Program-made: the position numbers and the translations under genes | Sequence record: NC_049946.1 | Length of the DNA stretch: 49,168 nt | Strand: one strand, 5' to 3' | Origin: Escherichia phage 4A7 | Shown: positions 1 through 49,168 of the stretch, piece after piece | How positions within the stretch are numbered: position 1 is the stretch's first letter | Layout: each line of letters begins with the position of its first letter | Notes under the pieces: model-generated | What the model saw: the letters and a program-made list of their open reading frames with translations, nothing else | Database searches by the model: none | What the model was told of the DNA's origin: nothing

Positions 1-451
1 TAGTAAGGGCATTGAATCTGTATTTGATACTGCCATGGCAATTCAGTGGTATGCGCAGAGGGAAACTGATATCGAAAACGAAAAGCTCCGCAAAGAACTG
101 GACGATTTGCGTGCGGCAGCGGAGTCAGATTTACAACCCGGCACCATTGACTATGAACGCTACCGGCTCACAAAAGCGCAGGCAGATGCGCAGGAACTGA
201 AAAATGCCCGTGAAGACGGAGTAGTGCTGGAAACTGAACTGTTTACCTTCATTCTGCAACGTGTGGCACAGGAGATTTCGGGGATACTTGTGCGTGTGCC
301 GTTGACATTACAGCGTAAATATCCGGACATTTCACCATCACACCTTGATGTGGTGAAAACTGAAATCGCGAAAGCCTCCAATGTTGCAGCTAAGGCCGGT
401 GAAAACGTGGGCGGGTGGATCGATGATTTCAGACGCGCAGAAGGCAGCTAA
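1..451 (+). CDS. nu1: terminase small subunit Nu1, C-terminal part; the gene starts at 49071 and wraps across the window junction in frame
   Basis: Translation (frame starting at position 2) matches lambda Nu1 as recalled (AIQWYAQRE...DIENEKLR...[27 protein letters not shown]); there is no stop between position 2 and the listed ORF. Confidence 0.85.
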
Positions 452-2351
452 TGCAGCCGGTGCGATAGCTACAGGGCTTTTATCTCTCATTATTCCTGTT
501 CCACTGACGACAGTTCAGTGGGCCAATAAACATTATTACCTTCCTAAAGAGTCGTCTTATACCCCGGGGCGGTGGGAAACACTGCCGTTTCAGGTTGGCA
601 TCATGAACTGTATGGGCAACGATCTGATTCGCACGGTTAACCTGATTAAATCTGCCCGTGTTGGTTATACAAAGATGTTGCTGGGAGTGGAGGCTTATTT
701 TATTGAGCATAAATCACGCAACAGCCTTCTTTTTCAGCCCACGGACTCAGCTGCTGAAGATTTTATGAAATCTCATGTTGAGCCAACGATAAGGGATGTT
801 CCTGCATTGCTGGAGCTGGCTCCATGGTTCGGAAGAAAACACCGCGATAATACGCTCACCCTGAAGCGTTTTTCCTCCGGTGTGGGGTTCTGGTGTCTGG
901 GTGGTGCGGCAGCAAAAAACTACCGTGAAAAATCCGTGGATGTGGTCTGTTATGACGAGCTTTCCTCGTTCGAACCGGATGTTGAAAAAGAGGGTTCGCC
1001 AACCCTGCTGGGGGATAAACGTATTGAGGGCTCTGTATGGCCAAAATCCATTCGCGGCTCGACGCCTAAAATCAAAGGCTCCTGCCAGATCGAAAAAGCC
1101 GCTAACGAGTCGGCACACTTCATGCGTTTTTATGTGCCCTGTCCGCACTGTGGGGAGGAGCAGTATCTGAAATTTGGCGATGATGCCTCGCCTTTCGGTC
1201 TTAAGTGGGAGAAGAATAAGCCAGAAAGTGTTTTCTACCTTTGTGAGCATCATGGCTGTGTGATCCATCAGTCTGAGCTTGACCAGAGTAACGGGCGGTG
1301 GATCTGTGAAAACACGGGCATGTGGACCCGTGACGGCCTGATGTTTTTCAGCGCCCGGGGTGATGAAATTCCGCCGCCGCGCTCCATCACTTTCCATATC
1401 TGGACGGCGTACAGTCCGTTCACCACCTGGGTACAGATTGTCTATGACTGGCTGGATGCACTGAAAGATCCCAACGGCCTGAAAACCTTTGTGAACACCA
1501 CGCTGGGCGAGACCTGGGAAGAGGCTGTGGGCGAAAAACTCGATCACCAGGTGCTGATGGATAAGGTTGTGCGTTACACGGCGGCGGTGCCTGCCCGGGT
1601 GGTTTATCTGACGGCGGGCATTGACTCGCAGCGAAACCGTTTTGAGATGTATGTCTGGGGATGGGCTCCGGGAGAGGAAGCCTTTCTGGTGGATAAAATC
1701 ATCATTATGGGGCGTCCCGATGAGGAAGAGACGCTGTTACGTGTGGATGCGGCGATCAACAAAAAATACCGCCATGCAGACGGAACCGAAATGACTATTT
1801 CCCGTGTCTGCTGGGACATCGGGGGGATCGATGGCGAAATCGTTTATCAGAGGTCAAAAAAACACGGTGTTTTCCGGGTGCTGCCGGTAAAAGGCGCATC
1901 TGTCTATGGCAAGCCGGTGATCACCATGCCAAAAACCCGCAATCAGCGGGGCGTGTATCTGTGTGAAGTGGGGACGGACACCGCAAAAGAAATTCTCTAT
2001 GCCCGTATGAAAGCCGATCCCACGCCTGTGGATGAAGCCACGTCGTATGCCATCCGTTTTCCTGATGATCCGGATATTTTTTCGCAGACAGAGGCGCAGC
2101 AACTGGTCGCGGAAGAGCTTGTGGAGAAGTGGGAAAAAGGAAAGATGCGTCTGCTGTGGGATAACAAAAAGCGGCGTAACGAAGCGCTGGACTGCCTGGT
2201 GTATGCCTACGCGGCATTACGTGTGTCCGTGCAACGCTGGCAGCTTGATCTGGCTGTACTGGCAAAATCCCGGGAAGAAGAGACGACCCGGCCAACCCTT
2301 AAAGAACTGGCAGCGAAGCTGTCCGGAGGAGTGAATGGTTACAGTCGCTGA
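423..2351 (+). CDS. A: terminase large subunit gpA
   Basis: Near-colinear with lambda gpA as recalled ([60 protein letters not shown]). ATG at 423 overlaps the nu1 end as in lambda; an alternative start is at 381. Confidence 0.9.
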
Positions 2352-2541
2352 ACTGCAGGCGCTGCGTCAGGCGCGCCTTGATTTATTAACCGGTAAACGG
2401 GTGGTGTCTGTCCAGAAAGATGGTCGCAGAATTGAATATACGGCGGCTTCTCTGGATGAGCTTAACCGGGCGATCAATGATGCGGAGTCGGTACTGGGGA
2501 CAACCCGGTGTCGCCGTCGTCCGCTGGGAGTGAGGTTATGA
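2335..2541 (+). CDS. W: head-tail joining / DNA stabilisation protein gpW
   Basis: 68 aa, matches lambda gpW as recalled (LTGKRVVSVQKDGRRIEYTAAS); the position after A is conserved. Confidence 0.85.
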   Translation: MVTVAELQALRQARLDLLTGKRVVSVQKDGRRIEYTAASLDELNRAINDAESVLGTTRCRRRPLGVRL

Positions 2542-4130
2542 AACGAACGCCTGTCCTGATTGATGTGAACGGCGTTCCGCTTCGTGAGAGTCTCAGCTAC
2601 AACGGGGGCGGTGCAGGATTTGGCGGGCAAATGGCTGAGTGGTTGCCACCGGCGCAGAGTGCCGATGCGGCCCTGCTGCCCGCGTTGCGTCTGGGGAATG
2701 CCCGGGCAGATGATCTGGTGCGCAATAACGGAATAGCGGCTAATGCGGTGGCTCTGCATAAGGATCACATTGTCGGGCATATGTTTCTGATCAGCTACCG
2801 TCCGAACTGGCGCTGGCTGGGGATGCGGGAGACCGCAGCAAAAAGCTTTGTCGATGAGGTGGAGGCGGCCTGGTCGGAATACGCCGAAGGGATGTTTGGC
2901 GAGATCGACGTGGAAGGAAAACGCACGTTCACGGAATTTATCCGTGAAGGTGTGGGCGTTCATGCGTTTAACGGCGAAATCTTTGTGCAGCCGGTCTGGG
3001 ATACGGAAACCACGCAGTTATTCCGTACGCGTTTTAAAGCCGTGAGTCCGAAACGGGTGGACACGCCTGGACACGGTATGGGGAACCCTTTTCTGCGGGC
3101 CGGTGTGGAGGTCGATCGATATGGCCGTGCCGTCGCGTACCATATCTGTGAGGATGATTTTCCGTTCTCTGGTAGTGGACGATGGGAACGGATCCCGCGT
3201 GAACTTCCCACCGGGCGTCCGGCCATGTTGCATATTTTCGAGCCGGTGGAGGACGGGCAGACCCGTGGGGCTAATCAGTTTTACAGCGTCATGGAACGGC
3301 TGAAGATGCTCGATTCCCTGCAGGCAACACAGCTTCAGTCGGCCATAGTGAAGGCGATGTATGCAGCGACGATTGAAAGTGAACTTGATACCGAAAAGGC
3401 CTTTGAATATATCGCCGGCGCGCCACAGGAGCAGAAGGATAATCCGCTTATTAATATTCTGGAGAAGTTTTCCAGCTGGTATGACACGAATAACGTGACA
3501 CTGGGCGGTGTCAAAATTCCGCACCTTTTCCCTGGTGATGATCTGAAACTACAGACTGCGCAGGATTCAGACAATGGATTTTCTGCGCTTGAACAGGCGC
3601 TGCTGCGGTATATCGCCGCCGGTCTTGGCGTTTCCTACGAACAGTTGTCCCGTGATTACTCGAAGGTCAGTTACTCAAGTGCCCGCGCCTCCGCCAATGA
3701 GTCGTGGCGCTATTTTATGGGGCGGCGAAAATTTATTGCGGCCCGGCTGGCCACGCAGATGTTTTCCTGCTGGCTGGAAGAGGCACTTCTTCGGGGGATT
3801 ATTCGTCCGCCACGGGCACGTTTTGATTTTTATCAGGCGCGATCAGCCTGGTCACGGGCAGAGTGGATTGGTGCCGGAAGAATGGCCATTGACGGGCTCA
3901 AGGAAGTCCAGGAATCAGTGATGCGCATTGAGGCCGGACTGAGCACGTATGAGAAAGAGCTGGCGCTGATGGGCGAGGATTATCAGGACATTTTCCGCCA
4001 GCAGGTCAGGGAATCTGCTGAGCGGCAAAAAGCCGGACTCTCACGTCCGGTGTGGATAGCGCAGGCGTATCAGCAGCAGATAGCGGAGAGTCGTAGGCCG
4101 GAAGAGGAGACAACACCACGTGAGACGTAA
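2538..4130 (+). CDS. B: portal protein gpB
   Basis: Matches lambda gpB as recalled (ARADDLVRNNG, HAFNGEIFVQPVWDTE, FEPVEDGQTRGANQFYSVME, LLRYIAAGLGVSYEQLSR). ATG at 2538 overlaps the W stop (ATGA) and follows a GAGG RBS. Confidence 0.9.
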   Translation: MKRTPVLIDVNGVPLRESLSYNGGGAGFGGQMAEWLPPAQSADAALLPALRLGNARADDLVRNNGIAANAVALHKDHIVGHMFLISYRPNWRWLGMRETAAKSFVDEVEAAWSEYAEGMFGEIDVEGKRTFTEFIREGVGVHAFNGEIFVQPVWDTETTQLFRTRFKAVSPKRVDTPGHGMGNPFLRAGVEVDRYGRAVAYHICEDDFPFSGSGRWERIPRELPTGRPAMLHIFEPVEDGQTRGANQFYSVMERLKMLDSLQATQLQSAIVKAMYAATIESELDTEKAFEYIAGAPQEQKDNPLINILEKFSSWYDTNNVTLGGVKIPHLFPGDDLKLQTAQDSDNGFSALEQALLRYIAAGLGVSYEQLSRDYSKVSYSSARASANESWRYFMGRRKFIAARLATQMFSCWLEEALLRGIIRPPRARFDFYQARSAWSRAEWIGAGRMAIDGLKEVQESVMRIEAGLSTYEKELALMGEDYQDIFRQQVRESAERQKAGLSRPVWIAQAYQQQIAESRRPEEETTPRET

Positions 4131-5625
4131 TCTTTCACACATTATTGCCGCAGCATTCAATGAACCGCTGCTTCTGGAGCCCGCCTATGCGCGGGTTTTC
4201 TTTTGCGCGCTCGGGCGCGAGATGGGGGCAGCAAGTCTTTCGGTACCACAACAGCAGGTACAGTTTGATGCTCTCGGAATGCTGGCTGAAACGGACGAGT
4301 ACATGGCCGGAGGTAAACGACCGGCCCGTGTTTACAGGGTGGTGAACGGTATTGCTGTACTGCCGGTGACCGGCACGCTGGTGCACCGGCTGGGTGGTAT
4401 GCGGCCATTTTCCGGAATGACAGGCTATGACGGTATTGTCGCCTGTCTTCAGCAGGCAATGGCGGATAGCCAGGTGCGGGGCGTACTGCTGGACATTGAC
4501 AGTCCGGGCGGGCAGGCCGCCGGCGCGTTTGACTGCGCTGACATGATTTACCGCCTCCGTCAGCAGAAGCCGGTCTGGGCACTGTGCAATGACACGGCCT
4601 GTTCTGCAGCCATGCTGCTGGCGTCGGCCTGCTCCCGACGGCTGGTTACCCAGACATCCCGTATCGGTTCCATTGGCGTGATGATGAGCCATGTCAGCTA
4701 TGCCGGTCATCTGGCGCAGGCCGGTGTGGATATCACGCTGATTTACTCAGGGGCGCACAAGGTGGATGGCAATCAGTTTGAAGCGTTGCCGGCAGAGGTT
4801 CGCCAGGACATGCAGCAGCGGATTGATGCGGCGCGCCGGATGTTTGCCGAAAAAGTGGCGATGTTTACCGGTCTGTCTGTTGATGCAGTCACAGGAACAG
4901 AGGCCGCTGTTTTTGAAGGTCAGTCCGGCATTGAGGCCGGGCTGGCGGATGAATTAATCAATGCGTCGGATGCCATCAGTGTGATGGCCACGGCGCTGAA
5001 CAGTAATGTCAGAGGAGGCACTATGCCGCAATTAACTGCAACGGAAGCCGCCGCGCAGGAGAACCAGCGAGTGATGGGGATCCTGACATGCCAGGAAGCG
5101 AAAGGACGTGAACAGCTTGCCACGATGCTGGCAGGACAACAGGGCATGAGCGTTGAACAGGCCCGGGCGATTCTGGCCGCGGCGGCACCGCAGCAGCCGG
5201 TGGCATCCACGCAGAGTGAAGCCGATCGCATTATGGCGTGTGAAGAAGCGAACGGTCGTGAACAACTGGCGGCAACGCTGGCGGCGATGCCGGAGATGAC
5301 GGTGGAAAAAGCCCGCCCGATCCTGGCTGCTTCACCGCAGGCGGATGCCGGACCATCACTCCGTGATCAGATCATGGCACTGGATGAGGCAAAAGGGGCT
5401 GAGGTGCAGGCTGAACAGCTGGCTGCCTGCCCGGGAATGACTGTGGAGTGCGCCCGGGCTGTGCTGGCTGCGGGATCAGGTAAGGCAGAACCGGTCTCTG
5501 CATCCACAACCGCCATGTTTGAACATTTCATGGCGAACCATTCACCGGCAGCGGTACAGGGTGGCGTGCCACAGACGTCAGCAGACGGTGATGCGGACGT
5601 GAAAATGCTCATGGCCATGCCATGA
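4120..5625 (+). CDS. C: prohead protease / scaffold gpC (S49 ClpP-like) with an expanded C-terminal scaffold-like repeat region; a nested Nu3-like in-frame product is likely
   Basis: N-terminal two-thirds resemble lambda gpC as recalled (AFNEPLLLEPAYARVFFCAL, SPGGQAAGAFDCADMI, TSRIGSIGVMMSH). GTG start at 4120 follows a GAGGAGA RBS. The C-terminus carries three tandem ~35-aa repeats. Confidence 0.85.
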   Translation: MRRNLSHIIAAAFNEPLLLEPAYARVFFCALGREMGAASLSVPQQQVQFDALGMLAETDEYMAGGKRPARVYRVVNGIAVLPVTGTLVHRLGGMRPFSGMTGYDGIVACLQQAMADSQVRGVLLDIDSPGGQAAGAFDCADMIYRLRQQKPVWALCNDTACSAAMLLASACSRRLVTQTSRIGSIGVMMSHVSYAGHLAQAGVDITLIYSGAHKVDGNQFEALPAEVRQDMQQRIDAARRMFAEKVAMFTGLSVDAVTGTEAAVFEGQSGIEAGLADELINASDAISVMATALNSNVRGGTMPQLTATEAAAQENQRVMGILTCQEAKGREQLATMLAGQQGMSVEQARAILAAAAPQQPVASTQSEADRIMACEEANGREQLAATLAAMPEMTVEKARPILAASPQADAGPSLRDQIMALDEAKGAEVQAEQLAACPGMTVECARAVLAAGSGKAEPVSASTTAMFEHFMANHSPAAVQGGVPQTSADGDADVKMLMAMP

Positions 5626-5661
5626 AGCCAGTGCTGACCATCAATAGGAGGTTTTAACAAT

Positions 5662-6009
5662 ATGGTGACGAAAACCATCACTGAACAGCGTGCGGAAGTA
5701 CGTATTTTTGCCGGTAATGATCCGGCTCATACCGCCACAGGCAGCAGCGGGATTTCTTCTGCAACACCGGCTCTGACGCCCCTGATGCTGGATGAAGCCA
5801 CCGGGAAACTGGTGGTCTGGGACGGACAGAAAGCCGGTAGTGCGGTTGGCATACTGGTACTGCCGCTTGAAGGCACAGAGACGGCGCTGACGTATTACAA
5901 GTCGGGAACCTTTGCGACGGAGGCAATCCACTGGCCTGAAAGTGTGGATGAACACAAAAAGGCCAACGCCTTTGCTGGCAGTGCCCTGAGTCACGCGGCG
6001 CTGCCGTAA
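5662..6009 (+). CDS. D: head decoration protein gpD
   Basis: 115 aa, matches lambda gpD as recalled (DPAHTATG, TPLMLD, VWDGQ, AVGILV, YYKSGTF, AFAG). AGGAGG-like RBS upstream. Confidence 0.85.
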   Translation: MVTKTITEQRAEVRIFAGNDPAHTATGSSGISSATPALTPLMLDEATGKLVVWDGQKAGSAVGILVLPLEGTETALTYYKSGTFATEAIHWPESVDEHKKANAFAGSALSHAALP

Positions 6010-6066
6010 CACGTTATCAGGCCACCGCGCTGGCCTGACTGATTTCTGAATGAAAGGAACTGATTT

Positions 6067-7095
6067 ATGGGATTGTTTACGACCCGCCAGTTACTCGGTT
6101 ATACCGAACAAAAAGTTAAATTTCGTGCGCTGTTTCTGGAACTGTTTTTCCGCCGTACGGTGAATTTCCATACCGAAGAGGTGATGCTGGACAAAATTAC
6201 CGGAAAAACGCCGGTGGCGGCCTATGTCTCCCCGGTTGTTGAAGGAAAAGTGCTGCGTCATCGTGGTGGTGAAACCCGCGTGTTGCGTCCGGGCTACGTC
6301 AAGCCGAAACACGAATTTAATTACCAGCAGGCGGTTGAGCGCCTTCCTGGGGAAGATCCATCTCAACTGAATGATCCGGCTTACCGCCGTCTGCGTATCA
6401 TTACCGATAACCTCAAACAGGAAGAGCACGCGATTGTCCAGGTGGAAGAAATGCAGGCGGTAAATGCTGTGTTGTATGGCAAATACACCATGGAAGGAGA
6501 CCAGTTCGAGAAAATTGAGGTCGATTTTGGCAGGTCGACGAAGAATAACATCACTCAGGGTAGTGGTAAGGAGTGGTCAAAACAGGATCGTGACACGTTC
6601 GATCCTACACATGATATTGACCTCTACTGCGACCAGGCCAGCGGTCTTGTGAATATTGCCATTATGGACGGTACCGTCTGGCGTCTTCTGAATGGTTTTA
6701 AGCTGTTCCGCGAAAAACTGGATACCCGTCGCGGTTCAAATTCTCAACTCGAAACGGCAGTGAAAGATCTGGGCGCAGTGGTGTCCTTCAAGGGGTATTA
6801 CGGCGATCTGGCCATTGTGGTGGCGAAAATGTCTTATATAGCAGAAGACGGTATCGAAAAACGTTATCTTCCAGATGGCATGCTGGTTCTGGGGAATACT
6901 GCTGCAGATGGGATCCGTTGTTACGGTGCCATTCAGGATGCTCAGGCGTTGTCCGAAGGTGTGGTGGCCTCTTCCCGTTATCCGAAACACTGGCTGACGG
7001 TAGGGGATCCCGCCCGTGAATTTACCATGACGCAGTCCGCGCCGCTGATGGTGTTGCCGGACCCGGATGAGTTTGTGGTGGTACAGGTGAAATAA
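6067..7095 (+). CDS. E: major capsid protein gpE
   Basis: 342 aa, colinear with lambda gpE as recalled (TPGYVKPKHE, DPAYRRLRII, VEEMQAVNAVLYGKYTMEGD, KLDTRRGSNSQLETAVKDLG, TVGDPAREFTMTQSAPLM). Confidence 0.9.
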   Translation: MGLFTTRQLLGYTEQKVKFRALFLELFFRRTVNFHTEEVMLDKITGKTPVAAYVSPVVEGKVLRHRGGETRVLRPGYVKPKHEFNYQQAVERLPGEDPSQLNDPAYRRLRIITDNLKQEEHAIVQVEEMQAVNAVLYGKYTMEGDQFEKIEVDFGRSTKNNITQGSGKEWSKQDRDTFDPTHDIDLYCDQASGLVNIAIMDGTVWRLLNGFKLFREKLDTRRGSNSQLETAVKDLGAVVSFKGYYGDLAIVVAKMSYIAEDGIEKRYLPDGMLVLGNTAADGIRCYGAIQDAQALSEGVVASSRYPKHWLTVGDPAREFTMTQSAPLMVLPDPDEFVVVQVK

Positions 7096-7103
7096 TCCGT
7101 GAG

Positions 7104-7132
7104 CGGGGGCGAAATGCCCCCGTGTCTTTTTT
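7104..7132 (+). terminator. putative intrinsic terminator/attenuator after the major capsid gene
   Basis: 7-bp GC stem CGGGGGC/GCCCCCG with loop GAAAT, followed by TGTCTTTTTTCAC, 9 nt after the E stop codon. Confidence 0.4.
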
Positions 7133-7146
7133 CACAGGGGGCTGAT

Positions 7147-7521
7147 ATGGCAACGAAAGAGCAAAATCTGAAACGGCTTGATGAACTGGCCCTGATTCTG
7201 GGGCGTGAGCCGGATATATCCGGGAGTGCCGCAGAGATAGCGCAGCGGGTGGCAGAATGGGAAGAGGAAATGCAGTCATCCGGCGATGATGTACAGGTTA
7301 TGAATATGGATATCCGGGAGCGGGAAACCGCGGCTCATGATGTTCGTGAGGAAACATCCGGCGCGTTAACGCGCATCAGAGTTCTGACCTGCCTCCATCT
7401 CTGTGGCGTTGATGGTGAAACGGGGGAATCCGTTGAGCTTGCGGATGTTGGTCGGGTGATTCTGATTATGTCCTCAGATGCAAAAACACACGTTGATGGT
7501 GGAATGGCTGTTTATGCGTGA
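7147..7521 (+). CDS. FI: DNA packaging protein FI-like
   Basis: Position between E and FII; acidic protein with weak resemblance to lambda FI. ATG at 7147 is internal to the listed ORF 7099-7521. Confidence 0.65.
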   Translation: MATKEQNLKRLDELALILGREPDISGSAAEIAQRVAEWEEEMQSSGDDVQVMNMDIRERETAAHDVREETSGALTRIRVLTCLHLCGVDGETGESVELADVGRVILIMSSDAKTHVDGGMAVYA

Positions 7522-7867
7522 TTTTCAGAATGCCTTTGATGCCGCCCTTGCCGGGGTGGACAGTACGATTGTTGAAGTGATGGGCATCAGTGCGCAGTTC
7601 ACCTCCGGTGCACAGCGTGGCGGCGAGGTTCATGGCGTTTTTGACGATCCGGAGTCGCTGGGTTTTGCCAGTAGTGGGATCCGTATTGAAGGAAGTAACC
7701 CGTCATTATTTGTGCTTACGGATACGGTTTGTGCTGTACGGCGTGGTGACACGCTGACCATTAACGGCGAGATGTTCTGGGTGGACCGTGTTTCTCCGGA
7801 TGACGGAGGGAGTTGTTATCTCTGGCTCAACCGGGGGCAACCACCTGCCGCCAGCCGTCGTCGCTGA
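7514..7867 (+). CDS. FII: head completion protein gpFII
   Basis: Matches lambda FII as recalled (FDAALAGVDSTIVEVMG, GVFDDPE, GSNPSLFV, RRGDTLTI, FWVDRVSPDDGGSCYLWL). ATG at 7514 overlaps the FI end. Confidence 0.85.
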   Translation: MRDFQNAFDAALAGVDSTIVEVMGISAQFTSGAQRGGEVHGVFDDPESLGFASSGIRIEGSNPSLFVLTDTVCAVRRGDTLTINGEMFWVDRVSPDDGGSCYLWLNRGQPPAASRRR

Positions 7868-7878
7868 AAGGGGGATGT

Positions 7879-8457
7879 ATGGCCATACAGGGTCTTGAGC
7901 AGGCCGTTGAAAACCTCAGCCGTATCAGCAAAACGGCGGTGCCCGGTGCCTCCGCAATGGCCATTAACCGCGTTGCTTCATCCGCGATATCGCAGTCTGC
8001 GTCACAGGTTGCCCGTGAGACAAAGGTACGCCGGAAACTGGTAAAGGAAAGGGCCAGGCTGAAAAGGGCCACGGTCAAAAATCCGCAGGCCAGAATCAAG
8101 GTTAACCGGGGGGATTTGCCCGTAATCAGGCTGGGTAACGCGCGGGTTGTCCTGTCCCGACGCAGGCGTCGTAAAAAGGGGCAGCGTTCATCCCTGAAAG
8201 GTGGCGACAGCGTGCTTGTGGTGGGAAACCGTCGTATTCCCGGCGCGTTTATTCAGCAACTGAAAAATGGCCGGTGGCATGTCATGCAGCGTGTGGCCGG
8301 GAAAAAACGTTACCCCATTGATGTGGTGAAAATCCCGATGGCAGTGCCGCTGACCACGGCGTTTAAACAGAATATTGAGCGGATACGGCGTGAACGTCTT
8401 CCGAAAGAGCTGGGCTATGCGCTGCAGCATCAACTGAGGATGGTAATAAAGCGATGA
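7879..8457 (+). CDS. Z: tail completion protein gpZ
   Basis: From MAIQGLEQAVENLSRISKTAVPGA onward it is essentially lambda gpZ as recalled. ATG at 7879 is internal to the listed ORF. Confidence 0.85.
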   Translation: MAIQGLEQAVENLSRISKTAVPGASAMAINRVASSAISQSASQVARETKVRRKLVKERARLKRATVKNPQARIKVNRGDLPVIRLGNARVVLSRRRRRKKGQRSSLKGGDSVLVVGNRRIPGAFIQQLKNGRWHVMQRVAGKKRYPIDVVKIPMAVPLTTAFKQNIERIRRERLPKELGYALQHQLRMVIKR

Positions 8458-8849
8458 AACATACAGAACTCCGTGCAGCCGTACTGGATGCACTGGAAAA
8501 ACATGACACCGGGGCGACGCTTTTTGATGGTCGCCCCGCTGTTTTTGATGAGGAGGATTTTCCGGCAGTTGCCGTTTATCTCACCGGCGCTGAATACACG
8601 GGCGAAGAGCTGGACAGCGATACCTGGCAGGCGGAGCTGCATATTGAAGTTTTCCTGCCTGCTCAGGTGCCGGATTCAGAGCTGGATTCGTGGATGGAGT
8701 CCCGGATTTATCCGGTGATGAGCGATGTCCCGGCACTGTCAGATTTGATCACCAGTATGGTGGCCAGTGGCTATGACTACCGGCGCGACGATGATGCGGG
8801 CCTGTGGAGTTCAGCCGATCTGACTTATGTCATTACCTATGAAATGTGA
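8454..8849 (+). CDS. U: tail terminator protein gpU
   Basis: 131 aa with the lambda gpU position and length; ATGA overlap with the Z stop. Confidence 0.85.
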
Positions 8850-8856
8850 GGACGAT

Positions 8857-9597
8857 ATGCCTGTACCAAATCCAGTAATGCCGGTGAAAGGGGCCGGGAC
8901 CACACTGTGGGTTTATAAGGGGAACGGTGACCCTTATGCGAACCCGCTTTCAGACGTTGACTGGTCGCGTCTGGCTAAAGTTAAAGACCTGACGCCCGGC
9001 GAACTGACCGCTGAGTCCTATGACGACAGCTATCTCGATGATGAAGATGCGGACTGGACTGCGACCAGGCAGGGGCAGAAATCTGCCGGAGATACCAGCT
9101 TCACGCTGGCGTGGATGCCCGGAGAGCAGGGGCAGCAGGCGCTGCTGGCGTGGTTTAATGAAGGGGATACCCGTGCCTATAAAATCCGCTTCCCGAACGG
9201 CACGGTCGATGTGTTCCGCGGCTGGGTCAGCAGTATCGGTAAGGCGGTGACGGCGAAGGAAGTGATCACCCGCACGGTGAAAGTCACCAACGTGGGACGT
9301 CCGTCGATGGCAGAAGATCGCAGCACGGTGACGGCGACAACCGGCATGACGGTGACACCCGCCAGTGCTTCCGTAGTGAAAGGGCAGAGCACTACGCTGA
9401 CCGTGGCATTCCAGCCGGAGGGCGCAACCGACAAGAGCTTCCGTGCGGTGTCTGCGGATAAAACAAAAGCCACCGTGTCGGTCAGCGGTATGACCATCAC
9501 CGTGAACGGCGTTGCTGCAGGCAAGGTCAACATTCCGGTTGTATCCGGTAATGGTGAGTTTGCTGCGGTTGCAGAAATCACCGTCACCGCCAGTTAA
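8857..9597 (+). CDS. V: major tail tube protein gpV with C-terminal Ig-like domain
   Basis: From [22 protein letters not shown] onward it is near-identical to lambda gpV as recalled. ATG at 8857 follows a GAGG RBS. Confidence 0.9.
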
Positions 9598-9612
9598 TCC
9601 GGAGAGTCAGCG

Positions 9613-10035
9613 ATGTTCCTGAAAACCGAATCATTTGAATATAACGGCGTGACCGTCACGCTTTCTGAACTGTCAGCCCTGCAGCGTATTGAGCATCTCG
9701 CCCTGATGAAACGGCAGGCAGAACAGGCGGAGTCAGACAGCAACCGGAAGTTTACTGTGGAAGACGCCATCAGAACCGGCGCGTTTCTGGTGGCGATGTC
9801 CCTGTGGCATAACCATCCGAAGAAGACGCAGATGCCGTCCATGAATGAAGCCGTTAAACAGATTGAGCAGGAAGTGCTTACCACCTGGCCCACAGAGGCA
9901 ATTTCTCATGCTGAAAACGTGGTGTACCGGCTGTCCGGTATGTATGAGTTTGTGGTGAATAATGCCCCCGAACAGGCAGAGGACGCCGGGCCTGCAGAGC
10001 CTGTTTCTGCGGGAAAGTGTTCGACGGTGAGCTGA
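9613..10035 (+). CDS. G: tail assembly chaperone gpG
   Basis: 140 aa in the lambda G position; ends shortly after the slippery heptamer. Confidence 0.85.
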   Translation: MFLKTESFEYNGVTVTLSELSALQRIEHLALMKRQAEQAESDSNRKFTVEDAIRTGAFLVAMSLWHNHPKKTQMPSMNEAVKQIEQEVLTTWPTEAISHAENVVYRLSGMYEFVVNNAPEQAEDAGPAEPVSAGKCSTVS

Positions 10036-10451
10036 GTTTTGCCCTGAAACTGGCGCGTGAGATGGGGCGACCCGACTGGCGCGCCATGCTTGCCGGGATG
10101 TCATCCACGGAGTATGCCGACTGGCACCGCTTTTACAGTACCCATTATTTTCATGATGTTCTGCTGGATATGCACTTTTCCGGGCTGACGTACACCGTGC
10201 TCAGCCTGTTTTTCAGCGATCCGGATATGCATCCGCTGGATTTCAGTCTGCTGAACCGGTGTGAGGCTGACGAAGAGCCTGAAGGTGATGTGCTGATGCA
10301 GAAAGCGGCAGGGCTTGCCGGAGGTGTTCGTTTTGGTCCGGACGGGAATGAAGTTATCCCCGCCTCCCCGGATGTGGCGGACATGACGGAGGATGACGTA
10401 ATGCTGATGACAGTATCAGAAGGGATCGCAGGAGGAGTCCGGTATGGCTGA
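9613..10451 (+). CDS. T: tail assembly chaperone G-T fusion, made by a programmed -1 ribosomal frameshift at 10011-10017
   Basis: The T frame (listed ORF 10017-10451) has no plausible independent start (its first codon is GTG inside the slip site) and overlaps the G 3' end, as in lambda G/GT. Confidence 0.75.
10011..10017 (+). other. -1 frameshift slippery heptamer G GGA AAG
   Basis: GGGAAAG read as G|GGA|AAG in the G frame, 6 codons before the G stop; the same heptamer as the lambda G-T slip site. Confidence 0.7.
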
Positions 10452-13005
10452 ACCGGTAGGCGATCTGGTCGTTGATTTAAGTCTGGATGCGGCCAGATTT
10501 GACGAGCAGATGGCCAGAGTCAGGCGTCATTTTTCCGGTACGGAAAGTGATGCGAAAAAAACAGCGGCAGTCGTTGAACAGTCAATGAACCGACAGGCGC
10601 TGGCTGCACAGAAAGCGGGGATTTCCGTCGGGCAGTATAAAGCCGCCATGCGTATGCTGCCTGCACAGTTCACCGACGTGGCCACGCAGCTTGCAGGCGG
10701 GCAAAGCCCGTGGCTGATCCTGCTGCAACAGGGTGGTCAGGTTAAGGACTCCTTCGGCGGGATGATCCCCATGTTCAGGGGGCTTGCCGGTGCGATCACC
10801 CTGCCGATGGTCGGGGCCACCTCGCTGGCGGTGGCGACCGGTGCGCTGGCGTATGCCTGGTATCAGGGTAACTCAACCCTGTCCGATTTCAACAAAACGC
10901 TGGTCCTTTCCGGTCATCAGTCGGGTCTGACGGCAGATCGTATGCTGGTCCTGTCCAGAGCCGGGCAGGCGGCAGGGCTGACGTTTAACCAGACCAGCGA
11001 GTCACTCAGTGCACTGGTTAAGGCGGGGGTAAGCGGTGAGGCTCAGATTGTGTCCATCAGCCAGAGTGTGGCGCGTTTCTCCTCTGCATCCGGCGTGGAG
11101 GTGGACAAGGTCGCTGAAGCCTTCGGGAAGCTGACCACAGACCCGACGTCGGGGCTGACGGCGATGGCACGTCAGTTCCATAACGTGACGGCGGAGCAGA
11201 TTGCGTATGTTGCTCAGTTGCAGCGTTCCGGCGATGAAGCCGGGGCATTGCAGGCGGCGAACGAGGCCGCAACGAAAGGGTTTGATGACCAGACCCGCCG
11301 CCTGAAAGAGAACATGGGCACGCTGGAGACCTGGGCAGACAGGACCGCACGGGCATTCAAATCCATGTGGGATGCGGTGCTGGATATTGGTCGTCCTGAT
11401 ACCGCGCAGGAGATGCTGATTAAGGCAGAGGCCGCGTTTAAGAAAGCAGACGATATCTGGAATCTGCGCAAGGATGATTATTTTGTTAACGATGAAGCAC
11501 GGGCGCGTTACTGGGATGATCGTGAAAAGGCCCGTCTTGCGCTTGAAGCCGCCCGAAAGAAGGCTGAACAGCAGAGTCAACAGGACAAAAATGCGCAGCA
11601 GCAGAGCGATACCGAAGCGTCACGGCTGAAATATACCGAAGAGGCGCAGAAGGCTTACGAACGCCTGCAGACACCGCTGGAGAAATATACCGCCCGCCAG
11701 GAAGAACTGAACAAGGCACTGAAAGACGGGAAAATCCTGCAGGCGGATTACAACACGCTGATGGCGGCGGCGAAAAAGGACTATGAAGCGACGCTGAAAA
11801 AGCCGAAGCAGTCCGGCGTGAAGGTGTCTGCGGGCGATCGTCAGGAAGACAGTGCTCATGCTGCCCTTCTGACGCTTCAGGCAGAACTCCGGACGCTGGA
11901 GAAGCATGCCGGAGCGAATGAGAAAATCAGCCAGCAGCGCCGGGATTTGTGGAAAGCGGAAAATCAGTTCGCAGTACTGGAGGAGGCAGCACAACGTCGC
12001 CAGCTGTCTGCACAGGAGAAATCCCTGCTGGCGCATAAAGATGAGACGCTGGAGTACAAACGCCAGCTGGCTGCACTTGGCGACAAGGTTACGTATCAGG
12101 AGCACCTGAACGCGCTGGCGCAGCAGGCGGATAAATTCGCACAGCAGCAACGGGCAAAACGGGCCGCCATTGATGCGAAAAGCCGGGGGCTGACTGACCG
12201 GCAGGCAGCGCGGGAAGCCACGGAACAGCGCCTGAAGGAGGAGTATGGCGATAATCCGCTGGCGCTGAATAACGTCATGTCAGAGCAGAAAAAGACCTGG
12301 GTGGCTGAAGACCAGCTTCGCGGGAGCTGGATGGCAGGCCTGAAGTCCGGCTGGAGTGAGTGGGAAGAGAGCGCCACGGACAGTATGTCGCAGGTAAAAA
12401 GTGCAGCCACGCAGACCTTTGATGGTATTGCACAGAATATGGCGGCGATGCTGACCGGTAGTGAGCAGAACTGGCGCAGCTTCACCCGTTCCGTGCTGTC
12501 CATGATGACAGAAATTCTGCTTAAGCAGGCAATGGTGGGGATTGTCGGGAGTATCGGCAGCGCCATTGGCGGGGCTGTTGGTGGCGGCGCATCCGCGTCA
12601 GGCGGTACAGCCATTCAGGCCGCTGCGGCGAAATTCCATTTTGCAACTGGAGGATTTACGGGAACCGGCGGCAAATATGAGCCAGCGGGGATTGTTCACC
12701 GTGGTGAATTTGTCTTCACGAAGGAGGCAACCAGCCGGATTGGCGTGGGGAATCTCTACCGGCTGATGCGCGGCTATGCCACCGGCGGTTATGTCGGTAC
12801 ACCGGGCAGCATGGCAGACAGCCGGTCGCAGGCGTCCGGGACGTTTGAGCAGAATAACCATGTGGTGATTAACAACAACGGCACGAACGGGCAGATTGGG
12901 CCACAGGCGCTGAAGGCTGTGTATGACATGGCCCGCAAGGGTGCCCGTGATGAAATTCAGGCACAGATGCGTGATGGTGGCTTGTTATCCGGAGGTGGAC
13001 GATGA
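10444..13005 (+). CDS. H: tail tape measure protein gpH
   Basis: 853 aa (the lambda H length) in the conserved position between GT and M; coiled-coil-rich with a Gly-rich C-terminal segment. Confidence 0.9.
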   Translation: MAEPVGDLVVDLSLDAARFDEQMARVRRHFSGTESDAKKTAAVVEQSMNRQALAAQKAGISVGQYKAAMRMLPAQFTDVATQLAGGQSPWLILLQQGGQVKDSFGGMIPMFRGLAGAITLPMVGATSLAVATGALAYAWYQGNSTLSDFNKTLVLSGHQSGLTADRMLVLSRAGQAAGLTFNQTSESLSALVKAGVSGEAQIVSISQSVARFSSASGVEVDKVAEAFGKLTTDPTSGLTAMARQFHNVTAEQIAYVAQLQRSGDEAGALQAANEAATKGFDDQTRRLKENMGTLETWADRTARAFKSMWDAVLDIGRPDTAQEMLIKAEAAFKKADDIWNLRKDDYFVNDEARARYWDDREKARLALEAARKKAEQQSQQDKNAQQQSDTEASRLKYTEEAQKAYERLQTPLEKYTARQEELNKALKDGKILQADYNTLMAAAKKDYEATLKKPKQSGVKVSAGDRQEDSAHAALLTLQAELRTLEKHAGANEKISQQRRDLWKAENQFAVLEEAAQRRQLSAQEKSLLAHKDETLEYKRQLAALGDKVTYQEHLNALAQQADKFAQQQRAKRAAIDAKSRGLTDRQAAREATEQRLKEEYGDNPLALNNVMSEQKKTWVAEDQLRGSWMAGLKSGWSEWEESATDSMSQVKSAATQTFDGIAQNMAAMLTGSEQNWRSFTRSVLSMMTEILLKQAMVGIVGSIGSAIGGAVGGGASASGGTAIQAAAAKFHFATGGFTGTGGKYEPAGIVHRGEFVFTKEATSRIGVGNLYRLMRGYATGGYVGTPGSMADSRSQASGTFEQNNHVVINNNGTNGQIGPQALKAVYDMARKGARDEIQAQMRDGGLLSGGGR

Positions 13006-13331
13006 AAACCTTCCGCTGGAAAGTGAAACCCGGGATGGATGTGACATCGGCTCCTTCCGTCAGGGAGGTGCGCTTTGGTGATGGCTATTCCCAGCGTGCG
13101 CCTGCCGGGCTGAATGCCGACCTGAAAACGTACAGCGTGACGCTTTCTGTTCCCCGTTGGGAGGCCACGGCGCTGGAGTCGTTTCTGGCTGAGCACGGGG
13201 GCTGGAAGGCCTTTCTGTGGACGCCGCCTTATGGTTACAGGCAGATAAAGGTGACCTGCGCAAAATGGTCGTCGCAGGTCAGTATGTTGCGTGTTGAGTT
13301 CAGCGCAGAGTTTAAACAGGTGGTGAACTGA
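13002..13331 (+). CDS. M: minor tail protein gpM
   Basis: 109 aa, lambda M position and size; ATGA overlap with H. Confidence 0.85.
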   Translation: MKTFRWKVKPGMDVTSAPSVREVRFGDGYSQRAPAGLNADLKTYSVTLSVPRWEATALESFLAEHGGWKAFLWTPPYGYRQIKVTCAKWSSQVSMLRVEFSAEFKQVVN

Positions 13332-14029
13332 TGCAGGATATCCGACAGGAAACACTGAATGAATGCACCCGTGCGGAGCAGTCGGCCAGCGTGGTGCTCT
13401 GGGAAATCGATCTGACAGAGGTCGGTGGCGAGCGTTATTTTTTCTGTAATGAGCAGAACGAAAAAGGTGAGCCGGTCACCTGGCAGGGGCGACAGTATCA
13501 GGCGTATCCCATTCAGGGGAGCGGTTTTGAACTGAATGGCAAAGGCACCAGTACGCGCCCCACGCTGACGGTTTCTAACCTGTACGGTATGGTCACCGGG
13601 ATGGTGGAAGATCTGCAGAGTCTGGTCGGCGGAACGGTGGTCAGGCGTAAGGTTTACGCCCGTTTTCTGGATGCGGTGAATTTCGTCAACGGAAACAGCG
13701 ATGCCGATCCGGAGCAGGAGGTGATCAGCCGCTGGCGCATTGAGCAGTGCAGCGAACTGAGCGCGGTGAGTGCCTCTTTTGTACTGTCCACGCCGACGGA
13801 AACGGACGGCGCTGTTTTTCCGGGACGTATCATGCTGGCCAACACCTGCACCTGGACCTATCGCGGCGATGAGTGCGGTTATCACGGTCCGGCGGTCGCG
13901 GATGAATATGACCAGCCAACGTCCGATATCACGAAGGATAAATGCAGCAAATGCCTGAGTGGCTGTAAGTTTCGCAATAACGTCGGCAACTTTGGCGGCT
14001 TCCTTTCCATTAACAAACTTTCGCAGTAA
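13331..14029 (+). CDS. L: minor tail protein gpL
   Basis: 232 aa, lambda L position and size; C-terminal Cys cluster (CTWTYRGDECGY...CSKCLSGC). Confidence 0.85.
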   Translation: MQDIRQETLNECTRAEQSASVVLWEIDLTEVGGERYFFCNEQNEKGEPVTWQGRQYQAYPIQGSGFELNGKGTSTRPTLTVSNLYGMVTGMVEDLQSLVGGTVVRRKVYARFLDAVNFVNGNSDADPEQEVISRWRIEQCSELSAVSASFVLSTPTETDGAVFPGRIMLANTCTWTYRGDECGYHGPAVADEYDQPTSDITKDKCSKCLSGCKFRNNVGNFGGFLSINKLSQ

Positions 14030-14034
14030 ATCCC

Positions 14035-14778
14035 ATGACACAGACAGAATCAGCGATTCTGGCGCACGCCCGGCGATGTGCGCCAGCGGAGTCGTGCGGC
14101 TTCGTGGTGAGAACGCCGGAGGGGGAAAGATATTTTCCCTGCGTGAATATCTCCGGTGAGCCGGAGGATTATTTCCGGATGTCGCCGGAGGACTGGCTGC
14201 AGGCAGAAATGCAGGGTGAGATAGTCGCGCTGGTCCACAGCCACCCCGGTGGTCTGCCCTGGCTGAGTGAGGCCGACCGGCGGCTGCAGGTGCAGAGTGA
14301 TTTGCCGTGGTGGCTGGTCTGCCGGGGGACGATTCATAAGTTCCGCTGTGTGCCGCATCTCACCGGGCGGCGCTTTGAGCACGGGGTGACGGACTGTTAC
14401 ACGCTGTTCCGGGATGCTTATCATCTGGCGGGGATTGAGATGCCGGATTTTACGCGGGAGGATGACTGGTGGCGTCACGGTCAGAATCTCTATCTGGATA
14501 ATCTGGAGGCAGCGGGGCTGTATCAGGTGCCGTTGTCAGCGGCGCAGCCGGGCGATGTGCTGCTGTGCTGCTTTGGTTCATCGGTGCCGAATCATGCCGC
14601 TATTTACTGTGGTGATGGCGAGCTGCTGCACCATATTCCTGAACAACTGAGCAAACGAGAGAGGTATACCGACAAATGGCAGCGACGCACACACTCCCTC
14701 TGGCGTCACCGGGCATGGCACGCATCTGCCTTTACGGGGATTTACAACGATTTGGCCGCCGCATCGATCTTCGTGTGA
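14035..14778 (+). CDS. K: tail tip assembly protein gpK (MPN/JAB plus NlpC/P60-like domains)
   Basis: HSHPGG motif (JAB/MPN-like) in the N-terminal half and a Cys/His hydrolase-like C-terminal half; overlaps I by ~100 bp as lambda K does. The true start may be internal. Confidence 0.8.
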   Translation: MTQTESAILAHARRCAPAESCGFVVRTPEGERYFPCVNISGEPEDYFRMSPEDWLQAEMQGEIVALVHSHPGGLPWLSEADRRLQVQSDLPWWLVCRGTIHKFRCVPHLTGRRFEHGVTDCYTLFRDAYHLAGIEMPDFTREDDWWRHGQNLYLDNLEAAGLYQVPLSAAQPGDVLLCCFGSSVPNHAAIYCGDGELLHHIPEQLSKRERYTDKWQRRTHSLWRHRAWHASAFTGIYNDLAAASIFV

Positions 14779-15347
14779 AAACGGGGGCTGAAGCTATCCG
14801 GGCGCTGGCCACACAGCTCCCGGCGTTTCGTCAGAAACTGAATGACGGCTGGTATCAGGTACGGATTGCCGGGCGGGATGTCAGCACGTCCGGATTAACG
14901 GCGCAGTTACATGAGACTCTGCCTGATGGCGCTGTGATTCATATTGTTCCCAGAGTCGCCGGGGCCAAGTCAGGTGGTGTATTCCAGATTGTCCTGGGAG
15001 CTGCCGCCATTGCCGGATCATTCTTTACTGCCGGAGCCACCCTTGCAGCATGGGGGGCAGCCATTGGGGCCGGTGGTATGACCGGCATCCTGTTTTCTCT
15101 CGGTGCCAGTATGGTGCTCGGTGGTGTGGCGCAGATGCTCGCACCGAAAGCCAGGACGCCCACAGCGACCAGCACGGATAACGGTAAGCAGAACACCTAT
15201 TTCTCTTCACTGGATAACATGGTTGCCCAGGGCAATGTTTTGCCTGTTCTGTACGGTGAAATGCGCGTGGGGTCACGCGTGGTTTCTCAGGAGATCAGCA
15301 CGGCAGACGAAGGGGACGGTGGTCAGGTTGTGGTGATTGGTCGCTGA
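14676..15347 (+). CDS. I: tail assembly protein gpI
   Basis: 223 aa (the lambda I length), Gly/Ala-rich hydrophobic C-terminal half; conserved position before J. Confidence 0.85.
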   Translation: MAATHTLPLASPGMARICLYGDLQRFGRRIDLRVKTGAEAIRALATQLPAFRQKLNDGWYQVRIAGRDVSTSGLTAQLHETLPDGAVIHIVPRVAGAKSGGVFQIVLGAAAIAGSFFTAGATLAAWGAAIGAGGMTGILFSLGASMVLGGVAQMLAPKARTPTATSTDNGKQNTYFSSLDNMVAQGNVLPVLYGEMRVGSRVVSQEISTADEGDGGQVVVIGR

Positions 15348-15365
15348 TGCAAAATGTTTTATGTG

Positions 15366-15392
15366 AAACCGCCTGCGGGCGGTTTTGTCGTT
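15366..15392 (+). terminator. putative intrinsic terminator/attenuator between I and J
   Basis: Stem ACCGCC/GGCGGT with loop TGCG, followed by TTTTGTCGTTT; lies between the I stop (15347) and the J start (15408). Confidence 0.35.
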
Positions 15393-15407
15393 TATGGAGC
15401 GTGAGGA

Positions 15408-18400
15408 ATGGGTAAAGGCAGCAGTAAGGGGCATACCCCGCGCGAAGCGAAGGACAACCTGAAGTCCACGCAGTTGCTGAGTGTGATCGATGCCATCAGC
15501 GAAGGGCCGATAGAAGGTCCGGTGGATGGATTAAAAAGCGTGCTGCTGAACAGTACACCGGTGCTGGACAGTGAGGGAAATACCAACATCTCCGGCGTCA
15601 CGGTGGTGTTCCGGGCAGGTGAGCAGGAGCAGACACCGCCGGAGGGATTTGAATCCTCCGGTTCCGAGACGGTGCTGGGTACGGAAGTGAAATATGACAC
15701 GCCGATCACCCGCACCATTACGTCTGCAAACATCGACCGTCTGCGCTTTACCTTCGGTGTGCAGGCACTGGTGGAAACCACTTCAAAGGGGGACCGTAAT
15801 CCGTCGGAAGTCCGCCTGCTGGTTCAGATACAGCGTAACGGTGGCTGGGTGACGGAAAAAGACATAACCATTAAGGGCAAAACCACCTCGCAGTATCTGG
15901 CCTCGGTGGTGGTGGATAACCTGCCTCCGCGCCCGTTCAATATCCGGATGCGCAGGATGACACCGGACAGCACCACAGACCAGCTGCAGAACAAAACGCT
16001 CTGGTCGTCATACACCGAAATCATCGATGTGAAACAGTGCTACCCGAACACGGCACTGGTCGGCGTGCAGGTGGACTCGGAACAGTTCGGCAGCCAGCAG
16101 GTGAGCCGTAATTATCATCTTCGCGGGCGCATTCTGCAGGTGCCGTCGAACTATAACCCGCAGACGCGGCAATACATCGGTATCTGGGACGGGACGTTTA
16201 AACCGGCATACAGCAACAACATGGCCTGGTGTCTGTGGGATATGCTGACCCACCCGCGCTACGGCATGGGTAAACGTCTTGGTGCGGCAGATGTGGATAA
16301 ATGGGCGCTGTATGTCATCGGCCAGAATTGCGACCAGTCGGTGCCGGACGGTTTTGGCGGCACGGAGCCGCGCATCACCTGTAACGCTTACCTGACCACA
16401 CAGCGCAAGGCGTGGGATGTGCTCAGTGATTTCTGCTCGGCGATGCGCTGTATGCCGGTATGGAACGGGCAGACGCTGACGTTCGTGCAGGACCGGCCAT
16501 CGGATAAGGTGTGGACCTATAACCGCAGTAATGTGGTGATGCCGGAAGATGGCGCGCCGTTCCGCTACAGCTTCAGCGCCCTGAAGGACCGTCATAATGC
16601 CGTTGAGGTGAACTGGATTGACCCGGATAACGGCTGGGAGACGGCGACAGAGCTTGTGGAGGACACGCGGGCCATTGCCCGTTACGGTCGTAATGTCACG
16701 AAGATGGACGCCTTTGGCTGTACCAGCCGGGGGCAGGCACACCGAGCCGGGCTGTGGCTGATTAAAACGGAGCTGCTGGAAACGCAGACCGTGGACTTTA
16801 GCGTGGGTGCTGAAGGGCTTCGCCATGTACCGGGCGATGTCATTGAAATCTGCGATGATGACTATGCCGGTATCAGCACCGGCGGGCGCGTGCTGGCGGT
16901 GAACAGCCAGACCCGGACGCTGACGCTCGACCGTGAAATCACGCTGCCATCCTCCGGCACCACGCTGATAAGCCTGGTTGACGGGCAGGGTAATCCGGTG
17001 AGCGTGGAGGTTCAGTCCGTCACCGACGGCGTGAAGGTGAAAGTGAGCCGGGTTCCTGACGGCGTTGCCGAATACAGCGTGTGGGGGCTGAAGCTGCCGA
17101 CGCTGCGCCAGCGCCTGTTCCGCTGTGTGAGTATCCGTGAGAATGACGACGGTACGTATGCCATCACCGCCGTGCAGCATGTACCGGCAAAAGAGGCCAT
17201 CGTGGATAACGGGGCGCACTTTGACGGCGACCAGAGCGGAACGGTAAACGGTGTCACGCCGCCAGCAGTACAGCACCTGACCGCAGAAGTCACCGCAGAC
17301 AGCGGGGAATACCAGGTGCTGGCGCGCTGGGATACGCCGAAGGTGGTGAAGGGGGTGAGCTTTATGCTTCGCCTGACCGTGGCAGCGGATGACGGCAGTG
17401 AGCGGCTGGTCAGCACGGCCCGGACGACGGAAACCACATACCGCTTCACGCAACTGGCGCTGGGAAACTACAGGCTGACAGTCCGGGCGGCAAATGCCTG
17501 GGGGCAGCAGGGCGATCCGGCATCGGTATCGTTCCGTATTGCCGCACCGGCAGCGCCGTCGCGGATTGAGCTGACGCCGGGCTATTTTCAGATCACCGCC
17601 ACGCCGCATCTTGCCGTTTATGATCCGACGGTACAGTTTGAGTTCTGGTTCTCGGAAAAGCGGGTTGCGGATATCAGGCAGGTTGAAACTACAGCCCGCT
17701 ATCTTGGCACGGCGCTGTACTGGATAGCTGCCAGTATCAATATCAAGCCGGGCCATGATTATTATTTTTATATCCGCAGTGTGAATACTGTTGGCAAATC
17801 GGCATTCGTGGAGGCTGTCGGTCGGGCGAGCGATGATGCGGAAGGTTACCTGGATTTTTTCAAAGGCCAGATAACCGAATCCCATCTCGGCAAGGAGCTG
17901 CTGGAAAAAGTCGAGCTGACGGAGGATAACGCCAGCAAACTGGAGGAGTTCTCGAAAGAGTGGAAAGACGCCAACGATAAATGGAATGCCATGTGGGGTG
18001 TCAAAATTGAGCAGACCGAAGACGGCAAACATTATGTCGCGGGGCTTGGCCTCAGCATGGAGGATACAGAGGAAGGCAAACTGAGCCAGTTCCTGGTTGC
18101 CGCTAACCGTATCGCGTTTATTGACCCGGCAAACGGGAATGAAACGCCGATGTTTGTGGCGCAGGGCAACCAGATATTCATGAACGAAGTGTTCCTGAAG
18201 TATCTGACGGCTCCCACCATTACCAGCGGCGGCAATCCGCCGGTATTTTCCCTGACACCGGACGGGCGGCTGACGGCGAAAAATGCCGATATCAGCGGTA
18301 ACGTGAATGCGAACTCCGGGACGCTCAATAATGTCACGATTAACCAGAACTGTCGGATTATGGGAAAACTGTCTGCCAACCAGATTGAAGGTGATATTGT

Positions 18401-18806
18401 CAAAACGGTGGGAAAAGCCTTTCCGAGAAATGGCAGTTATGCCAGCGGTACAATAACGGTCACTGTGTACGATGACCAGGCTTTTGACCGTCAGATAGTA
18501 ATCCCACCCGTTCTGTTTCGCGGTGGTAAGCATGAAAACTTCAACAGCAACAACCAACAGTCATACTGGTATTCAACCTGTAAGCTGCAGGTACTGAAGA
18601 ACGGACAGGAAATCTTTCAGCAACCCGCGACGGATGTCAGCAGGGTATTTTCATCAGTCATTGATATGCCTGCCGGACACGGCCATGTCACCCTGACTTT
18701 CAATGTTTCTTCATATGGTGCTAATAACTGGACGCCAACGACCAGTATCAGCGACCTTCTTGTTGTTGTGATGAAGAAATCTACAGCCGGTATCAGTATC
18801 AGTTGA
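15408..18806 (+). CDS. J: central tail fibre / host specificity protein gpJ
   Basis: 1132 aa (the lambda J length); fibronectin-like middle region; GAGG RBS before the ATG. Confidence 0.9.
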
Positions 18807-18864
18807 ATTTTATAACCCAGATACGGGTGCCAGAAATGGCGCCTTTTTTATTTGTGGAGTGAAT

Positions 18865-20793
18865 ATGGCAGTACAGATTTCAGGCGTGCTGAAAGACGGT
18901 GCAGGAAAACCGATACAGAACTGCACCATTCAGCTCAAAGCAAAACGTAACAGCACCACGGTTGTGGTGAACACGGTGGCCTCAGAAAATCCGGATGAAG
19001 CCGGACGTTACAGCATGGATGTCGAGTATGGCCAGTACAGCGTTATCCTGCTGGTTGAAGGTTTTCCGCCTTCACATGCCGGGACCATCACCGTGTATGA
19101 GGATTCTAAGCCGGGGACGCTGAATGATTTTCTGGGGGCCATGACGGAAGAGGATGTCATGCCGGAGGCATTGCGTCGTTTTGAGGTAATGGTGGAGGAT
19201 GTGGCACGCAACGCTGAAGCCGCCTCTCAGAGCGCAGCGGCAGCAAAGAAATCAGAAACAGCAGCGGCATCGTCCAGGAACGCGGCGAAAACATCAGAGA
19301 CGAATGCAGGTAACAGCGCGAAAGCGGCAGCTTCTTCAAAAACAGCCGCACAAAACGCAGCAACAGCGGCAGAACGTTCAGAGACAAATGCCCGTGCGTC
19401 AGAAGAAGCCTCCGCAGACAGTGAAGAGGCTTCCCGCCGTAATGCAGAGTCAGCCGCTGAAAATGCCGGAGTCGCCACCACAAAAGCGCGGGAGGCTGCA
19501 GCAGACGCAACAAAGGCCGGGCAGAAAAAGGATGAGGCTCTGTCGGCAGCGACACGAGCTGAAAAGGCGGCAGACCGCGCAGAAGCCGCAGCGGAAGTGA
19601 CTGCAGAGCCCTATGCGAATATAGTGCCGCCGCTGCCTGATGTGTGGATACCGTTTAACGATTCACTGGATATGATTGCGGGTTTTTCTCCGGGCTATAA
19701 AAAAATAGCTATTGGTGACGATGTGGTTCAGGTCGCCAGTGATAAACAGGTTAATTTCAGTCGCGCATCAACGGCAACATATATCAACAAATCTGGCGAA
19801 CTGAAAACGGCGGAAATTAATGAGCCGCGATTTGAGTGTGATGGCCTGCTTATTGAGGGACAAAGAACGAACTACATGCTCAATTCGGAAAGTCCAGCCA
19901 GCTGGGGGAAGTCATCAAACATGGATGTGCCCGAAACTGGGACGGATAGTTTTGGTTTTACTTATGGAAAGTTTGTCTGCAACGATTCTCTGGTTGGGCA
20001 AACTTCGGCTATTAATATGGCATCAATTGCTGCAACAAAGTCAGTTGATGTCTCAGGCGATAACAAGTACGTGACAACCTCATGCCGTTTTAAAACAGAA
20101 CGACAGGTAAGGTTACGTATACGGTTTGATAAGTATGATGGTAGTGCAACAACTTTTCTTGGCGATGCGTACATTGATACGCAAACGCTTGAAATTAATA
20201 TGACAGGTGGTGCTGCCGGCAGAATTACGGCACGAGTCAGGAAGGATAAGACCACGGGCTGGATTTTTGCAGAGGCAACGATTCAGGCAATTGATGGTGA
20301 GTTAAAAATAGGCTCTCAGATACAGTATTCTCCTGAGCAGGGTGGGGCAACAGTATCTGGTGACTATATTTATCTTGCCACCCCACAAGTAGAGAATGGG
20401 CCGTGTGTATCATCATTTATTATTTCAGGAGGCAGCGCAACGACAAGAGCCAGTGATTTGGTTAGTATCCCCACCAGAAATAATCTTTATAAGTTACCAT
20501 TTACTTTTTTACTTGAGATTCATAAAAACTGGGATATTGCACCAAACGCCGCACCCCGCGTGTGGGATATAGCAGCCAATACCGGGCAATCAGCAATTGC
20601 AGCAATCAACAGAGGTAGTGGTAAGTTATATATGAGTCTGTCAAACCCTTCAGGCTCGTATGTTAATAGCGCAGCGACAGATGTATTTGCAGAGAAAACC
20701 ACATTTGGATGTATTGCAAAAGCTGATGGTCACTTTCATGTGGTGACAAATGGTAAAGCGGTTAATGAAGTTTATTGTGAATATAATGGGTAA
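18865..20793 (+). pseudogene. stf: side tail fibre gene stf, 3'-truncated by the IS66-family insertion (the stop codon is supplied by the IS end)
   Basis: N-terminus matches lambda Stf as recalled (MAVQISGVLKDGAGKPIQNCTIQLKAKRNSTTVVVNTV...GRYSMDVEYGQYSVIL), then an Ala-rich repeat region. The reading frame resumes after the IS at 23322. Confidence 0.8.
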
Positions 20794-20874
20794 GCGTAAA
20801 CTGACCGCCGTATGTAGCCATCAGACGAGAATTGGTAACTTAGACGCCCATCTGATATAGACGGACATCTAAGT

Positions 20875-21300
20875 ATGGAATTACAGGACTGGCGAAAAGA
20901 ACCTCGTAAAAACTATTCGAATGAATTCAAACTTCGTATGGTGGAACTGGCATCACAACCTGGAGCTTGTGTTGCACAGATTGCACGTGAAAATGGCGTC
21001 AATGATAATGTTATTTTCAAATGGCTCAGGCTCTGGCAGAACGAAGGGCGTGTTTCGCGGCGTCTTCCGGTAACGACCTCTTCTGACACTGGCGTTGAAT
21101 TATTACCTGTAGAAATAACGCCGGATGAGCAGAAAGAACCTGTGGCGGCCATTGCGCCGTCTTTATCCACTTCCACTCAGACCAGAGTCAGTGCCAGTTC
21201 CTGCAAGGTGGAATTCCGTCACGGTAACATGACGCTGGAAAATCCATCGCCAGAGCTGCTCACAGTGTTGATCCGTGAACTGACCGGGAGGGGAAGATGA
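20875..21300 (+). CDS. tnpA: IS66-family accessory protein TnpA (Orf1)
   Basis: First ORF of the IS66-type triad; HTH-like N-terminus. Confidence 0.8.
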   Translation: MELQDWRKEPRKNYSNEFKLRMVELASQPGACVAQIARENGVNDNVIFKWLRLWQNEGRVSRRLPVTTSSDTGVELLPVEITPDEQKEPVAAIAPSLSTSTQTRVSASSCKVEFRHGNMTLENPSPELLTVLIRELTGRGR

Positions 21301-21647
21301 TCTCACTCCCATCAGGTACCCGTATCTGGCTCGTTGCCGGCGTTACCGATATGCGTAAATCCTTCAACGGACTGGGAGAACAGGTACAACATGTGCTGAA
21401 TGATAATCCCTTCTCCGGTCACCTGTTTATCTTCCGTGGCCGACGGGGTGACACCGTCAAAATTCTTTGGGCTGATGCTGATGGTCTGTGCCTGTTCACC
21501 AAACGCCTGGAGGAAGGCCAGTTTATCTGGCCTGCGGTACGTGACGGCAAGGTATCCATTACCCGCTCGCAACTGGCAATGCTCCTCGATAAGCTGGACT
21601 GGCGTCAGCCAAAAACATCCAGCCGTAACTCACTGACAATGTTGTAA
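21297..21647 (+). CDS. tnpB: IS66-family Orf2 (TnpB)
   Basis: 116-aa ORF overlapping tnpA (ATGA), typical of IS66 orf2. Confidence 0.8.
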   Translation: MISLPSGTRIWLVAGVTDMRKSFNGLGEQVQHVLNDNPFSGHLFIFRGRRGDTVKILWADADGLCLFTKRLEEGQFIWPAVRDGKVSITRSQLAMLLDKLDWRQPKTSSRNSLTML

Positions 21648-21677
21648 AAAACTCCTGACCGCATTATAAAAACGGTC

Positions 21678-23291
21678 ATGAGTCAGAAATACCTCATTCG
21701 CATCGCAGAGCTGGAAAGGTTGCTCTCTGAGCAGGCTGAAGCCCTCCGTCAGAAAGACCAGCAACTGAGTCTGGTTGAAGAGACGGAAGCCTTCCTGCGC
21801 TCTGCACTGACACGTGCCGAAGAAAAGATCGAAGAAGATGAACGGGAAATAGAACATCTGCGGGCTCAGATAGAAAAACTGCGCCGGATGCTGTTCGGTA
21901 CCCGTTCTGAAAAACTGCGTCGTGAAGTTGAACTGGCTGAGGCTCTGCTGAAACAACGTGAACAGGACAGCGATCGTTACAGTGGGCGGGAAGACGATCC
22001 TCAGGTTCCCCGCCAGTTGCGACAGTCGCGCCATCGTCGTCCGTTACCGGCACACCTTCCCCGTGAAATACACCGCCTGGAGCCAGAAGAAAGCTGTTGC
22101 CCGGAGTGTGGCGGTGAGCTGGATTATCTGGGGGAAGTCAGCGCTGAACAGCTGGAACTGGTGAGCAGTGCCCTGAAAGTGATCCGCACAGAACGGGTAA
22201 AAAAAGCCTGTACAAAATGTGACTGTATTGTTGAAGCACCGGCGCCGTCCCGCCCGATAGAGCGTGGTATCGCGGGCCCCGGATTACTTGCCCGCGTGTT
22301 AACGGGAAAATACTGCGAACATCTGCCACTGTATCGTCAGAGTGAAATCTTTGCCCGCCAGGGTGTCGAACTGAGCCGGGCCTTACTCTCCAACTGGGTT
22401 GACGCGTGCTGCCAGTTAATGACACCGGTGAATGATGCCCTGTACCGTTATGTAATGAATACCCGCAAGGTTCACACTGATGACACACCGGTAAAGGTAC
22501 TGGCACCGGGTCAGAAAAAGGCGAAAACAGGGCGTATCTGGACGTATGTCCGGGATGATCGCAATGTGGGTTCGTCATCTCCTCCAGCGGTCTGGTTCGC
22601 GTACTCGCCGAACCGGCAGGGGAAACACCCGGAGCAACACCTCCGCCCCTTCCGGGGTATCCTGCAGGCGGATGCGTTCACAGGTTACGACAGGTTGTTC
22701 AGTGCAGAACGTGAAGGTGGTGCACTGACAGAAGTTGCGTGCTGGGCCCATGCCCGGCGAAAAATCCACGATGTATACATCAGCAGCAAAAGTGCGACGG
22801 CAGAAGAAGCCCTGAAGCGAATCAGTGAACTGTACGCCATCGAGGATGAAATACGGGGATTACCGGAGTCAGAGCGTCTTGCCGTCAGGCAGCAGCGAAG
22901 CAAAGTGTTACTGACGTCGCTGCATGAATGGATGGTGGAGAAGAATGGTACGCTGTCGAAAAAATCCAGACTGGGCGAAGCGTTCAGCTATGTACTGAAT
23001 CAGTGGGATGCCCTCTGTTATTACAGTGATGACGGTCTGGCGGAGGCGGATAATAATGCTGCGGAAAGAGCGCTTCGTGCAGTCTGTCTCGGAAAGAAAA
23101 ACTTTATGTTCTTTGGCAGCGATCACGGCGGCGAGCGTGGAGCACTGTTGTACGGGCTGATCGGCACCTGCCGTCTGAACGGTATCGATCCGGAAGCGTA
23201 TCTGCGCCATATCCTGAGCGTACTGCCGGAATGGCCTTCCAACCGAGTTGACGAACTCCTGCCATGGAACGTAGTACTCACCAATAAATAA
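21678..23291 (+). CDS. tnpC: IS66-family transposase (TnpC)
   Basis: 537 aa with an N-terminal coiled coil/leucine zipper, a CxxC...CxxC zinc motif and a DDE-type core; position and size typical of IS66 TnpC. Confidence 0.85.
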   Translation: MSQKYLIRIAELERLLSEQAEALRQKDQQLSLVEETEAFLRSALTRAEEKIEEDEREIEHLRAQIEKLRRMLFGTRSEKLRREVELAEALLKQREQDSDRYSGREDDPQVPRQLRQSRHRRPLPAHLPREIHRLEPEESCCPECGGELDYLGEVSAEQLELVSSALKVIRTERVKKACTKCDCIVEAPAPSRPIERGIAGPGLLARVLTGKYCEHLPLYRQSEIFARQGVELSRALLSNWVDACCQLMTPVNDALYRYVMNTRKVHTDDTPVKVLAPGQKKAKTGRIWTYVRDDRNVGSSSPPAVWFAYSPNRQGKHPEQHLRPFRGILQADAFTGYDRLFSAEREGGALTEVACWAHARRKIHDVYISSKSATAEEALKRISELYAIEDEIRGLPESERLAVRQQRSKVLLTSLHEWMVEKNGTLSKKSRLGEAFSYVLNQWDALCYYSDDGLAEADNNAAERALRAVCLGKKNFMFFGSDHGGERGALLYGLIGTCRLNGIDPEAYLRHILSVLPEWPSNRVDELLPWNVVLTNK

Positions 23292-23321
23292 GCGTCAATA
23301 CGGTGCTCCGTTGACGCTTAC

Positions 23322-23462
23322 TATAATGGCGTGACCGCTGATAAAAATATCCGATTTGGAGGGCAGACGAATACTGGAGAACGACATCTGTTTGGCCATA
23401 TTCGCAATTTCCGCATATGGCATAAAGAATTAAATGACAGGCAATTAAAAGAGGTCGTATGA
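23322..23462 (+). pseudogene. stf: displaced 3' end of stf (43 codons) downstream of the IS
   Basis: After removing the IS and one TSD copy, the stf frame continues (GVTADKNIRF...LKEVV) to a TGA at 23460-23462 that overlaps the ATG of the next gene. Confidence 0.6.
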
Positions 23463-23737
23463 AAGATTTAACTTTGAAGTTTCATGACAAACTGCAGTTT
23501 AAGGCCTTCCTGTCATCTCTTGGCTGGGCGGAAGATGAAGACCTCCAGAATAAACTGTTAGTTGATGAAATTGGTTTCACCTACACAGAAACAGGGGTAA
23601 CAGAAGAGGGAGAACCTGTCTGTATCCGGAATGATGGTTATTTTGTCAACATTCGCATTCTTGATGACTTGTTTGATGTTTCTGTATTCTCTGATTATGT
23701 CGTGGAGCTGGAAACACCGCTTCGGGAATGGAGCTGA
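23459..23737 (+). CDS. hypothetical protein, translationally coupled to the original stf stop (possible small tail-fibre chaperone)
   Basis: 92-aa ORF with AAGAGG RBS; its ATG overlaps the native stf stop (ATGA). No recognised homologue. Confidence 0.45.
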   Translation: MKDLTLKFHDKLQFKAFLSSLGWAEDEDLQNKLLVDEIGFTYTETGVTEEGEPVCIRNDGYFVNIRILDDLFDVSVFSDYVVELETPLREWS

Positions 23738-23749
23738 AAGGAGGAAATA

Positions 23750-24043
23750 ATGGATATAAGCCCCTTACTTCATGCACTTTGTGCTGTGGCTGCGCAGATA
23801 CTGGTTGGTCTTTTTACCGGAAACTGGGCTTACGGAGCGATAGCCGGTTGTACGTTCTTCATTGCGCGTGAACATACCCAGGCAGAATATCGCTGGATTG
23901 AAATGTTCGGGCATGGCAAGCGAATGAATATGCCGTGGTGGGGCGGTTTTGATCCGCGTGCTTGGGATGTGGCAAGCCTGATGGATTTTGCTGTGCCGGT
24001 GGTGGCGTGTCTGCTGGTCTGGCTGTTGGTTAATCGTGGGTGA
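23750..24043 (+). CDS. hypothetical small membrane protein
   Basis: 97-aa ORF with a strong AGGAGG RBS and two hydrophobic segments. Confidence 0.45.
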   Translation: MDISPLLHALCAVAAQILVGLFTGNWAYGAIAGCTFFIAREHTQAEYRWIEMFGHGKRMNMPWWGGFDPRAWDVASLMDFAVPVVACLLVWLLVNRG

Positions 24044-24134
24044 AAAAAGGTGAGCTGTATATGCAACGGAGGAAGAAACCCCGTTGCTGGAAGCCAGGAA
24101 AAAGTATCGGGTGTTGCTGTCCTCGGATGTTGTG

Positions 24135-24992
24135 CTAATTGGGTGATAACAGATCCTGTGTATGGGAGTTTCCCTTTTTGCGTGCGTTGATGCTGGTAAC
24201 GGCAAACGTCATGATGAACAAAACCGCGAATAAGACGACAATCGTCGGAGCTGGTGCGCTGTCGATAAAAAAGGACAACCAGACACCAGTCATTGACACT
24301 ATTACCGATATGCCAGTCGCCAGTAGGAGCGCAATATGAAAGCGTTGTGTCAGGAGTACCGCAATGGCGCCAGGCGCAATGAGCAGAGAAATGGAGAGAA
24401 TGATACCTACCGCTTTCAGCGTCGCCACAATGGTCAGAGAGACCATGCACAGCAGCCCATAATGCAGCCATCTCGTATGCAAACCGCTTACCTGCGCCTG
24501 TTGATAATCAAAGCTGAACAGCAAAAAATCCCGCCATTTTACGCTAATAACAAGTGTAACCAGCCCGGCAATAATCATCGTCTGGATTATATCGCCGATG
24601 GTTATCCCGAGCATGTCGCCGAAAAGAATATGGTCAAGATGTACGTCTGGTTTGACTGCAATATACAAGATCAGACCTGCGGCAAACATGCCAGAAAAAA
24701 CAATCCCCATCACTGTATCTTGCTTGATTCGGCTGTTGTCTTTCAGGTATCCCGTCGCCACCGCGCAGAATACTCCGGCGACGAATGCCCCTGTAGCCAA
24801 AGGTAACCCCAGAATCCAGGCAAGCACGATGCCAGGAAAAACCGCATGACTCATCGCGTCACCCATCAGTGCCCAACCTTTCAGGACCAGAAAGACCGAC
24901 AGCAGCGCACAGGGTATGGAAACTACCAGTGAAATCAGCAGTGCGTGACTCATAAAGGTGAACTGCAGTGGCTCCAGTAATAATGCCATCAT
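24135..24992 (-). CDS. sitD: Mn/Fe ABC transporter permease SitD
   Basis: 285-aa polytopic membrane protein, last gene of the sitABCD-type operon, overlapping sitC. Confidence 0.85.
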   Translation of the reverse strand: MMALLLEPLQFTFMSHALLISLVVSIPCALLSVFLVLKGWALMGDAMSHAVFPGIVLAWILGLPLATGAFVAGVFCAVATGYLKDNSRIKQDTVMGIVFSGMFAAGLILYIAVKPDVHLDHILFGDMLGITIGDIIQTMIIAGLVTLVISVKWRDFLLFSFDYQQAQVSGLHTRWLHYGLLCMVSLTIVATLKAVGIILSISLLIAPGAIAVLLTQRFHIALLLATGISVIVSMTGVWLSFFIDSAPAPTIVVLFAVLFIMTFAVTSINARKKGNSHTQDLLSPN

Positions 24993-25846
24993 GAGCGATC
25001 CTCCAGCGCCTTATGCGCACGCCGACGATTTGCCAAAAGCCCATGGGTGGGCGCAAAGACAAATGCTAAAAGAAACAGCAGTGTCTGCGCCACCACGATG
25101 ATTCCACCTGTCGCGCCGTCCAGAAAGTAACTGACCCACGCGCCGAGGAAACTGGTTACACTGCCAATAGTTACAGCAATCATGAGCAGGCGGGGAAAAC
25201 GATCGGTTAACAACCATGCTGTTGCACCGGGAGTCACCACCAGACAGATCACCAGAAAGGCACCAACCGTTTGCAGCGCCGCAACGGTCGAAACCGACAG
25301 CAGGGTGAAGAAGAGGAGTTTTAATCTGCCCGGATGCAATCCAATAGCACGGGCGTGATTCTCGTCGAAAAAGGTCACCATAAGATCTTTCCATTTGAAA
25401 AAAAGCACGATGATCGAGAGAATGCCAATGATAGTGAGTTGCAGGATATCCGCCGGATCGATTGCCAGAATATTGCCCAGGACGATGGTCTGAATGTTCA
25501 CAGATGTCGGGTTCAATGACACCATAAACAGCCCCAGGCCAAAAAAGGACGAGAAGATCAGACCGATGATGGCATCTTCTTTTAAGCGGGTGCGTTGGTT
25601 AAGAAACAGCATGCTGCCCGCAGCCAGTCCGCCGGAAAAGAAGGCTCCCAGAGAAAACGGAAGCCCCAGCATATATGCCCCCGCAACACCCGGGACAATA
25701 GAGTGCGACAACGCATCGCCAATCAGCGACCAGCCTTTTAGCATCAGATAGCATGACAGGAAAGCGCAGAGACCGCCGACCATCGCCGAGACCCACATCG
25801 CATTGAGCATATATTCATAGCTGAAGGGTTCCAGTAGCACGTTCAT
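24989..25846 (-). CDS. sitC: Mn/Fe ABC transporter permease SitC
   Basis: 285-aa polytopic membrane protein, paralogous to sitD; overlaps sitB. Confidence 0.85.
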
Positions 25847-26670
25847 CTTTCTTCCCTCTGCACCGCTGACGGTCGATGAGCCACAAAAGGGCGTTCATCG
25901 TCAGTAATAATGCTTTCTTCCGAGCCGTTAAGTGTGACATGGCGCAGTACGCCGCTAAAAGCCAGCTCTAGGTTCTCGGCTGTAAAAGTGGTGTCTGTCG
26001 GCCCGCTTGCCAGGACGGTGCCTTTGACCATGACCGTATAATCGCAAAATGTCGTGACGGATCCGAGATTGTGTGTTGAGACAAGCATCGTTTTGCCTTC
26101 CGCGCGTAACTCCCTCAACAGGCTGATGATTTTGGCTTCGGTTTTCACATCAACGCCAGTAAAAGGTTCATCCAGCAGGATCACATCACCCTGCTGTGCA
26201 ATCGCTCTCGCCAGAAAGACGCGTTTCTTTTGTCCACCGGAAAGCTCGCCGATTTGTCGATGGCGAAAATTCACCATATCGACACGTTCCAGCGCATCGG
26301 TGACAATTTGACGATCCCTCTTTTTGGCGATACGCAACATACCCATATGCCCATAGCGGCCCATCATCACCACATCTTCCACCAGTACAGGAAATGACCA
26401 GTCAACCTCTTCTGACTGAGGGACGTAGGCAACCAGGTTTTTCTGTAACGCCTGTCGCGTGGGAATACCCAGAACAGATATCTTTCCGCTGGTCAGACGC
26501 ACAAATCCCATAATCGCTTTAAACAACGTCGATTTTCCGGAACCGTTTACCCCAACCAGAGCGGCAATAGATCCACTTGGTACTGTGAAGGATGCATCGC
26601 GCAGTGCTGTGTGCCCGTTATGCCAGGTGACAGCAACATCATTAACGACAATGCCTGCAGATTGCATCAT
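25843..26670 (-). CDS. sitB: Mn/Fe ABC transporter ATP-binding protein SitB
   Basis: Walker [13 protein letters not shown] signature LSGGQKKR, Walker B ILLDEP. Confidence 0.9.
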
Positions 26671-27584
26671 TATTTCTCCCTTTTCCCGGCTTTAATTCCC
26701 TGTACCAGCGTACTGGTAGTAACCTTAAGAAGGTCGATATACGTCGGTACCGGGCCGTTTTCTGTGCTCAGGGAATCGACATAGAGCACACCGCCGTAGT
26801 GTGCGCCGGTTTCACGCGCAACCTGACGCGCTGGTTTATCGGAAATCGTACTCTCGCTAAAGACTGCCGGGATATGATTTTTCTTAACTATATCAACAAC
26901 CTTACGTACCTGCTGCGGTGTTCCTTGTTGATCGGCATTAATCGGCCACAGATAAAGCTCTTTTAGCCCCAAATCGCGTGCGAGATAAGAAAAAGCCCCT
27001 TCACTGGTGACCATCCATCGCTGATTCTCAGGGAGTTCCGTAATCTGCTTACGCAGGGGGGCAAGGGTTTGGGTAATCTTGGCTTTATAAGTATCGGCAT
27101 TGCGTTGGTAGGTTTGTGCATTTGCCGGATCGTATTTTATCAACGCATCACGAATATTATCGACGTAAATCAGAGCATTATCTGGCGACATCCATGCATG
27201 GGGGTTAGGTTTGCCCTCATAGGGTCCTTCGGTGATCCCTACAGGCGTCACACCCGAAGAGACAATTACTTCTGGAACCCCATTGAGATGCTGGTAAAAG
27301 CGTTGGAACCACAATTCCAGATTCATACCATTGGCGAGAATCAGTTGTGCCCCCTGCGCACGTTTAATATCGCCAGGGGTAGGCTGATACTCATGAATTT
27401 CTGCACCAGGCTTGGTTATGGATGAGACTTCTGCAGCATCTCCCGCCACGTTTTTGGCCATATCCGCGATGATGGTAAATGTTGTAATGACCTTAAATTT
27501 TTCAGTTGCACTTGCCTGAAATGCGATCGAGCAGGTGAGTGCGAGGCCCCCCAAGAGCATGGTTACTTTTTTTATTGAGCGCAT
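26670..27584 (-). CDS. sitA: periplasmic Mn/Fe-binding protein SitA
   Basis: 304 aa with signal peptide; cluster-9 (MntC/YfeA/SitA-type) solute-binding protein; first gene of the operon. Confidence 0.9.
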
Positions 27585-27616
27585 AATTTAGTACCTATAG
27601 TGAGCAAAATTAGAAC

Positions 27617-27638
27617 AAACATAGCAACGGCTATGTTT
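27617..27638. promoter_or_regulatory. MntR operator-like palindrome in the sitA promoter
   Basis: Perfect 9-bp inverted repeat with 4-bp spacer, AAACATAGC-AACG-GCTATGTTT, 33-54 bp upstream of the sitA start. Confidence 0.6.
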
Positions 27639-27660
27639 TATAGCATAACCTATACAGAAT

Positions 27661-27679
27661 GAAAATGATTATCATTAAC
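27661..27679. promoter_or_regulatory. Fur box
   Basis: GAAAATGATTATCATTAAC matches the Fur consensus GATAATGATAATCATTATC at about 16 of 19 positions; upstream of sitA. Confidence 0.65.
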
Positions 27680-27687
27680 ATCTTTGA

Positions 27688-28017
27688 GGCCCAAAACAGG
27701 GATTAGTTTGTTTCCTGCTGGATGAAAGGACTCTTGGGATAGCACATGCCGCACGAAGAGCAGCATTACATGATGTTTTGTCGAATGAGCTACGAATCCT
27801 GATAGAAATACGAAACAAGCTAGCACATGGACAATGGATCTATCCCTTCAATAATGAAGGAAATACTGTGGACCCTGATAAATATAAATTAATCAATAAA
27901 GAAAACTTGCAGTCACTCCAATTCAAATATTCATTAGCACAGCATTTAGTTGACGCTGTACATGATTTGGTTGTAAGTCCTACGACATTCGAACGAGATT
28001 TCGAAAGCCATTTTTAA
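27688..28017 (+). pseudogene. 5'-truncated gene remnant (open frame without a canonical start)
   Basis: AT-rich reading frame open from the stop at 27685 to 28017 with no ATG near its 5' end (the listed 79-aa ORF starts at TTG); it abuts the sit promoter. Confidence 0.35.
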
Positions 28018-28499
28018 AAATTATATCAAGTACGAACAAACTTAGTGACAAAAGACTACGAAAAATATAAAACAATTTTAGTATTAAGTAGAGAGAAATT
28101 TCGTTCTGCTAGGACGCAGCAATAGGTTCATGAGATTCTCTGATACTTGTTACCTTAGTAAGCCTTAAATTTTTAAAAATTCTTTTACGTCCACTCCTCG
28201 CTCATAACAGGCATTAACTACATTTATCTTCATTGGCTATGCAAGTCGTAATAAAAGGTGGGACAAAACTGAGACACATAAGCTCTCACAAAGGTCTGCA
28301 AGGCCTCACATGTATTGAGATGTTAATAAAATGTAGACTTGTAATTTTGATATAAATGGTAGATAAAACCTTTCCCCAAAATAAAAACGAACGTCAATGA
28401 AATCAAATGGTTGAATAAAGTTGATTTTGGCTAATAAAAAAACAATAAAATAATTTTTATTATTAAATATCAATGACTTAAACTTAATGTTTTTATATA

Positions 28500-28664
28500 C
28501 TGCTGCGCCATATGGGTTGGACTGAAGCGGCTGACCTGATTGTTAAAGGTATGGAAGGCGCAATCAACGCCAAGACCGTAACCTATGACTTCGAACGTCT
28601 GATGGAAGGCGCTAAACTGCTGAAATGTTCAGAGTTTGGTGATGCGATCATCAAGAATATGTAA
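28500..28664 (+). other. icd: phage-borne 3' end of icd (isocitrate dehydrogenase), the core of attP
   Basis: In-frame translation [54 protein letters not shown] matches the Icd C-terminus as recalled. e14 and phage 21 integrate into icd and carry a replacement 3' end. Confidence 0.85.
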
Positions 28665-28687
28665 TCACTACATGTGTTAAATATTGA

Positions 28688-28715
28688 AACGGGCGTATAA
28701 CACGCCCGTTGTTTT
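28688..28715 (+). terminator. intrinsic terminator after the icd 3' end
   Basis: Stem AACGGGCG/CGCCCGTT with loop TATAACA, followed by GTTTT. Confidence 0.7.
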
Positions 28716-28730
28716 ATGATGATGTAAAAT

Positions 28731-28767
28731 CTTCCCCAAAACTTTCCCCAAAACCCTTCCCCAAAAC
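28731..28767. repeat. three tandem 12-bp direct repeats YTTCCCCAAAAC (candidate integrase arm-type sites, P' arm)
   Basis: CTTCCCCAAAAC at 28731, TTTCCCCAAAAC at 28743, CTTCCCCAAAAC at 28756; a fourth copy TTTCCCCAAAA lies at 28371-28381 on the other side of the icd core. Confidence 0.45.
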
Positions 28768-28777
28768 TGGCTATTTT

Positions 28778-29920
28778 CTATGCTGTTTTGATATCTACGA
28801 TAATCCAGTCTTTACCACGATCATCATTGTATCGGTCGGTCATTTTTCTGGATTTATGGCCTAACAACTTTTGCGTATCCAGACCCTGTTCCCGATATAA
28901 CCGTTCTGACAGAGATCGCTGCTCATGAAATGTGGGCGCAGTTCCTTGCTCCCATTTTATGCCACATTTTTCCCTGGCCTTTTTAAAAGCCGTTGTCAGA
29001 GTATTCGCAGAAACCTGGTCTCCTCTGTTTGCTTGAGAGGTTGTGTGACGGTAATGGACCAGATATTTACTAACAACAGCATCCCTGCACTGAGATATAA
29101 CTTCACGAAGGGTAATATTCAGAGCATCGCATTTCAGGTTAAGCGGAATAGCAAGTTTTGAACCGGTTTTTTCCTGAGTAATGTGCAACATGTCGTCCCA
29201 GATATCAGAGAATTTCAAATTGCAGATATCGCCTAAACGTTGTCCAGTGACAAGAGCAAGTAGCATCCCGCATTTTAAATAGGGCTGCCGTCTGCTTACG
29301 CTGTCAAATATTGCCTGCCATTCGGGCAGTGATAATCTTTGGCGGTTTACTCGATTTCGCGGTTGTTTTGTTGCCTGCGCTGGGTTAAATCCTGGCGGAA
29401 CATGTCCTGCGTGTTGTGCTTCTTTGAAGACGTCGATTAACACCATTCTCACGACTTGCGCCATCCTGTTATGACCTTCAGCCTTTACAGCATCAATTAT
29501 TTCGGCAATATCAAGTGCGGTAATATCCTTGAGGTGTTGCATTCCACAATGCTCACGGAAAAGACGAATGGGTTTGCCTTTTTGCCGATAGGAGTTGGGT
29601 CTTAGTTCATTATGTTGCAGCCTGTCCTCCTGGATAGAAATATATTTATCAAGCCATTCTGTCACCGTAATGTCTGAGCGCCTGCCTTTCATTCTTTCCA
29701 GACGCTCATTGACGCTTAATATTTGTCGGGTACGTTGTTCAGCAATAATGGTATTTGCTTCAGTAGCAACTTGTTTTGCTTCATTCTCATCAGTTCCTAA
29801 GCTATGAAAACGACCGGATAGTGGATGTTTGTATTGCCAATATACCTTTCCGGTTCGCTTATCTAATTTGCAATATAAATTGGGTATAGAGATTTTGTGA
29901 GATCGGGGTCTAGCAGCCAT
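28778..29920 (-). CDS. int: tyrosine integrase (lambda Int family, phage 21 / e14 IntE-like)
   Basis: 380 aa with a C-terminal catalytic domain (R...HxxR...Y, LLGHKSRKMTDRY); adjacent to the icd-containing attP and overlapped by xis. Confidence 0.9.
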   Translation of the reverse strand: MAARPRSHKISIPNLYCKLDKRTGKVYWQYKHPLSGRFHSLGTDENEAKQVATEANTIIAEQRTRQILSVNERLERMKGRRSDITVTEWLDKYISIQEDRLQHNELRPNSYRQKGKPIRLFREHCGMQHLKDITALDIAEIIDAVKAEGHNRMAQVVRMVLIDVFKEAQHAGHVPPGFNPAQATKQPRNRVNRQRLSLPEWQAIFDSVSRRQPYLKCGMLLALVTGQRLGDICNLKFSDIWDDMLHITQEKTGSKLAIPLNLKCDALNITLREVISQCRDAVVSKYLVHYRHTTSQANRGDQVSANTLTTAFKKAREKCGIKWEQGTAPTFHEQRSLSERLYREQGLDTQKLLGHKSRKMTDRYNDDRGKDWIIVDIKTA

Positions 29921-30146
29921 CAGCGATTATCCGTTGGAGTTTTGGGTTTGCGTTTATTGGGAGTTGCGGTTCTGCAAGCGTTCCTACAAAACGGGAATTT
30001 CGGTCAATCATCCAGTAGCGACCAACTTTTATAGCGGGTGGGGCCATCATTTTCCCTTGCGCGTATTTTTTCAGAACTCGCTCACTTGGTGCTAAGTCCC
30101 CAAATTCTTCTTTAGCCCAGTCCTGTAAAGTGATTAGTCGAGACAT
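29910..30146 (-). CDS. xis: excisionase
   Basis: 78-aa ORF overlapping the int start; LTLQDW N-terminus, typical of Xis-family winged-helix proteins. Confidence 0.7.
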   Translation of the reverse strand: MSRLITLQDWAKEEFGDLAPSERVLKKYAQGKMMAPPAIKVGRYWMIDRNSRFVGTLAEPQLPINANPKLQRIIADGC

Positions 30147-30285
30147 TTGTCCTCCTCTTAGCTGCTGAGGGAGTTTGTGACCGATATATCTGACATGATA
30201 TTAAGCTCATGGCAGGTACATCTCTTGACTGGTCATAGAGATAAATTTAATGCTGAGAAATGCAGTATTGAATTTATCAAATTTT

Positions 30286-30525
30286 CTATTTCCTGCGTAT
30301 GGCACGTAACTTCTTAATGTGTTCTGCCGTTTCGATCTCTTCTGCTATCCGATCTGCATCAGCTTTATTCACAGGTTCAAAGTCATGATTAAAGCGGAAC
30401 ATGCTGGCGATACATGTTCTGCCTTTTCGGATGTAGTGAACTTTGTTGTGGGTAGAACGCAGGATTTTGCAGGGAGTGCCGTGGTGGTCGACGTACCAGG
30501 TGTTAGGAAAAATGATTCTGAACAT
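30286..30525 (-). CDS. hypothetical protein
   Basis: 79-aa ORF in the leftward early operon; no recognised homologue. Confidence 0.4.
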   Translation of the reverse strand: MFRIIFPNTWYVDHHGTPCKILRSTHNKVHYIRKGRTCIASMFRFNHDFEPVNKADADRIAEEIETAEHIKKLRAIRRK

Positions 30526-30572
30526 TTTTACACCTCAGTTGGACGATGTTGAAATTTGCTGCTTTGAGGCCA

Positions 30573-30791
30573 TCACAGTCCCCATTGTTTGTTCTTAAGT
30601 TCGATCTCCTCCTGGCAACTTGCACAAGTCCGACAACCCTGAACGGCCAGGCGTCTTCGTTCATCTATCGGATCGCCACACTCACAACAATGAGTGGCAG
30701 ATATAGCCTGGTGGTTCAGGCGGCGCATTTTTATTGCTGTGTTGCGCTGTAATTCTTCAATTTCTGATGCTGAATCAATGATGTCTGCCAT
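30573..30791 (-). CDS. TraR/DksA-family C4 zinc-finger protein
   Basis: 72 aa with CxxC(17)CxxC (CCECGDPI...CRTCASC); a common lambdoid early gene. Confidence 0.7.
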   Translation of the reverse strand: MADIIDSASEIEELQRNTAIKMRRLNHQAISATHCCECGDPIDERRRLAVQGCRTCASCQEEIELKNKQWGL

Positions 30792-30889
30792 CTTTCATTA
30801 ATCCCTGAATTGTTGGTTAATACGCTTGAGGGTGAATGCGAATAATAAAAAAGGAGCCTGTAGCTCCATGATGATTTTATTTTTCATGT

Positions 30890-31171
30890 TCACCGTTCCT
30901 TAAAGACGCCGTTTAACATGCCGATCGCCAGGCTTAAATGAGTCGGTGTGAATCCCATCAGCGTTACCGTTTCGCGGTGCTTCTTCAGTACGCTACGGCA
31001 AATGTCATCGACGTTTTTATCCGGAAACTGCTGTCTGGCTTTTTTGATTTCATAATTAGCCTGACGGGCAATACTGCGAAGGGCGTTTTCTTGCTGAGGT
31101 GTCATTGAACAAGTCCCATGTCGGCAAGCATAAGCACACAGAATATGAAGCCCGCTGCCAGAAAAATGCAT
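30890..31171 (-). CDS. hypothetical protein (true start possibly the internal Met at 31108)
   Basis: ORF in the early-left operon; no recognised homologue. Confidence 0.35.
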   Translation of the reverse strand: MHFSGSGLHILCAYACRHGTCSMTPQQENALRSIARQANYEIKKARQQFPDKNVDDICRSVLKKHRETVTLMGFTPTHLSLAIGMLNGVFKER

Positions 31172-31181
31172 TCAGTGGTTG

Positions 31182-31373
31182 TCATACCTGGTCTCTCTCA
31201 TCTGCTTCTGCTTTCGCCACCATCATTTCCAGCTTTTGTGAAAGGGATGTGGCTAACGTATGAAATTCTTCGTCTGTTTCTACTGGTATTGGCACAAACC
31301 TGACTCCAATTTGAGCGAGGCTATGTGCCATCTCGATACTCGTTCTTAACTCAACGGGAGATGCTTTGTGCAT
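31182..31373 (-). CDS. hypothetical protein
   Basis: 63-aa ORF in the early-left operon. Confidence 0.35.
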   Translation of the reverse strand: MHKASPVELRTSIEMAHSLAQIGVRFVPIPVETDEEFHTLATSLSQKLEMMVAKAEADERDQV

Positions 31374-31534
31374 ACAGCCCCCCGTTTATTATTTATCTCC
31401 TCAGCCAGCCGCTGGGCTTTCAGTGGATTTTGGATAACAGAAAGGCCGGGAAATACCCAGCCTCGCTTTGTAACGGAGTAGACGAAAGTGATCGCGCCTA
31501 CCCGGATATTATCGTGAGGATGCGTCATCGCCAT
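31346..31534 (-). CDS. hypothetical protein
   Basis: 62-aa ORF overlapping the exo end. Confidence 0.3.
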
Positions 31535-32205
31535 TGCTCCCCAAATACAAAACCAATTTCAGCCAGTGCCTCGTCCATTTTTTCGATGAACTCCGGCACC
31601 ATCTCGTCAAAACTCGCCATGTACTTTTCATCCCGCTCAACCACGACATAATGCAGTCCTTCACGCTTCATACGCGGGTCATAGTTGGCAAAGTACCAGG
31701 CATCTTTTCGCGTCACCCACATGCTGTACTGCACCTGGGCCATGTAAGCCGACTTTATGGCCTCGAAACCACCGAGCCGGAACTTCATGAAATCCCGGGA
31801 GGTAAACGGGCATTTCAGCTCAAGGCCATTGCCGTCACTGCATAAACCATCGGGAGAGCAGGCGGTGCGCATACTTTCGTCGCGATAGATGATCGGGGAT
31901 TCAGTAACATTCACGCCGGAAGTGAATTTAAACAGGGTTCTGGCGTCGTTCTCGTACTGTTTTCCCCAGGCCAGCGCCTTAGCATTAACTTCCGGAGCCA
32001 CACCGGTGCAAACCTCAGCCAGCAAGGTGTGGAAGTAGGACATTTTCATGTCAGGCCACTTCTTTCCTGAGCGGGGCTTTGCTATCACGTTGTGAACTTC
32101 TGAAGCGGTGATGACGCCGAGCCGTAATTTGTGCCATGCATCATCCCCCTGTTCGACAGCTCTCACGTCGATCCCGGTACGCTGCAGGATAATGTCCGGT
32201 GTCAT
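31525..32205 (-). CDS. exo: lambda exonuclease (Red-alpha)
   Basis: 226 aa, essentially identical to lambda Exo as recalled ([42 protein letters not shown]...). Confidence 0.95.
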
Positions 32206-32987
32206 GCTGCCACCTTCTGCTCAGTGGCTTTCTGTTTCAGGAATCCAAGAGCTTTCACTGCTTCGGCTTGTGTCAGTTCTGACGATGCGCGAATGTCGCG
32301 GCGAAATATCTGGGAACAGAGCGGCAATAAGTCGTCATCCCATGTTTTATCCAGGGCGATCAGCAGAGTGTTAATCTCCTGCATGGTTTCATCGTTAACC
32401 GGAGTGATGTCGCGTTCCGGCTGACGTTCCGCAGTGTATGCAGTATTTTCGACAATGCGCTCGGCTTCATCCTTGTCATAGATACCAGCAAATCCGAAGG
32501 CCAGACGGGCACACTGAATCATGGCTTTATGCCGTAACATCCGTTTGGGATGCGACTGCCACGGCCCCGTGATTTCTCTGCCTTCGCGAGTTTTGAATGG
32601 TTCGCGGCGGCATTCATCCATCCATTCGGTAACGCAGATCGGATGATTGCGGTCTTTGCGGTAAATCCGGCACGTACATGATTCATTGTCCTGCTCAAAG
32701 TCCATGCCATCAAACTGCTGGTTTTCATTGATGATGCGGGACCAGCCATCAACGCCCACCACCGGAACGATGCCGTTCTGCTTATCAGGGAAGGCGTAAA
32801 TTTCTTTCGTCCACGGATTAAGGCCGTACTGGTTGGCGACGATCAGCAATGCGATGAACTGCGCATCGCTGGCATCACCTTTAAATGCCGTCTGACGAAG
32901 AGTGGTGATCAGTTCCTGTGGGTCGACAGAATCCATGCCGACACGTTCAGCCAGCTTCCCGGCTAGCGTTGCGAGTGCTGTACTCAT
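32202..32987 (-). CDS. bet: single-strand annealing protein Bet (Red-beta)
   Basis: 261 aa, essentially identical to lambda Bet as recalled ([37 protein letters not shown]...). Confidence 0.95.
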
Positions 32988-32992
32988 CCGTT

Positions 32993-33289
32993 TTATACCT
33001 CTGAATCAATATCAACATGGTGGTGAGCAATGGTTTCAACCATGTACCGGATGTGTTCTGCCATGCGCTCCTGAAACTCAACATCGTCATCAAACGCACG
33101 GGTAATGGCTTTTTTGTTGGCCCCGCAGCGTTGCAAATGATCGATGCAGAGTGATTCAAACAGGTGCTGTGGAAGACCTTTTTCCATGTCGTCTGCCAGT
33201 TCTGCCTCTTTCTCTTCACGGGCGATCTGCTGGTAGTGACGCGCCCAGCTTTGAGCCTCAAGACGATCCTGAATGTAATAAGCGTTCAT
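32993..33289 (-). CDS. gam: RecBCD inhibitor Gam (98-aa short form)
   Basis: Matches lambda Gam residues 41-138 as recalled ([21 protein letters not shown]...HVDIDSEV). Confidence 0.9.
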
Positions 33290-33364
33290 GGCTGAACTCC
33301 TGAAAATGGCTGTGAAAATATCGCCTGCGAAATGCCGGGCTGATTAGGTAAACAGGAAAGGGGA

Positions 33365-33775
33365 TTAGTGATTCAGGCCGTTGCCGCGTCCGTCGAGAAA
33401 AACTTCCACGAGCAAATCACGGGTATAAGTGCGCTCGATGCCGCGATGCAGATAAAGCCGTCCGCGTAAATTAGCTGATGCAGTCCAGGTACCATCTTTG
33501 TGTTTGACCAGCATTCCTGGCATGACCGCACCGCGATTAACGGTCTGCGTTCCGTAATGTTGATGAACCATAAAAACTCCTGCCCGTAAGCTGGGCTGCT
33601 GAACATATAGAGACTTCTGCGCGTATTCAGGCGGTGGATGGCCGCCGGTTGTCATAACTAAGCCGCCTCGTTGAAGCGACTGAGGTATGAGGTGTTGAGT
33701 TGATTTCAGCTGGTCACACCGACGTTCACGCGTCCGCTTCACCCCTCGCACTCCCCGGAGCCTGCTGAAATTCAA
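33365..33775 (-). CDS. hypothetical protein, first ORF downstream of the putative pL (start uncertain; the listed ORF begins at TTG and an internal ATG is at 33655)
   Basis: Occupies the N/kil/cIII position; Arg-rich N-terminal extension; no lambda N similarity recognised. Confidence 0.35.
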
Positions 33776-33849
33776 GCTGCGGATCTAAGCGGTCATCGCA
33801 ACGGTGAATCAGGTGATTGCCGTATCGTTGTGTTGTTGCGACATGGTGA

Positions 33850-33895
33850 TAATAGCTATTGTTATTGGCTGTATCAATACTTATTGCTATTGATT
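33850..33895. promoter_or_regulatory. putative oL/pL operator region
   Basis: GCTATTGTTAT and ATTGCTATTG motifs here recur in the cI-cro intergenic region (36281-36321); location left of the cI-proximal cassette mirrors lambda oL. Confidence 0.35.
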
Positions 33896-34009
33896 GATGT
33901 GTTTTGATATTAACTGTTTGATAGCAAAAAGAATTAATTTTGTGACTTGTATCGCATAGCGATAACTGAAGGGAGGATGTGGTGGTTTTTCGAACGGTTT
34001 GTGTGATGA

Positions 34010-34042
34010 GGGGACAAAAGAAAACCCGGCACGGTGGCCGGG
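34010..34042 (-). terminator. intrinsic terminator ending the cI-cassette transcript (timm-like)
   Basis: On the minus strand: stem CCCGGC/GCCGGG with loop CACCGT, followed by TTTTCTTTTG, 5 nt after the stop of the 125-aa gene. Confidence 0.5.
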
Positions 34043-34046
34043 ATTC

Positions 34047-34424
34047 TTACGCAGGTAGGTAAAGATATGATTGTGGTGGCTTAATATTACTACCTAGAGC
34101 AGAGATAGGAATTGGTTCTTTATATCTTTCCACTTCACCAATTTTTATTGCGTAGGCCTTTTCTCTACCTGAATAATATGAGTCATAAAATTGCTTAGAA
34201 ATACCTGCGTGTTTTTCCGTCTTTTTCCAAAGAGATTCCGGTTCGTCACTTAGTATTGATTCAATACGGAATTGACCAACAACTTTACCTAATGGCATCG
34301 TGGCATAAATAACAACGGTGCTAATTTGCGGATTTTTGAATATACCTTTACGAAACTCGAACCGCTTTGTTCCGTTCAATATTTTTTCTGCAAACTCAGG
34401 CTTAATGGATAATAAAACTTTCAT
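34047..34424 (-). CDS. ASCH-domain (PUA-like fold) protein, cassette gene 2
   Basis: 125 aa; N-terminus MKVLLSIKPEFAEKILNGTKRFEFRKG carries the ASCH-type GxKxxExR signature; AT-rich codon usage; overlaps the upstream gene by 23 bp. Confidence 0.6.
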   Translation of the reverse strand: MKVLLSIKPEFAEKILNGTKRFEFRKGIFKNPQISTVVIYATMPLGKVVGQFRIESILSDEPESLWKKTEKHAGISKQFYDSYYSGREKAYAIKIGEVERYKEPIPISALGSNIKPPQSYLYLPA

Positions 34425-35475
34425 TTATCTTGCCTAACTCGATGATCTTTAAGAACTGCTCATTTGTGAGTTTAAAGTGACTCCATCGGAATGCACGCGA
34501 ACCATTTAGCCCCACATGATCTATTAAAATAGCACGATTGGGTCTCTTTGGCAAAGACAGATTGTATGTGAATCTTATAATGAAAGGGTATCGACGTTCT
34601 TTATAGATTTTTCTGAGTTCATCTTCAGAAAATACGCTAAAACGAATACAATAGTCTACAAAACTATCTTCGCTTAAAAATTCAGAAATATTTTTTACGC
34701 TCTCAACTACACATAATGTACTGGCTACAGAACGATAGCGAGCTGGCCCTTTTTTGTCTCCGGTTCTATAGATGACAATGATATCTCCTCTTTTCATTCC
34801 CATCACAGAACGCATTCCACATATGTAAATTTTATGAATGCTGTTAGCATGGGATATATCTTTGACAATATCTGGTGATTCATTTACAAGTTTTGAATCA
34901 GGGAATAGTCTAGTGTGATATTCGGGATAAATCGCCAGTAAATATTTGTTGGCCCTTGATGTCATTATTCGAGGGTAATCTAATAAAATATCACCATAAG
35001 GCTCATGCAAAGACCTCGCATATACAAACTCTTTCCCGTTATGTGTTTCTTTTTCACCATGAATGTAAAATCCGTACGTTTGGAAAAGTTTTATTAGATG
35101 GACGTGTTTGTCGAAAACAGTAACATAAATATCATCAGATTTTGATGAAAATGCATGGTCAAACGCTTTTTTTAGAAATCGTTGTCCGCGAAGGGTGCCT
35201 TTAGATTCAAATTTGAATGTTCCTATCTTTAGATGACGTCCTGGTGGGAGCGCTGGATTAATGTCATTTGCATCATCATTTTCTTTTAGATACATAAAAC
35301 CTTCGATTTTATGCTTGTCATCATAGAGCACATAAGCTGATTCTCCTTCTCTGGCTTTTTTTTCTAACCAAAGAGGAAACTCTTTATAATCTTTTTTTAA
35401 AGAGTCAAAAAATGGGTCATTGTGATCAAAATCAGAGAATTTCTCATATTTTAAAGTATCCATTAAGTTCTCCAT
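34402..35475 (-). CDS. unknown 353-357-aa protein, cassette gene 1 (likely start at the Met at 35463 with a GGAG RBS)
   Basis: Long AT-rich ORF immediately downstream of cI on the same strand; C-terminal half has a PUA/EVE-like pattern (KRGDIIVIYRTGDKKG...VVESVK); no catalytic motif recognised. Confidence 0.6.
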   Translation of the reverse strand: MENLMDTLKYEKFSDFDHNDPFFDSLKKDYKEFPLWLEKKAREGESAYVLYDDKHKIEGFMYLKENDDANDINPALPPGRHLKIGTFKFESKGTLRGQRFLKKAFDHAFSSKSDDIYVTVFDKHVHLIKLFQTYGFYIHGEKETHNGKEFVYARSLHEPYGDILLDYPRIMTSRANKYLLAIYPEYHTRLFPDSKLVNESPDIVKDISHANSIHKIYICGMRSVMGMKRGDIIVIYRTGDKKGPARYRSVASTLCVVESVKNISEFLSEDSFVDYCIRFSVFSEDELRKIYKERRYPFIIRFTYNLSLPKRPNRAILIDHVGLNGSRAFRWSHFKLTNEQFLKIIELGKINESFIIH

Positions 35476-35543
35476 TCTAAAATGAATAATTAAGTTGTTT
35501 TACTGAATGAGCACAATGCCCGGTTGATAATTTTTAATTGGTA

Positions 35544-36236
35544 CTATCCATGCTTCCTATACGTCTGCGGCATGCTCCCAATAACTTTCCCGAAGATAAA
35601 TACCCGGTTCATCTCATCTTTCTCGATCGGGTCCCACGGTGAGTAGCTTTTGTTATCAGAGATAACCAGCAGCTTATCCTTCATCATTTGCAGGCGCTTT
35701 ACATGGGCTGTGTCGTCGTACAGAAACGCATAGATACCATCACCGTCGAAAGATTTAACCGTGATATCAACGAATAGAAGATCACCAGGTTCAATCGTTC
35801 CTGACATGCTGTCACCGCGTACGTTAATGATGCGGATATTTTCTGCCTTCCTACCATCGAACATGTGACGAGCATCGTCAAACGAGTACTCAACCGAGCG
35901 TAGAACTTCTACAAACTCACGGTTGATGACTCCCGGCCCGGCACTCACTTCTATATCAAGAACGTCAATCTTGAAGTATTTGGGATGGTTGGCAGTAGGC
36001 TTCCCTAATTGTTGACCGTCATTTCTCATCGGGCCTATGCCTGATGAGAGCCACTCTGTTCGAACACCCAATGCATTAGCTATTTCAACAATTTTTGTTG
36101 AGCCGCGCGCGTTGCCGCTTGTCAGTCTCCAGATTGTGGGTTGAGCTACGCCAGACGCCTTTGCAAGAGCGCCTTGAGACATTCCAGATTGTTCCATCGC
36201 TAGGTTTAAGCGATCAGCAAGAGTTTCTTTTTTCAT
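35544..36236 (-). CDS. cI: CI-type repressor (N-terminal HTH, C-terminal S24 LexA-like peptidase)
   Basis: HTH (QGALAKASGVAQPTIWRL), then the S24 catalytic motifs GDSM and the downstream Lys (HVKRL). ATG at 36236; the listed ORF extends to a TTG at 36272. Confidence 0.8.
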   Translation of the reverse strand: MKKETLADRLNLAMEQSGMSQGALAKASGVAQPTIWRLTSGNARGSTKIVEIANALGVRTEWLSSGIGPMRNDGQQLGKPTANHPKYFKIDVLDIEVSAGPGVINREFVEVLRSVEYSFDDARHMFDGRKAENIRIINVRGDSMSGTIEPGDLLFVDITVKSFDGDGIYAFLYDDTAHVKRLQMMKDKLLVISDNKSYSPWDPIEKDEMNRVFIFGKVIGSMPQTYRKHG

Positions 36237-36248
36237 AAGTTTTAATTT

Positions 36249-36330
36249 ATACGCTTGCGTATTGATGGTCAAAACACGTTTTGCTATTGTTATGATTAAT
36301 ACGCATTGCTATTATTTATTCATTGTAATA
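36249..36330. promoter_or_regulatory. putative oR/pR-pRM operator region
   Basis: Perfect palindrome ATACGCTTGCGTAT at 36249-36262 plus GCTATTGTTAT / ATTGCTATT repeats shared with the putative oL; lies between divergent cI and cro. Confidence 0.4.
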
Positions 36331-36346
36331 CCAATAGGAATTAATA

Positions 36347-36574
36347 ATGACAAATCAAACCATTCAACTCGCAATCAGTATTACAGGTAGTCAAAAACGA
36401 CTGGCAGATCTATGCGGTGTAGCCCAGCCCACTGTTTGGCGTTGGCTACACGGTGGCGGAATTGATGCCCGCTATGTAATGAAAATTGTCTCAGCCACTG
36501 GTGGAAAGATTAAACCAGCAGATATTCGTCCCGACCTCGCACCATTGTTTAACGCGAGTAATTCTGCCGCCTAA
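36347..36574 (+). CDS. cro: Cro-like HTH regulator (YdaS-like)
   Basis: 75 aa, HTH (RLADLCGVAQPTVWRWL), divergent from cI. Confidence 0.65.
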   Translation: MTNQTIQLAISITGSQKRLADLCGVAQPTVWRWLHGGGIDARYVMKIVSATGGKIKPADIRPDLAPLFNASNSAA

Positions 36575-36598
36575 TCTGCGGCGTTAACTGATAAGGCA

Positions 36599-37144
36599 AT
36601 GACTATGCAACCACTTACATACCAACAGACTAGCGGATTTAGCCCGACTGCGGTGATAAATCGTTCTCAAACAAAACAGGCGCCAGGCCACGAAAAAATC
36701 CGTGATGCCGTTCGCGCCTGGTCGGCTGCAGATAATCAGGATGTTGTTGCCGCACTCATTGTGAATGAGTATCGGGAGCAGGGCGGCGGCACCATCGATT
36801 TTCCTGATGATGTCAGCCGTGCACGCCAGAAGCTGTTCCGCTTCCTCGATAACAAATTCGATTCTGAAAAATACCGAAATAACGTGCGTGAACTGACCCC
36901 GGCAATTCTGGCGGTACTACCGCTGGAATATCGCGGCCACCTGGTTGAGCAGGATAGCTTCATGGCTCGGCTGGCTGAAATGGAAAAGGAACTCAGTGAG
37001 GCAAAACAGGCTGTCATTCTCAACGCACCACGCCACCAGAAACTGAAGGAGATGAGTGAAGGCATTGTGTCGATGTTTCGTGTGGACCCGGATCTGGCTG
37101 GTCCACTGATGGCGATGGTCACCACCATGCTGGGGGCAATATGA
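36599..37144 (+). CDS. YdaT-like protein (CII functional analogue)
   Basis: 181 aa; shares YdaT motifs as recalled (EYREQGGG and LTPAILAVLP); lies between cro and O. Confidence 0.55.
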   Translation: MTMQPLTYQQTSGFSPTAVINRSQTKQAPGHEKIRDAVRAWSAADNQDVVAALIVNEYREQGGGTIDFPDDVSRARQKLFRFLDNKFDSEKYRNNVRELTPAILAVLPLEYRGHLVEQDSFMARLAEMEKELSEAKQAVILNAPRHQKLKEMSEGIVSMFRVDPDLAGPLMAMVTTMLGAI

Positions 37145-37230
37145 CAGGTTCGGAAATGGCGAAAGCCGGTCTGCGCGAACAGAACCGACTTTCAGGTGCA
37201 AATCGTAACACACTCATTGCGGGAGGAATT

Positions 37231-38160
37231 ATGGCAAACACTGCTGAGATATTCAATTTTCCAGTGCCGGATGTGGCACAAAAGGAGCCGCGCGTGGCAG
37301 ATCTCGATGATGGTTATACGCGCATTGCAAATGAGTTGCTGGAAGCTGTGATGCTGGCCGGATTAACACAGCACCAGCTTCTGGTCTTCCTGGCTGTCAT
37401 GCGCAAAACATATGGCTTTAATAAAAAACTGGATTGGGTGAGCAACGAGCAACTTTCCGAGTTGACCGGGATATTGCCGCACAAGTGTTCTGCTGCAAAA
37501 AGTGTTCTGGTAAAGCGTGGGATTTTTATTCAGAGCGGGCGGAATATCGGCATTAATAATGTGGTCAGTGAATGGTCAACATTACCCGAATCAGGTAAGA
37601 AAAATAAAGTTTACCTGAAAGAGGTAAATTTACCTGAATCAGGTAAGAAAAGTTTACCCAAATCAGGTAAAGGCGTTTACCCGAATCAGGTAAACACAAA
37701 AGACAAACTAACAAAAGACAATATAAAACCTTTTTCGTCCGAGAATTCTGACGAATCCTCTGACCAGCCAGAAAACGATCTTCCTGTGGTGAAACCGGAT
37801 GCTGCAATTCAGAGCGGCAGCAAGTGGGGGACAGCAGAAGACCTGACCGCCGCAGAGTGGATGTTTGACATGGTGAAGACCATCGCGCCATCAGCCAGAA
37901 AACCAAATTTTGCAGGGTGGGCTAACGATATCCGCCTGATGCGTGAACGTGACGGACGTAACCACCGCGACATGTGCGTGCTGTTCCGCTGGGCATGCCA
38001 GGACAACTTCTGGTCCGGTAACGTGCTGAGTCCGGCCAAACTCCGCGACAAGTGGACTCAACTCGAAATCAACCGTAACAAGCAACAGGCTGGCGTGACA
38101 GCCGGAAAATCAAAACTCGACCTGACAAACACTGACTGGATTTACGGGGTGGATTTATGA
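37231..38160 (+). CDS. O: replication initiator O
   Basis: From MANTAEIFNFP onward it resembles lambda O as recalled (VADLDDGYTRIANELLEA, LAVMRKTYGFNK, SEW); the iteron origin is embedded. ATG at 37231 follows a GGAGG RBS; the listed ORF starts at 37141. Confidence 0.8.
   Translation: MANTAEIFNFPVPDVAQKEPRVADLDDGYTRIANELLEAVMLAGLTQHQLLVFLAVMRKTYGFNKKLDWVSNEQLSELTGILPHKCSAAKSVLVKRGIFIQSGRNIGINNVVSEWSTLPESGKKNKVYLKEVNLPESGKKSLPKSGKGVYPNQVNTKDKLTKDNIKPFSSENSDESSDQPENDLPVVKPDAAIQSGSKWGTAEDLTAAEWMFDMVKTIAPSARKPNFAGWANDIRLMRERDGRNHRDMCVLFRWACQDNFWSGNVLSPAKLRDKWTQLEINRNKQQAGVTAGKSKLDLTNTDWIYGVDL
37581..37740 (+). repeat. replication origin: five iteron-like repeats TTACCYRAATCAGGTAA plus an A/T-rich tract
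   Basis: Repeats start near 37582, 37609, 37631, 37654 and 37677 (spacing 22-27 bp), each with internal dyad symmetry TTACC/GGTAA, followed by the A-rich tract 37695-37740; all lie inside O. Confidence 0.7.
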
Positions 38161-38858
38161 AAAACATCGCCGCACAGATGGTTAACTTTGACCGTGAGCA
38201 GATGCGCCGGATCGCCAACAACATGCCGGAACAGTACGACGAAAAGCCGCAGGTACAGCAGGTAGCGCAGATCATCAACGGTGTGTTCAGCCAGTTACTG
38301 GCAACTTTCCCGGCGAGTCTGGCTAACCGTGACCAGAACGAACTGAACGAAATCCGCCGCCAGTGGGTTCTGGCTTTCCGGGAAAACGGGATCACCACAA
38401 TGGAACAGGTTAACGCAGGAATGCGCGTAGCCCGTCGGCAGAATCGACCATTTCTGCCATCACCCGGGCAGTTTGTTGCATGGTGCCGGGAAGAAGCATC
38501 CGTTATCGCCGGACTGCCAAACGTCAGCGAGCTGGTTGATATGGTTTACGAGTATTGCCGGAAGCGAGGCCTGTATCCGGATGCGGAGTCTTATCCGTGG
38601 AAATCAAACGCGCACTACTGGCTGGTTACCAACCTGTATCAGAACATGCGGGCCAATGCGCTTACTGATGCGGAATTACGCCGTAAGGCCGCAGATGAGC
38701 TTGTCCATATGACTGCGAGAATTAACCGTGGTGAGGCGATCCCTGAACCAGTAAAACAACTTCCTGTCATGGGCGGTAGACCTCTAAATCGTGCACAGGC
38801 TCTGGCGAAGATCGCAGAAATCAAAGCTAAGTTCGGACTGAAAGGAGCAAGTGTATGA
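38157..38858 (+). CDS. P: replication protein P (DnaB helicase loader)
   Basis: 233 aa, near-identical to lambda P as recalled (MKNIAAQMVNFDREQMRRIANNMPEQYDEKPQVQQVAQIINGVFSQLLATFPASLANRDQNE...). Confidence 0.95.
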   Translation: MKNIAAQMVNFDREQMRRIANNMPEQYDEKPQVQQVAQIINGVFSQLLATFPASLANRDQNELNEIRRQWVLAFRENGITTMEQVNAGMRVARRQNRPFLPSPGQFVAWCREEASVIAGLPNVSELVDMVYEYCRKRGLYPDAESYPWKSNAHYWLVTNLYQNMRANALTDAELRRKAADELVHMTARINRGEAIPEPVKQLPVMGGRPLNRAQALAKIAEIKAKFGLKGASV

Positions 38859-39157
38859 CGGGCAAAGAGGCAATTATTCATTACCTGGGGACGCATAAGA
38901 GCTTCTGTGCACAGGACGTTGCCGCGGTAACAGGCGCAACCGTAACCAGCATAAATCAGGCTGTGGCTAAAATGGCGCGGGCAGGAATCCTGGTCGTTGA
39001 TGGTAAGGTCTGGCGAACGGTGTATTATCGGTTCGCTACCAGAGAAGAACGGGAAGGAAAGGTGAGCGCGAATTTGATTTTTAAGGAGTGTCGCCAGAGT
39101 GCCGCGATGAAACGGGTATTGAGGGTATATAAAAGAACATCAATGGGTACACAATGA
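38855..39157 (+). CDS. ren: Ren
   Basis: Matches lambda Ren as recalled (MTGKEAIIHYLGTHKSFCAQDVAAVTGATVTSINQA...). Confidence 0.9.
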   Translation: MTGKEAIIHYLGTHKSFCAQDVAAVTGATVTSINQAVAKMARAGILVVDGKVWRTVYYRFATREEREGKVSANLIFKECRQSAAMKRVLRVYKRTSMGTQ

Positions 39158-39224
39158 TGAAACAGGTGAGTTGAGTTCAAACTGTAGTACAATTCTCTCC
39201 AGTTTGAACAGGAAAGAATATGCT

Positions 39225-39557
39225 ATGAACCCTTATATTTATCTTGGTGGTGCAATACTTGCAGAGGTCATTGGTACAACCTTAATGAAGTTTTCAGAAG
39301 GTTTTACACGGTTATGGCCATCTGTTGGTACAATTATTTGTTATTGTGCATCATTCTGGTTATTAGCTCAGACGCTGGCTTATATACCTACAGGGATTGC
39401 TTATGCTATCTGGTCAGGAGTCGGTATTGTCCTGATTAGCTTACTATCATGGGGATTTTTCGGCCAACGGTTGGACCTGCCAGCCATTATAGGCATGATG
39501 TTGATTTGTGCCGGTGTGTTGGTTATTAATTTATTGTCACGAAGCACACCACATTAA
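39225..39557 (+). CDS. emrE: small multidrug resistance efflux transporter EmrE
   Basis: 110 aa, matches E. coli EmrE as recalled (MNPYIYLGGAILAEVIGTTLMKFSEGFTRLWPSVGTIICYCASFWLLAQTLAYIPTGIAYAIWSGVGIVLISLLSWGFFGQRLDLPAIIGMMLICAGVL...); emrE is DLP12-associated in K-12. Confidence 0.9.
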   Translation: MNPYIYLGGAILAEVIGTTLMKFSEGFTRLWPSVGTIICYCASFWLLAQTLAYIPTGIAYAIWSGVGIVLISLLSWGFFGQRLDLPAIIGMMLICAGVLVINLLSRSTPH

Positions 39558-39566
39558 AAATAATTT
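39552..39566. repeat. 15-bp direct repeat CATTAAAAATAATTT, left copy (overlaps the emrE stop)
   Basis: Identical 15-mer recurs at 41625-41639; the two copies bracket the ybcK segment. Confidence 0.5.
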
Positions 39567-39812
39567 ATTTTTAAACGACTAAAATATGGAGGTTCGTATA
39601 TTTGTATGGGCCTCGTTTTATGCTTTTTGTTAATGTCTTTAGTTTTTATTCATTCTTTTGATCTTTCAAGACCATGGTGTAAGAAAATTGCAATACGATT
39701 ATTGTTGTATATTCAAGATAATGTGACCTTAATTGTCTTTTTAAATAAAAATTAAACAAAAATCATATCTCACCACTAAGGTTTATAAAAGCATACTTTA
39801 GCAGGTGTCACC

Positions 39813-41339
39813 ATGAAAAAAGCCATAGCATATATGCGATTTTCATCACCAGGTCAGATGTCTGGTGATTCATTAAACCGCCAGAGAAGGCTTATTACTG
39901 AATGGCTAAAGGTAAATAGTGATTATTACCTTGATACCGTAACGTATGAAGATTTGGGGTTAAGCGCATTCAATGGAAAGCATGCACAATCAGGAGCTTT
40001 TTCGGAATTTTTAGATGCTATAGAACATGGTTACATATTGCCAGGGACTACATTGTTAGTTGAAAGTCTGGACAGACTTTCAAGAGAAAAAGTCGGTGAA
40101 GCGATTGAGCGTCTGAAATTGATTTTGAATCACGGTATTGATGTTATAACTCTTTGCGATAATACAGTCTATAATATAGACTCATTGAATGAGCCATATT
40201 CATTAATAAAAGCCATACTTATAGCACAAAGGGCAAATGAAGAAAGCGAGATAAAGTCAAGTCGGGTTAAATTATCATGGAAGAAAAAACGGCAGGATGC
40301 ACTGGAATCAGGCACGATTATGACGGCGTCTTGTCCGAGATGGCTCTCATTGGATGACAAAAGAACAGCTTTTATTCCAGACCCCGACAGGGTGAAAACG
40401 ATTGAGCTAATTTTTAAACTCAGGATGGAAAGGCGATCATTGAATGCAATAGCTAAGTATTTAAATGATCATGCTGTAAAAAATTTTTCAGGAAAAGAAA
40501 GTGCATGGGGGCCTTCTGTAATTGAAAAATTATTAGCGAATAAAGCTCTGATAGGTATATGCGTACCTTCATATCGTGCAAGAGGGAAAGGGATAAGTGA
40601 AATCGCTGGCTATTATCCCAGAGTCATATCAGATGATTTGTTTTACGCTGTACAGGAAATTCGGTTGGCACCTTTTGGTATTAGCAATAGTAGCAAGAAT
40701 CCTATGCTAATAAATCTACTTCGAACAGTTATGAAGTGTGAGGCTTGTGGTAATACCATGATTGTTCATGCGGTATCTGGACGTTTGCATGGCTATTATG
40801 TTTGTCCGATGAGAAGATTACATCGATGTGACAGGCCATCAATAAAAAGAGATTTGGTTGATTATAATATCATTAATGAATTGCTTTTTAATTGTAGCAA
40901 AATTCAACCAGTTGAAAACAAGAAAGATGCTAATGAAACTTTAGAGTTAAAAATTATTGAGCTTCAGATGAAAATTAATAATTTAATCGTTGCATTGTCT
41001 GTCGCGCCTGAAGTTACCGCTATAGCAGAGAAAATAAGACTATTAGATAAGGAATTACGAAGGGCTTCGGTATCATTAAAAACTTTGAAGAGTAAAGGGG
41101 TGAGTTCACTTGGTGATTTTCATGCTATTGATTTAACCAGTAAAAATGGGCGAGAGCTATGTCGTACACTTGCCTATAAAATATTCGAAAAAATTATAAT
41201 TAATACAGATAATAAAACCTGTGATATCTATTTTATGAATGGCATTGTTTTTAAACACTATCCTTTAATGAAAGTAATATCCGCCCAGCAGGCGATAAGT
41301 ACTCTTAAATATATGGTTGATGGTGAGGTTTATTTTTGA
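39813..41339 (+). CDS. ybcK: large serine recombinase (YbcK-like)
   Basis: 508 aa; N-terminal resolvase/invertase catalytic domain (AIAYMRFSSPGQ...SLNRQ), central recombinase domain, Cys-rich zinc ribbon (CEACGN...CPMRRLHRC) and C-terminal coiled coil; AT-rich. Confidence 0.85.
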   Translation: MKKAIAYMRFSSPGQMSGDSLNRQRRLITEWLKVNSDYYLDTVTYEDLGLSAFNGKHAQSGAFSEFLDAIEHGYILPGTTLLVESLDRLSREKVGEAIERLKLILNHGIDVITLCDNTVYNIDSLNEPYSLIKAILIAQRANEESEIKSSRVKLSWKKKRQDALESGTIMTASCPRWLSLDDKRTAFIPDPDRVKTIELIFKLRMERRSLNAIAKYLNDHAVKNFSGKESAWGPSVIEKLLANKALIGICVPSYRARGKGISEIAGYYPRVISDDLFYAVQEIRLAPFGISNSSKNPMLINLLRTVMKCEACGNTMIVHAVSGRLHGYYVCPMRRLHRCDRPSIKRDLVDYNIINELLFNCSKIQPVENKKDANETLELKIIELQMKINNLIVALSVAPEVTAIAEKIRLLDKELRRASVSLKTLKSKGVSSLGDFHAIDLTSKNGRELCRTLAYKIFEKIIINTDNKTCDIYFMNGIVFKHYPLMKVISAQQAISTLKYMVDGEVYF

Positions 41340-41624
41340 GTAATAATCACTTTTTCAACCGTGCTATGGTATGAAAGTAAAGTAACTAATATGATATTAA
41401 CTATCTTGAACGAAGCGCCCTGAGCTATAGTTTTACTATAGGCACTGTCACTGGATGTTGGCATTCTTGCTCTAGTAGCTCAACAATACCCAATCACAAA
41501 ACAATTCACTGATAACAAACTTTGTGCACGTGCTTGGTTATGGCGAACAGGTGATGTTAACCTCTTGCCAGAATGCCACTCCACTTCATTAAGTATCTGA
41601 GCACCGAGAGGCTGGTCACGCCCC

Positions 41625-41639
41625 CATTAAAAATAATTT
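41625..41639. repeat. 15-bp direct repeat CATTAAAAATAATTT, right copy
   Basis: Perfect match to 39552-39566. Confidence 0.5.
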
Positions 41640-41663
41640 CTTTTGAATCGAGTGAAATAGGTT

Positions 41664-41690
41664 AGCCCGCATAAGTGCGGGCTGCTTTTT
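41664..41690 (+). terminator. intrinsic terminator between convergent ybcK-side and esterase genes
   Basis: Stem AGCCCGC/GCGGGCT with loop ATAAG, followed by GCTTTTT. Confidence 0.55.
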
Positions 41691-42732
41691 ACAGGTCAGC
41701 GTTTGTTTTTTGTTGTTGGGTAGCGGTTTTTATGGGGGTTCCCAGGTTTTTAGTAAACCACTCAACAACTCTGTTTATAATAATTGGCTGATACCATGTA
41801 TTATCGCCATGCTCGGCCCCTTCTACCAGCACGTACTCAGCGTTATCACCGTTCTTCTTCAACATCCTGAATAGTTTGGCGCTTTGCTCAGGTGAAACCA
41901 GAGTGTCTTTGCTACCATGCATAATAAGAAATGGGGGTTTTACTCCTTTCATATGTCCGATTGGACTGGCGTTTAGCGCTTTTTCTTTTGACGCTGTGAT
42001 GGGGGCTCCCGCAAAATTTCTGAATGCAGGGCCATTGATCATTAAGGCTTCGGTTACGGCAGGAGAGCGATGAACCTCCTGCACTGATTCAGGGAACCCC
42101 TCGCCAATATTCAACAAGTCAGAAATCCCATAAAGTGTGGCAACTGCCTGAACATCTGAGGATTGCTGAAGAAAGTCACCTTTATCAAAGGTTTTGTCAC
42201 CATTTGTAGTTCCCATCATCTGGGCAAGCCATCCACCGGCAGAGTCACCCAGAACTCCGATTCTTTGAGGATCAATCCCATAATTGCTGGCATGCTCTCT
42301 CAGGTAACGTATTGCAGCTTTTCCATCCTCAACTGGTGCTGGAAATGTATCAGGAATTGTTCTGTATTCTACAGCGGCCACAACAAAACCAGCTTCTGCC
42401 AGAGCCATTCTCATTTCAATAAATTTGTCATGTTCAGAAGACATGAATCCGCCGCCGGGATAATAAATAATGGCTGGTTTTAAATCATTTGTTCGCGGGA
42501 CAAGAACTGACATGTGAAGCTGTCTGACAGAACGAGTTCCTTTTATCTGGGAATAAACAACATCACCAATGAGATCGACCTGGTTTCTGGTCGGTGAAAC
42601 ACTAATGATATCTGCACCCGGGGTGTAACCAGGAAGATTAGTCTGGACAGGTGTTGCACAACTCCCGACCGACATGGCCATTGACATACCATACAATAGT
42701 GTTGCAGATGATAATATCTTGTTAATTTTCAT
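41689..42732 (-). CDS. alpha/beta-hydrolase fold esterase/lipase, probable lipoprotein
   Basis: 347 aa; signal peptide with lipobox-like VGSC; HSL-family motifs YYPGGGF and GDSAGG (nucleophile elbow GxSxG); C-terminal His. Confidence 0.7.
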   Translation of the reverse strand: MKINKILSSATLLYGMSMAMSVGSCATPVQTNLPGYTPGADIISVSPTRNQVDLIGDVVYSQIKGTRSVRQLHMSVLVPRTNDLKPAIIYYPGGGFMSSEHDKFIEMRMALAEAGFVVAAVEYRTIPDTFPAPVEDGKAAIRYLREHASNYGIDPQRIGVLGDSAGGWLAQMMGTTNGDKTFDKGDFLQQSSDVQAVATLYGISDLLNIGEGFPESVQEVHRSPAVTEALMINGPAFRNFAGAPITASKEKALNASPIGHMKGVKPPFLIMHGSKDTLVSPEQSAKLFRMLKKNGDNAEYVLVEGAEHGDNTWYQPIIINRVVEWFTKNLGTPIKTATQQQKTNADL

Positions 42733-43179
42733 GTTTTACATGCCTTGACTTATCGGATGAAATTCTCTTACTGAATTTAACGGCAGTTTAATAGCCGTAC
42801 AACTCGTGGTAGCCAGGGAAATATCCCAGTCGTGGTTAAGGTTGTACTTGACGGCTATTATTTCAACAATGCTTAAAGTGAGAGCTTAAGGTTATGCGTA
42901 TGTTTTACAGTCCGAGTAGATTCTGACCAATAGCTTCTTTGTATAATTCTGTCAGAAATAAATCTTGGCTTGCATGAAGTTTGAGACCTTATCTTGTTTG
43001 ATTATGAATAATCAATTCGCCATAATTGTATCACCGGAGCCTGAACAACTCCGGTGACTTCTGCGCTAAACGGGGACGTTTATGCGCACACACAATCCAA
43101 ACTCTCTTCTCCCTTCACAGATGCAGAAATGCACCTGCGTTTTTTTGCATCCAGCGTCTGACCTCTGTGGAGGTGAAGC

Positions 43180-43635
43180 GTGAACCTACCACAAGATGGC
43201 ATCAAACTGCATCGCGGTAACTTCATCGCTATCGGCCAGCAGATCCAGCCTTATCTGGAGGACGGAAAATGCTTTCGCATGGTGCTTAAACCGTGGCGTG
43301 AGAAACGCAGTCTTTCCCAGAATGCACTCAGCCATATGTGGTACAGCGAAATCAGTGAATACCTCATCAGCAGGGGGAAATCGTTCGCTACCGCAGCATG
43401 GGTAAAAGATGCTCTCAAACACACATACCTCGGTTATGAAACCAAGGACCTGGTTGATGTCGTAACCGGCGAAATCACTACTATCCAGTCGTTACGCCAT
43501 ACCTCCGATCTTGATACCGGAGAGATGTATGTCTTCCTGTGTAAGGTTGAAGCCTGGGCGATGAATATTGGCTGCCACCTGACTATTCCGCAGAGCTGCG
43601 AGTTCCAGCTGCTGCGCGACAAGCAGGAGGCGTAA
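43180..43635 (+). CDS. ybcN: YbcN-like nin-region protein
   Basis: 151 aa, matches DLP12 YbcN as recalled ([15 protein letters not shown]...). GTG start follows a GGAGG RBS. Confidence 0.75.
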
Positions 43636-43805
43636 TGGCTACACCGCTTATTCGTGTCATGAACGGACACATCTACAAAGTACCAAATCGTCGTAAGCGT
43701 AAACCTGAGCTGAAGCCATCCGAAATACCAACACTGCTCGGGTATACCGCCAGCCTGGTTGATAAAAAATGGTTGCGACTGGCAGCAAGGAGGAATCATG
43801 GCTGA
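43635..43805 (+). CDS. ninE: NinE-like small protein
   Basis: 56-aa basic ORF ([27 protein letters not shown]...), not in the supplied ORF track; coupled by overlaps to ybcN (TAATG) and ybcO. Confidence 0.55.
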   Translation: MATPLIRVMNGHIYKVPNRRKRKPELKPSEIPTLLGYTASLVDKKWLRLAARRNHG

Positions 43806-44088
43806 TTTGAGAAAAGCAGCGCGTGGTCGGGAATGCCAGGTAAGAATCCCTGGCGTATGTAATGGCAATCCTGAAACGTCAGTACTGGCACATATCCGGC
43901 TGGCTGGATTGTGCTGTACCGGTATCAAACCGCCAGACCTGATTGCCACCATTGCATGTTCTGCCTGCCACGACGAAATCGACCGTCGCACGCATTTTGT
44001 TGACGCTGGATATGCAAAAGAATGCGCGCTGGAAGGTATGGCGAGAACACAGGTTATCTGGTTGAAAGAGGGGGTTATTGAGGCGTGA
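43798..44088 (+). CDS. ybcO: YbcO-like protein (DUF1364-type nin gene, Cys-rich)
   Basis: From [28 protein letters not shown] onward it matches DLP12 YbcO as recalled; ATG at 43798 is internal to the listed ORF. Confidence 0.8.
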
Positions 44089-44447
44089 ATACCTACAGCA
44101 TCACATTACCCTGGCCGCCGAGCAATAATCGCTATTACCGCCATAATCGCGGACGCACGCATATCAGCGCAGAGGGGCAGGCATACCGCGATAATGTCGC
44201 CCGAATCATTAAAAACGCAATGCTGGATATCGGCCTGGCTATTCCTGTGAAAATCAGCATTGAGTGCCACATGCCGGATCGCCGTCGCCGTGACCTTGAT
44301 AATCTGCAAAAGGCCGCTTTTGACGCACTCACCAAAGCAGGTTTCTGGCTGGATGATGCTCAGGTCGTTGATTACCGCGTTGTGAAGATGCCCGTTACCA
44401 AAGGTGGGAAGCTGGAGCTGACTATCACTGAACTGGGAGATGAATGA
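44085..44447 (+). CDS. rusA: Holliday junction resolvase RusA
   Basis: 120 aa, matches E. coli RusA as recalled ([26 protein letters not shown]...[25 protein letters not shown]). Confidence 0.9.
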
Positions 44448-44584
44448 TGTTTGAGTCTTATATGGCAGAGCGTCTTCGCCGCCGCTGGGTGCGCCTGCGC
44501 TTATATCGTTTTCCTGGTTCTGTTTTGACCGATTACCGAATACTGAAGAATTACGCCAAAACCCTGACAGGAGCAGGAGTATGA
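44444..44584 (+). CDS. ylcG: YlcG-like small protein
   Basis: 46-aa ORF overlapping the rusA stop (ATGATG), in the DLP12 position between rusA and Q; not in the ORF track. Confidence 0.5.
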
Positions 44585-44669
44585 AGTCAGAGATAACAAT
44601 CAACTAATACTGTTTTGTTGATTTTTGCTTGTAATTGGCGTTCTGGTCTGATTTTTGTGGAGTAAGTTG

Positions 44670-45053
44670 ATGCGTGATATTCAGATGGTTCTTGAGCGTT
44701 GGGGAGCGTGGGCGGCTAATAATCATGAAGATGTGACCTGGTCGTCCGTTGCCGCCGGTTTTAAGGGATTAATTCCTTCAAAAGTAAAATCTCGCCCGCA
44801 ATGTTGTGACGATGACGCGATGATCATTTGCGGGTGCATGGCCCGTCTGAAAAAGAACAACAGCGATTTACACGATTTATTAGTAGATTATTATGTATGT
44901 GGTATGACATTCATGTCACTGGCAAGTAAGCATTGCTGCTCGGATGGTTATATCGGGAAAAGGTTACAGAAGGCTGAGGGCATAATTGAAGGGATGTTAA
45001 TGGCATTAGATATCCGGTTAGATATGGATATCGTTGCTAATAATTCTAATTGA
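44670..45053 (+). CDS. Q: late-gene antiterminator Q (phage 82 / DLP12 QuuD type)
   Basis: From [24 protein letters not shown] onward it matches QuuD as recalled; Cys-rich zinc site ([12 protein letters not shown]). Confidence 0.85.
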
Positions 45054-45190
45054 TATGCAATTGTTTACTAAAAGTTATTAAAAATGGGGCGTGGAAACGC
45101 CCCCAAAATAAAGGGTAATATATAACAGAAGGTTTATATAGTAAGAAGCAAGGTAGTGCTTCTAAAGGAAGTGGCTTGAGGGCTCCACTT

Positions 45191-45230
45191 ATATGTTGCG
45201 GAGGCAAAGCCTCCCGCAACATATCTTTTT
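45191..45230 (+). terminator. strong intrinsic terminator ~140 nt downstream of Q (tR' candidate)
   Basis: ~15-bp stem ATATGTTGCGGAGGC/GCCTCCCGCAACATAT with loop AAA, followed by CTTTTT; the spacing from Q fits the lambdoid pR'-6S RNA-tR' arrangement. Confidence 0.6.
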
Positions 45231-45241
45231 CGTAAGTCAGA

Positions 45242-46324
45242 TTAGAACTGATAAACCAGACCTACAGCGACGATGTCGTCGGTATCAATACCAGCTGTTT
45301 TGGTAAACTTACTATCGTCAATTAAGTTGATTTTGTAATCAACAAAAGTGGACATGTTTTTATTAAAGTAGTAAGTAGCACCGACATCGACATACTTGAC
45401 TAAGTCTCGGTCACCATGAACACCAAGGTCTTTACCTTTTGACTGAAGGTAAGCAACAGATGGTCGCAGACCGAAGTCAAACTGATATTGTGCTACTGCT
45501 TCAAAGTTTTGTGCTTTGTTTGCAATATGGTTATTACCAAAAACGGTCATATTCTGAGTTTCAGAATATGTGGTAGCCAGATAGATATTGTTCGCATCAT
45601 ATTTCAGGCCTGCAGCCCATACTTCCGCATTTTTGCCGGAGGCATTGAATTTGCTCTTACCATAGGCGACCTGACCGTCAGTGCGATCTGATTTAGCATA
45701 GGTTGCACCCACGCCGAATCCTTCATACTCATAAGTAGTGGAGAAACCGAAACCATCACCATTGACTTCAGTTACGTCAGTGCGGTCATTTTTACCCTGA
45801 TACTGAGCAGCAAAGTTCAGGCCATCGACCAGACCAAAGAAGTCGTTGTTACGATAAGTTGCAACACCAGTAGTGCGACCAGTCATGAACACATCTGTTT
45901 GGGTCCAGGTATCACCACCGAATTCTGGCAGGACGTCAGTCCACGCACCGATGTCGTATGCTACACCGTAGTTACGGCCGTAATCGATTGAGCCGTAATC
46001 ACCAAATTTCAGGCCTGCAAATGCAAGACGGGTTTTGTCTTTGGAAGAACCTTGAGATTCAGCACGGTTGCCTTTGAATTCATATTCCCACTGACCGAAA
46101 CCAGTCAGTTGATCGTTGATTTGGGTTTCACCTTTGAAGCCAAGACGGGCATAAGTAGTATCACCATCATCTGCATCATTAGAGGAGAAGTAGTGCTTGG
46201 CATTAACTTTCCCGTATAGATCCAGCTTGTTACTGTCTTTATTATAAATTTCAGCTGCCTGAGCAGACATCGCCATCAGTACTGATGCAGCTACAGCAGA
46301 AATTGCCACTGTTAATTTTTTCAT
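45242..46324 (-). CDS. nmpC: OmpC/OmpF-family general porin (NmpC / Lc-like phage porin)
   Basis: 360 aa; signal peptide [23 protein letters not shown], porin motifs ([35 protein letters not shown]) and a C-terminal Phe. Confidence 0.9.
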
Positions 46325-46751
46325 TGTACGCCCTTTTTTTTGAACTATTATTAAAAAATGATGTCACTGCGCGATAAATATTCATCTAATCAATGCGATT
46401 ATTTCAAGATGTAAGTTTTAGTTTCTCATTTAATTTGTGAAGTAGATCTCTATTTTTATCTGAACCTTTTCTATCTAATCCTATTCATGGCTCTTGTTTG
46501 AACGAAAATAAATCTATTAGCTAATTTATATTAATGGCACTTATTTATAAGCGCTCTATAATTCTTTAGCTTAATTTAAACAAACTAAAAATAACATCGG
46601 AAATTATTCATTGGTTATTTGTTGAAGTTTTCTTATGTATTTGTGGTGGTGTTTTGAACACTCGGTGGCATTCTCACAAATATCATTTAGTAGTTTACGT
46701 ACGTAAAAAATTGGTTATGCTGTTAAGAGTGGTTACTTCGTCACACAGCTT

Positions 46752-46784
46752 AAACCCGCCGTCGAGCGGGTTTTTCCATTTTTT
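46752..46784 (+). terminator. intrinsic terminator upstream of the lysis cassette
   Basis: Stem AACCCGC/GCGGGTT with loop CGTCGA, followed by TTTCCATTTTTT. Confidence 0.5.
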
Positions 46785-46913
46785 GAGTCTCGATATTAGC
46801 TGATAACCCAATACCTGAGTTATTCACTGACTCCGAATCTGTTACGTTTCTGCCTTTATTGCGATACGTAGTATCCCCTTAATTTACACCCGCTTTGTCT
46901 GCGAGGTGGGGTT

Positions 46914-47129
46914 ATGAAATCCATGGATAAGTTAACAACGGGTGTCGCCTATGGCACCTCAGCAGGTAGTGCCGGGTACTGGTTTTTACAGTTGCTCGAT
47001 AAAGTCACGCCCTCACAGTGGGCGGCAATAGGTGTGCTGGGTAGTCTGGTATTTGGCTTGCTGACGTATCTGACAAACCTTTATTTCAAGATTAAAGAAG
47101 ATAAGCGTAAGGCTGCGAGAGGTGAATAA
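46914..47129 (+). CDS. S: class II holin / pinholin (phage 21 S-like, dual start Met1/Met4)
   Basis: 71 aa, matches S21 as recalled (MKSMDK...[17 protein letters not shown]...[11 protein letters not shown]...[11 protein letters not shown]...RKAARGE). Confidence 0.9.
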
Positions 47130-47626
47130 TGTCGCCATCATTACGCAAGGCTATTGCTGCTGCTATTGGTGGTGGGGCTGTTGCCATAGCGTCTGTGCTC
47201 ATCACTGGTCCGAGTGGTGACGATGGCCTGGAAGGTGTCAGCTACATACCATACAAAGATATCGTTGGCGTATGGACTGTATGTCACGGACACACCGGAA
47301 AAGACATCATGCTCGGTAAAACGTATACCGAAGCAGAATGCAAAGCCCTCCTGAATAAAGACCTTGCCACTGTCGCCAGACAAATTAACCCGTACATCAA
47401 AGTCGATATACCGGAAACAACGCGCGGCGCTCTTTACTCGTTCGTTTACAACGTGGGCGCTGGCAATTTCAGAACATCGACGCTTCTTCGCAAAATAAAC
47501 CAGGGCGATATCAAAGGCGCATGTGATCAGCTACGGCGCTGGACATACGCTGGCGGTAAGCAATGGAAAGGGCTGATGACTCGCCGTGAGATTGAGCGTG
47601 AAGTCTGTTTGTGGGGGCAACAATGA
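47129..47626 (+). CDS. R: SAR endolysin (T4-lysozyme-like muramidase, R21 type)
   Basis: N-terminal signal-anchor-release segment ([18 protein letters not shown]); lysozyme motifs (EG...YIPYKD..G.WT.C.GHTG); follows the pinholin. Confidence 0.9.
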
Positions 47627-48066
47627 GCAGAGTAACCGCGATTATCTCCGCTCTGGTTATCTGCATCATCGTCTGCCTGTCATGGGCTGTTAATCATTAC
47701 CGTGATAACGCCATCGCCTACAAAGAGCAGCGCGACAAAGCCGCATCTACTATCGCTGACATGCAGAAGCGTCAACGTGATGTAGCAGAACTCGACGCCA
47801 GATACACAAAGGAGCTTGCTGATGCTAACGCGACTATCGAAAGTCTACGTGCTGATGTTTTTGCTGGTCGTAAGTGGCTGCGCGTCAAAGCAGTCTGTCC
47901 GGACATGCATAAAACCACCGCCGCCTCCGGCGTGGATGATGGTGCCAGCCCCAGACTTACTGACACCGCTCAACGGGATTATTTCGTTCTCAGAGAGCGC
48001 ATCGAAACCGTAACTAACCAATTGAATGGTCTGCAAGAGTATGTGAGATCACAGTGTTCATATTAG
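47623..48066 (+). CDS. Rz: i-spanin Rz
   Basis: From [31 protein letters not shown] onward it resembles lambda Rz as recalled; ATGA overlap with R. Confidence 0.85.
47816..48013 (+). CDS. Rz1: o-spanin Rz1 (lipoprotein, embedded in Rz in the +1 frame)
   Basis: Lipobox LVVSGC, then a proline-rich segment ([15 protein letters not shown]...TPLNGII) as in lambda Rz1; lies entirely within Rz. Confidence 0.7.
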
Positions 48067-48104
48067 AAAAGTCTTATCATAAGATTTTTGTATATGGATG
48101 CATT

Positions 48105-48479
48105 ATGTCTCAATACGCTCAAGCCGCTTTAAATGCTTATCAATTGGTTGCTCATAACTCAATGTCTCCTCGTGATGCATGGGAGGCTGCTGTCGCTGAG
48201 GTTACAGAAAGCGAATCGGCAAGAAAGAAGGGATGCCCAAGGGCAACGTTTCTCGCTCTGGCGGATAGCGGTTATCTGAAGAATGTAAAACAACATCATG
48301 GGGAGAAAAAGATCGGTAAGTTGTACCAAAGGGCAATTGAAGTTGCGAATCTGATTCTTGATTTACCCGGAATTAGCAAAGCTGAGCTAGTTGATAAAAC
48401 TTGCTATAAAGACAGGCAAGGGTCTTATGACATTGCTCTAACTCTCGCTCAGCACGGATTACTCCAGCGTCCTCAATAA
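48105..48479 (+). CDS. hypothetical protein in the bor-equivalent position
   Basis: ORF downstream of Rz followed by a terminator; ATG at 48105 (the listed ORF starts at a GTG inside Rz at 48054); no recognised homologue. Confidence 0.4.
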   Translation: MSQYAQAALNAYQLVAHNSMSPRDAWEAAVAEVTESESARKKGCPRATFLALADSGYLKNVKQHHGEKKIGKLYQRAIEVANLILDLPGISKAELVDKTCYKDRQGSYDIALTLAQHGLLQRPQ

Positions 48480-48497
48480 GATATTAAGTGATTTATG

Positions 48498-48521
48498 GCC
48501 TCGCTTTTAGCGGGGCTTTTT
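48498..48521 (+). terminator. intrinsic terminator after the bor-position ORF
   Basis: Stem GCCTCGC/GCGGGGC (one G-U pair) with loop TTTTA, followed by TTTTT. Confidence 0.45.
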
Positions 48522-48882
48522 CATATCTGAATCTCACCATGCATATCATCACCTGACTGGAACGTCAGGAGAATTCGTTACCGGGATTCGATAAAGGTAT
48601 TCAAGCCTGACACATTATGCGCTGTATCGTCGCCGTATTCCTGCATTAACCATGACCGTAGCCCGACGGGGAATTCCTTCTGCGCGAGTGTGCGGGAATA
48701 ATCAAAAACGATGCACACCGGGTTTTTACCGCGTTTATTATTCGCGGGTTTGTCCCTCATGCTCGCCAGTCCTGTGCGGGGGTGGAAGAAACAGGACGTG
48801 TATTCAGGTCTGTCAGATATTGAATTCATTGCGAATAAACCAGAACGCCTGCGGGTCCTTTCCGGCGATCCGACAGGTTACG

Positions 48883-48894
48883 GGGCGGCGACCT
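48883..48894 (+). other. cosN, the 12-nt cohesive-end sequence (lambda type); cosB extends to about 49070
   Basis: ...GATCCGACAGGTTACG|GGGCGGCGACCTCGCGG... matches the junction of the lambda right and left ends as recalled; located ~175 bp upstream of the nu1 start. Confidence 0.8.
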
Positions 48895-49070
48895 CGCGGT
48901 TTTTCACTATTTATGAAAATTTTTCAGGGAAAATCGTGTCGGTACTTCTCGAATATAACTTTTTGTTTTTTTTAATATTGCATTCGTAAAGGTCCGACAT
49001 GAAAGTGTCCGAAAATGCCTTTTTCTGGCGTTTTCATGTCGGGCCTTGTATTTGATAATGGGTTGTTTTC

Positions 49071-49168
49071 ATGAAGGTTAATAAAAAGAGGCTTGCCGAA
49101 ATTTTCAACGTGGACCCGCGGACGATTGAACGCTGGCAGTCTCAGGGACTCCCTTGCGCCTCCAAAGG
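49071..49168 (+). CDS. nu1: terminase small subunit Nu1, N-terminal part (continues in frame at window position 1)
   Basis: [33 protein letters not shown] matches the lambda Nu1 N-terminus as recalled (MEVNKKQLADIFGASIRTIQNWQEQGMP...); the frame is continuous across the end-to-start junction. Confidence 0.85.

What the first reader, a model, noticed from the sequence alone, without database searches (positions are those of the whole stretch)
1..49168. Mosaic composition: lambda-type virion and Red genes combined with phage-21-type integration and lysis, DLP12/82-type nin-Q and a Rac-type immunity core
exo, bet, gam, P, ren, V and Z are near-identical to lambda as recalled, whereas int/attP (icd), the pinholin and SAR endolysin are phage-21/e14-like, the nin-Q region is DLP12/82-like and the cro/cII analogues are Rac-like. 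The module boundaries (for example 33290-33365, 39160-39230, 45054) are candidate recombination junctions.
Basis: partly seen in the sequence, partly recalled or inferred. Interest (0 to 1): 0.35.

Follow-up and report, generated by a model that had tools for sequence, protein, structure and literature searches.

The report
Known mosaic lambdoid phage genome

Summary
The window is a circularly permuted, complete 49,168-bp lambdoid phage genome. It is 100% identical over its full length to GenBank LR595861 (Lambda_4C10), OM475428 (1W) and OM475430 (3W). It differs by 3 mismatches and one extra IS from the ~47 kb compared of an icd-integrated prophage of E. coli SE15.

The mosaic is real and its junctions are sharp. 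Several labels need correcting:
- **Head and cos:** 21-type (99.6% nt), only 36–67% aa to lambda.
- **Tail and Red genes:** about equally close to lambda and 21 (~96–97%), so they do not mark a lambda backbone.
- **int/xis/attP-icd and sitABCD:** 21-type.
- **ren-to-lysis region:** DLP12-type, including Q (QuuD, 95% aa). Q is not Q82-type.
- **Pinholin:** 100% EssD versus 86% S21.
- **Immunity:** cro, cII and kil share Pfam families with Rac YdaS/YdaT/KilR at only 32–36% aa. cII is 67% identical to phi80 CII. cI is an S24 repressor unrelated to RacR.

The third, 45054, is not a junction; the real one is at 44585–44634.

The closest non-identical relative is phage Perceval (99.8% over 35544–47130). 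Verdict: already known, low interest.

The parts
48618..49168 (+). cos region of phage-21 type. cosN starts at 48883 (GGGCGGCGACCTCGCGG...) and cosB follows, so the window is circularly permuted and begins 286 bp after cos.
   Evidence: Window 48883-49168 matches phi21 1-286 at 99.65%. The cos sequence is shown.
1..7738 (+). Head module Nu1-A-W-B-C/Nu3-D-E-FI-FII(5'), phage-21 type.
   Evidence: 99.59% nt to phi21 (32 differences in 7738) and 99-100% aa. Lambda is only 64-71% nt and 36-67% aa.
7739..17905 (+). Tail module FII(3')-Z-U-V-G-T-H-M-L-K-I-J(N-terminal part), equidistant from lambda, 21 and Perceval.
   Evidence: 96.0% to lambda, 95.9% to 21 and 95.9% to Perceval. Lambda homology starts at 7739, inside FII.
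17990..20789 (+). J C-terminal receptor-binding part and side tail fibre stf, 21-type. J is itself an intragenic mosaic.
   Evidence: J aa 801-1000 are 93-94% to lambda but 35-77% to 21. J aa 1001-end are 98-100% to 21 but 41-49% to lambda. The block is 95.6% nt to 21.
20790..23321 (+). IS66-family insertion sequence (ISEc23-like, three ORFs) inserted in the 3' end of stf.
   Evidence: Pfam HTH_Tnp_1, TnpB_IS66 and DDE_Tnp_IS66. 8-bp target duplication TATAATGG at 20782-20789 and 23322-23329, and terminal inverted repeats GTAAGCGT. Stf loses 44 C-terminal residues relative to 21. Named ISEc23 family in the SE15 RefSeq annotation.
23322..27721 (-). Two small ORFs (+ strand) and the sitDCBA iron/manganese ABC transporter moron, as in phage 21.
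   Evidence: 99.45% nt to 21 and 99.64% to Perceval. Annotation.
27722..28219 (.). Short AT-rich b-region segment with no counterpart in 21 or Perceval. It replaces about 1.5 kb of phage 21.
28220..30529 (-). icd' 3' fragment (28512-28664, + strand), attP, int (28778-29920), xis (29910-30146) and a DUF4222 gene: the phage-21 integration module.
   Evidence: 96.9% nt to 21; int 99% and xis 100% aa to 21; e14 IntE 60%. Pfam Arm-DNA-bind_1, Phage_integrase and Exc. Prophage copies in E. coli genomes start matching at window 28501, inside icd.
30569..33371 (-). TraR-like gene, orf61/63/60a, exo, bet and gam: a Red module shared by lambda and 21.
   Evidence: 97.1% to lambda and ~96.4% to 21. Homology ends at 33371, four or five bases inside the stop-codon end of the kil analogue.
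33372..37693 (.). Immunity region. It holds a KilR/phi80-type kil (33365-33775, -), a putative OL (about 33863-33940), the PDC-M11B/A pair (34047-35475, -), an S24 cI repressor (35544-36236, -), OR (36237-36346), a YdaS-family cro (36347-36574, +), a YdaT/phi80-CII-family cII (36605-37144, +), and the O N-terminal domain with five iterons TTACCYGAATCAGGTAA (37582-37698).
   Evidence: No nt match to lambda, 21 or Rac. Pfam, PADLOC, PHROGs. Versus Rac: cro 32%, cII 35%, kil 36% aa, cI none. cII is 67% aa to phi80 CII. cI is 85% aa to Salmonella phage ST160 c2. Iterons; operator-like repeats.
37694..39130 (+). O C-terminal domain with the A/T-rich ori part, P, and most of ren: lambda/21/434 type.
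   Evidence: 95.8% to lambda and 96.2% to 21. The left edge lies immediately after the last iteron; the right edge lies in the 3' end of ren.
39131..41619 (+). ren 3' end, emrE, ylcJ, ybcK (large serine recombinase) and a truncated small ORF. DLP12-type up to 41378.
   Evidence: 96.1% nt to DLP12 over 38944-41378; emrE 99% and YbcK 98% aa. Pfam Resolvase, Recombinase and Zn_ribbon_recom. The truncated ORF is seen by comparison with IMG/VR loci.
41620..42996 (-). A second copy of the emrE 3' end plus its downstream sequence (a recombination scar, 41622-41659), and an alpha/beta-hydrolase (BD-FAE esterase, 41689-42732). This replaces DLP12 ybcL-ybcM.
42997..44585 (+). nin module ylcH-ybcN-ninE-ybcO-rusA-ylcG, DLP12/phage-82 type.
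   Evidence: 95.2% nt to DLP12 and 94.0% nt to phage 82 (X92588 49-1637). The 82 homology ends at the start codon of Q82.
44586..47130 (.). Q (QuuD-type, 44670-45053, +), the nmpC/lc-type porin (45242-46324, -) and the pinholin S (46914-47129, +).
   Evidence: Q is 95% aa to QuuD with no similarity to Q82. Pfam Phage_antitermQ and Phage_holin_2_1. S is 71/71 identical to EssD and 61/71 to S21. Perceval homology (99.8%) ends exactly at the S stop / R start, 47130.
47129..48617 (+). SAR endolysin R (47129-47626), Rz with embedded Rz1 (47611-48066), and a DUF6979 gene (48105-48479) where lambda, 21 and DLP12 carry bor.
   Evidence: R is 160/165 identical to RrrD and 158/165 to R21. Residues 8-27 form a Gly/Ala-rich hydrophobic N-terminus, and E35, D44 and T50 are present. 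DLP12 and 21 homology ends at 47997. Pfam DUF6979.

Best explanation
The window is the complete, circularly permuted genome of a known natural temperate lambdoid siphophage. It is identical to Lambda_4C10 (bv_4C10), 1W and 3W; the 3W record is classified in genus Bievrevirus. As a prophage it sits in the 3' end of icd.

Its patchwork similarity to the classical phages reflects the ordinary modular evolution of lambdoid phages. Whole functional blocks have been exchanged between co-resident or co-infecting phages and prophages. Exchange occurs by homologous recombination in shared flanks and, occasionally, by illegitimate or microhomology joining. Only gene-boundary or domain-boundary junctions survive selection.

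Its composition is as follows:
- phage-21-type cos and head;
- a common lambda/21-type tail;
- a 21-type J C-terminus, stf (now cut by an IS66 element), sitABCD and int/xis/attP-icd;
- a common Red module;
- an immunity module with an S24 cI, a YdaS-family cro, a phi80-like CII and its own O N-terminus and iterons;
- a lambda-type O C-terminus, P and ren;
- a DLP12-type moron/nin/Q/nmpC/pinholin/SAR-endolysin arm.

Shown here: the identities, the breakpoints, and the independent occurrence of the same genome. Inferred: the recombination mechanism and the order of events.
For: Identity to known genomes:
- 100% identity over 100% of both halves to LR595861.1, OM475428.1 and OM475430.1.
- The E. 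coli SE15 chromosome carries the same genome at icd. Over the 46,475 window bases compared there are 3 mismatches and one extra ISEc12 in J.
- 171 of 5426 complete E. coli genomes hold at least 80% of window 27700-39200; 172 records have best matches at >=99% identity.
- bv_4C10 is an inducible, plaque-forming prophage used in a 2026 preprint.

Module map and relatives:
- The module map comes from blastn, tblastn and 500-bp sliding identity.
- Phage PhiR47_2 has the same emrE-ybcK-hydrolase-nin block, followed by a 690-nt Q that overlaps ylcG as Q82 does in phage 82. This suggests the ylcG/Q junction is used in nature.
- Perceval has the same right arm but lambda-type heads, different genes in the cI-OL slot and a different endolysin.

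Junctions lie at functional boundaries (with for the iterons):
- inside FII (7739);
- at the kil stop codon (33371);
- right after the last O iteron (37694);
- in the ren 3' end (39130);
- at the ylcG stop / Q82 start (44585);
- at the S stop / R start (47130).
Against: Nothing contradicts it. Three limits apply. The direction and order of exchanges cannot be derived from pairwise identities alone. About 10.8 kb (22%) has no counterpart at >=80% identity in lambda, 21, DLP12 or 82, so the donors of those parts are not named archetypes. Phage 82 could be compared only over a 2.3-kb fragment.
Confidence: 0.95

Rival explanations
1. One reading: a lambda-type virion and Red backbone into which phage-21 integration and lysis genes, a DLP12/82 nin-Q region and a Rac-type immunity core were swapped.
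For: V, Z, exo, bet, gam and P are 95-100% aa identical to lambda. int is 21-type. The nin genes are DLP12/82-type. cro and cII fall in the YdaS and YdaT Pfam families.
Against: - Head genes are 36-67% aa to lambda but 99-100% to 21.
- Every 'lambda-like' block is equally or more similar to 21.
- Overall identical bases are 37.7% for lambda, 65.5% for 21 and 76.8% for Perceval.
- S is identical to DLP12 EssD, and the S-R nucleotide sequence is 94.3% to DLP12 against 88.5% to 21.
- Q is unrelated to Q82.
- cI is unrelated to RacR, and cII is far closer to phi80 CII (67%) than to YdaT (35%).
Confidence: 0.05
2. The mosaic is an assembly chimera that joins reads from several prophages of one lysogen.
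For: Lysogens often carry several lambdoid prophages with shared segments, which can mislead assemblers.
Against: The identical sequence appears in three phage records: 3W from the USA, and 4C10 from the COPSAC isolate collection. It also appears as a contiguous prophage within complete E. coli chromosomes. SE15 shows 3 mismatches over the 46,475 bases compared.
Confidence: 0.01
3. It is a laboratory-made hybrid of the lambda imm21 / 434B kind. 434B picked up DLP12 sequences during propagation on K-12.
For: 434B acquired its Q-lysis region from DLP12 in the laboratory. The window's right arm is DLP12-like.
Against: The DLP12-like arm is only 82-96% identical to K-12 DLP12, depending on the segment. 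It lacks K-12's IS3 and IS5 insertions and carries an intact nmpC and a hydrolase in place of ybcLM. The same genome is resident in wild E. coli chromosomes.
Confidence: 0.01

Closest known systems
Escherichia virus Lambda_4C10 (LR595861.1; 'bv_4C10'), Escherichia phages 1W (OM475428.1) and 3W (OM475430.1); the icd prophage of E. coli SE15 (NC_013654.1)
   Same: The three phage records are identical in sequence over the whole window. SE15 differs by 3 mismatches over the 46,475 bases compared. It has the same IS66 insertion and matches from window 28501 within icd.
   Different: Only the permutation and terminal redundancy of the records differ. SE15 has an additional ISEc12 in J.
Escherichia phage Perceval (OV696612.1, Bievrevirus)
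   Same: 99.8% over 35544-47130 (cI to S), 99.35% over 28220-34042 (icd'/int to kil) and 99.6% over sitABCD. The architecture is the same.
   Different: - Perceval has lambda-type head genes, so the window's heads are only ~66-71% nt to it.
- It carries lom.
- It has an intact stf without the IS66.
- It has different genes in the cI-OL slot (window 34043-35543).
- It has a different endolysin and carries bor.
Escherichia phage 21 (OL657228.1, Jouyvirus)
   Same: cos and head genes at 99.6%, the J C-terminus and stf, sitABCD at 99.5%, and icd'/attP/int/xis at 97%. Red and O(C-terminal)-P-ren at 96%. The pinholin/SAR-endolysin type is shared.
   Different: - 21 has its own immunity region with N, cIII, kil, ea10 and ral.
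- It has lambda-type iterons and a lambda-like nin region (ninB, ninE, ninF, ninG).
- It has Q21, two tRNA genes and bor.
- It has no emrE-ybcK-hydrolase block, no nmpC and no IS66.
- Overall, 65.5% of window bases are identical to 21.
Cryptic prophage DLP12 of E. coli K-12 (and phage 82 for the nin genes)
   Same: renD-emrE-ylcJ-ybcK at 96%, and ylcH-ybcN-ninE-ybcO-rusA-ylcG-quuD at 95%. The order nmpC-essD-rrrD-rzpD is kept, and S is 100% aa identical. The nin genes are 94% nt to phage 82.
   Different: DLP12 has IS3 in renD, IS5 in nmpC, ybcL-ybcM where the window has the hydrolase, and bor where the window has DUF6979. The distal half of nmpC is only 75-80% identical. Phage 82 has a different Q.
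Phage lambda (NC_001416)
   Same: Gene order throughout. Tail genes Z-J at 96%, Red at 97%, O(C-terminal)-P-ren at 96%.
   Different: The following all differ: head genes (36-67% aa), cos, stf/tfa, the b region, int/att, the whole immunity region (no N, cIII or rexAB), iterons, nin, Q and the S/R type. Only 37.7% of window bases are identical.
Phage phi80 and cryptic prophage Rac (immunity-region protein families)
   Same: cII analogue: 67% aa over its full length to phi80 CII and 35% to Rac YdaT. kil: 41% to phi80 Kil and 36% to KilR. cro: 32% to YdaS.
   Different: cI is 23% aa identical to phi80 cI (E 7e-7) and shows nothing to RacR; its best named relative is Salmonella phage ST160 c2 at 85% aa. 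No ORF or Pfam/PHROG match for an N-type antiterminator was seen between the putative OL and kil. There is no nucleotide similarity to the Rac immunity region.

Membership tests
Lambdoid temperate phage (lambda supercluster); genus Bievrevirus | Lambda-like gene order: cos, head, tail, b/morons, att-int-xis, recombination, immunity, replication, nin, Q, lysis. | tested here: met
   The ORF and annotation map of the identical record 3W matches the lambda map.
Lambdoid temperate phage (lambda supercluster); genus Bievrevirus | Sequence identity with a genome classified in the genus. | tested here: met
   100% identical to OM475430.1, whose taxonomy line reads Bievrevirus. 76.8% of bases are identical to Perceval, also Bievrevirus.
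Phage 21 (Jouyvirus) as whole-genome type | High nucleotide similarity over most of the genome. From my own knowledge, ICTV genus demarcation is about 70% over full length. | tested here: not met
   65.5% of bases are identical and 67.5% are aligned. Immunity, nin, Q and the morons all differ.
Phage-21-type integration module (icd-targeting tyrosine integrase) | A lambda-family integrase with an arm-binding domain, an excisionase, and a phage-borne icd 3' end next to attP. Prophages are found inside icd. | tested here: met
   Pfam Arm-DNA-bind_1, Phage_integrase and Exc. int is 99% and xis 100% aa to 21, and icd' is 100%. Prophage copies join the host within icd at window 28501.
Pinholin / SAR-endolysin lysis cassette (S21/R21 type) | A class II holin of the P21 family with a dual start (M1...M4). 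An endolysin with an N-terminal Gly/Ala-rich signal-anchor-release segment and an E-D-T catalytic triad. Rz with embedded Rz1. | tested here: met
   Pfam Phage_holin_2_1 at 2e-35 and Phage_lysozyme at 1e-45. S begins MKSMDK. R residues 8-27 read [20 protein letters not shown], and E35, D44 and T50 are present. The +1 frame of Rz holds an Rz1-like ORF. Function was not tested.
Rac-type immunity (RacR / YdaS / YdaT) | A RacR-like repressor. | tested here: not met
   cI is a 230-aa HTH plus Peptidase_S24 repressor. It has no blastp similarity to RacR at E<=1.
Rac-type immunity (RacR / YdaS / YdaT) | YdaS-family and YdaT-family proteins downstream of the divergent promoter. | tested here: met
   Pfam YdaS_toxin at 9.6e-15 and YdaT_toxin at 7.6e-30. 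Identity to the Rac proteins is only 32% and 35% aa, against 67% to phi80 CII.
DLP12 / phage 82 nin-Q module | The genes ylcH-ybcN-ninE-ybcO-rusA-ylcG in that order. | tested here: met
   95.2% nt to DLP12 and 94.0% nt to phage 82 X92588.
DLP12 / phage 82 nin-Q module | Q of the phage 82 type. | tested here: not met
   82 homology ends at 44585. Window Q (127 aa) against Q82 gives no significant blastp match. It is 95% aa to DLP12 QuuD.
IS66 family insertion sequence | Three ORFs (tnpA, tnpB and a DDE transposase), terminal inverted repeats starting GTAAGCG, and an 8-bp target duplication. | tested here: met
   Annotated as ISEc23 family in SE15.

The most novel reading that the evidence does not exclude
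The mosaic itself offers nothing new. The least-explored item is the two-gene cassette in the rexAB-equivalent slot between cI and OL (34047-35475). It matches PADLOC candidate system PDC-M11 and is labelled GevT/GevA toxin/antitoxin in one 2025 GenBank record.

The larger protein has a GNAT acetyltransferase-like N-terminal domain. Its partner is an ASCH-domain protein. From my own knowledge, that fold includes an N4-acetylcytidine amidohydrolase. An unexcluded reading is a prophage-expressed defence or toxin-antitoxin pair in which the antitoxin enzymatically reverses the toxin's acetylation. The pair would be swapped as a unit between otherwise 99%-identical phages.
Probability: 0.2. Interest if true: 0.4.

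Novelty: already known. Interest (0 to 1): 0.08.

Why it matters
It matters little as a discovery. The genome is deposited three times, is present in about 3% of complete E. coli genomes and is used in the laboratory. Lambdoid mosaicism has been textbook material since the modular-evolution hypothesis.

The useful outcome is a corrected module map with base-level junctions. The head is 21-type rather than lambda-type, Q is QuuD-type rather than Q82-type, and the cII analogue is phi80-like rather than Rac-like.

The contrast in identities suggests, but does not prove, that recent exchanges are superimposed on older ones. Identity is 99.6-99.8% to phage 21 (head) and Perceval (right arm), against ~96% for the tail block between them.

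Tried and rejected
1. **45054 as a junction: rejected.** DLP12 identity is 93-100% from 44500 to 45299 and drops only inside nmpC at about 45300-45800. Perceval homology is continuous across the position. The natural exchange points seen in relatives are 44585 (phage 82; PhiR47_2 has a Q82-sized Q there) and 44634 (the PhiR49_1 group).

2. **e14 or Rac as donors: rejected at the nucleotide level.** e14 matches only the 220-bp icd fragment. Rac matches only the stf N-terminus, ompN-like porin sequence and Rz.

3. **ylcJ-ybcK as a mobile cassette: rejected.**
   - Basis for the idea: ylcJ-ybcK (with a large serine recombinase) might be a site-specific cassette bounded by the 38-nt direct repeats at 39549-39586 and 41622-41659. 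The repeat is non-random, with 0 of 100 shuffles matching.
   - Two complete genomes have a precise 'empty site' joining emrE to the hydrolase through the shared 15-nt core.
   - Against it: in 80 IMG/VR loci, the sequence left of copy 2 is the interior of a 107-aa ORF. That ORF is truncated in the window at about 41619, and homology ends at many different positions: 41348, 41405, 41551, 41573 and 41617.
   - Conclusion: copy 2 is a leftover emrE 3' end, a scar of recombination, not an att site.

4. **Rfam and tRNA scans:** both found nothing.

5. **Literature on GevT/GevA or PDC-M11:** nothing relevant in the held library.

6. **PDB sequence search with the PDC-M11A protein:** only E=0.15 hits to spermidine acetyltransferases.

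Full report
**What the window is.**
- Megablast of both halves against the GenBank phage collection gives 100% identity over 100% of the query. The matches are Escherichia virus Lambda_4C10 (LR595861.1), phage 1W (OM475428.1) and phage 3W (OM475430.1).
- The 3W record is classified in genus Bievrevirus. Window coordinate equals 3W coordinate minus 54.
- Window 48883-49168 equals phage 21 bases 1-286, and window 1 continues at phage 21 base 287. The window is therefore a complete genome, circularly permuted, with cosN at 48883.
- The E. coli SE15 chromosome holds the same genome inside icd. Over the 46,475 window bases compared there are 3 mismatches and an additional ISEc12 in J.
- 171 of 5426 complete E. 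coli genomes hold at least 80% of window 27700-39200; 172 records have best matches at >=99% identity. In the hits listed, the match starts at window 28501, within the icd fragment, as expected for integration at attP.
- A 2026 preprint uses this prophage (bv_4C10, GenBank LR595861) as an inducible, plaque-forming reporter.

**Is the mosaic real?** Yes. I fetched eight references:
- lambda;
- phage 21;
- K-12 DLP12, e14 and Rac;
- the phage 82 nin fragment;
- 434B;
- Perceval;
- P22;
- phi80.

These were fetched. I ran blastn and tblastn, and a 500-bp sliding identity table, against the subsets relevant to each region.

| Window region | Content | Identity to references |
|---|---|---|
| 1-7738 | cos-proximal and head genes | 99.59% to 21; 64-71% nt and 36-67% aa to lambda |
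| 7739-17905 | tail | 96.0% lambda, 95.9% 21, 95.9% Perceval |
| 17990-20789 | J C-terminus and stf | 95.6% to 21 |
| 20790-23321 | IS66-family element | absent from all references |
| 23322-27721 | sitDCBA | 99.5% to 21 |
| 27722-28219 | b-region segment | unique |
| 28220-30529 | icd'/attP/int/xis | 96.9% to 21 |
| 30569-33371 | Red | 97.1% lambda, ~96.4% 21 |
| 33372-37693 | immunity and O N-terminus | no nucleotide match to lambda, 21, DLP12, e14 or Rac |
| 37694-39130 | O C-terminus, P, ren | 96% lambda, 21 and 434 |
| 38944-41378 | ren 3' end to ybcK | 96.1% to DLP12 |
| 41379-42996 | hydrolase region | no match to lambda, 21 or DLP12 (Perceval and PhiR47_2 carry it) |
| 42997-45283 | nin and Q | 95.2% to DLP12 |
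| 42997-44585 | nin only | 94.0% to phage 82 |
| 45317-47997 | nmpC to Rz | 82-94% to DLP12 |
| 47998-48617 | Rz C-terminus and DUF6979 | unique |
| 48618-49168 | cos region | 98% to 21 |

Identical bases per window length are 37.7% for lambda, 65.5% for 21, 76.8% for Perceval and 16.6% for DLP12.

**Correcting the labels.**
1. *'Lambda-type virion' is wrong for the head.* Nu1, A, W, B, C/Nu3, D, E, FI and FII are 99-100% aa identical to phage 21 and 36-67% to lambda. Lambda homology begins at 7739, inside FII. J is itself mosaic. Residues 801-1000 are lambda/Perceval-like, and residues 1001-end are 98-100% 21-like but 41-49% lambda-like.
2. *The 'lambda-like' Red, P, V and Z genes do not mark a lambda backbone.* They are equally similar to 21.
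e14 IntE is only 60%.
4. *The lysis genes belong to the S21/R21 family but are closer to DLP12.* S is 71/71 identical to EssD against 61/71 to S21. R is 160/165 identical to RrrD against 158/165 to R21. The S-R nucleotide sequence is 94.3% to DLP12 against 88.5% to 21. The dual-start motif, the SAR-like N-terminus and the E35/D44/T50 triad are all present.
5. *nin is DLP12/82-type, but Q is not.* It is the 127-aa QuuD type (95% aa). Phage 82 homology ends at 44585, where Q82 starts, and Q82 shows no similarity.
6. *'Rac-type immunity core' holds only at family level.*
   - Pfam places cro in YdaS_toxin and cII in YdaT_toxin.
   - Identities to Rac are 32% for cro, 35% for cII and 36% for kil. 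cI, an HTH plus S24 peptidase protein, has no similarity to RacR.
   - The cII analogue is 67% identical over its full length to phi80 CII.
   - cI is 85% identical to the c2 repressor of Salmonella phage ST160.

**Junctions.** Ungapped alignments across the HSP ends show abrupt transitions.

| Junction | Position in the genes |
|---|---|
| 7739 | inside FII |
| 33371/33372 | 4-5 nt into the 3' end of the kil analogue; both phages share the same stop codon position |
| 37693/37694 | immediately after the fifth iteron (TTACCYGAATCAGGTAA, 37582-37698), where the lambda-type A/T-rich ori segment and O C-terminal domain begin |
| 39130/39131 | in the 3' end of ren |
| 41619/41620 | truncated ORF joined to an emrE 3' remnant (see below) |
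| 44585 | ylcG stop / Q82 start |
| 47130 | S stop / R start, versus Perceval |
| 47997 | inside Rz |

- 45054 is not a junction in any comparison.
- Relatives exchange at 44585-44634 instead.
- Junctions at gene or domain boundaries are what the modular model of lambdoid evolution predicts. The recombination mechanism itself is inferred, not shown.

**Closest relatives and history.**
- Perceval shares 35544-47130 at 99.80% (23 differences), 28220-34042 at 99.35% and sitABCD at 99.64%. It has lambda-type heads, lom, other genes in the cI-OL slot and another endolysin.
- Phage 21 was isolated from Paris sewer in the late 1950s, according to its record. It shares the head block at 99.59%.
- The intervening tail block is ~96% to every reference.
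- The simplest reading (an inference) is a recent assembly of a 21-lineage head block and a Perceval-lineage right arm onto a tail block of a third lineage.

**Side observations.**
- *IS66 element.* An ISEc23-like IS66 element with the 8-bp duplication TATAATGG truncates stf by 44 codons.
- *cI-OL slot.* The slot between cI and the putative OL holds a PADLOC PDC-M11A/B pair, with E-values of 2e-133 and 7e-52. Operator-like repeats are shared with OR. The pair is annotated GevT/GevA in PhiR47_2. The larger protein has an acetyltransferase-like N-terminus (phrog_13728, 4e-24) and the smaller is an ASCH protein. Perceval carries different genes at the same place.
- *emrE repeat.* The 38-nt direct repeat of the emrE 3' end flanks ylcJ-ybcK. 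It looked like att sites, and two genomes have a precise empty site. However, 80 IMG/VR relatives show the left arm of copy 2 is a truncated 107-aa ORF, and the downstream cargo breaks at many positions. It is a recombination scar in a hypervariable moron slot between ren and ybcN. That slot holds the hydrolase here, ybcLM in DLP12 and an HNH-like ORF elsewhere.
- *RNA scans.* No tRNA genes and no Rfam matches were found.

**Verdict.** The object is an already known phage genome showing ordinary lambdoid mosaicism, and interest is low.

Noticed in passing
window 20790-23321 (flanks 20782-20789 and 23322-23329): An IS66-family (ISEc23-like) element with the 8-bp target duplication TATAATGG sits in the 3' end of the side-tail-fibre gene. 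It removes the last 44 codons relative to phage 21 stf. The same insertion is present in the SE15 prophage, yet the phage still forms plaques (preprint).
   Followed up: yes
window 34047-35475 (minus strand): A two-gene cassette lies between cI and the putative OL, in the rexAB-equivalent slot. It matches PADLOC candidate system PDC-M11 (A: 357 aa with an acetyltransferase-like N-terminus; B: 125-aa ASCH protein). It is annotated GevT/GevA toxin/antitoxin in phage PhiR47_2. Perceval is otherwise 99% identical on both sides but carries different genes here.
   Followed up: partly
window 39549-39586 and 41622-41659: A 38-nt direct repeat (84% identical, 15-nt identical core CATTAAAAATAATTT) of the emrE 3' end flanks ylcJ and ybcK, a large serine recombinase. 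Two E. coli genomes (NZ_OY754409.1, NZ_AP025682.1) have emrE joined directly to the hydrolase through the core. Comparison with 80 IMG/VR loci shows that copy 2 abuts a truncated 107-aa ORF. The repeat is therefore a recombination scar rather than an att site.
   Followed up: yes
window 39131-42996: The interval between ren and ybcN is a hypervariable moron slot. It holds emrE-ylcJ-ybcK plus a BD-FAE esterase here, ybcL-ybcM in DLP12, and a 107-aa ORF plus a 260-aa HNH-like ORF in locus L040. Homology breaks after ybcK at five or more different positions. The role of the conserved serine recombinase YbcK remains unexplained.
   Followed up: partly
window 37582-37698: Five iterons (TTACCYGAATCAGGTAA, each an inverted repeat) lie inside the O gene and differ from lambda's. 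Lambda homology resumes at the base after the last iteron. The origin-recognition half of O and its sites therefore travel together with the immunity module.
   Followed up: yes
window 33863-33892 and 36260-36314: A shared repeat (TATTG...TTGCTATTG) occurs in the cI-cro intergenic region and about 150 bp downstream of the PDC-M11 pair. These are candidate OR and OL operators. No ORF or Pfam/PHROG match for an N-type antiterminator was seen between the putative OL and kil, so early-left antitermination, if any, is unexplained.
   Followed up: partly
window 15408-18806 (J): J is an intragenic mosaic. Residues 801-1000 are lambda/Perceval-like (93-96%) but 35-77% to 21. Residues 1001-end are 98-100% 21-like and 37-49% to lambda and Perceval. 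This implies a 21-type receptor-binding tip on a different stalk.
   Followed up: partly
window 45242-46324 (minus strand): An intact nmpC/lc-type porin gene lies between Q and S. It is IS5-disrupted in K-12 DLP12 and in 434B. Its distal half (45300-45800) is only 75-80% identical to DLP12, while both flanks are above 93%, which suggests allelic diversification or a separate small exchange.
   Followed up: partly
window 48054-48479 and 27722-28219: A DUF6979 gene occupies the position where lambda, 21, DLP12 and Perceval carry bor. A 0.5-kb AT-rich segment with a gene remnant replaces about 1.5 kb of the phage 21 b region. Neither has a counterpart in the references used.
   Followed up: no

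Follow-up and report, generated by a model that had tools for sequence, protein, structure and literature searches.

The window, by which we mean the whole stretch of 49,168 nucleotides from Escherichia phage 4A7 (NC_049946.1) that was analyzed, carries a head module in which a portal-like open reading frame (2508-4130), a protease/scaffold ORF, a decoration ORF (5662-6009, 115 aa) and a major capsid ORF (6067-7095, 342 aa) follow each other in this order, the second overlapping the 3' end of the first (Table 1). Near-identical loci have a matching gene order, with the Pfam families Phage_portal_2, Peptidase_S49, HDPD and Phage_cap_E. We analyzed the sequence of the 501-aa product of the protease/scaffold ORF. 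Amino acids 146 to 293 correspond to an S49 domain (Pfam entry PF01343, E = 1.5e-34, 119.6 bits against a cut-off of 24.9), and the protein matched the head maturation protease family of PHROG (phrog_53) with E = 4.5e-228. A PDB sequence search with the whole protein returned only SppA, through the protease domain (structures 3rst and 4kwb, E about 1e-16), and no lambda-type protease/scaffold structure. Ser162 and Lys214 align with Ser166 and Lys218 of the lambda protein and are nearly invariant across 61 relatives (S163 and K215 of P0094); from what is generally known of S49 peptidases, we take them to be the putative catalytic dyad. Judged by its sequence, the 501-aa protein is a prohead protease/scaffold of the lambda gpC/Nu3 type.

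Within this gene and in the same frame lies a second ATG, 4 nt after the GGAGG of a Shine-Dalgarno sequence. It would start a putative Nu3-like scaffolding protein that has its C-terminus in common with the larger product. The nested gene is annotated as gene 6 or scaffolding protein in two records of phage 21 (M81255.1 and OL657228.1), and its 200-aa product shows 98% aa identity to phage 21 gp6. A comparable arrangement is described for lambda, where C and Nu3 overlap in frame (Shaw & Murialdo 1980, as cited in PMC8508860), gpC is the procapsid protease (Medina et al. 2010, as cited in PMC10695390) and Nu3 is, in the words of a title, an intrinsically disordered assembly catalyst (Medina et al. 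2011, as listed in PMC11922011).

Table 1. Features of the protease/scaffold gene in the window (positions in nucleotides of the window, residues of the 501-aa protein)
Feature	Position	Strand	Basis
Gene 5 homologue, 501-aa prohead protease/scaffold fusion (lambda gpC type)	4120..5625	+	ORF, Pfam, PHROG, phage 21 identity
Shine-Dalgarno sequence AGAGGAGG of the nested scaffold gene	5011..5018	+	Sequence reading; RBS at the equivalent site in both phage 21 records
Gene 6 homologue, putative 200-aa Nu3-like scaffolding protein, nested in frame	5023..5625	+	ATG and RBS, phage 21 annotation
Unit 1 (Tri1 box), aa 321-356, ILTCQEAKGREQLATMLAGQQGMSVEQARAILAAAA	5080..5187	+	Unit HMM, 68.6 bits; GenBank Tri1 box
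Linker 1, 14 aa, PQQPVASTQSEADR	5188..5229	+	Low-confidence prediction, poorly conserved
Unit 2 (Tri box), aa 371-406, IMACEEANGREQLAATLAAMPEMTVEKARPILAASP	5230..5337	+	Unit HMM, 71.1 bits; GenBank Tri box
Linker 2, 11 aa, QADAGPSLRDQ	5338..5370	+	Between HMM matches; non-helical in the model
Unit 3 (Tri3 box), aa 418-453, IMALDEAKGAEVQAEQLAACPGMTVECARAVLAAGS	5371..5478	+	Unit HMM, 65.1 bits; GenBank Tri3 box
C-terminal tail without repeat, 48 aa and stop	5479..5625	+	F-x-x-F-M and L-M-x-M-P motifs conserved in the alignment

Three related units in the common C-terminal part

A first-pass annotation of this DNA, made from the letters alone, had described three consecutive related units in positions 5074-5478. 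Translation of this segment returned all three of the peptides that it quoted, verbatim, and the repeat was confirmed statistically: pairwise local BLOSUM62 scores among the three segments were 101, 81 and 93, against about 25 +/- 5 for composition-preserving shuffles (z = 11-15), none of 2000 shuffles reaching the observed scores. A unit HMM found exactly three full-length copies in the 501-aa protein, and each of two single-copy PHROG scaffold profiles, phrog_8399 and phrog_8940, matched at least three separate stretches of it; Pfam and NCBIfam contained no model for the unit of about 36 aa. Positions I1, A7, G9, R10, E11, A14, L17, A18, M23, A28 and L32 of the unit are invariant or nearly so across units and phages. 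The linkers between the units are short and rich in Pro, Ala and Gln, and the first of them is variable and gapped in the alignment of relatives, with AF2 pLDDT values below 50 at residues 58-63 of the Nu3-like protein.

At the DNA level, Tandem Repeats Finder detected no tandem repeat in the region, and a repeat search returned only 12-nt seeds with a spacing of 150/153 nt. The window's units have 58-65% nucleotide identity among themselves and 36-42% identity at third codon positions. Since there is no DNA-level repeat and the nucleotide and third-position identities are low, we regard the triplication as an old repeat at the protein level, and a recent duplication was rejected.

We then turned to the predicted structure. 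The AF2 model of the 200-aa Nu3-like protein, built on a 19-sequence alignment and with an arbitrary relative orientation of the units, resembles beads on a string, each unit forming three short helices (pLDDT about 80) and the linkers (below 50 to 66) and the tail being of low confidence. For a single unit (unit 2) with its flanks, AF2 gave a pLDDT of 89.2 and a pTM of 0.64, with helices at residues 2-8, 16-23 and 30-39; AF2 thus confidently predicts a three-helix module. Foldseek searches of the PDB returned nothing below E = 1 for the 200-aa model and no significant match for the single-unit model. In BFVD, the top three matches of the single unit were to the module in S49 prohead proteases, from Salmonella phage 37, Synechococcus virus S-ESS1 and a metagenomic siphovirus (TM 0.84-0.89, rmsd 1.1-1.3 A, probability 0.92-1.0).

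The triplication is a known feature. GenBank record M81255.1 ('Bacteriophage 21 head gene operon') annotates gene 5, the nested gene 6 with its own RBS and, within gene 6, three repeat_region features, which are labelled 'Tri1 box', 'Tri box' and 'Tri3 box' and carry the remark 'function unknown; putative'. In window coordinates they lie at 5090-5193, 5230-5340 and 5371-5484, and they are the three units described here. As they were already annotated in this record, which we assume to date from the early 1990s, the triplication cannot be claimed as novel. The paper on the phage 21 head genes is reportedly that of Smith and Feiss in Gene, 1993; the repeats were treated in none of the papers that our literature searches (phage 21, Nu3, Tri boxes) brought up, and the identification rests on the GenBank record. 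The newer phage 21 record, OL657228.1, names the two products 'capsid protease/scaffolding protein' and 'scaffolding protein'. It also annotates CII-binding-site motifs in gene 6, which occur in the window at chance frequency (8 found, 10.9 expected) and were rejected as meaningful.

Phage 21 genes 5 and 6, encoding the head-tail preconnector gp5 and the scaffold gp6, agree with the window in the gene, the nested start and the three boxes, at 99.1% nucleotide identity. The 501 residues of gp5 differ from those of the window at 6 positions (L52P, F249Y, A373V, V429A, C444S and P484A), all of them point substitutions and three inside units 2 and 3. The window's gene is 100% identical to that of the isolated phages 3W, 1W and Lambda_4C10, and so is the rest of the window. 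On sequence grounds, the window is a phage different from 21 that carries a phage 21-type head module.

Distribution, age and number of the units

To place the unit among other proteins, we searched a 36-position unit profile against 1.84 billion representatives at 50% identity, which gave 1041 representatives at E <= 1e-3. Among the best 150 of these 1041, exactly one unit was carried by 59 of the 61 proteins of at least 380 aa, the two others having three units (the phage 21/Gifsy-type representative) and two units; 60 of the 61 belong to Peptidase_S49. In the S49 relatives among these best 150, the tail after the last unit measures about 50 aa (median, 51). Many others of the 150 measure 120-170 aa and contain one unit each; they may be Nu3-like scaffolds that were called as genes of their own. 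Independent two-unit duplications were found in a few distant proteins (P0138, P0100, P0110 and P0121). The ancestral condition of phage S49 protease/scaffold proteins, and by far their most frequent one, is a single module about 50 residues from the C-terminus.

Lambda has this single module. The first-pass annotation had ascribed one copy to lambda C/Nu3, and the sequence that it gave is present verbatim in gpC of NC_001416, as one unit at aa 364-399. Lambda gpC (439 aa) and its nested gpNu3 (201 aa) resemble the window's proteins in the S49 domain, the Ser/Lys positions, the in-frame nested scaffold gene, the location between the portal and decoration genes and the succession of a module and a tail, here of about 40 aa. 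They differ in having one module, the N-terminal flank of which resembles unit 1 and the C-terminal flank the sequence after unit 3. In the Nu3 region, only about 39% of the query is matched by lambda, with 58% identity, and lambda gpE and the window's capsid protein have equal lengths (342 aa) and are 61% identical over the part compared. Nor do lambda and its relatives carry an equal number of units, in keeping with the expansion that the first-pass annotation had read in this gene: matches in lambda, N15, phi80 and HK225 covered one unit only, phage 21 and Gifsy-1 have three, and close E. coli relatives have 2, 2.5, 3 or 4.

The protein STM2605 of Salmonella phage Gifsy-1, a prohead protease and lambda gpC homologue of 498 aa, has its three units in the window's order. 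They are 72, 81 and 61% identical to their positional counterparts in the window (units 1, 2 and 3, respectively), against 44-58% for paralogous pairs. Since the Gifsy-1 units are closest to their positional counterparts, the triplication predates the split between these E. coli and Salmonella phages. Gifsy-1 differs from the window in its Nu3-like region (54% identity), its shorter linkers and its capsid protein, which is 84% identical. Between the window and Gifsy-1, dN/dS was 0.13 over the three units and 0.11 over the protease core, approximate values with dS near saturation, and all three units appear to be kept by purifying selection, like the protease core.

The intact form was counted through a segment that spans the linker between U1 and U2 together with the inner part of unit 2, at least 80% of which had to be covered. 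The gene was present in 2032 of 5426 complete E. coli genomes, with 3254 copies in all, and the intact U1-U2 arrangement in 1814 of these genomes, which makes the intact form very common; the triplication is likewise very common in E. coli lambdoid phages.

We then surveyed variants in the best 120 clusters (at 90% identity) related to the full protein. Besides the window's form (501 aa, three units), there is a 482-aa form with two units and a truncated unit 2, produced by a 19-aa in-frame deletion, which accounts for 66 of the 120 best clusters; the exact 482-aa protein occurred in 3592 blocks of the collection index. Forms of 451/452 aa have two units; their junctions are of at least three kinds, one being a U1/U2 chimera at GREQLA and another the clean loss of unit 2. 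A 551-aa form has four units, with a U3/U2 chimera. A divergent E. coli lineage also has four units, the last three of which are 81-92% identical among themselves. DNA alignment placed the junctions of the variant alleles at short identical stretches common to the units, as expected from in-frame unequal recombination.

At the three loci checked, the 482-, 451- and 551-aa alleles are located in complete head modules and adjoin a capsid protein that is 99.1-99.4% identical to that of the window. As unit number varies beside a constant capsid protein, the number of units is uncoupled from the type of capsid protein. The 452-aa allele from O157:H7 lies in a degraded prophage, and the 551-aa allele has N's at both junction copies. 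The frequency of a truncated or missing unit 2 speaks against a strict need for three intact copies, unless the prophages concerned are defective. No unit-sized deletion was found in the phage collection, where 17 records cover 80% or more of the gene, each as a single alignment of ungapped length, and 16 of these cover it fully (about 1500-1506 nt). In the literature that could be searched, the variation in copy number and the wide occurrence of the module as a single copy are apparently undescribed.

Proposed role of the repeated module

P22 gp8 and some other phage scaffolds have a C-terminal helix-turn-helix domain that binds the coat protein. By inference, the module described here may be similar: small and helical, it would touch the shell from near the C-terminus of a flexible scaffold. 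Unlike the P22-type domain, it is internal, repeated and followed by a further tail of 48 aa. Searches of the PDB by sequence profile and by Foldseek gave no match to a solved scaffold domain, the P22 type included. In lambda, Nu3-Nu3, Nu3-C and Nu3-E interactions have been reported, of which Nu3-E and Nu3-Nu3 are not mapped to the module (PMC3224144).

We propose that the module is a conserved folded contact element of an otherwise flexible scaffold and that it would make scaffold-scaffold and/or scaffold-capsid protein contacts; the term 'scaffold interaction motif', used for the unit in the first-pass annotation, is in this respect a reasonable inference. As the protease carries the C-terminus of the scaffold, it would co-assemble with the scaffold inside the procapsid, and three copies would multiply or extend the contacts while the capsid type stays unchanged. 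The best explanation of the locus is probably an old, triplicated three-helix contact module that is common to gp5 and gp6 and kept by selection, in an array that is still recombining. The nonrepeated C-terminal tail is a candidate capsid-targeting end, and it could be the real capsid-binding element, with the modules in another role.

The extra copies might instead be redundant: unequal recombination would throw them up in a segment that is Ala-rich and prone to repeats, and copy number would drift between one and four without effect on assembly. The occurrence of 2-, 2.5- and 4-unit alleles in intact head modules beside a capsid protein more than 99% identical to that of the window, the very wide spread of the 482-aa allele with its truncated unit 2 and the independent origin of two-unit duplications in distant lineages speak for such drift. 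However, all three units have been retained since before the split of phage 21 and Gifsy-1, and their dN/dS is similar to that of the catalytic domain; this purifying selection argues against pure redundancy. Moreover, unit-sized deletions are absent from the 17 phage-collection records covering at least 80% of the gene, U1-U2 is intact in 1814 of the 2032 gene-bearing E. coli genomes, at least one short allele belongs to a clearly degraded prophage and one 4-unit allele has ambiguous bases at its junctions, so we consider redundancy rather unlikely. The first-pass annotation had suggested that expansion of the motif could change the stoichiometry of procapsid assembly. If each unit bound one capsid subunit, three per scaffold chain, the scaffold:capsid stoichiometry of the procapsid would be changed with respect to lambda. 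Separately folded and confidently predicted units on flexible linkers do have the geometry expected for multivalent binding, as far as the models go, and a Nu3-E interaction exists in lambda (PMC3224144), but the capsid protein has 342 aa as in lambda, with 61% identity to gpE in the compared part, and the variation of unit number beside a constant capsid protein argues against a tight coupling to capsid geometry. This makes a changed stoichiometry improbable to our minds.

Two further readings concern the nature of the unit itself. Its second half (LAxxPGMTVExARxILAA) might be a helix-hairpin-helix, in which case the array would bind nucleic acid, or protein in the way of the NusA AR domains. 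The unit profile indeed picked the C-terminal helix-hairpin-helix repeats of NusA among PDB sequences, at a nonsignificant E = 0.76-0.9, the Pfam HHH family (PF00633) matched unit 3 below threshold (E = 0.066), and RuvA was among the Foldseek matches of both models (E = 6.7-9.6, probability <=0.09). Against this, unit 3 reached 13.5 bits where the Pfam gathering cut-off is 24, units 1 and 2 gave no match, the hairpin has Thr or Ser in place of its second glycine, and a scaffold that, as in lambda, is degraded before DNA packaging has no obvious use for DNA binding; we give the helix-hairpin-helix very little credence. The repeat could also have been an artefact of composition, in a low-complexity tail with much alanine. 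Ala, Gln and Glu are indeed abundant in the segment, which shows no tandem repeat at the DNA level, but the shuffles, the specific positions that are (nearly) invariant across units and phages and the recognition of the unit in more than 1000 protein clusters refute this explanation and leave it practically no probability.

Within the preferred reading of an old contact module kept by selection, the module may go further and act as a contact element of tunable valency, one to four copies adjusting the rate or fidelity of assembly or the amount of packaged protease. We put this forward as a tentative and, on balance, unlikely extension; if it is true, the function of the scaffold would be set by a simple natural 'dial', copy number.

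As a discovery, the triplication itself has little weight, being long annotated and carried by roughly one in three complete E. coli genomes. What the present analysis adds is of modest interest: the single-copy ubiquity of the module, its three-helix prediction and its copy-number polymorphism. The Tri box thereby becomes one case of a three-helix module that is found once in nearly all phage S49 protease/scaffold proteins, which is of modest value, and the natural alleles with 1, 2, 2.5, 3 and 4 copies constitute a test series for the only conserved folded element of the lambda-type scaffold.

Alleles with two or four units and fused relatives

We looked into the related proteins that carry other numbers of the repeat unit. 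The 452-aa two-unit allele was found in two prophages of E. coli O157:H7 (CP038421.1; loci L005 and L006), where the major capsid gene is shortened to 88 aa and adjoins the tail-tube gene (locus positions 5801 to 6789). A deletion has removed the genes running from capsid protein to tail tube, and both prophages with this allele are therefore degraded. The 551-aa four-unit allele, from locus L010 (LS992828.1), has a duplicated GGAATGAC-N-G junction (locus positions about 5290 to 5440), and the two junction copies share an ambiguous base (N) at the corresponding position. An assembly uncertainty, and not a true allele, may account for the extra unit.

Enlarged or fused protease/scaffold proteins were also found in E. 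coli, namely, P0316 (721 aa), P0322 and P0324 (577 aa each), and P0237 (657 aa). In P0237, a repeated block of 156 aa, composed of the end of the protease domain and units 1 and 2, brings the number of units to five. In some of these E. coli proteins, the protease/scaffold breaks off immediately past unit 3 (…AAGSG) and is fused there to one of two unrelated sequences, one Gly/His/Thr-rich and the other long and uncharacterized. These fused and enlarged proteins likely represent prophage rearrangements or misassemblies.

CII-site motifs in gene 6 and a region identical to other phages

CII-binding-site motifs are marked within gene 6 in OL657228.1, a record of phage 21. The window contains 8 occurrences of this pattern versus 10.9 expected by chance, and the sites in gene 6 are therefore probably chance matches.

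Elsewhere, positions 20000 to 44000 of the window are 100% identical to the isolated phages 3W, 1W, and Lambda_4C10, in which this region is annotated with three "mobile element protein" genes, an alpha/beta hydrolase gene, and a YbcK-like (serine recombinase) gene.

Unit second halves and the nonrepeated tail

The second half of each unit resembles a helix-hairpin-helix motif, with all signals below significance: NusA AR repeats were matched at E values of 0.76 to 0.9, unit 3 scored 13.5 bits against the Pfam HHH entry, and the Foldseek matches included RuvA.

Sequence features in the window
Feature	Motif	Coordinates	Strand
Unit 1, second half	LAxxPGMTVExARxILAA	5131-5187	
Unit 2, second half	LAxxPGMTVExARxILAA	5281-5337	
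Unit 3, second half	LAxxPGMTVExARxILAA	5422-5478	
Nonrepeated tail past unit 3	F-x-x-F-M; L-(L/M)-M-x-(M/I)-P	5479-5625	
CII-binding-site motif (OL657228.1 annotation)	TTGYN6TTGY	5028-5041	-
CII-binding-site motif (OL657228.1 annotation)	TTGYN6TTGY	5262-5275	-

Our alignment showed that both tail motifs are kept in the E. coli and Salmonella relatives, and their possible counterparts in lambda are ALDRLMQG… and DLLNTPV. The nonrepeated tail is thereby one candidate for the peptide that actually targets the capsid.

Follow-up and report, generated by a model that had tools for sequence, protein, structure and literature searches.

The DNA analysed here (the window, 49,168 nt) is a complete phage genome, and phages 1W and 3W are identical to it over its full length. 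Very probably, an ISEc23-like insertion sequence (IS) has truncated the side tail fibre gene stf of a viable phage 21-like phage, presumably leaving side fibres inactive or absent, and the disrupted allele would since have been inherited. In the course of events that we favour, a presumably active ISEc23-like element, with tnpA, tnpB and the DDE transposase gene tnpC, would have transposed into a phage 21-like (Bievrevirus) prophage, producing an 8-bp duplication 43 codons before the end of stf. The in-frame TAA met immediately at the IS end leaves Stf residues 1-642 with nothing added, lacking two β-strands and the terminal helix of a distal lectin-like (Laminin_G_3/ConA-type) β-sandwich. Side fibres would be inactive or absent because this terminal domain would be unable to fold, and the IS also separates stf from orf92 and orf97, the cassette partners of the fibre tip. 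Lambdoid infection depends on J, and the side fibres are dispensable; the phage thus stays viable and packages a 49.2-kb genome carrying the intact IS, and the allele would be inherited in one E. coli lineage and be released from that lineage as infectious particles. The features of the region are listed in Table 1.

Table 1. Features of the interrupted stf region, in positions of the window.
Feature	Position	Strand	Description	Basis
Truncated stf	18865..20793	+	642 aa from ATG 18865 (644 aa from GTG 18859)	
Left target-site duplication	20782..20789		TATAATGG	direct reading
ISEc23-like IS (IS66 family)	20790..23321	+	2,532 bp	100% full-length identity to many E. coli copies
Left terminal inverted repeat (GTAAGCG...)	20790..20813	+	24 nt; single occurrence in window	
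tnpA	20875..21300	+	IS66 accessory protein, helix-turn-helix, 141 aa	profile matches
tnpB	21297..21647	+	IS66 accessory protein, 116 aa	profile matches
tnpC	21678..23291	+	IS66-family DDE transposase, 537 aa, full length	profile matches
Right terminal inverted repeat	23298..23321	-	24 nt	
Right target-site duplication	23322..23329		TATAATGG	direct reading
Orphaned stf 3' end	23331..23462	+	43 codons (VTADKNIRFGGQTNTGERHLFGHIRNFRIWHKELNDRQLKEVV) and TGA	excision and translation
orf92	23459..23737	+	phrog_1361, function unknown	ATG overlaps native stf stop
orf97	23750..24043	+	phrog_1443	third member of conserved cassette

An earlier note, made from the letters alone, had assigned the element to the IS66 family, and this placement is supported both by profile matches above curated cut-offs and by RefSeq, which labels 100% identical copies 'IS66-like element ISEc23 family'. 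The IS66 layout is present, with tnpA and tnpB upstream of tnpC in overlapping or closely spaced frames (the start of tnpB overlaps the end of tnpA in ATGA), and all three frames are intact. The tnpA product matches HTH_Tnp_1 (46 bits) and NF047595 IS66_ISRel24_TnpA (83 bits against a cut-off of 74), and that of tnpB matches PF05717 TnpB_IS66 (125 bits) and NF033819 (120.9 bits against 50). The tnpC product covers profile positions 1-283 of 284 in PF03050 DDE_Tnp_IS66 (327.6 bits), scores 452 bits against a cut-off of 180 with NF033517, and also matches zf-IS66, LZ_Tnp_IS66 and DDE_Tnp_IS66_C. These three genes, the tnpA/tnpB overlap, the length of about 2.5 kb, the GTAAGCG ends and the 8-bp duplications are shared with ISEc23; the element itself is no different, and what is notable is its location within a packaged, plaque-forming phage genome. 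A median of 3 places per genome match the element, and its sequence-identical copies occupy several loci, where each is flanked by a duplication of its own; with the intact frames, this is indirect evidence that the element can transpose. The element has the orientation of stf and the late operon.

The flanking 8-bp duplications proved exact when re-read. The repeat is 8 bp and no longer, a 9-bp extension being impossible, and this length is usual for the IS66 family. Its octamer occurs three times in the 49-kb window against 1.2 expected, two of the three copies adjoining the IS ends, and is single-copy in the empty-site genome of E. coli A13. Terminal repeats in the IS66 family are imperfect, about 20-30 bp long and start GTAAGCG (ISfinder descriptions); those of the present element are 24 nt long and 83% complementary (GTAAGCGTAAACTGACCGCCGTAT / ATACGGTGCTCCGTTGACGCTTAC), and both begin GTAAGCGT. 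The IS ends are independently confirmed, since identical copies elsewhere carry 8-bp duplications of their own. Three more E. coli copies, at two other sites, show 0 mismatches across 2,532 bp; the copy on the SE15 plasmid pECSF1 is flanked by CGTTGGTC, and those in the Eco889 and WP5-S17-ESBL-10 chromosomes by ATTAAATC.

The interrupted gene lies just downstream of J (15408-18806) and probably starts at ATG 18865 rather than at GTG 18859, judging by a GGAG Shine-Dalgarno at 18855-18858. Counted from this ATG, intact Stf has 685 aa, which replaces the figure of about 687 aa obtained earlier from the GTG, and truncated Stf has 642 aa; the loss is 43 codons either way. Base-for-base re-reading bears out the earlier reconstruction, in that excision in silico of the IS and one duplication yields a single open stf frame whose terminal TGA (23460-23462) overlaps the ATG of orf92 at 23459. 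The truncated frame is terminated by TAA 20791-20793, a codon within the left end of the IS (G/TAAGCG). The IS end itself thus supplies the stop, and Stf gains no foreign residues.

Comparison with related genomes, which the earlier note had proposed as a check, recovers the uninterrupted allele. E. coli A13 has a precise empty site: it aligns to window positions 194-20789 and 23322-28715 with an 8-bp overlap and a single TATAATGG, and its identity to the window backbone is 99.88-99.91%. Phage 21 (OL657228, CPT_21_22) likewise has a single TATAATGG in an uninterrupted 686-aa stf; it is 98.8% identical over the 1,200-bp reconstructed site and 97.4% identical in the 3' portion of stf, and shares the gene order J, stf, orf92, orf97, sitDCBA. 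It differs from the window phage in having no IS and a genome of 42.9 kb rather than 49.2 kb. The 1,200-bp reconstructed empty site has coverage in 452 complete E. coli genomes, and 25 IMG/VR contigs match it exactly. A homologue search with restored Stf, also suggested earlier, gives a concordant result, with 53 distant homologues (24-74% identity) terminating 0-6 residues from its C-terminus. Because uninterrupted alleles exist and homologues share the restored C-terminus, a natural end of stf at the IS is excluded.

From its N-terminus, the truncated protein has a phage_tail_N domain (PF08400, 230.7 bits, residues 3-133) followed by a coiled coil rich in Ala and a GTA head-spike-fibre-like domain, and it breaks off about three quarters of the way through a Laminin_G_3-like domain. 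The middle domain (about residues 300-545) matches NF048003 (55.7 bits against a cut-off of 36) and the RcGTA head spike fibre 6TB9 (E 6.9e-10), so that Rcc01080 of the Rhodobacter capsulatus GTA (PDB 6TB9 and related entries) is its sequence homologue. Rcc01080 is the head fibre of a gene transfer agent, whereas the window Stf carries a tail-attachment N-terminus of the λ type and, in addition, a LamG-like domain at its C-terminus, the one cut by the IS. The Laminin_G_3 match of this domain (residues 563-682) reaches 24.4 bits, under the Pfam gathering score of 27.6. A T4 gp37-like tip with a downstream Tfa (Caudo_TAP) was not found, the tip consisting of GTA_spike_fiber and the Laminin_G_3-like domain. 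These matches suggest that the fibre works as a λ-type Stf with a distal module of another family.

The structural argument is built on the AlphaFold monomer prediction of P0003, a 97%-identical homologue, and not on a model of the window Stf itself. The model (mean pLDDT 90) ends in a β-sandwich with a short terminal helix, and the 43 lost residues correspond in it to strands 517-520 and 533-541 and the terminal helix 547-553. A fold search with it returns chains of the phage E217/Pa193 baseplate and tail-fibre complexes, CBM40 modules, pentraxins and the BoNT Hc lectin domain; the last three match at TM 0.55-0.6 over about 155 residues, and may do so with either of the two β-sandwich domains of the model. 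Across 16 homologues, 21 positions in the last 43 residues are invariant (within columns 650-684), and the lost segment includes the long strand GHIRNFRIW. The lost residues are thus predicted to be an integral, highly conserved part of the terminal Laminin_G_3/ConA-like β-sandwich, from which we infer misfolding and loss of side-fibre function. The earlier note was right that the Stf C-terminus is removed; its suggestion of an intramolecular chaperone region does not hold, since Stf gives no Peptidase_S74-type Pfam match at E <= 0.01 and the lost part is modelled as two β-strands and a helix of a lectin-like sandwich.

Downstream of the IS, orf92 is preceded by an AAGAGG ribosome-binding site, and the phage 21 homologue of orf97 is annotated as a putative membrane protein; neither orf92 nor orf97 has a Pfam or NCBIfam match. 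The two genes occupy the position of tfa in λ and of G in P2. Directly behind this fibre tip, a P2-like myophage and two further lambdoid contexts have the same 92-aa gene, again overlapping it by 4 nt, and from one context to the next the orf92 identity rises and falls with that of the tip. By this comparison the fibre tip, orf92 and orf97 form a conserved cassette, which the IS splits. The uncoupling of orf92 that the earlier note had put forward is architecturally plausible because the stop/start overlap is kept in distant contexts, and the IS may in this way alter expression of orf92 and orf97. Late transcripts of λ under Q antitermination read through terminators. Since such transcripts pass terminators, and since orf92 has its own Shine-Dalgarno, polarity on the two genes may be negligible.

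That the disrupted phage is infectious follows from Lambda_4C10, which is 100% identical to the window over 99.4% of its length (all but the last 282 bases). This phage comes from PRJEB31591, a study in which MG1655 hsdR or E. coli C served for plaque purification of the sequenced temperate phages. Neither the truncation of stf nor the split of the cassette therefore blocks plaque formation on laboratory hosts. In λ, side fibres make adsorption 10-30 fold faster and leave titre unchanged (PMC12617516), and mutants that have lost stf arise easily and have the advantage on plates (PMC2762979). The closest parallel is the λ PaPa stf frameshift (Hendrix and Duda, 1992, as cited in PMC12617516), a natural lesion likewise in the 3' part of a lambdoid stf in a fully plaque-forming phage for which J-mediated adsorption is sufficient. 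The λ PaPa lesion is a 1-bp frameshift and that of the window an IS insertion, so that simple reversion is unlikely in the window phage. The tips also differ, being T4 gp37-like with Tfa in λ PaPa and GTA-fibre-like with a LamG-like lectin domain and orf92/orf97 in the window.

Of 5,426 complete E. coli genomes, 125 have the identical stf/IS junction, among them SE15 and the ST131 clade A/B references Ecol_743 and Ecol_448, and it is also present in four phage records and 2 IMG/VR contigs. Carriers come from humans, dogs and water, with sampling in at least Japan and the USA, and in SE15 the junction lies within a prophage that adjoins an icd fragment. The insertion is accordingly not a private event of the window phage; stf::ISEc23 is an allele of a lineage, and vertical inheritance is the mode we propose, with spread by infection equally possible. 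This distribution also qualifies the age given in the earlier note, which had called the insertion recent. The perfect duplication and the identity of the IS to other copies agree with that description, but an event common to 125 genomes and four phage records is only relatively recent.

Other readings of the junction were considered. An assembly artefact, in which a repeat was collapsed or misjoined into the phage contig, has in its favour only that short-read assemblies are in general easily confused by IS copies, and it is effectively refuted: the 125 complete genomes with the identical junction are mostly long-read, the four phage records were independently sequenced in two laboratories and are joined by the 2 IMG/VR contigs, and a perfect 8-bp duplication is the product of real transposition. 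More credible, yet still improbable, is a truncated Stf that remains functional, with the last 43 residues dispensable and the insertion silent for adsorption. In its favour, 642 of 685 residues are kept, among them those of the tail-attachment domain, of the coiled coil and of the entire GTA-fibre-like middle domain. Such a protein might still trimerise, use its intact N-terminus and middle domain for attachment, and keep some activity. However, the missing part holds GHIRNFRIW and the invariant positions, the equivalent P0003 strand lies within the sandwich at about pLDDT 90, and all 53 distant homologues keep the segment to within six residues of the end.

A third reading accepts the loss of fibre function and attributes it to selection rather than neutral decay, the allele being kept in an otherwise intact, inducible phage. 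A lower adsorption rate could aid spread in dense or structured populations, or limit wasteful re-adsorption to lysogens and debris. In Lambda_4C10, 1W and 3W the phage is otherwise intact and forms plaques, and the cluster representative P0090 has a 1-bp deletion in the same last 43 codons, a second and independent lesion. Selection is nevertheless unlikely on balance, as the SE15 prophage also carries ISEc12 within gpJ and its stf N-terminus is split, which resembles ordinary prophage decay, and the uninterrupted allele is far commoner than the IS allele, with 452 complete genomes against 125 and 25 IMG/VR contigs against 2. With similar reserve, stf::ISEc23 could be viewed not as a stage of prophage decay but as a maintained, possibly selected, fibre-less infectious phage that delivers an intact, active IS66-family element to new E. 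coli hosts, and as a natural knock-out of an uncharacterised LamG-tipped fibre/orf92/orf97 receptor-binding cassette, exchanged between λ-like and P2-like phages in place of the tip-plus-Tfa pair.

The truncation of stf by the ISEc23-like element is real, but as a mutation it is ordinary and of a known type. Dispensable prophage genes routinely receive IS insertions; GenBank and RefSeq already contain the IS, the insertion and the phage, with annotation of the IS genes, and little is gained for basic biology overall. The window phage is a clean natural case of a plaque-forming temperate phage with a complete IS, which is reportedly uncommon (92% of phages lacked an IS in one survey; PMC3429520), and it bears on phage-borne IS transfer between hosts. 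The stf/IS junction can in addition serve directly as a lineage marker for a group of E. coli genomes, ST131 clade A/B references among them, and the IS-bearing phage together with relatives whose stf is uninterrupted, phage 21 for one, offers a natural pair in which to test what a non-λ-type fibre tip and its two conserved partner genes do.

The exact 8-bp duplication claimed in the earlier note (TATAATGG) is read at both flanks of the element that interrupts the side tail fibre gene (stf), and an extension to 9 bp is impossible. Of the three copies of this octamer in the 49-kb window, two abut the element; the left terminal repeat has a single occurrence there. The left end begins GTAAGCGTAAACTGACCGCCGTAT and forms an imperfect inverted repeat with the right end, with 83% complementarity over 24 nt. 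These ends are further supported by three other E. coli copies, on the SE15 plasmid pECSF1 and the chromosomes of Eco889 and WP5-S17-ESBL-10, that match the element at all 2,532 bases and stop at the same two terminal bases, with their own 8-bp duplications CGTTGGTC and ATTAAATC. The identical copies carry the RefSeq label 'IS66-like element ISEc23 family transposase'. Every IS66-defining feature that could be tested is found, and TnpC also matches the zinc-finger, leucine-zipper and C-terminal modules of IS66. Of 5,426 complete E. coli genomes, 4,796 have matches to the element and 2,489 have a near-full-length copy. Identical copies at different sites imply that the ISEc23-like element would be active.

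In silico excision of the element and one duplication restores, as had been proposed, one stf frame that ends at a TGA overlapping the ATG at 23459. The start and length previously given to stf change: ATG 18865, which sits six bases past a GGAG, is more likely than GTG 18859, and from this start Stf is 685 aa when intact and 642 aa when truncated, with the loss of 43 codons unaltered. The premature TAA is supplied by the IS end, so that the truncated protein contains no foreign residues.

Features of the stf region and related loci (window nucleotides unless stated otherwise)
Feature	Coordinates	Extent, match or setting
Terminator-like hairpin with T-run, between J and stf	18825-18854	
Stf phage_tail_N, λ-type tail-attachment domain	Stf residues 3-133	230.7 bits
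Stf alanine-rich coiled coil		after tail-attachment domain
Stf middle domain, homologous to Rhodobacter gene transfer agent head spike fibre		NF048003, 55.7 bits; PDB 6TB9, E 6.9e-10
Stf terminal Laminin_G_3-like domain	Stf residues 563-682	24.4 bits, just below Pfam cut-off 27.6
Target duplication	20782-20789 and 23322-23329	8 bp
ISEc23-like element	20790-23321	2,532 bp
Premature stf stop, TAA	20791-20793	
tnpA		141 aa; HTH_Tnp_1 match; NF047595, 83 bits (cut-off 74)
tnpB		116 aa; TnpB_IS66, 125 bits
tnpC		537 aa; DDE_Tnp_IS66, 327.6 bits; NF033517, 452 bits (cut-off 180)
Native stf stop, TGA	23460-23462	
orf92	23459-23737	
orf97	23750-24043	
Fibre-tip cassette, window	19600-24043	
Fibre-tip cassette, comparison loci	L036 3001-5369; L039 1-2708; L040 2501-5142	
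Fibre-tip cassette, P2-like myophage		after baseplate genes V, W, J, I; P2's H/G position
Fibre-tip cassette, lambdoid prophage		adjoins dinI
Fibre-tip cassette, prophage		adjoins cdt toxin genes
sitDCBA operon	24135-27584 (-)	
icd fragment	about 28512-28664	
Integrase gene	28778-29920	
EmrE-like and YbcK-like genes, nin region	about 39225-41339	
cos 12-mer	48883	
Split gpJ and split N-terminal part of stf, SE15 prophage region (L007)	L007 4233-10217 and 10276-12204	NC_013654 1172783-1197182

The uninterrupted allele is common in other genomes. The empty site, reconstructed as 1,200 bp, is present at 100% identity in E. coli A13 and CMZE120 and is covered at at least 80% in 452 complete genomes. 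A13 aligns with the window in two blocks (194-20789 and 23322-28715, 99.88-99.91% identity) that overlap by precisely the 8-bp target, which makes it a precise empty site. IMG/VR contigs contain 25 empty-site junctions and two occupied ones. Phage 21 encodes an uninterrupted 'side tail fiber' of 686 aa, which runs through a 4-nt overlap into the same 92-aa gene, followed by the 97-aa gene and sitDCBA; stf is not a topic of the phage 21 genome announcement. Among 1.84 billion representative proteins searched, 53 homologues span the whole C-terminal module (24-74% identity), and in all 53 the C-terminus lies 0-6 residues from the restored one. Together, the uninterrupted alleles and these homologues exclude the alternative raised in the earlier note, that stf ends naturally at the IS.

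The cut lies within the terminal Laminin_G_3-like domain of Stf. A first structure model, of protein P0002 with 16 aligned sequences of close homologues, was discarded (mean pLDDT 52); a usable model required an alignment of 55 sequences with distant representatives, and for a 97%-identical homologue (P0003) these diverse sequences gave a mean pLDDT of 90. In this model the missing 43 residues correspond to two strands (517-520, 533-541) and the terminal helix (547-553) of the last β-sandwich. Among 16 homologues, 21 of the lost positions are invariant, with far fewer invariant positions in the preceding ~80 residues (about 565-645). Fold searches with the model, which has two β-sandwiches of which the matched one is not specified, return chains of the baseplate/tail-fibre complexes of phages E217 and Pa193, along with sialic-acid-binding CBM40 modules, pentraxins and the lectin-like half of the botulinum toxin binding domain. 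We reject the suggestion that the lost segment acts as an intramolecular chaperone, as no domain match to an autoproteolytic chaperone is found. On the model, we infer that the terminal lectin-like domain would be unable to fold without the lost strands and that the fibre would therefore be inactive; that a Stf cut within this domain is still fully functional seems quite improbable.

Rather than a chromosomal fragment, the window is the whole genome, in circularly permuted form, of a temperate lambdoid phage (genus Bievrevirus); it contains a λ-type cos 12-mer (GGGCGGCGACCT). The record begins within the small terminase gene. Phages 1W and 3W match it end to end at 100%, Escherichia virus Lambda_4C10 (LR595861) is 100% identical except in the last 282 bases, and phage D2 is nearly identical in a record of lower quality. 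The IS genes in these records are annotated merely as 'mobile element protein', and 1W, 3W and D2 are all absent from the urinary coliphage paper. That the IS is an assembly artefact has next to no probability, and we reject this reading. Beside the integrase gene is a short fragment of isocitrate dehydrogenase (icd), and the SE15 and A13 prophages likewise have one at their sit-side boundary, adjoining chromosomal ycgX. These fragments are consistent with an integration site in icd, as in phage 21 and e14. The nin region contains genes for an EmrE-like small multidrug resistance transporter and a 508-aa YbcK-like protein, which are accessory and unrelated to the stf insertion; the related phage record Perceval has a large serine recombinase annotated somewhere in the same genome half, with no match to the YbcK-like gene implied.

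Lambda_4C10 belongs to project PRJEB31591, a study in which spontaneously released temperate phages of infant-gut E. coli were seen as plaques on MG1655 hsdR / E. coli C (Mathieu et al., 2020). It follows that the genome is packaged and infectious with the IS in place. Its 49,168 bp amount to about 101% of the λ length, and to 46,628 bp without the IS and one duplication. In one survey 92% of phage genomes were without an IS, and phages have been argued to be poor IS vectors (PMC3429520).

The earlier note called the insertion recent. On the scale of sequence decay the event is indeed young, given the perfect duplication and an IS identical to other copies, but it is not private to one genome: the junction, taken as 200 bp each of stf and IS and matched at 100% identity, is found in 125 of 5,426 complete genomes, with humans, dogs, rivers and wastewater as sources. 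Carriers include SE15, whose prophage adjoins an icd fragment, and Ecol_743 and Ecol_448, assigned to ST131 clades A/B by a published phylogeny (PMC5608912). The junction may have been inherited within one lineage. Whereas the phage in the window is intact, the SE15 stf::ISEc23 prophage is decaying; ISEc12 (IS21 family) splits its gpJ, and the N-terminal part of its stf is split as well. A second, independent lesion in the last 43 stf codons is found in other E. coli: a 407-aa protein (P0090), the representative of a cluster of 599 sequences, has a 1-bp deletion just past the IS site (window about 23331-23345, GTGACCGCTGATAAAAAT) that turns ...GVTADKNIRF... into ...GVTAEKISDLEG...

The best-supported explanation is simple transposition of ISEc23 into a dispensable prophage gene, stf, the outcome of which would be a viable phage with defective side fibres. 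The closest precedent is λ PaPa, in which an stf frameshift eliminates the side fibres. In λ these fibres speed adsorption 10-30 fold and leave titre unaffected (PMC12617516), and Stf-minus mutants appear readily and win on plates (PMC2762979). This precedent leaves room for an stf::ISEc23 allele that was selected rather than neutral, an idea that we nonetheless regard as doubtful, as the extra lesions of SE15 point to ordinary decay, at least in some hosts. Public records already contain the IS, the phage and the insertion, and the type of event is textbook; our literature search turned up no paper on this insertion.

Across 18700-24300, a consensus scan for promoters and terminators stays at chance level (5 versus 5.8 and 5 versus 5.6) and gives no support to a promoter pointing out of the IS or a terminator carried by it. 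Late transcripts of λ under Q antitermination read through terminators, and by analogy Q-antiterminated late transcription should read through the IS. Since the IS has the orientation of the late operon, these transcripts should also enter tnpABC. The first gene past the native stop, orf92, has its own AAGAGG site. We further note the hairpin between J and stf, at a place where the phage 21 annotation marks a terminator; with a terminator there, stf and all genes downstream would need antiterminated late transcription.

The IS also splits a larger unit. The same tip, with a 92-aa gene (4-nt stop/start overlap) and then a 96-98-aa gene behind it, is found in three other settings, and identity in orf92 tracks that of the tip (90% at a tip identity of 88%; 62-63% at 63-74%). 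These observations suggest that the tip, orf92 and orf97 form an exchangeable cassette, which occupies the place of tip plus Tfa. Neither orf92 nor orf97 matches a Pfam or NCBIfam family, and their PHROGs are of unknown function only. The co-variation of orf92 with the tip makes it a candidate dedicated assembly or accessory factor. Directly 3' of the cassette lies, as in phage 21, a moron, the sitDCBA iron/manganese ABC transporter operon; sitABCD is reported on 70% of the λ-like phages in one study (Mathieu et al., 2020).

The insertion was thus called correctly from the start and is in itself an ordinary feature. A plaque-forming phage that carries a complete, apparently active IS is mildly notable, and of the check's by-products the conserved fibre-tip/orf92/orf97 cassette is the most useful.

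What the first reader, a model, noticed from the sequence alone, without database searches (positions are those of the whole stretch)
23459..24043. Two small genes coupled to the side tail fibre gene where a Tfa chaperone would be expected
A 92-aa ORF begins at the ATGA that terminates the native stf frame (translational coupling), and a 97-aa membrane protein with a strong AGGAGG RBS follows. Neither resembles lambda Tfa (~194 aa). They may be a small fibre chaperone and a membrane-acting moron (for example superinfection exclusion).
Basis: inference. Interest (0 to 1): 0.35.

Follow-up and report, generated by a model that had tools for sequence, protein, structure and literature searches.

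The report
Two conserved genes after side-tail-fibre gene
Both small genes after the (here IS-broken) side tail fibre gene are real: the 92-aa protein always accompanies this fibre type in both temperate and virulent phages and is probably a new kind of fibre accessory protein, while the 97-aa protein belongs to a strongly conserved, uncharacterised small membrane-protein family also found outside phages.

Summary
ORF92 (23459-23737) starts in the ATGA that ends the native stf frame. ORF97 (23750-24043) has an AGGAGG site and three predicted membrane helices. Both are under purifying selection (dN/dS 0.31 and 0.18-0.20). Neither matches Tfa or any Pfam, NCBIfam, PADLOC or PDB entry; they fall in PHROGs 1361 and 1443, function unknown.

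ORF92 strictly accompanies one fibre distal domain (LamG/"GTA spike fibre" type). It was present in 77/77 viral loci found through the fibre and in 9/9 genome loci, always coupled by ATGA/GTGA. It also occurs in virulent T1-, T5-, 9g- and Dhillonvirus-like phages and in Comamonas, Pantoea and Chelativorans prophages. Published RNA-seq shows co-induction with stf. It is best read as a non-Tfa fibre accessory protein (chaperone or junction adaptor).

ORF97 is separable. Its GC is higher, and it occurs with other fibre types and as a chromosomal gene in Aeromonas, Leclercia and sphingomonads. It is a pseudogene in a virulent phage. In the Tritos prophage it sits behind a terminator-like hairpin and is silent in the lysogen. 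It is a late-transcribed membrane passenger of unknown activity, not a demonstrated moron.

In this window an ISEc23-type element removes the last 43 Stf residues, so ORF92 has lost its coupling.

The parts
18865..20793 (+). 5' part of the side tail fibre gene stf. It is truncated after ...CEYNG and runs into a stop inside the IS left end.
   Evidence: Pfam phage_tail_N E 5e-69; PHROG 1419 and 5939 'tail protein'; NCBIfam GTA_spike_fiber domain at residues 331-531. Compared with the intact 686-aa Stf of phage 21.
20790..23321 (+). IS66-family element (ISEc23-like) inserted in stf. Three ORFs at 20875-21300, 21297-21647 and 21678-23291; imperfect inverted repeats at 20790-20813 and 23298-23321; 8-bp target duplication TATAATGG at 20782-20789 and 23322-23329.
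   Evidence: RefSeq annotation 'IS66-like element ISEc23 family transposase'.
23331..23462 (+). 3' remnant of stf: the last 43 codons (VTADKNIRF...LKEVV) plus the stop. This is the end of the LamG-like domain.
   Evidence: Identical to the C-terminus of phage 21 Stf; weak Laminin_G_3 and PHROG 1419 matches.
23459..23737 (+). ORF92: acidic (pI 4.2) soluble alpha/beta protein of PHROG 1361. The invariable companion of this fibre type and a candidate fibre accessory protein.
23739..23744 (+). AGGAGG ribosome-binding site of ORF97, 5 nt before the ATG.
   Evidence: The spacer TGAAAGGAGGAAATAATG is conserved in 43 IMG/VR loci.
23750..24043 (+). ORF97: small membrane protein with three predicted helices, PHROG 1443 (UniRef name 'Ybl63'). 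Near-invariant core AREHTQAEYRWI...MPWWGGFD.

Best explanation
The two genes are independent modules that share the 3' end of the side-tail-fibre transcription unit.

(1) ORF92 is the cognate accessory protein of side or lateral tail fibres whose distal part is the LamG-like 'GTA spike fibre' domain (PHROG 1419/5939). It is made in step with the fibre through a 4-nt stop/start overlap. It acts in the cytoplasm on, or remains attached to, the conserved C-terminal end of that domain. Its role would be either an assembly factor replacing Tfa or a small junction piece. Both roles are inferred.

(2) ORF97 is a member of a deeply conserved small inner-membrane protein family that temperate phages of several morphotypes carry directly after their receptor-binding-protein genes. 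It is transcribed by read-through of the late/fibre transcript rather than from a promoter of its own. Its biochemical activity is unknown. The most likely use is a late-expressed envelope function such as exclusion or receptor/entry blocking (inferred, low confidence).

(3) In this window an ISEc23-type element has cut off the last 43 residues of Stf. The fibre is therefore probably non-functional, as in laboratory lambda, and ORF92 is uncoupled from it.
For: ORF92 and the fibre.
- All 80 IMG/VR loci found through ORF92 have the Stf-type C-terminus ending at or 1-3 nt before ORF92.
- In the reverse search, 77/77 loci with a complete Stf distal domain have ORF92 directly downstream. The three without it are IS-interrupted.
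- Among 52 species-representative genome loci, 9 carry this fibre domain. All 9 have an ORF92-family gene, and none of the others does.
- The start overlap is ATGA in 49 loci and GTGA in 31.
- The family occurs in 156 phage records, including virulent Seuratvirus, Nonagvirus, Tequintavirus, Drexlerviridae and Dhillonvirus. It is always adjacent to the lateral tail fibre gene, which excludes a lysogeny-only role.
- Distant members sit in the same position in Comamonas and Pantoea, and in permuted order in Chelativorans.
- ORF92 GC (41.9 %) matches the stf 3' end (40.9 %).
- RNA-seq of LF82 shows stf and ORF92 co-induced in macrophages in two prophages: log2FC 4.85 and 3.73 in Perceval, 5.37 and 7.85 in Tritos. 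J changes only 2.05 and 1.72.
- The window has no Tfa, APC or S74 homologue.

ORF97 as a separate module.
- GC is 52.7 %.
- It occurs after other fibre or tailspike types in phiHAP-1, an Aeromonas P22-like phage, and Acidovorax and Leclercia prophages.
- It occurs in non-phage chromosomal contexts in Aeromonas, Leclercia/Silvania and sphingomonads.
- It is absent from the virulent phages' fibre modules and is a pseudogene in phage HC6.
- The Tritos copy lies behind a terminator-like hairpin and is silent in the lysogen.

IS insertion.
Against: - No physical interaction, virion proteomics or genetics is available for either protein.
- ORF92 identity correlates only weakly with the last 200 fibre residues (Spearman 0.28-0.31). 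ORF92 93-99 % identical occurs with fibre ends only 37-59 % identical, which is unlike specificity-matched chaperones.
- The ORF92 fold has no resemblance to any known chaperone (best PDB Foldseek E 0.05, TM about 0.4).
- ORF97's co-location with the fibre and ORF92 even in permuted order could mean the three genes are functionally linked after all.
- ORF97 topology is unresolved. The positive-inside rule puts the conserved loop in the cytoplasm, whereas the phage 21 record annotates N-in/C-in with 2 TMDs.
- The lysogen RNA-seq covers only five conditions.
Confidence: 0.6

Rival explanations
1. ORF92 is a structural junction adaptor, not a folding chaperone. It would sit on the conserved C-terminal end of the first fibre and dock the conserved N-terminal peptide (M[AV]TxT[VI]IPxDIxxLK) of a second, exchangeable fibre, giving branched fibres. 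In two-gene modules such as this window it would remain as a cap.
For: - Virulent phages and Tritos-type lambdoids have a three-gene module: fibre, ORF92, then a second fibre with its own S74 domain or Tfa.
- The second fibres share the N-terminal motif across lambda-, T1-, T5- and 9g-like phages and a locus with a different, non-lambdoid fibre N-terminus (L203).
- In Tritos versus L203 the fibre ends are 85-96 % identical, but ORF92 is 48 % and the second fibre's first 30 residues are 37 % identical. In Tritos versus L186 the fibre ends are 50-61 % identical, but ORF92 is 92 % and the second fibre's first 30 residues are 97 %.
- Stoichiometric coupling to the fibre.
- bas32_0023 is annotated 'tail fiber protein' by its depositors.
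Against: - ORF92 stays intact (78/79) and under purifying selection in two-gene modules that have no second fibre. The window has no protein carrying the docking motif.
- The Comamonas and Pantoea modules have no second fibre downstream.
- The ORF92 versus second-fibre N-terminus correlation is weak (rho 0.42, n=21) and could reflect linkage alone.
Confidence: 0.3
2. ORF97 is a superinfection-exclusion or entry-blocking protein, analogous to Cor, HK97 gp15 or T4 Imm. It would be made late and/or in lysogens and would insert in the inner membrane to stop incoming phage DNA or mask a receptor pathway.
For: - It is a small membrane protein placed directly after receptor-binding-protein genes in temperate sipho-, myo- and podoviruses. 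That position is where Cor-type exclusion genes sit in small siphoviruses (PMC11990801).
- It is decayed in a virulent phage.
- Its GC differs from the fibre module.
Against: - No PADLOC or Pfam match.
- It is not expressed in the lysogen in Tritos and is below the moron threshold in Perceval.
- It retains 45-60 % identity and 19 invariant residues across proteobacterial classes, and it has syntenic chromosomal copies in Aeromonas, Leclercia and sphingomonads. This looks more like a conserved biochemical activity than an arms-race protein.
Confidence: 0.3
3. Fibre, ORF92 and ORF97 form one functional unit. For example, ORF97 would be a membrane partner that works with ORF92 during fibre maturation, or would protect the producing cell from its own fibres.
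For: - The three genes are neighbours from E. coli to Comamonas and Pantoea. In Chelativorans the order is fibre-ORF97-ORF92, with an ATGA overlap between the fibre and ORF97.
- ORF97 follows ORF92 by 12-16 nt in 77/77 IMG/VR loci long enough to show it.
- Both are co-induced with stf in Perceval.
Against: - ORF92 occurs without ORF97 in the virulent-phage modules inspected (KurtStettler, IrisVonRoten, PeterMerian, Lindwurm, rolling), and the ORF97 search recovered no intact copy in the T1-, T5-, 9g- or Dhillonvirus-type phages.
- ORF97 occurs without ORF92 or this fibre in 43 of 52 genome loci.
- In Tritos ORF97 is separated from the fibre genes by a terminator-like hairpin and is not co-expressed.
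Confidence: 0.08

Closest known systems
Lambda Tfa / P2 gpG / Mu gpU tail fibre assembly proteins (Pfam Caudo_TAP; also Phage_tail_APC)
   Same: A gene immediately downstream of the fibre gene whose product is needed with the fibre. A true Tfa occupies the equivalent position after the second fibre in locus L203, and an APC-type protein is present in the Comamonas module.
   Different: ORF92 has no sequence or fold similarity to these proteins. It is half their size, and it is associated with a LamG-like fibre end rather than the lambda/T4 gp37-type tip.
Separate S74-like fibre chaperones acting as transient 'caps' (Alteromonas phages V22 and A5; PMC10579305)
   Same: A small protein encoded after the fibre gene and proposed to stay on the fibre tip. 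The fibre-plus-partner module is shared between unrelated phage families.
   Different: Those chaperones resemble the intramolecular Peptidase_S74 domain. ORF92 does not.
Branched lateral tail fibres of T5-like phage DT57C (LtfA/LtfB with the LtfC collar; PMC4728585, PMC10713586)
   Same: A second fibre hangs on the first. In DT57C a small beta-sheet protein (LtfC) grips the N-terminal strands of a fibre. ORF92-containing modules also have a second fibre with a conserved N-terminal peptide.
   Different: LtfC is encoded upstream of the fibre and sits at the tail, not at the fibre's distal end. No homology to ORF92 was detected, and DT57C-type modules are not described as having a small gene between ltfA and ltfB.
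RcGTA head spike fibre domain (NCBIfam NF048003)
   Same: The Stf distal domain that ORF92 accompanies matches this domain model (E 7.6e-15).
   Different: Here the domain is part of a tail side fibre. Whether the GTA locus has an ORF92 relative could not be checked.
Cor (T1, phi80, N15), HK97 gp15, T4 Imm/Sp: small exclusion proteins encoded next to receptor-binding genes
   Same: Like ORF97 they are small envelope proteins located beside receptor-binding-protein genes.
   Different: No homology to ORF97. The ORF97 family is far more conserved and has chromosomal, non-phage members.

Membership tests
Tail fibre assembly protein Tfa (Pfam Caudo_TAP) / Phage_tail_APC | Significant match to the family profile | tested here: not met
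   Pfam scan at E<=1 gives only noise for ORF92 and ORF97. tblastn of a Tfa and an APC protein against the window gives E>0.9.
Tail fibre assembly protein Tfa (functional class) | Encoded directly after the fibre gene and required for fibre folding | tested here: inconclusive
   The position is met, with a 4-nt overlap. The requirement for folding cannot be tested in silico.
Peptidase_S74 intramolecular / separate chaperone | S74 domain match or fold | tested here: not met
   No Pfam match. Foldseek against PDB gives no hit below E 0.05. The S74 domain is present instead in the second fibre of Tritos.
PHROG 1361 / 18574 (function unknown) | Full-length profile match | tested here: met
   ORF92 matches phrog_1361 at E 3.2e-42 over residues 1-91. 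Distant members match phrog_18574.
PHROG 1443 (function unknown) | Full-length profile match | tested here: met
   ORF97 matches phrog_1443 at E 2.4e-58 over residues 1-96.
Moron | Own promoter and terminator | tested here: not met
   No sigma-70-like promoter or intrinsic-terminator-like site in 23200-24300. This is a simple consensus scan only.
Moron | Expressed from the repressed prophage | tested here: not met
   [quoted passage not shown] Mean fpkm+5 in LB is 11.5 for Perceval ORF97, against 6.2 for J, 6.7 for stf and 32.4 for sitD. The Tritos homologue has 1-17 raw reads in all 10 samples. Perceval ORF97 rises only together with stf and ORF92.
Moron | Composition different from neighbouring phage genes | tested here: met
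   ORF97 GC is 52.7 %, against 41.9 % for ORF92 and 40.9 % for the stf end.
Known anti-phage defence / exclusion proteins | Match to a PADLOC model | tested here: not met
   No hit at E<=1 for either protein.
Holin / antiholin | Small membrane protein encoded in the lysis cassette | tested here: not met
   In the window and in phage 21, ORF97 lies at the end of the tail genes next to sitABCD. Only in some Comamonas prophages does a lysis-like cassette follow it. Holin activity itself is not testable here.

The most novel reading that the evidence does not exclude
ORF92 defines a universal plug-in junction for modular fibres. The junction would consist of the conserved LamG-type fibre end (...HLFGHxRNFRIWHKxLTDxQ), the 92-aa protein, and the conserved N-terminal peptide M[AV]TxT[VI]IPxDIxxLK of a second fibre. 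This three-part connector would be shared by lambda-, T1-, T5-, 9g-, Dhillonvirus-like and other phages and would let receptor-binding fibres be swapped as cassettes. Separately, ORF97 would be a cellular-type small membrane protein that temperate phages recruit as a late envelope effector.
Probability: 0.25. Interest if true: 0.7.

Novelty: new variant of a known kind. Interest (0 to 1): 0.42.

Why it matters
Side and lateral tail fibres set the host range of many E. coli phages and are being re-engineered for phage therapy and DNA delivery. Chimeric fibres often fail for lack of the right accessory protein. This work points to a 92-aa protein that always accompanies one very common fibre type. 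It is present in about a third of complete E. coli genomes and in T1-, T5-, 9g- and lambda-like phages, yet it is annotated only as 'hypothetical'. That makes it an obvious, cheap candidate to include in engineered fibres or to test by deletion. The 97-aa protein is a strongly conserved membrane-protein family with no Pfam or NCBIfam model. It is shared by phages and bacterial chromosomes, so its function would be informative for both. The finding is not a new kind of system; it fills in unannotated parts of a known module.

Tried and rejected
- Pfam, NCBIfam and PADLOC scans found nothing for either protein.
- PDB sequence-profile searches found nothing.
- Foldseek of both confident AlphaFold2 models against PDB gave no meaningful hits: ORF92 best E 0.05 with TM about 0.4 to ribosomal or PII-like folds, ORF97 best E 1.8 to PsaL.
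- Foldseek of ORF92 against BFVD returned only uncharacterised phage proteins.
- Large TPR and PKD proteins in the exhaustive HMM search were checked and dismissed as repeat-driven false hits.
- The search for related loci with the broad alignment A3 failed because no stretch was conserved enough.
- Literature searches for phage 21/sitABCD, Stf chaperones, BASEL lateral-fibre loci, DT57C LtfA/B, 'ybl63' and Queuovirinae virion proteomics found no characterisation of either family.
- Co-variation of ORF92 with segments of the fibre or with the second fibre's N-terminus was too weak and too confounded by linkage to separate chaperone from adaptor.
- A link between ORF97 and the adjacent sitABCD operon was considered and dropped. 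sit is on the other strand and is absent from most loci carrying ORF97.
- A holin role for ORF97 was considered because a lysis-like cassette follows it in Comamonas. It was rejected for the lambdoids because of the gene's position.

Full report
**What is in the window.** The region is part of a lambdoid phage genome. It is 100 % identical to Escherichia virus Lambda_4C10 and phages 1W and 3W, and 99.9 % identical to prophage Perceval of E. coli LF82.

The side tail fibre gene stf (18865-20793) carries phage_tail_N, PHROG 1419/5939 'tail protein' and an NCBIfam 'GTA_spike_fiber' domain. An IS66-family (ISEc23-like) element interrupts it at 20790-23321. The element has imperfect terminal inverted repeats and an 8-bp target duplication, TATAATGG.

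Comparison with the intact 686-aa Stf of phage 21 shows that the insertion removes the last 43 residues. These are still encoded at 23331-23462. The same IS/stf junction occurs in 126 of 5,426 complete E. coli genomes.

ORF92 (23459-23737) begins with the ATG of the ATGA that ends this remnant. ORF97 (23750-24043) follows after 12 nt that contain AGGAGG. The sitDCBA operon then converges from the other strand. The one caveat is that in this window ORF92 overlaps only a dead fragment of stf.

**Both ORFs are genes.**
- Across IMG/VR alleles, dN/dS is 0.31 for ORF92 and 0.18-0.20 for ORF97. 78 of 79 ORF92 copies are intact.
- AlphaFold2 on family alignments gives confident models. ORF92 has pLDDT 90 and a beta-alpha-alpha-beta4 fold. 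ORF97 has pLDDT 92.6 and three helices.
- Both are transcribed in strain LF82.
- They belong to PHROG 1361 and PHROG 1443, both of unknown function.
- Pfam, NCBIfam, PADLOC, PDB sequence profiles and Foldseek against PDB give nothing.
- BFVD returns only uncharacterised phage proteins.
- The only name found is 'Ybl63' for ORF97 in UniRef. No literature on either family was found (and the other searches).

**ORF92 belongs to the fibre.**
- All 80 viral loci found through ORF92 have a Stf-type gene ending at or 1-3 nt before its start.
- In the reverse search with the Stf distal domain, 77 of 77 loci with a complete domain have ORF92 directly downstream. The three exceptions are IS-interrupted stf genes.
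- The stop/start overlap is ATGA in 49 loci and GTGA in 31.
- A profile search of 1.84 billion representatives, followed by an alignment-seeded search, widened the family to 589 clusters. Members are 85-110 aa and share MKDLxLKF...GYHVNxR...PxRVWA.
- By tblastn the family is in 156 phage records. These include virulent Seuratvirus (KurtStettler bas22_0023), Nonagvirus (JenP1), Tequintavirus (IrisVonRoten, Lindwurm), Drexlerviridae (PeterMerian and many others) and Dhillonvirus (rolling). In the rows listed it almost always abuts the lateral tail fibre gene, and this was confirmed in the five records opened. A role confined to lysogeny is therefore excluded.
- In species-representative genomes, 9 of 52 loci that hold an ORF97 relative also hold a fibre with this distal domain. 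All 9 have an ORF92-family gene, and no other locus does.
- In Comamonas and Pantoea the distal domain is a separate 388-402-aa protein (PHROG 5939) followed by ORF92. In some of these ORF92 is fused to a further ~90-aa domain of unknown function.
- In Chelativorans the order is fibre, ORF97, ORF92.
- ORF92 shares the low GC of the stf 3' end.
- No Tfa-, APC- or S74-type protein is encoded anywhere in the window.

**Published transcriptomes agree.** I re-read tables S1 and S4 of Misson et al. 2023 (PMC9928086). The table shows log2 fold change for LF82 inside macrophages at 6 h versus LB.

| Prophage | stf | ORF92 homologue | second fibre | ORF97 homologue | J | other |
|---|---|---|---|---|---|---|
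| Perceval | 4.85 | 3.73 | none | 3.0 | 2.05 | lom -2.07 |
| Tritos | 5.37 | 7.85 | 6.21 | 0.21 (1-17 raw reads in every sample) | 1.72 | tail assembly -0.65 |

A terminator-like hairpin (GGGGCCGAGCGCCCC followed by GTTTTATT) lies between the second fibre gene and ORF97 in Tritos. None of the ORF97 homologues is among the genes the authors list as lysogen-expressed morons in LB.

ORF92 is therefore part of the fibre transcription unit. ORF97 is transcribed only when it abuts that unit, or presumably under late antitermination.

**Chaperone or adaptor?** Many modules have three genes: fibre, ORF92, then a second fibre that carries its own S74 domain or is followed by a true Tfa. These second fibres share an N-terminal motif, M[AV]TxT[VI]IPxDIxxLK, across lambda-, T1-, T5- and 9g-like phages and a locus with a different, non-lambdoid fibre N-terminus (L203).

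ORF92 identity tracks the last 200 fibre residues poorly (rho about 0.3). Two comparisons are informative:
- Tritos versus L203: same fibre end, different ORF92 and different second fibre.
- Tritos versus L186: different fibre end, same ORF92 and same second fibre.

In both, ORF92 travels with the second fibre. This fits an adaptor but may be mere linkage.

Against a pure adaptor role, ORF92 stays intact and constrained in two-gene modules such as this window. These have no second fibre and no protein with the docking motif. I rate a fibre-linked role at about 0.85. Within that, an assembly factor is slightly more likely than a structural junction piece.

**ORF97 is a separate family.**
- 55 aligned members from Escherichia to Comamonas, Aeromonas and others share 19 invariant positions. 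These include H8, Q16, R40-E41, Q44-W49 and MP..GGF. Homologues in sphingomonads and other alphaproteobacteria (44-49 % identical) extend the family further.
- It follows tail fibre, tailspike or Tfa genes in temperate phages of all three morphotypes. Examples are the lambdoids, the Halomonas myovirus phiHAP-1, a P22-like Aeromonas phage, and Comamonas, Acidovorax and Leclercia prophages.
- It is also a stand-alone chromosomal gene in conserved non-phage neighbourhoods. In Aeromonas it lies between pirin and RIO1 genes. In Leclercia and Silvania it lies near dcp, a MetE-like gene, and ydbK with a porin gene. In sphingomonads it follows ligA.
- It is missing from the virulent phages' fibre modules. 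In the HC6 group of 47.7-kb phages only a remnant with an in-frame stop remains.
- Its GC (52.7 %) differs from ORF92.
- The positive-inside rule places the conserved loop in the cytoplasm: 5.5 K+R in the loop against 0.3 or fewer in the tails. This conflicts with the topology annotated for phage 21.
- Its activity is unknown. A late envelope function such as exclusion is a reasonable guess. The deep conservation and the cellular copies suggest instead a defined biochemical activity on a conserved host component.

**Verdict.** The finding is real and its interpretation is partly right. ORF92 is a previously uncharacterised, non-Tfa companion of a very common fibre type. ORF97 is an unrelated conserved membrane-protein family riding at the operon end, and it is not a demonstrated moron. 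In this particular window the fibre gene is broken, so the module is probably inactive. Overall this is a moderately interesting annotation gap with a clear experimental path.

Noticed in passing
window 20782-23329: An ISEc23-like IS66-family element with an 8-bp target duplication (TATAATGG) truncates Stf by 43 residues. This resembles the stf frameshift of laboratory lambda. The identical junction is present in 126 of 5,426 complete E. coli genomes, and the deposited phages Lambda_4C10, 1W, 3W and D2 carry the same insertion.
   Followed up: partly
window 24135-27584 (- strand): A sitDCBA manganese/iron transporter operon is carried as phage cargo, convergent with ORF97. It is also present in phage 21 and Perceval, where it is expressed in the lysogen (PMC9928086).
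   Followed up: partly
LF82 prophages Perceval and Tritos (homologues of window 18865-24043); PMC9928086 tables S1/S4: The stf-ORF92(-second fibre) unit is induced 13- to 230-fold inside macrophages. J and the tail assembly genes stay near background. This implies a promoter upstream of or within stf that is independent of the late operon, or relief of silencing of this AT-rich DNA. I did not find it discussed in the parts of the paper I searched.
   Followed up: partly
L003 3927-3990; L140 4789-4850; L141 4789-4850; L142 4792-4850; L203 3685-3750; L225 4778-4840: The second fibre proteins encoded after ORF92 homologues share a conserved N-terminal peptide, M[AV]TxT[VI]IPxDIxxLK, in lambda-, T1-, T5- and 9g-like phages and in locus L203, whose fibre has a different N-terminus. 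Their C-terminal parts and their chaperones (S74 or Tfa) are unrelated.
   Followed up: partly
L114 6526-8590 (Chelativorans sp.): The gene order is permuted to fibre-ORF97-ORF92. An ATGA overlap links the fibre gene to the ORF97 homologue. This is the only case seen where ORF97 rather than ORF92 is coupled to the fibre.
   Followed up: partly
L104 7484-7999; L108 7432-7998; L115 7432-7998: In Pantoea and Comamonas prophages the ORF92 domain is fused to a ~90-aa C-terminal domain that matches PHROG 6034 (function unknown).
   Followed up: no
L224 3965-4162 (Escherichia phage HC6 and about five relatives): An unannotated remnant of the ORF97 family, with an in-frame stop and no N-terminal helices, lies directly after an 859-aa fibre whose C-terminal sequence resembles the S74-type chaperone ends seen in the other second fibres (not scanned) in these 47.7-kb siphoviruses.
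   Followed up: partly
L007, L092, L094, L098, L099 (Aeromonas spp.); L131, L135 (alphaproteobacterial MAGs): ORF97 homologues sit in conserved chromosomal, non-phage neighbourhoods: after a pirin gene in Aeromonas and after ligA in the alphaproteobacterial genomes. The family therefore also has a cellular role.
   Followed up: partly
window 19200-19560: The Ala/Ser/Glu-rich repetitive shaft region of Stf produces long spurious ORFs in several frames on both strands.
   Followed up: no

Follow-up and report, generated by a model that had tools for sequence, protein, structure and literature searches.

A phage 21-type attP carrying its own 3' end of icd in the genome of Escherichia phage 4A7

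The attachment region and its genomic surroundings

The window analysed here, a stretch of 49,168 nucleotides from Escherichia phage 4A7 (NC_049946.1), contains a compact array which, in the unintegrated order, consists of a P arm, a core with the 3' end of the isocitrate dehydrogenase gene (icd) and its terminator, three repeats, and the integrase gene int. The latter (28778-29920, minus strand; its end at 28778 lies 10 bases past the last repeat) encodes a tyrosine integrase with an N-terminal arm-binding domain, as judged from its Pfam matches (Arm-DNA-bind_1, PF09003, at 1.8e-28, and Phage_integrase at 8.9e-24) and from its matches to the integrases of phage 21 and lambda: 377 of 380 residues (99%) are identical to phage 21 Int, and the protein aligns over its full length with crystal structures of lambda Int (e.g. 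1Z1B, E=2e-55). Its domain make-up is that expected of a heterobivalent integrase of the lambda type. The start of int is overlapped by the excisionase gene xis (29910-30146, minus strand), whose product matches the Pfam family Exc at 26.5 bits, above the cut-off, and whose counterparts in phages 21 and 3W carry an excisionase annotation.

To the left of int, bases 28501-28664 (plus strand) encode residues 363-416 of isocitrate dehydrogenase (Icd) and the stop codon. That this icd sequence is in frame had been proposed in the initial annotation and is borne out by the translation and by the junctions in lysogens; that it might fail to align in frame with host icd, which was named there as a possible refutation, did not come about. 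Its extent is slightly smaller than the 28500-28664 and about 55 codons given at the time, because the host has ATG at the place of the first 'L' codon, which is thus excluded: the homology starts at 28501 and covers the last 54 codons. A 50-residue open reading frame starting at an internal ATG of the fragment matches the C-terminal end of the Pfam family Iso_dh, under the curated cut-off because it is so short. The icd-like terminator hairpin which had been described after the fragment is present as an intrinsic terminator of the icd type (28688-28716, plus strand), with a G+C-rich stem of 9 bp (stem-loop at 28688-28710) and a T run, the stem being followed by GTTTTAT.

The 601 compared bases of this region are about 100% identical to Escherichia phage 3W, and phages 1W and Lambda_4C10 show 99.8% identity to the att region. 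According to its gene table, 3W is lambdoid and arranged in virion order, running from Nu1 to Rz; an att-int-xis-exo-bet-gam block stands in mid-genome and sitABCD directly to the left of att. The window is colinear with it and contains no host genes, so that the site is read as an intact attP, not as a prophage junction, and the window itself is a complete lambdoid phage genome in the same order. The opposite reading, under which the window would be a piece of chromosome and the site one end of a prophage (attL or attR) or the border of two prophages in tandem, draws on E. coli FXCREC028 (NZ_CM135822) and two other chromosomes, where an attP-like junction (sitABCD, P arm, icd fragment, int) points to tandem 21-type prophages at icd. 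However, the sequence of such a junction would equal attP anyway, and colinearity with 3W from Nu1 to Rz makes this reading exceedingly improbable.

The sitABCD operon, a complete iron/manganese ABC transporter operon (24135-27584, minus strand), is cargo lying immediately to the left of this intact attP, which brings it alongside attR in lysogens. The stretch 27585-28220, which separates sitA from the conserved P arm, is AT-rich and holds a single open reading frame of 79 residues (27778-28017); its minus strand has a terminator-like hairpin at 27638-27617. Three consecutive open reading frames of 141, 116, and 537 residues (20875-23291, plus strand), labelled 'mobile element protein' in 3W, directly follow the side tail fibre gene and form a pattern that agrees with an IS66-family insertion sequence. 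Further cargo annotated in 3W, falling at about 39225-39557, 39813-41339, and 45242-46385 of the window (3W coordinates minus 54), comprises an EmrE-like SMR efflux protein, YbcK, and an OmpD/NmpC-like porin gene, the latter as two CDSs overlapping slightly at their ends.

The small open reading frames in or near the P arm (28306-28473 on the minus strand, 28233-28355, and the one at 27778-28017) have no Pfam match and are not demonstrably genes. A scan of 27000-31000 against Rfam returned just two sub-threshold chance matches, to tpke11 (20.8 bits) and to a plant miRNA, and a promoter scan found 5 matches where 7.7 were expected, no excess over shuffles, including a weak match at 28473-28501 reading into the icd fragment. 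The sRNA svsR of the related icd prophage NC-SV was considered as a candidate at the att site and rejected, as it maps to the cI gene.

Crossover and restoration of icd in lysogens

The genomes of two lysogens, E. coli A13 and DA33135, place the prophage in icd. At attL of A13, an intact and normally annotated icd is followed by int; at attR, sitC-sitB-sitA are followed by an icd remnant and ycgX. DA33135 has the same junctions, with sitA adjoining attR, so the layout in these two lysogens is icd-attL-int ... sitABCD-attR-ycgX, where sitD lies outside the stretches compared. The mapping of attL and attR in a lysogen had been put forward in the initial annotation as a check, and integration at another locus as the outcome that would overturn it; both lysogens map to icd. 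The attB site rebuilt from the host sides of attL and attR, 1200 bases in length, is 100% identical and uninterrupted in the unoccupied strain GPEC1186, and a contiguous attB site is found in 2898 of 5426 complete E. coli genomes. The integration locus is thereby fixed for a phage family which is widespread, with int and the P' arm in 1679 of these 5426 genomes (~31%), and which often carries sitABCD.

In A13 and DA33135, attL equals attP at every polymorphic site from 28511 rightwards, and attR consists of the phage P arm up to 28500 and of host alleles from 28511 onward. These polymorphisms place the crossover inside the decamer TGCTGCGCCA (28501-28510, plus strand), at whose first base identity to host icd starts; the alignment with host icd that had been suggested for defining the crossover thus confines it to 10 bp. 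The short overlap region, identical in attP and attB, would lie within this decamer. Two candidate core-type sites, TTTATATAC (28492-28500) and CCATATGGG (28508-28516), share an inverted ATAT element and are exactly 7 bp apart, with TGCTGCG (28501-28507) between them; from their symmetry alone, we propose TTTATATAC, TGCTGCG, and CCATATGGG as C, predicted overlap, and C', respectively. From the crossover, the block common to attP and attB runs for about 216 bp, through the stop codon and to about 28716, where it ends with the terminator, whose sequence is identical in host attR.

In lysogens, icd is annotated as an intact 1251-bp gene, completed at attL by the phage alleles; the host Icd C-terminus is replaced by the phage version, as the initial annotation had it. 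The fragment is thus a pseudogene in the free phage and turns into the functional icd 3' end in the lysogen. The one or two differences from K-12 Icd that had been anticipated in the phage-borne tail turn out to be two, D398E and E414K (residue numbers by arithmetic from the 416-residue Icd). The tail of K-12 Icd itself derives from e14; against icdC, the remnant in K-12, the phage copy shows E410D and E414K. The displaced remnant in A13 encodes the very same tail as the phage copy, and so does phage 21, so that Icd is unchanged in the A13 host; up to two residue changes on lysogenisation are thus predicted, depending on the host allele.

Of the 154 columns of the fragment, 19 vary in a set of five diverged 21-type phages, with one amino-acid change only, which indicates purifying selection; for a nominal pseudogene, this is expected if the fragment is expressed after integration. 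The terminator shows a similar pattern in comparison to e14: the stems ACGGGCGT...ACGCCCGT of the 21-type and ACGGGAGCG...CGCTCCCGT of e14 (about 1397-1419) differ by paired changes which keep the stem, pointing to selection on structure. These patterns bear on a reading of the fragment as the passive leftover of a past imprecise excision, without present function. It is true that the fragment has no ribosome-binding site and is a pseudogene by the annotation of phage 21; however, the crossover lies at its 5' edge, so that it is the working icd end in every lysogen, and neither the scarcity of amino-acid changes nor the retained hairpin agrees with a loss of function. A mere leftover is thus hardly conceivable. 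As part of an attP that restores icd, the fragment also accounts for the short 'isocitrate dehydrogenase' open reading frame which pipelines call in these phages.

Two database records differ from this layout. Phage D2 (OM475427) was rejected as a comparison because its sequence appears to be chimeric: from the P dodecamer to the core, the P arm is replaced by about 130 bp of host icd, and a run of Ns falls in the P' repeats. Reads of attL and of attP have probably been joined in its assembly. The 'phage' record vB_EcoM-689R6 (ON470584) contains all 1251 bp of icd, after which come a hypothetical gene, a DUF262 gene, and an integrase; it represents a prophage together with host flank, and may stand for a third kind of element at icd.

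The crossover decamer itself exists in two silent variants. The window, phage 21, and K-12 icd have TGCTGCGCCA, which assigns the window to the CTG class, and Lambda_2E9 has TGTTACGCCA, a silent change of Leu CTG to TTA; a dozen records which match at the same 92.6% identity as Lambda_2E9 may carry TGTTACGCCA as well. Both forms of these two bases also occur in E. coli icd, with TGTTACGCCA in roughly 40% of typable alleles. Junctions of either variant were counted by concatenated 35-mers (25 bases of flank plus the decamer each), the genomes holding both junctions being given by places minus records. The combination of a CTG host-left junction with a CTG P-arm junction is present in about 961 genomes and that of TTA with TTA in about 161, against about 4 genomes with host-left TTA and P-arm CTG and about 2 with host-left CTG and P-arm TTA. 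On the host side, the four equations yield about 2575 junctions with CTG and 1853 with TTA; on the phage side, they yield about 966 with CTG and 359 with TTA. Among complete genomes, with kinship and phylogroup ignored, attL and attR thus have the same variant in about 1122 lysogens and different ones in about 6. This matching, which may be a new observation, fits a requirement for identity in the overlap, given the near absence of mixed attL/attR pairs; the same association could be produced by clonal descent and a phylogroup-restricted host range. That the two variable bases lie in the strand-exchange overlap, and that a silent icd allele decides which 21-type phages lysogenise a host, is a tentative idea and rather the less probable one; if true, it would define two phage-host compatibility classes, which may arise from phage-host conflict.

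Candidate arm-type and IHF sites

Three tandem dodecamers (28731-28767, plus strand) lie between the core and the 3' end of int, where the initial annotation had located them: CTTCCCCAAAAC (28731-28742), TTTCCCCAAAAC (28743-28754), and, after the one-base spacer C28755, CTTCCCCAAAAC again (28756-28767). They are candidates for the arm-type Int sites P'1-P'3. The fourth copy which had been placed at 28371-28381 is indeed present on the other side of the core, except that it runs to 28382 and ends in T, not C: this P-arm dodecamer, TTTCCCCAAAAT (28371-28382, plus strand), is placed 129 bp to the left of the crossover decamer and is invariant in five diverged 21-type attPs; it is a candidate arm-type Int site comparable to lambda P1. 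The exact ten-base motif TTCCCCAAAA has 4 copies in the 49 kb, all on the plus strand and all within 400 bp, where 0.13 would be expected; none of 100 shuffles reaches 4. For the looser pattern of the initial annotation, with one mismatch, the count is not significant (4 found, 1.42 expected, 6 of 100 shuffles), and it is the clustering of the repeats, rather than this count, that carries weight. In the record of phage 21, the repeats are annotated as 'attP 3 subsites' P1P2P3 with the consensus YYTTCCCCAAAA; repeats of this type, three on the P' side of the core and a single one on the P side, are a feature of the phage 21-type module and are found here in the same numbers.

The main argument for reading the repeats as arm sites comes from e14, whose attP was reconstructed from attR and attL of K-12. 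Counted from the first base of the crossover decamer, TTCCCCAAAA occurs here at -129, +231, +243, and +256, and the e14 motif TTATCAAAA at -128, +233, +244, and +257; the motif has thus been replaced at four positions together, alongside a diverged integrase, a pattern to be expected of arm sites. With this comparison and the lambda-type arm-binding domain of Int, the proposal of the initial annotation that the repeats are plausible integrase arm sites has gained ground. A different assignment, which accepts the attP and its icd fragment but takes the TTCCCCAAAA repeats for sites of another protein (Xis or a host factor) or for slippage repeats without a role, can invoke the fact that the repeats are no better conserved than their flanks: the whole of 28711-28780 is invariant among 21-type phages, so that conservation within this family cannot single the repeats out. 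In addition, the GenBank note on phage 21 calls them simply 'attP subsites', and their binding by Int is a prediction. However, the four copies are co-oriented and split one plus three across the core, as in lambda; in e14, motif and Int differ together; and the arm-binding domain of Int needs such sites. An assignment to other proteins or to slippage is therefore very unlikely. A literature search on the arm sites of phage 21 found no paper. Work by Wang and colleagues in 1997 is said to put the minimal phage 21 attP at 366-418 bp, with the outer dodecamers as its limits, which would fit the 397 bp from 28371 to 28767.

The P arm further contains two perfect matches to the IHF consensus. The first, AATCAAATGGTTG (28401-28413, plus strand), is one of 4 perfect matches to WATCAANNNNTTR in the 49-kb window and is an H1-like candidate; an IHF consensus at -100 is common to the phage described here, phage 21, and e14. 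The second, TATCAATGACTTA (28468-28480, plus strand), is an H2-like candidate with weaker support, because its counterpart has one mismatch in phage 21 and e14 has no match there; the difference from phage 21 results from about 11 substitutions in 30 bp of the P arm to the left of the core. Between the core and the P' sites (about 230 bp), no IHF site of the H' type is found, even with one mismatch. The P arm is probably bent by IHF. An inverted arm-like sequence, TTAGCCAAAA (28425-28434, minus strand), has two mismatches and would be in the place of a P2 site, which in lambda is likewise inverted relative to P1; its match is weak and is not mirrored by the e14 motif at the counterpart position in e14, for which reasons it was set aside, and its equivalence to P2 is doubtful.

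The whole is almost certainly the attP of a phage 21-type integration module, working like lambda attP with one known twist. The N-terminal domain of Int would bind the TTCCCCAAAA arm sites, of which the P arm has one and the P' arm three, while the core would be bound by the central and catalytic domains; the resulting complex recombines with attB in host icd, within TGCTGCGCCA, at codons 363-366. The twist follows from the place of this cut, 164 bases short of the end of an important gene: the same 164 bases and the icd terminator are present in the phage as well, where they separate the core from the P' arm sites. In the lysogen, icd reads from host DNA into the phage copy and ends at the phage-borne terminator, which may also shield the convergent int gene; the original host icd 3' end remains at attR as a pseudogene, and excision, which requires Int and Xis, brings the original gene back.

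Comparison with known systems

The integration of phage 21 and e14 into icd, with its 3' end replaced, has been a textbook case since about 1989-1997. The icd-targeting attP is in this sense already known: it is described for both elements and annotated in GenBank for phage 21, where the record carries the same features as found here, in agreement with the initial annotation, which had assigned the module to the strategy of e14 and phage 21. OL657228 annotates an ICDH-like pseudogene, a terminator, three attP subsites, a tyrosine integrase, and an excisionase at homologous positions; M61865, deposited in 1991, is entitled 'Bacteriophage 21 isocitrate dehydrogenase (icd) pseudogene, excisionase (xis), and integrase (int) genes'; a further record, AF017626, comprises icd and int from a natural isolate. 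The genome of phage 21 has been announced by Feiss et al. (2022; PMC9119081), and icd is a well-known prophage site, the 'phage 21 attachment site', at which attP carries a replacement sequence that keeps the gene functional, with an identity block of up to ~250 bp (PMC12803456, PMC10111431, PMC7192596, PMC6379469).

Phage 21 (OL657228, M61865; Campbell laboratory) is 93% identical to the phage described here in attP DNA and has the same gene order, with sitA to the left of attP; the icd-encoded peptide, the terminator stem-loop, the four dodecamers, and the crossover decamer are all identical, and the icd fragment differs at about 9 silent positions. Between sitA and the equivalent of 28220, phage 21 has a 759-bp open reading frame, in a stretch where its sequence differs from that of the window, and the remaining genome is a different lambdoid mosaic (genus Bievrevirus rather than Jouyvirus).

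The cryptic prophage e14 of E. coli K-12 (intE, xisE, icdC) shares its attB and its crossover decamer with the phage described here, brings along 165 bp of replacement icd with a terminator, and shows the same one-plus-three geometry of arm sites, with the IHF consensus at -100. However, its Int is only 60% identical, its P arm is about 50% identical, its arm motif is TTATCAAAA instead of TTCCCCAAAA, its Icd tail differs at two residues, and its cargo (C0293, ymfD, ymfE, lit) lies between int and attL. The phage described here thus shares mechanism and target with e14, but is not of the e14 specificity class.

Lambda attP (P1-H1-P2-H2-COC'-H'-P'1-3, then int) is served by a homologous Int and has the order P1-H1-H2-core in common with the attP described here, as well as a tandem of three co-oriented P' sites close to the stop codon of int and ahead of it. 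These lie at +228 to +262 from the core here and at +53 to +83 in lambda, a shift of about 175 bp, because the gene fragment and the terminator lie in between. The arm motifs are different; lambda attB is intergenic, with only the 15-bp core in common with attP, and the H' consensus of lambda has no counterpart here.

Integrases that act at the 3' parts of tRNA and tmRNA genes follow the same strategy: their attP supplies a replacement for everything between the crossover and the 3' end of the targeted gene, which is thereby restored (PMC10111431). In contrast to these, the target here is protein-coding, and the identity block, at about 216 bp, is unusually long; the replacement is therefore a coding sequence, evolving under codon-level selection.

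Follow-up and report, generated by a model that had tools for sequence, protein, structure and literature searches.

We identified, in the window (the whole stretch of 49,168 bases analysed here), the early-control (lysis/lysogeny) module of a functional lambdoid coliphage of the phi80/HK639 type. The module lacks N, nut and put, and its orf33-ninB-rusA-Q operon is probably served by a separate, regulator-gated promoter, P_nin, which contains a conserved YdaT box. The best explanation, to which we give slightly better than an even chance, is that CII, a member of the YdaT family, binds this box and thereby ties Q to derepression of pR. The control module itself is of an already known kind; what we propose as new, and as testable, is the promoter link provided by the YdaT box at the nin-Q promoter. 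The control region is 100% identical to that of coliphage Lambda_4C10 (Bievrevirus), and also to those of phages 1W and 3W. All the elements described in the original prediction were found in place (Table 1).

Table 1. Features of the control region and of the nin-Q operon, in order of position in the window.
Feature	Position	Strand	Evidence or remark
kil, KilR-type FtsZ inhibitor, 68 aa, first real pL-operon gene	33365..33571	-	PHROG 294, E 1.3e-37
Untranslated pL leader, ~270 nt	33572..33842	-	No N gene, nut or put
Conserved block ATGACAACCGGCGGCCATCCACCGCC, hairpin GGCGG-N7-CCGCC	33630..33655	-	Common to phi80 tL1 region and annotated HK639 terminator
oL	33848..33896	.	TWGCTATTRWT words at 33853 and 33884; inverted copy 33848-33858
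pL candidate	33849..33877	-	-35 TTGATA, 17-nt spacer, -10 TATTAT; 10/12 consensus; inside operator repeats
Predicted intrinsic terminator closing cI-cargo transcript (tImm-like)	34025..34042	-	6 G-C pairs, then TTTTCTTTT
Cargo gene 2, ASCH-domain protein	34047..34424	-	PF04266, E 2.5e-8; PADLOC PDC-M11B, E 7e-52
Cargo gene 1, 357 aa, acetyltransferase-like N-terminus	34402..35475	-	PADLOC PDC-M11A, E 2e-133; PHROG 6345, 13728
cI repressor, 230 aa	35544..36236	-	HTH and Peptidase_S24; PF00717, E 1.5e-18; PF01381; PHROG 4
pRM candidate	36244..36272	-	-35 TTGACC, -10 TAAATT
oR	36273..36340	.	Operator words at 36281 and 36306; inverted copy 36328-36340
pR candidate	36287..36315	+	-35 TTGTTA, 17-nt spacer, TG-extended -10 TATTAT
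cro, 75 aa	36347..36574	+	PF15943 YdaS_toxin, E 9.6e-15
GCCGC-N7-GCGGC hairpin over cro stop codon	36566..36582	+	No T-tract; equivalents in phi80 and HK639
cII, YdaT/phi80-CII family, 179 aa (181 aa from 36599)	36605..37144	+	PF06254; PHROG 163; PDB 8bt1 and 3c4r
O, P, ren (rest of pR early operon)	37141..39157	+	PF04492, PF06992, annotation
Predicted intrinsic terminator after emrE-like cargo gene	39589..39614	+	11-pair stem, then GTTTTATGCT
Predicted strong intrinsic terminator after ybcK-like recombinase	41663..41684	+	9 pairs (6 G-C), then CTTTTT
Convergent alpha/beta-hydrolase gene, 1 kb	41689-42732	-	Downstream of terminator 41663-41684
P_nin, sigma-70-type promoter	42998..43026	+	Box TTGATTATGAATAATCAA (42998-43015) = -35 and spacer; -10 CATAAT 43021-43026
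nin-Q 5' leader	43031..43088	+	MFE -29.3 kcal/mol, z = -6.3
orf33 (ylcH-like), ninB/ybcN-like, ninE, ybcO-like, rusA, small orf, Q	43082..45053	+	Operon served by P_nin
Q	44670-45053	+	Last gene of P_nin operon

The 181-aa ORF that follows cro had been described as YdaT-like, and the Pfam search bears this out: it matches PF06254 (YdaT_toxin) with an E value of 7.6e-30 and 103.6 bits, where the cut-off is 21 bits. Its match in PHROG is family 163, "CII-like transcriptional activator" (E 4e-67), and the motifs EYREQGGG and LTPAILAVLP are located at residues 57 and 99, respectively. The protein shares 67% identity with phi80 CII, 53-55% with HK639 CII and 35%, over 96 aa, with Rac YdaT. Cro is 58% identical to HK639 Cro, 32% to Rac YdaS and 29% to phi80 Cro. 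The module had been called Rac-like, which is right for its YdaS-type Cro and YdaT-type CII and wrong for its repressor, a LexA-type S24 CI that showed no similarity to RacR. Taken whole, the module is closer to those of HK639 (CI 46%) and phi80 than to Rac YdaS/YdaT (32-35%), and both of these closest characterised modules are without annotated nutR or putR.

The 24 bp reported between cro and the next gene are present (cro stop TAA at 36572-36574, next ATG at 36599); the gap is 30 nt if the start is the better-spaced ATG at 36605, which was chosen by the GenBank annotators. The corresponding gaps in phi80 and HK639 are 29-30 nt. The tight junction had been read as a sign that N is missing, but taken alone it is no such sign, because phi80 has the same 30-nt junction yet encodes N with nutL. 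The junction is also not empty, as it holds a GC-rich hairpin. After derepression, pR would yield Cro and then CII, with no nut or recognisable terminator in between, followed by O, P and Ren.

CI carries Ala99-Gly100, Ser143 and Lys180, and these columns are invariant with the CI proteins of HK639, HK022 and phi80. The LexA-like repressor would be made from pRM, with self-cleavage expected in the SOS response, and would repress pL and pR via repeated TTGCTATTG-type operators. Assignment of oL and oR from shared motifs stands up well, as the words are confined to the two proposed regions and promoter-like sites coincide with them. Across the 49,168 bases, GCTATTGTTAT is found at two places only (33855 and 36283), as is ATTGCTATT (33883 and 36305), and all four perfect matches to TWGCTATTRWT in the window fall within the proposed oL and oR regions. 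When up to one mismatch was allowed, the window had 15 matches, versus 5.4 +/- 2.6 in shuffled sequences, none of which reached 15. A palindrome, ATACGC-TT-GCGTAT, is located at 36249-36262, within pRM. The pRM -10 element has its end 8 nt ahead of the cI start codon; the cI mRNA therefore probably lacks a leader, by likeness to lambda cI and to PaaR2 of CP-933P.

Between cI and oL, in the position of rexAB, we identified a two-gene defence cargo (PDC-M11/GevAT) that the original prediction had overlooked. The first gene is annotated "GevT toxin," and the second, with a GC content of 0.35, is annotated "GevA antitoxin" in PhiR47_2. The cI transcript probably runs on through this cargo to the predicted terminator, as the lambda cI-rexAB transcript does.

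No N-type system was recognised on the pL side. The ORF at 33365-33775, described as having no N-like sequence, indeed shows none in Pfam and PHROG: its C-terminal 68 aa are Kil and its N-terminal 68 aa match nothing. Variable sites in kil are distributed 7:10:26 over codon positions 1, 2 and 3 among relatives, and in phage D2 a break in homology coincides with the kil ATG. We rejected the arginine-rich extension of the ORF upstream of kil (to 33775) as coding sequence; it has no match in Pfam or PHROG, no codon periodicity (19:12:16) and no start codon context, and it is interrupted by stop codons or frameshifting indels in more than 20 close relatives. A tblastn search of the window with lambda N, phi80 N and HK022 Nun returned nothing better than E = 0.1, and none of the 80 IMG/VR loci sharing this cII contains any of these proteins; in the comparison set, lambda N is present in 58 of 80 lambda-cII loci. 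We found no boxA near pL or pR, no put core and no put RNA of the HK022/HK639 type, and the Rfam search, pL leader included, gave no significant match. With neither an N homologue nor boxA/boxB found, the claim that the module has no recognisable N or nut holds, and it is plausible that delayed-early expression is independent of N-type antitermination. From pL to the end of exo the only terminator-like site is one weak match inside kil, and the ATGACAACCGGCGGCCATCCACCGCC block lacks a T-tract in the window. Nothing obvious in that stretch needs suppressing, and pL would read through the non-coding leader directly into kil-gam-bet-exo. Elsewhere in the window, terminator-like sites lie at 31442-31464 and 30853-30867.

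On the right, pR and Q are separated by a 3.6-kb cargo (GC content 0.39) that carries both predicted terminators and the convergent gene. Rightward pR transcripts are therefore unlikely to reach Q, if the terminators act as predicted. The original prediction did not include the separate promoter of the Q operon, the part on which a workable N-less design turns. The -35 element and spacer of P_nin form a perfect YdaT box, TTGATT-N6-AATCAA, which is the sole perfect match in the window and did not occur in 100 shuffles. In a set of 53 unique promoter variants, the TTGAT-N8-ATCAA core is perfect in 40 and has a single mismatch in 8. The 48 conserved boxes enclose 28 different spacers; the -10 element lies at a constant distance from the box, and conservation falls to background directly upstream of it. 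The box was found in phage 82, DLP12, HK639, CobraSix, phi80 and HK225, the last two having a symmetric variant (TTGATA..TATCAA). This nin block occurs in 63 of 80 loci with the window-type cII versus 4 of 80 loci with lambda-type cII.

The leader transcribed from P_nin has two hairpins. The first (43031-43057) has a conserved loop, CCUGAACAA, and shows compensatory changes, and phi80 has the same loop on a different stem; the second (43062-43088) is capped by a GGGA loop and sequesters the orf33 start. From the box onward, the DNA is 93% identical to the nin promoter of phage 82/DLP12 (X92588; Mahdi et al., 1996). The GenBank record of X92588 marks the -35 and -10 at the P_nin position in phage 82, hairpin 1 ("possible regulator-binding site"), orf33 and orf151. 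In the accessible literature, we found no link between the inverted repeat overlapping this -35 and YdaT or CII.

Sequence comparison suggests that CII would bind the P_nin box. TTGATT-N6-AATCAA is the site footprinted for CP-933P YdaT and cross-recognised by Rac YdaT in published work, and the recognition-helix motif QK[LIV]FR[FWY] is common to CII and CP-933P YdaT. In both Rac and CP-933P, YdaT has been proven to activate transcription: bound to (A/T)TGATT-N6-AATCAA, it switches on a reverse promoter that serves the repressor. The default state of P_nin looks to be off, because the promoter is intact in DLP12, a cII-less prophage of E. coli K-12, and rusA expression there requires IS-supplied promoters. 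Activation of P_nin by CII is mildly favoured over repression. A transcription-factor relay would then couple Q, and hence the late genes, to the derepression of pR. A point against this reading is that, where a pRE-type site was expected, only weak box-like sites with two core mismatches were detected (36341-36358 and 36651-36668).

A tentative alternative, to which we give clearly less weight, is that P_nin is real but is bound by a host factor or by a product of the nin operon, or that CII represses it and delays Q in the manner of lambda paQ. In either case a CII-activated relay would not set the timing of Q. The box is kept in all four lambda-type-cII loci that have this nin block (perfectly in three), and one further lambda-type case with the box occurs among the sampled IMG/VR leaders, so the box travels with the nin block and has no strict need of a YdaT-type cII. 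Recent exchange would fit the finding that three of the four nin blocks match variants from the other set. With its centre near -27, the box overlaps the core promoter, a position typical of repressors, and YdaT can act in this way, as racR expression falls when YdaT binds between racR and ydaS. Mutants of phi80 in cII form clear plaques and are viable, thus CII is not essential for Q expression in that phage. Against these points, the 12 specified bases of the box are identical to the footprinted YdaT site and the nin block is linked to YdaT-type cII. Repression by CII also cannot explain an off state, given the apparent silence of the promoter in K-12, where no cII is expressed. As for a host factor, FNR half-sites are spaced by N4, not N8, which counts against FNR at this box.

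It is improbable that the pL leader encodes an unrecognised antiterminator, whether a cis-acting RNA of a new type or a small, very divergent peptide resembling N. In favour of this, 73 related loci conserve the leader at 90-100%, it contains the block common to the tL1 regions of phi80 and HK639, the folding of segment 33600-33700 is better than that of shuffled sequence (z = -2.7), and N proteins are too diverse to be excluded by homology search. However, the leader taken whole has no folding advantage over shuffled sequence (z = -0.23) and tolerates 5- and 8-nt indels, and the broken arginine-rich frame, the lack of put core and boxA, and the near absence of terminator-like sites up to exo all argue against this reading. 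Slightly less probable again is that no special mechanism exists, with pR leaking through the terminators of a recent cargo to Q and P_nin a minor constitutive promoter. The terminators are predictions, the low-GC cargo was clearly acquired, and the distance from cII to the box ranges from 3.2 to 7.9 kb in relatives; yet the same cargo layout occurs in the plaque-forming isolates Lambda_4C10, 1W, 3W and PhiR47_2, the promoter and box are kept in about 50 variants regardless of upstream content, and the 1-kb convergent gene lies in the path of the transcript. The Pfam names YdaS_toxin and YdaT_toxin, and the published toxicity of over-expressed Rac YdaS and YdaT, would suggest a toxin-antitoxin pair rather than Cro and CII. 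This we consider scarcely credible, as it is already contradicted by published work showing that YdaS and YdaT are transcription factors; moreover, the genes lie upstream of O and P and point away from the repressor gene, and the 67% identity is to the genetically defined cII of phi80.

The window compares with known systems as follows. Like phi80 (JX871397; cI, gene 30/cro, cII, genes 15/14), it has a GC hairpin that covers the cro stop, no annotated nutR, a cargo gene between cI and oL, and the same promoter, hairpin leader and orf33 upstream of a ninB-like gene, the phi80 box being TTGATA-N6-TATCAA. Unlike the window, phi80 has N and nutL, with terminators tL1A/tL1B downstream of pL, and an M3 (oop-like) RNA after cII, whereas cII overlaps O in the window; the CI proteins are only 24% identical. 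HK639 (HM208537), which uses put RNA-mediated antitermination, has the closest complete immunity set, no N and no annotated putR, and its promoter ahead of ninB includes a perfect TTGATT-N6-AATCAA box, but its pL is closely followed by a putL-like RNA, with annotated terminators farther downstream. In Rac (racR-ydaS-ydaT) and CP-933P (paaR2-ydaS-ydaT), the Cro and CII analogues belong to the same Pfam families as in the window, and their adjacent genes diverge from the repressor gene; the left operon includes a kilR-type kil, and no N is known. Both are cryptic prophages, whereas the window phage is complete and plaque-forming, and its strong box is at the Q-operon promoter, not at the ydaS/ydaT junction.

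The window resembles lambda in its overall topology, S24 CI, probably leaderless pRM transcript and rex-position cargo ending at a terminator, as well as in its Red genes (exo-bet-gam), lambda-type P and Q-dependent late operon. It differs in having no N, nutL, nutR or tR1 and a CII from an unrelated family, and in that Q has its own promoter, whereas lambda Q depends on N-modified pR transcription. A CII relay at P_nin would stand in for N antitermination and, if CII does gate P_nin, the separate promoter would make the N-less design workable.

The original prediction placed the Cro and CII analogues of Escherichia phage 4A7 in the YdaS and YdaT families, and profile searches bear this out. 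The 181-aa protein encoded after cro scored well above the Pfam cut-off for YdaT_toxin and also matched PHROG 163 (“CII-like transcriptional activator,” E 4e-67). It contains the EYREQGGG and LTPAILAVLP motifs (at residues 57 and 99) on which the assignment was first based. Its sole PDB sequence matches were YdaT chains from CP-933P-type prophages, 8bt1 (E 2e-4) and 3c4r (E 7e-4), in an alignment that spans the recognition helix (QKLFRF in 4A7, QKIFRW in CP-933P YdaT). As to the POU-like HTH domain and long tetramerising helix expected of the family, a single-sequence AlphaFold2 model of CII was all-helical, unreliable (pLDDT 39.5, pTM 0.21) and too poor for a fold search. The Pfam names suggest a toxin–antitoxin pair, but this reading is countered by published work in which YdaS and YdaT proteins act as Cro and CII analogues. 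The gene order is that of a switch: cro is divergent from the repressor gene, with operators and promoters between the two, and cII directly follows the cro analogue, ahead of the replication genes (O, 37141-38160).

The description of the module as Rac-like stood for the Cro/CII pair, at the family level only (32% identity to YdaS and 35% to YdaT of Rac), and failed for the repressor, which has no similarity to RacR (BLASTP, best E 2.4). RacR-type repressors are small and lack a peptidase domain, whereas the 230-aa CI combines an N-terminal HTH (PF01381) with a C-terminal Peptidase_S24 domain (PF00717). Gly100 of an Ala99-Gly100 pair, Ser143 and Lys180 are invariant in an alignment with the CI proteins of HK639, HK022 and phi80. 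With its HTH, S24 Ser/Lys dyad and Ala-Gly site, CI is predicted to be an SOS-cleavable repressor of the lambda CI/LexA type. CII is 67% identical to the phi80 cII product, 66% identical to that of mEp237 and 52-55% identical to those of HK639 and HK225; relative to HK639, Cro is 58% and CI 46% identical. Judged by these comparisons, the right label is a phi80/HK639-type module. Overall, the original observation was real and largely correctly read. As such the module is ordinary, a further switch of this type in a phage that had already been sequenced: Escherichia virus Lambda_4C10 (LR595861, genus Bievrevirus), phage 1W and phage 3W all match the region 33300-37200 at 100% identity, and ECOR-derived temperate phages (PhiR47_2 and others) share 97-99% identity with parts of it.

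We mapped the genes using the annotation of related records, ORF calls and profile searches. The minus strand carries exo-bet-gam-kil, an intergenic stretch, two low-GC genes and cI. After a second intergenic stretch, the plus strand encodes cro, the 181-aa gene, O, P and ren, followed by a 3.6-kb low-GC cargo (emrE-like gene, ybcK-like recombinase, convergent hydrolase) and then by ninB-ninE-rusA-Q, a porin gene and the lysis genes. The porin gene (OmpD/NmpC-like; 45242-46324, minus strand) sits in the late-operon leader, with Q on one side and the holin gene on the other, an arrangement shared with DLP12. Elsewhere, between the tail-fibre genes and int (~20875-27584), the Lambda_4C10 annotation records an IS element (three “mobile element protein” ORFs) and sitABCD, a manganese/iron ABC transporter operon.

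Predicted features of the control region and the matches on which each call is based
Feature	Coordinates	Strand	Basis
Terminator of cargo transcript	34025-34042	-	Good predicted terminator
PDC-M11A/B (GevT/GevA) cargo	34402-35475, 34047-34424	-	PADLOC E 2e-133, 7e-52
pL	33877-33849	-	Consensus promoter match on operator repeats
pRM candidate	36272-36244	-	Consensus promoter match
pR	36287-36315	+	Consensus promoter match on operator repeats
cro	36347-36574	+	Pfam PF15943 YdaS_toxin, E 9.6e-15, 54.6 bits (cut-off 30)
cII	36605-37144	+	Pfam PF06254 YdaT_toxin, E 7.6e-30, 103.6 bits (cut-off 21)

The two sequence words said to be shared by oL and oR proved unique to these regions: GCTATTGTTAT and ATTGCTATT each occur exactly twice in the 49 kb, once per proposed operator. 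A degenerate 11-mer has four perfect copies, all within the two operators, and 15 matches overall (5.4 expected; none of the shuffles reached 15). A perfect palindrome of a different sequence, ATACGC-TT-GCGTAT (36249-36262), sits between the -35 and -10 of the pRM candidate, with a half-copy (ATACGC) at 36299 in oR; it may mark another class of operator, used for instance by Cro.

The two genes of low GC (0.35 across 34047-35475) that separate cI from oL are adjacent, co-oriented and overlapping, and occupy the position of rexAB in lambda. They encode an ASCH protein and a 357-aa protein with an acetyltransferase-like N-terminus, annotated in PhiR47_2 as a GevT/GevA toxin–antitoxin. From their PADLOC matches, we assign them to PDC-M11 as a candidate defence system.

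The spacing between cro and cII was originally taken to leave no room for nutR. The cro stop codon occupies 36572-36574 and the next ATG follows 24 nt on, at 36599, exactly as first measured; the GenBank annotators used as start another ATG, at 36605, where the Shine-Dalgarno spacing is better. The junction is equally tight elsewhere (30 nt in phi80, 29 nt in HK639 and 2 nt in mEp237 and related phages). Both phi80 (with N) and HK639 (with putL) lack an annotated nutR or putR, so the missing right-hand antitermination site is a property of the whole group and not of this phage alone. A GC-rich hairpin (36566-36582, plus strand) spans the cro stop codon, with no T-tract and no boxA partner. It is kept at the same position in 4A7, phi80 and HK639, with differing sequences, and may be a processing site, a pause or a Rho entry site. 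On the opposite strand, a promoter-like site just inside O (37228-37256, minus strand; TTGAAT, 17-nt spacer, TG-extended CATAAT) points into cII and could be an antisense promoter of the oop/M3 type. Since cII overlaps O in 4A7, the phage lacks the M3 RNA locus that phi80 and HK639 have.

Several lines of evidence agree that the phage has no recognisable N or nut. The first ORF downstream of pL (33365-33775) ends in 68 codons of Kil (PHROG 294, E 1e-37), and its upstream half has no Pfam or PHROG match. As an arginine-rich stretch in this extension could pass for an N-type ARM, we compared it across 54 distinct homologous sequences from IMG/VR. Variable sites are distributed by codon position as 7:10:26 in kil and as 19:12:16 in the extension, and more than 20 relatives have the reading frame interrupted, whether by a stop codon, a 5-nt insertion or a 2-nt deletion. 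The extension is therefore non-coding, the candidate ARM at its N-terminus is ruled out, and no conserved ORF was found between pL and kil. In tblastn searches of the window, lambda N, phi80 N and HK022 Nun gave nothing better than E = 0.1. The same queries matched none of 80 loci that share this cII; in a control set of 80 loci selected for lambda-type cII, 58 had lambda N.

RNA sites for antitermination were likewise missing from the early leaders. No boxA (CGCTCTTA-like, up to one mismatch) occurs on the transcribed strand of 33572-33845 or 36316-36700, and scans elsewhere gave scattered matches, none within leaders. From HK022 putL, HK022 putR and HK639 putL we derived a two-stem put core (CGGC.CG...GTCGG...GGCG.GG..AGGA.GA..G.CAAT), four sub-patterns of which had no match in either early leader. 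Rfam returned nothing for the whole window at gathering thresholds and sub-threshold chance matches only for both leaders at E-value thresholds. The Rac sRNA kilS, considered as a homologue of the pL leader, has no similarity to it.

The pL leader does hold a 26-nt block (33655-33630, minus strand) that combines a hairpin (GGCGG-N7-CCGCC) with a 12-letter mini-peptide. In 4A7 the peptide is in frame with kil and has a polyproline motif of the stalling type. The block lies downstream of N in phi80, between tL1A and tL1B (~917-974 of comparison stretch L007), and inside an annotated terminator in HK639 (~610-656 of L008), whereas the 4A7 copy has no T-tract. Because of this, and because no further terminator-like site was found up to the end of exo except a weak one within kil, the left operon looks like the phi80/HK639 arrangement minus its N/nutL or put segment and its terminator function.

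On the right, the way from ren to the nin genes passes predicted intrinsic terminators at 39589-39614 and 41663-41684 and a convergent gene of 1 kb. The cargo here (39171-42732, GC 0.39) encodes an emrE-like SMR transporter, a 508-aa ybcK-like serine recombinase and a convergent secreted alpha/beta hydrolase, at the position of which DLP12 carries ybcL and ybcM. Beyond it, the footprinted YdaT site, TTGATT-N6-AATCAA, has one perfect match in the window (42998-43015; none in 100 shuffles). This match forms the -35 hexamer and spacer of a promoter-like site with its -10, CATAAT, at 43021-43026, 150 nt upstream of ninB. We refer to this candidate promoter of the orf33-ninB-rusA-Q operon as P_nin. 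The -35 and -10 are identical to those annotated in phage 82 in 1996, where the next hairpin was marked as a “possible regulator-binding site.” HK639 and Enterobacter phage CobraSix have a perfect box with different spacers, and phi80 and HK225 a symmetric variant, TTGATA-N6-TATCAA. DLP12 of E. coli K-12 also has a perfect box in an intact promoter (L295 6285-6302, corresponding to NC_000913.3 572,284-572,301), preceding ylcH-ybcN-ninE-ybcO-rusA-ylcG-quuD.

Across 53 distinct variants of the promoter from IMG/VR and GenBank, the TTGAT-N8-ATCAA core is perfect in 40 and has one mismatch in 8. The spacers of box-bearing variants are of 28 kinds, the -10 is invariant and always equally far away, and conservation falls to background level right upstream of the box, at a mosaic junction. 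Conservation of a half-site within the promoter spacer is unexplained by sigma-70 contacts and indicates a putative dimeric DNA-binding protein.

The predicted nin transcript starts with two strong hairpins (z = -6.3). In the first (43031-43057, plus strand), stem changes are compensatory and the loop, CCUGAACAA, is conserved; in phi80 this loop is carried by a wholly different stem. The loop, (C/U)CUGAACAA, resembles the 5′ stem and loop of lambda boxB (CCUGAAAAA / CCUGAAGAA), and mEp237 has the same loop beside a box-like site upstream of a non-ninB gene (~13511-13525 of L169). The stem of the second hairpin comes in two allelic forms and its loop is GGGA; this hairpin takes in the start of a conserved 33-codon ORF, ylcH in K-12, with translational coupling of the ORF to ninB. 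A “terminator” in this leader (43119-43142) was rejected as a conserved element, as it lies within the conserved orf33 coding sequence and wobble positions in its T-tract are variable.

CII is the best candidate for the protein that binds the P_nin box, because the site matches the footprinted YdaT site exactly, the helix motif is conserved and the nin block co-occurs with cII. The YdaT proteins of Rac and CP-933P, with only 30% identity between them, each recognise the other's sites. The nin block was found in 63 of the 80 loci chosen for this cII and in 4 of the 80 chosen for lambda cII. Against the link, the box is retained in those four loci; three of their nin blocks match variants of the other set, and the fourth is divergent with a degenerate box. 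The sampled IMG/VR leaders added one more lambda-type case with a box. When IMG/VR was scanned for the nin leader with a loose pattern, most matches were random: 36 of 120 were genuine, few of those with a cII gene. In Rac and CP-933P the YdaT box lies near the ydaS/ydaT (cro-cII) junction, whereas the perfect box of 4A7 is at P_nin; near its cro-cII junction there is no strong box, only two-mismatch sites (36341-36358 and 36651-36668). Covariation of phi80 CII with its TTGATA half-site was unusable as evidence, as position 6 of the half-site also varies among promoters with identical cII.

The sign of such regulation can be argued both ways. The box is centred near -27, a position that points to repression, and racR expression falls when YdaT binds the racR-ydaS intergenic region. 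Elsewhere, YdaT is a demonstrated activator. In K-12, where the identical P_nin promoter is intact and cII is absent, rusA has been reported to need IS-supplied promoters for adequate expression; furthermore, a lysogen cannot afford a constitutive promoter ahead of Q. These considerations together favour activation of P_nin by CII over repression, by a modest margin. cII mutants of phi80 are viable and form clear plaques, thus CII is not the sole route to Q in that phage.

In the mechanism that we propose, a relay from CI through CII to Q would put a transcription factor in place of processive antitermination of the pR transcript, with the YdaT-family CII binding the box in a dedicated ninB-rusA-Q promoter. 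We suggest tentatively, as a joint claim whose odds of being right we consider rather below even, that phages of the phi80, HK639, phage 82 and Bievrevirus types, as a whole branch of the lambdoid phages, time late development by CII acting at P_nin, that N, nut and put could thereby be lost entirely in Lambda_4C10-like phages, and that cross-talk in K-12 follows as a corollary. The literature searched had nothing relevant on a YdaT–DLP12 link, GevAT or Bievrevirus regulation, and did not connect the YdaT box with a Q-operon promoter; the main text of published Rac-derepression transcriptome papers does not mention the DLP12 nin genes. If the proposal is true, Rac YdaT could act on the identical DLP12 box upstream of ylcH-ybcN-rusA-quuD, through which derepression of Rac might reach the DLP12 lysis genes.

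The finding is of value in two respects: N, nut and put are all undetectable in a lambdoid phage, and the Q operon is preceded by a conserved YdaT-box promoter. The first is a clean natural example in a plaque-forming phage and poses the question of how Q is reached; the second is a candidate answer, and adds a candidate target for the YdaT/CII family, its second after the pRE-like promoter. Should the proposed link prove real, it would explain right operons without nutR or putR and would redraw early-to-late timing for a large group of enterobacterial prophages.
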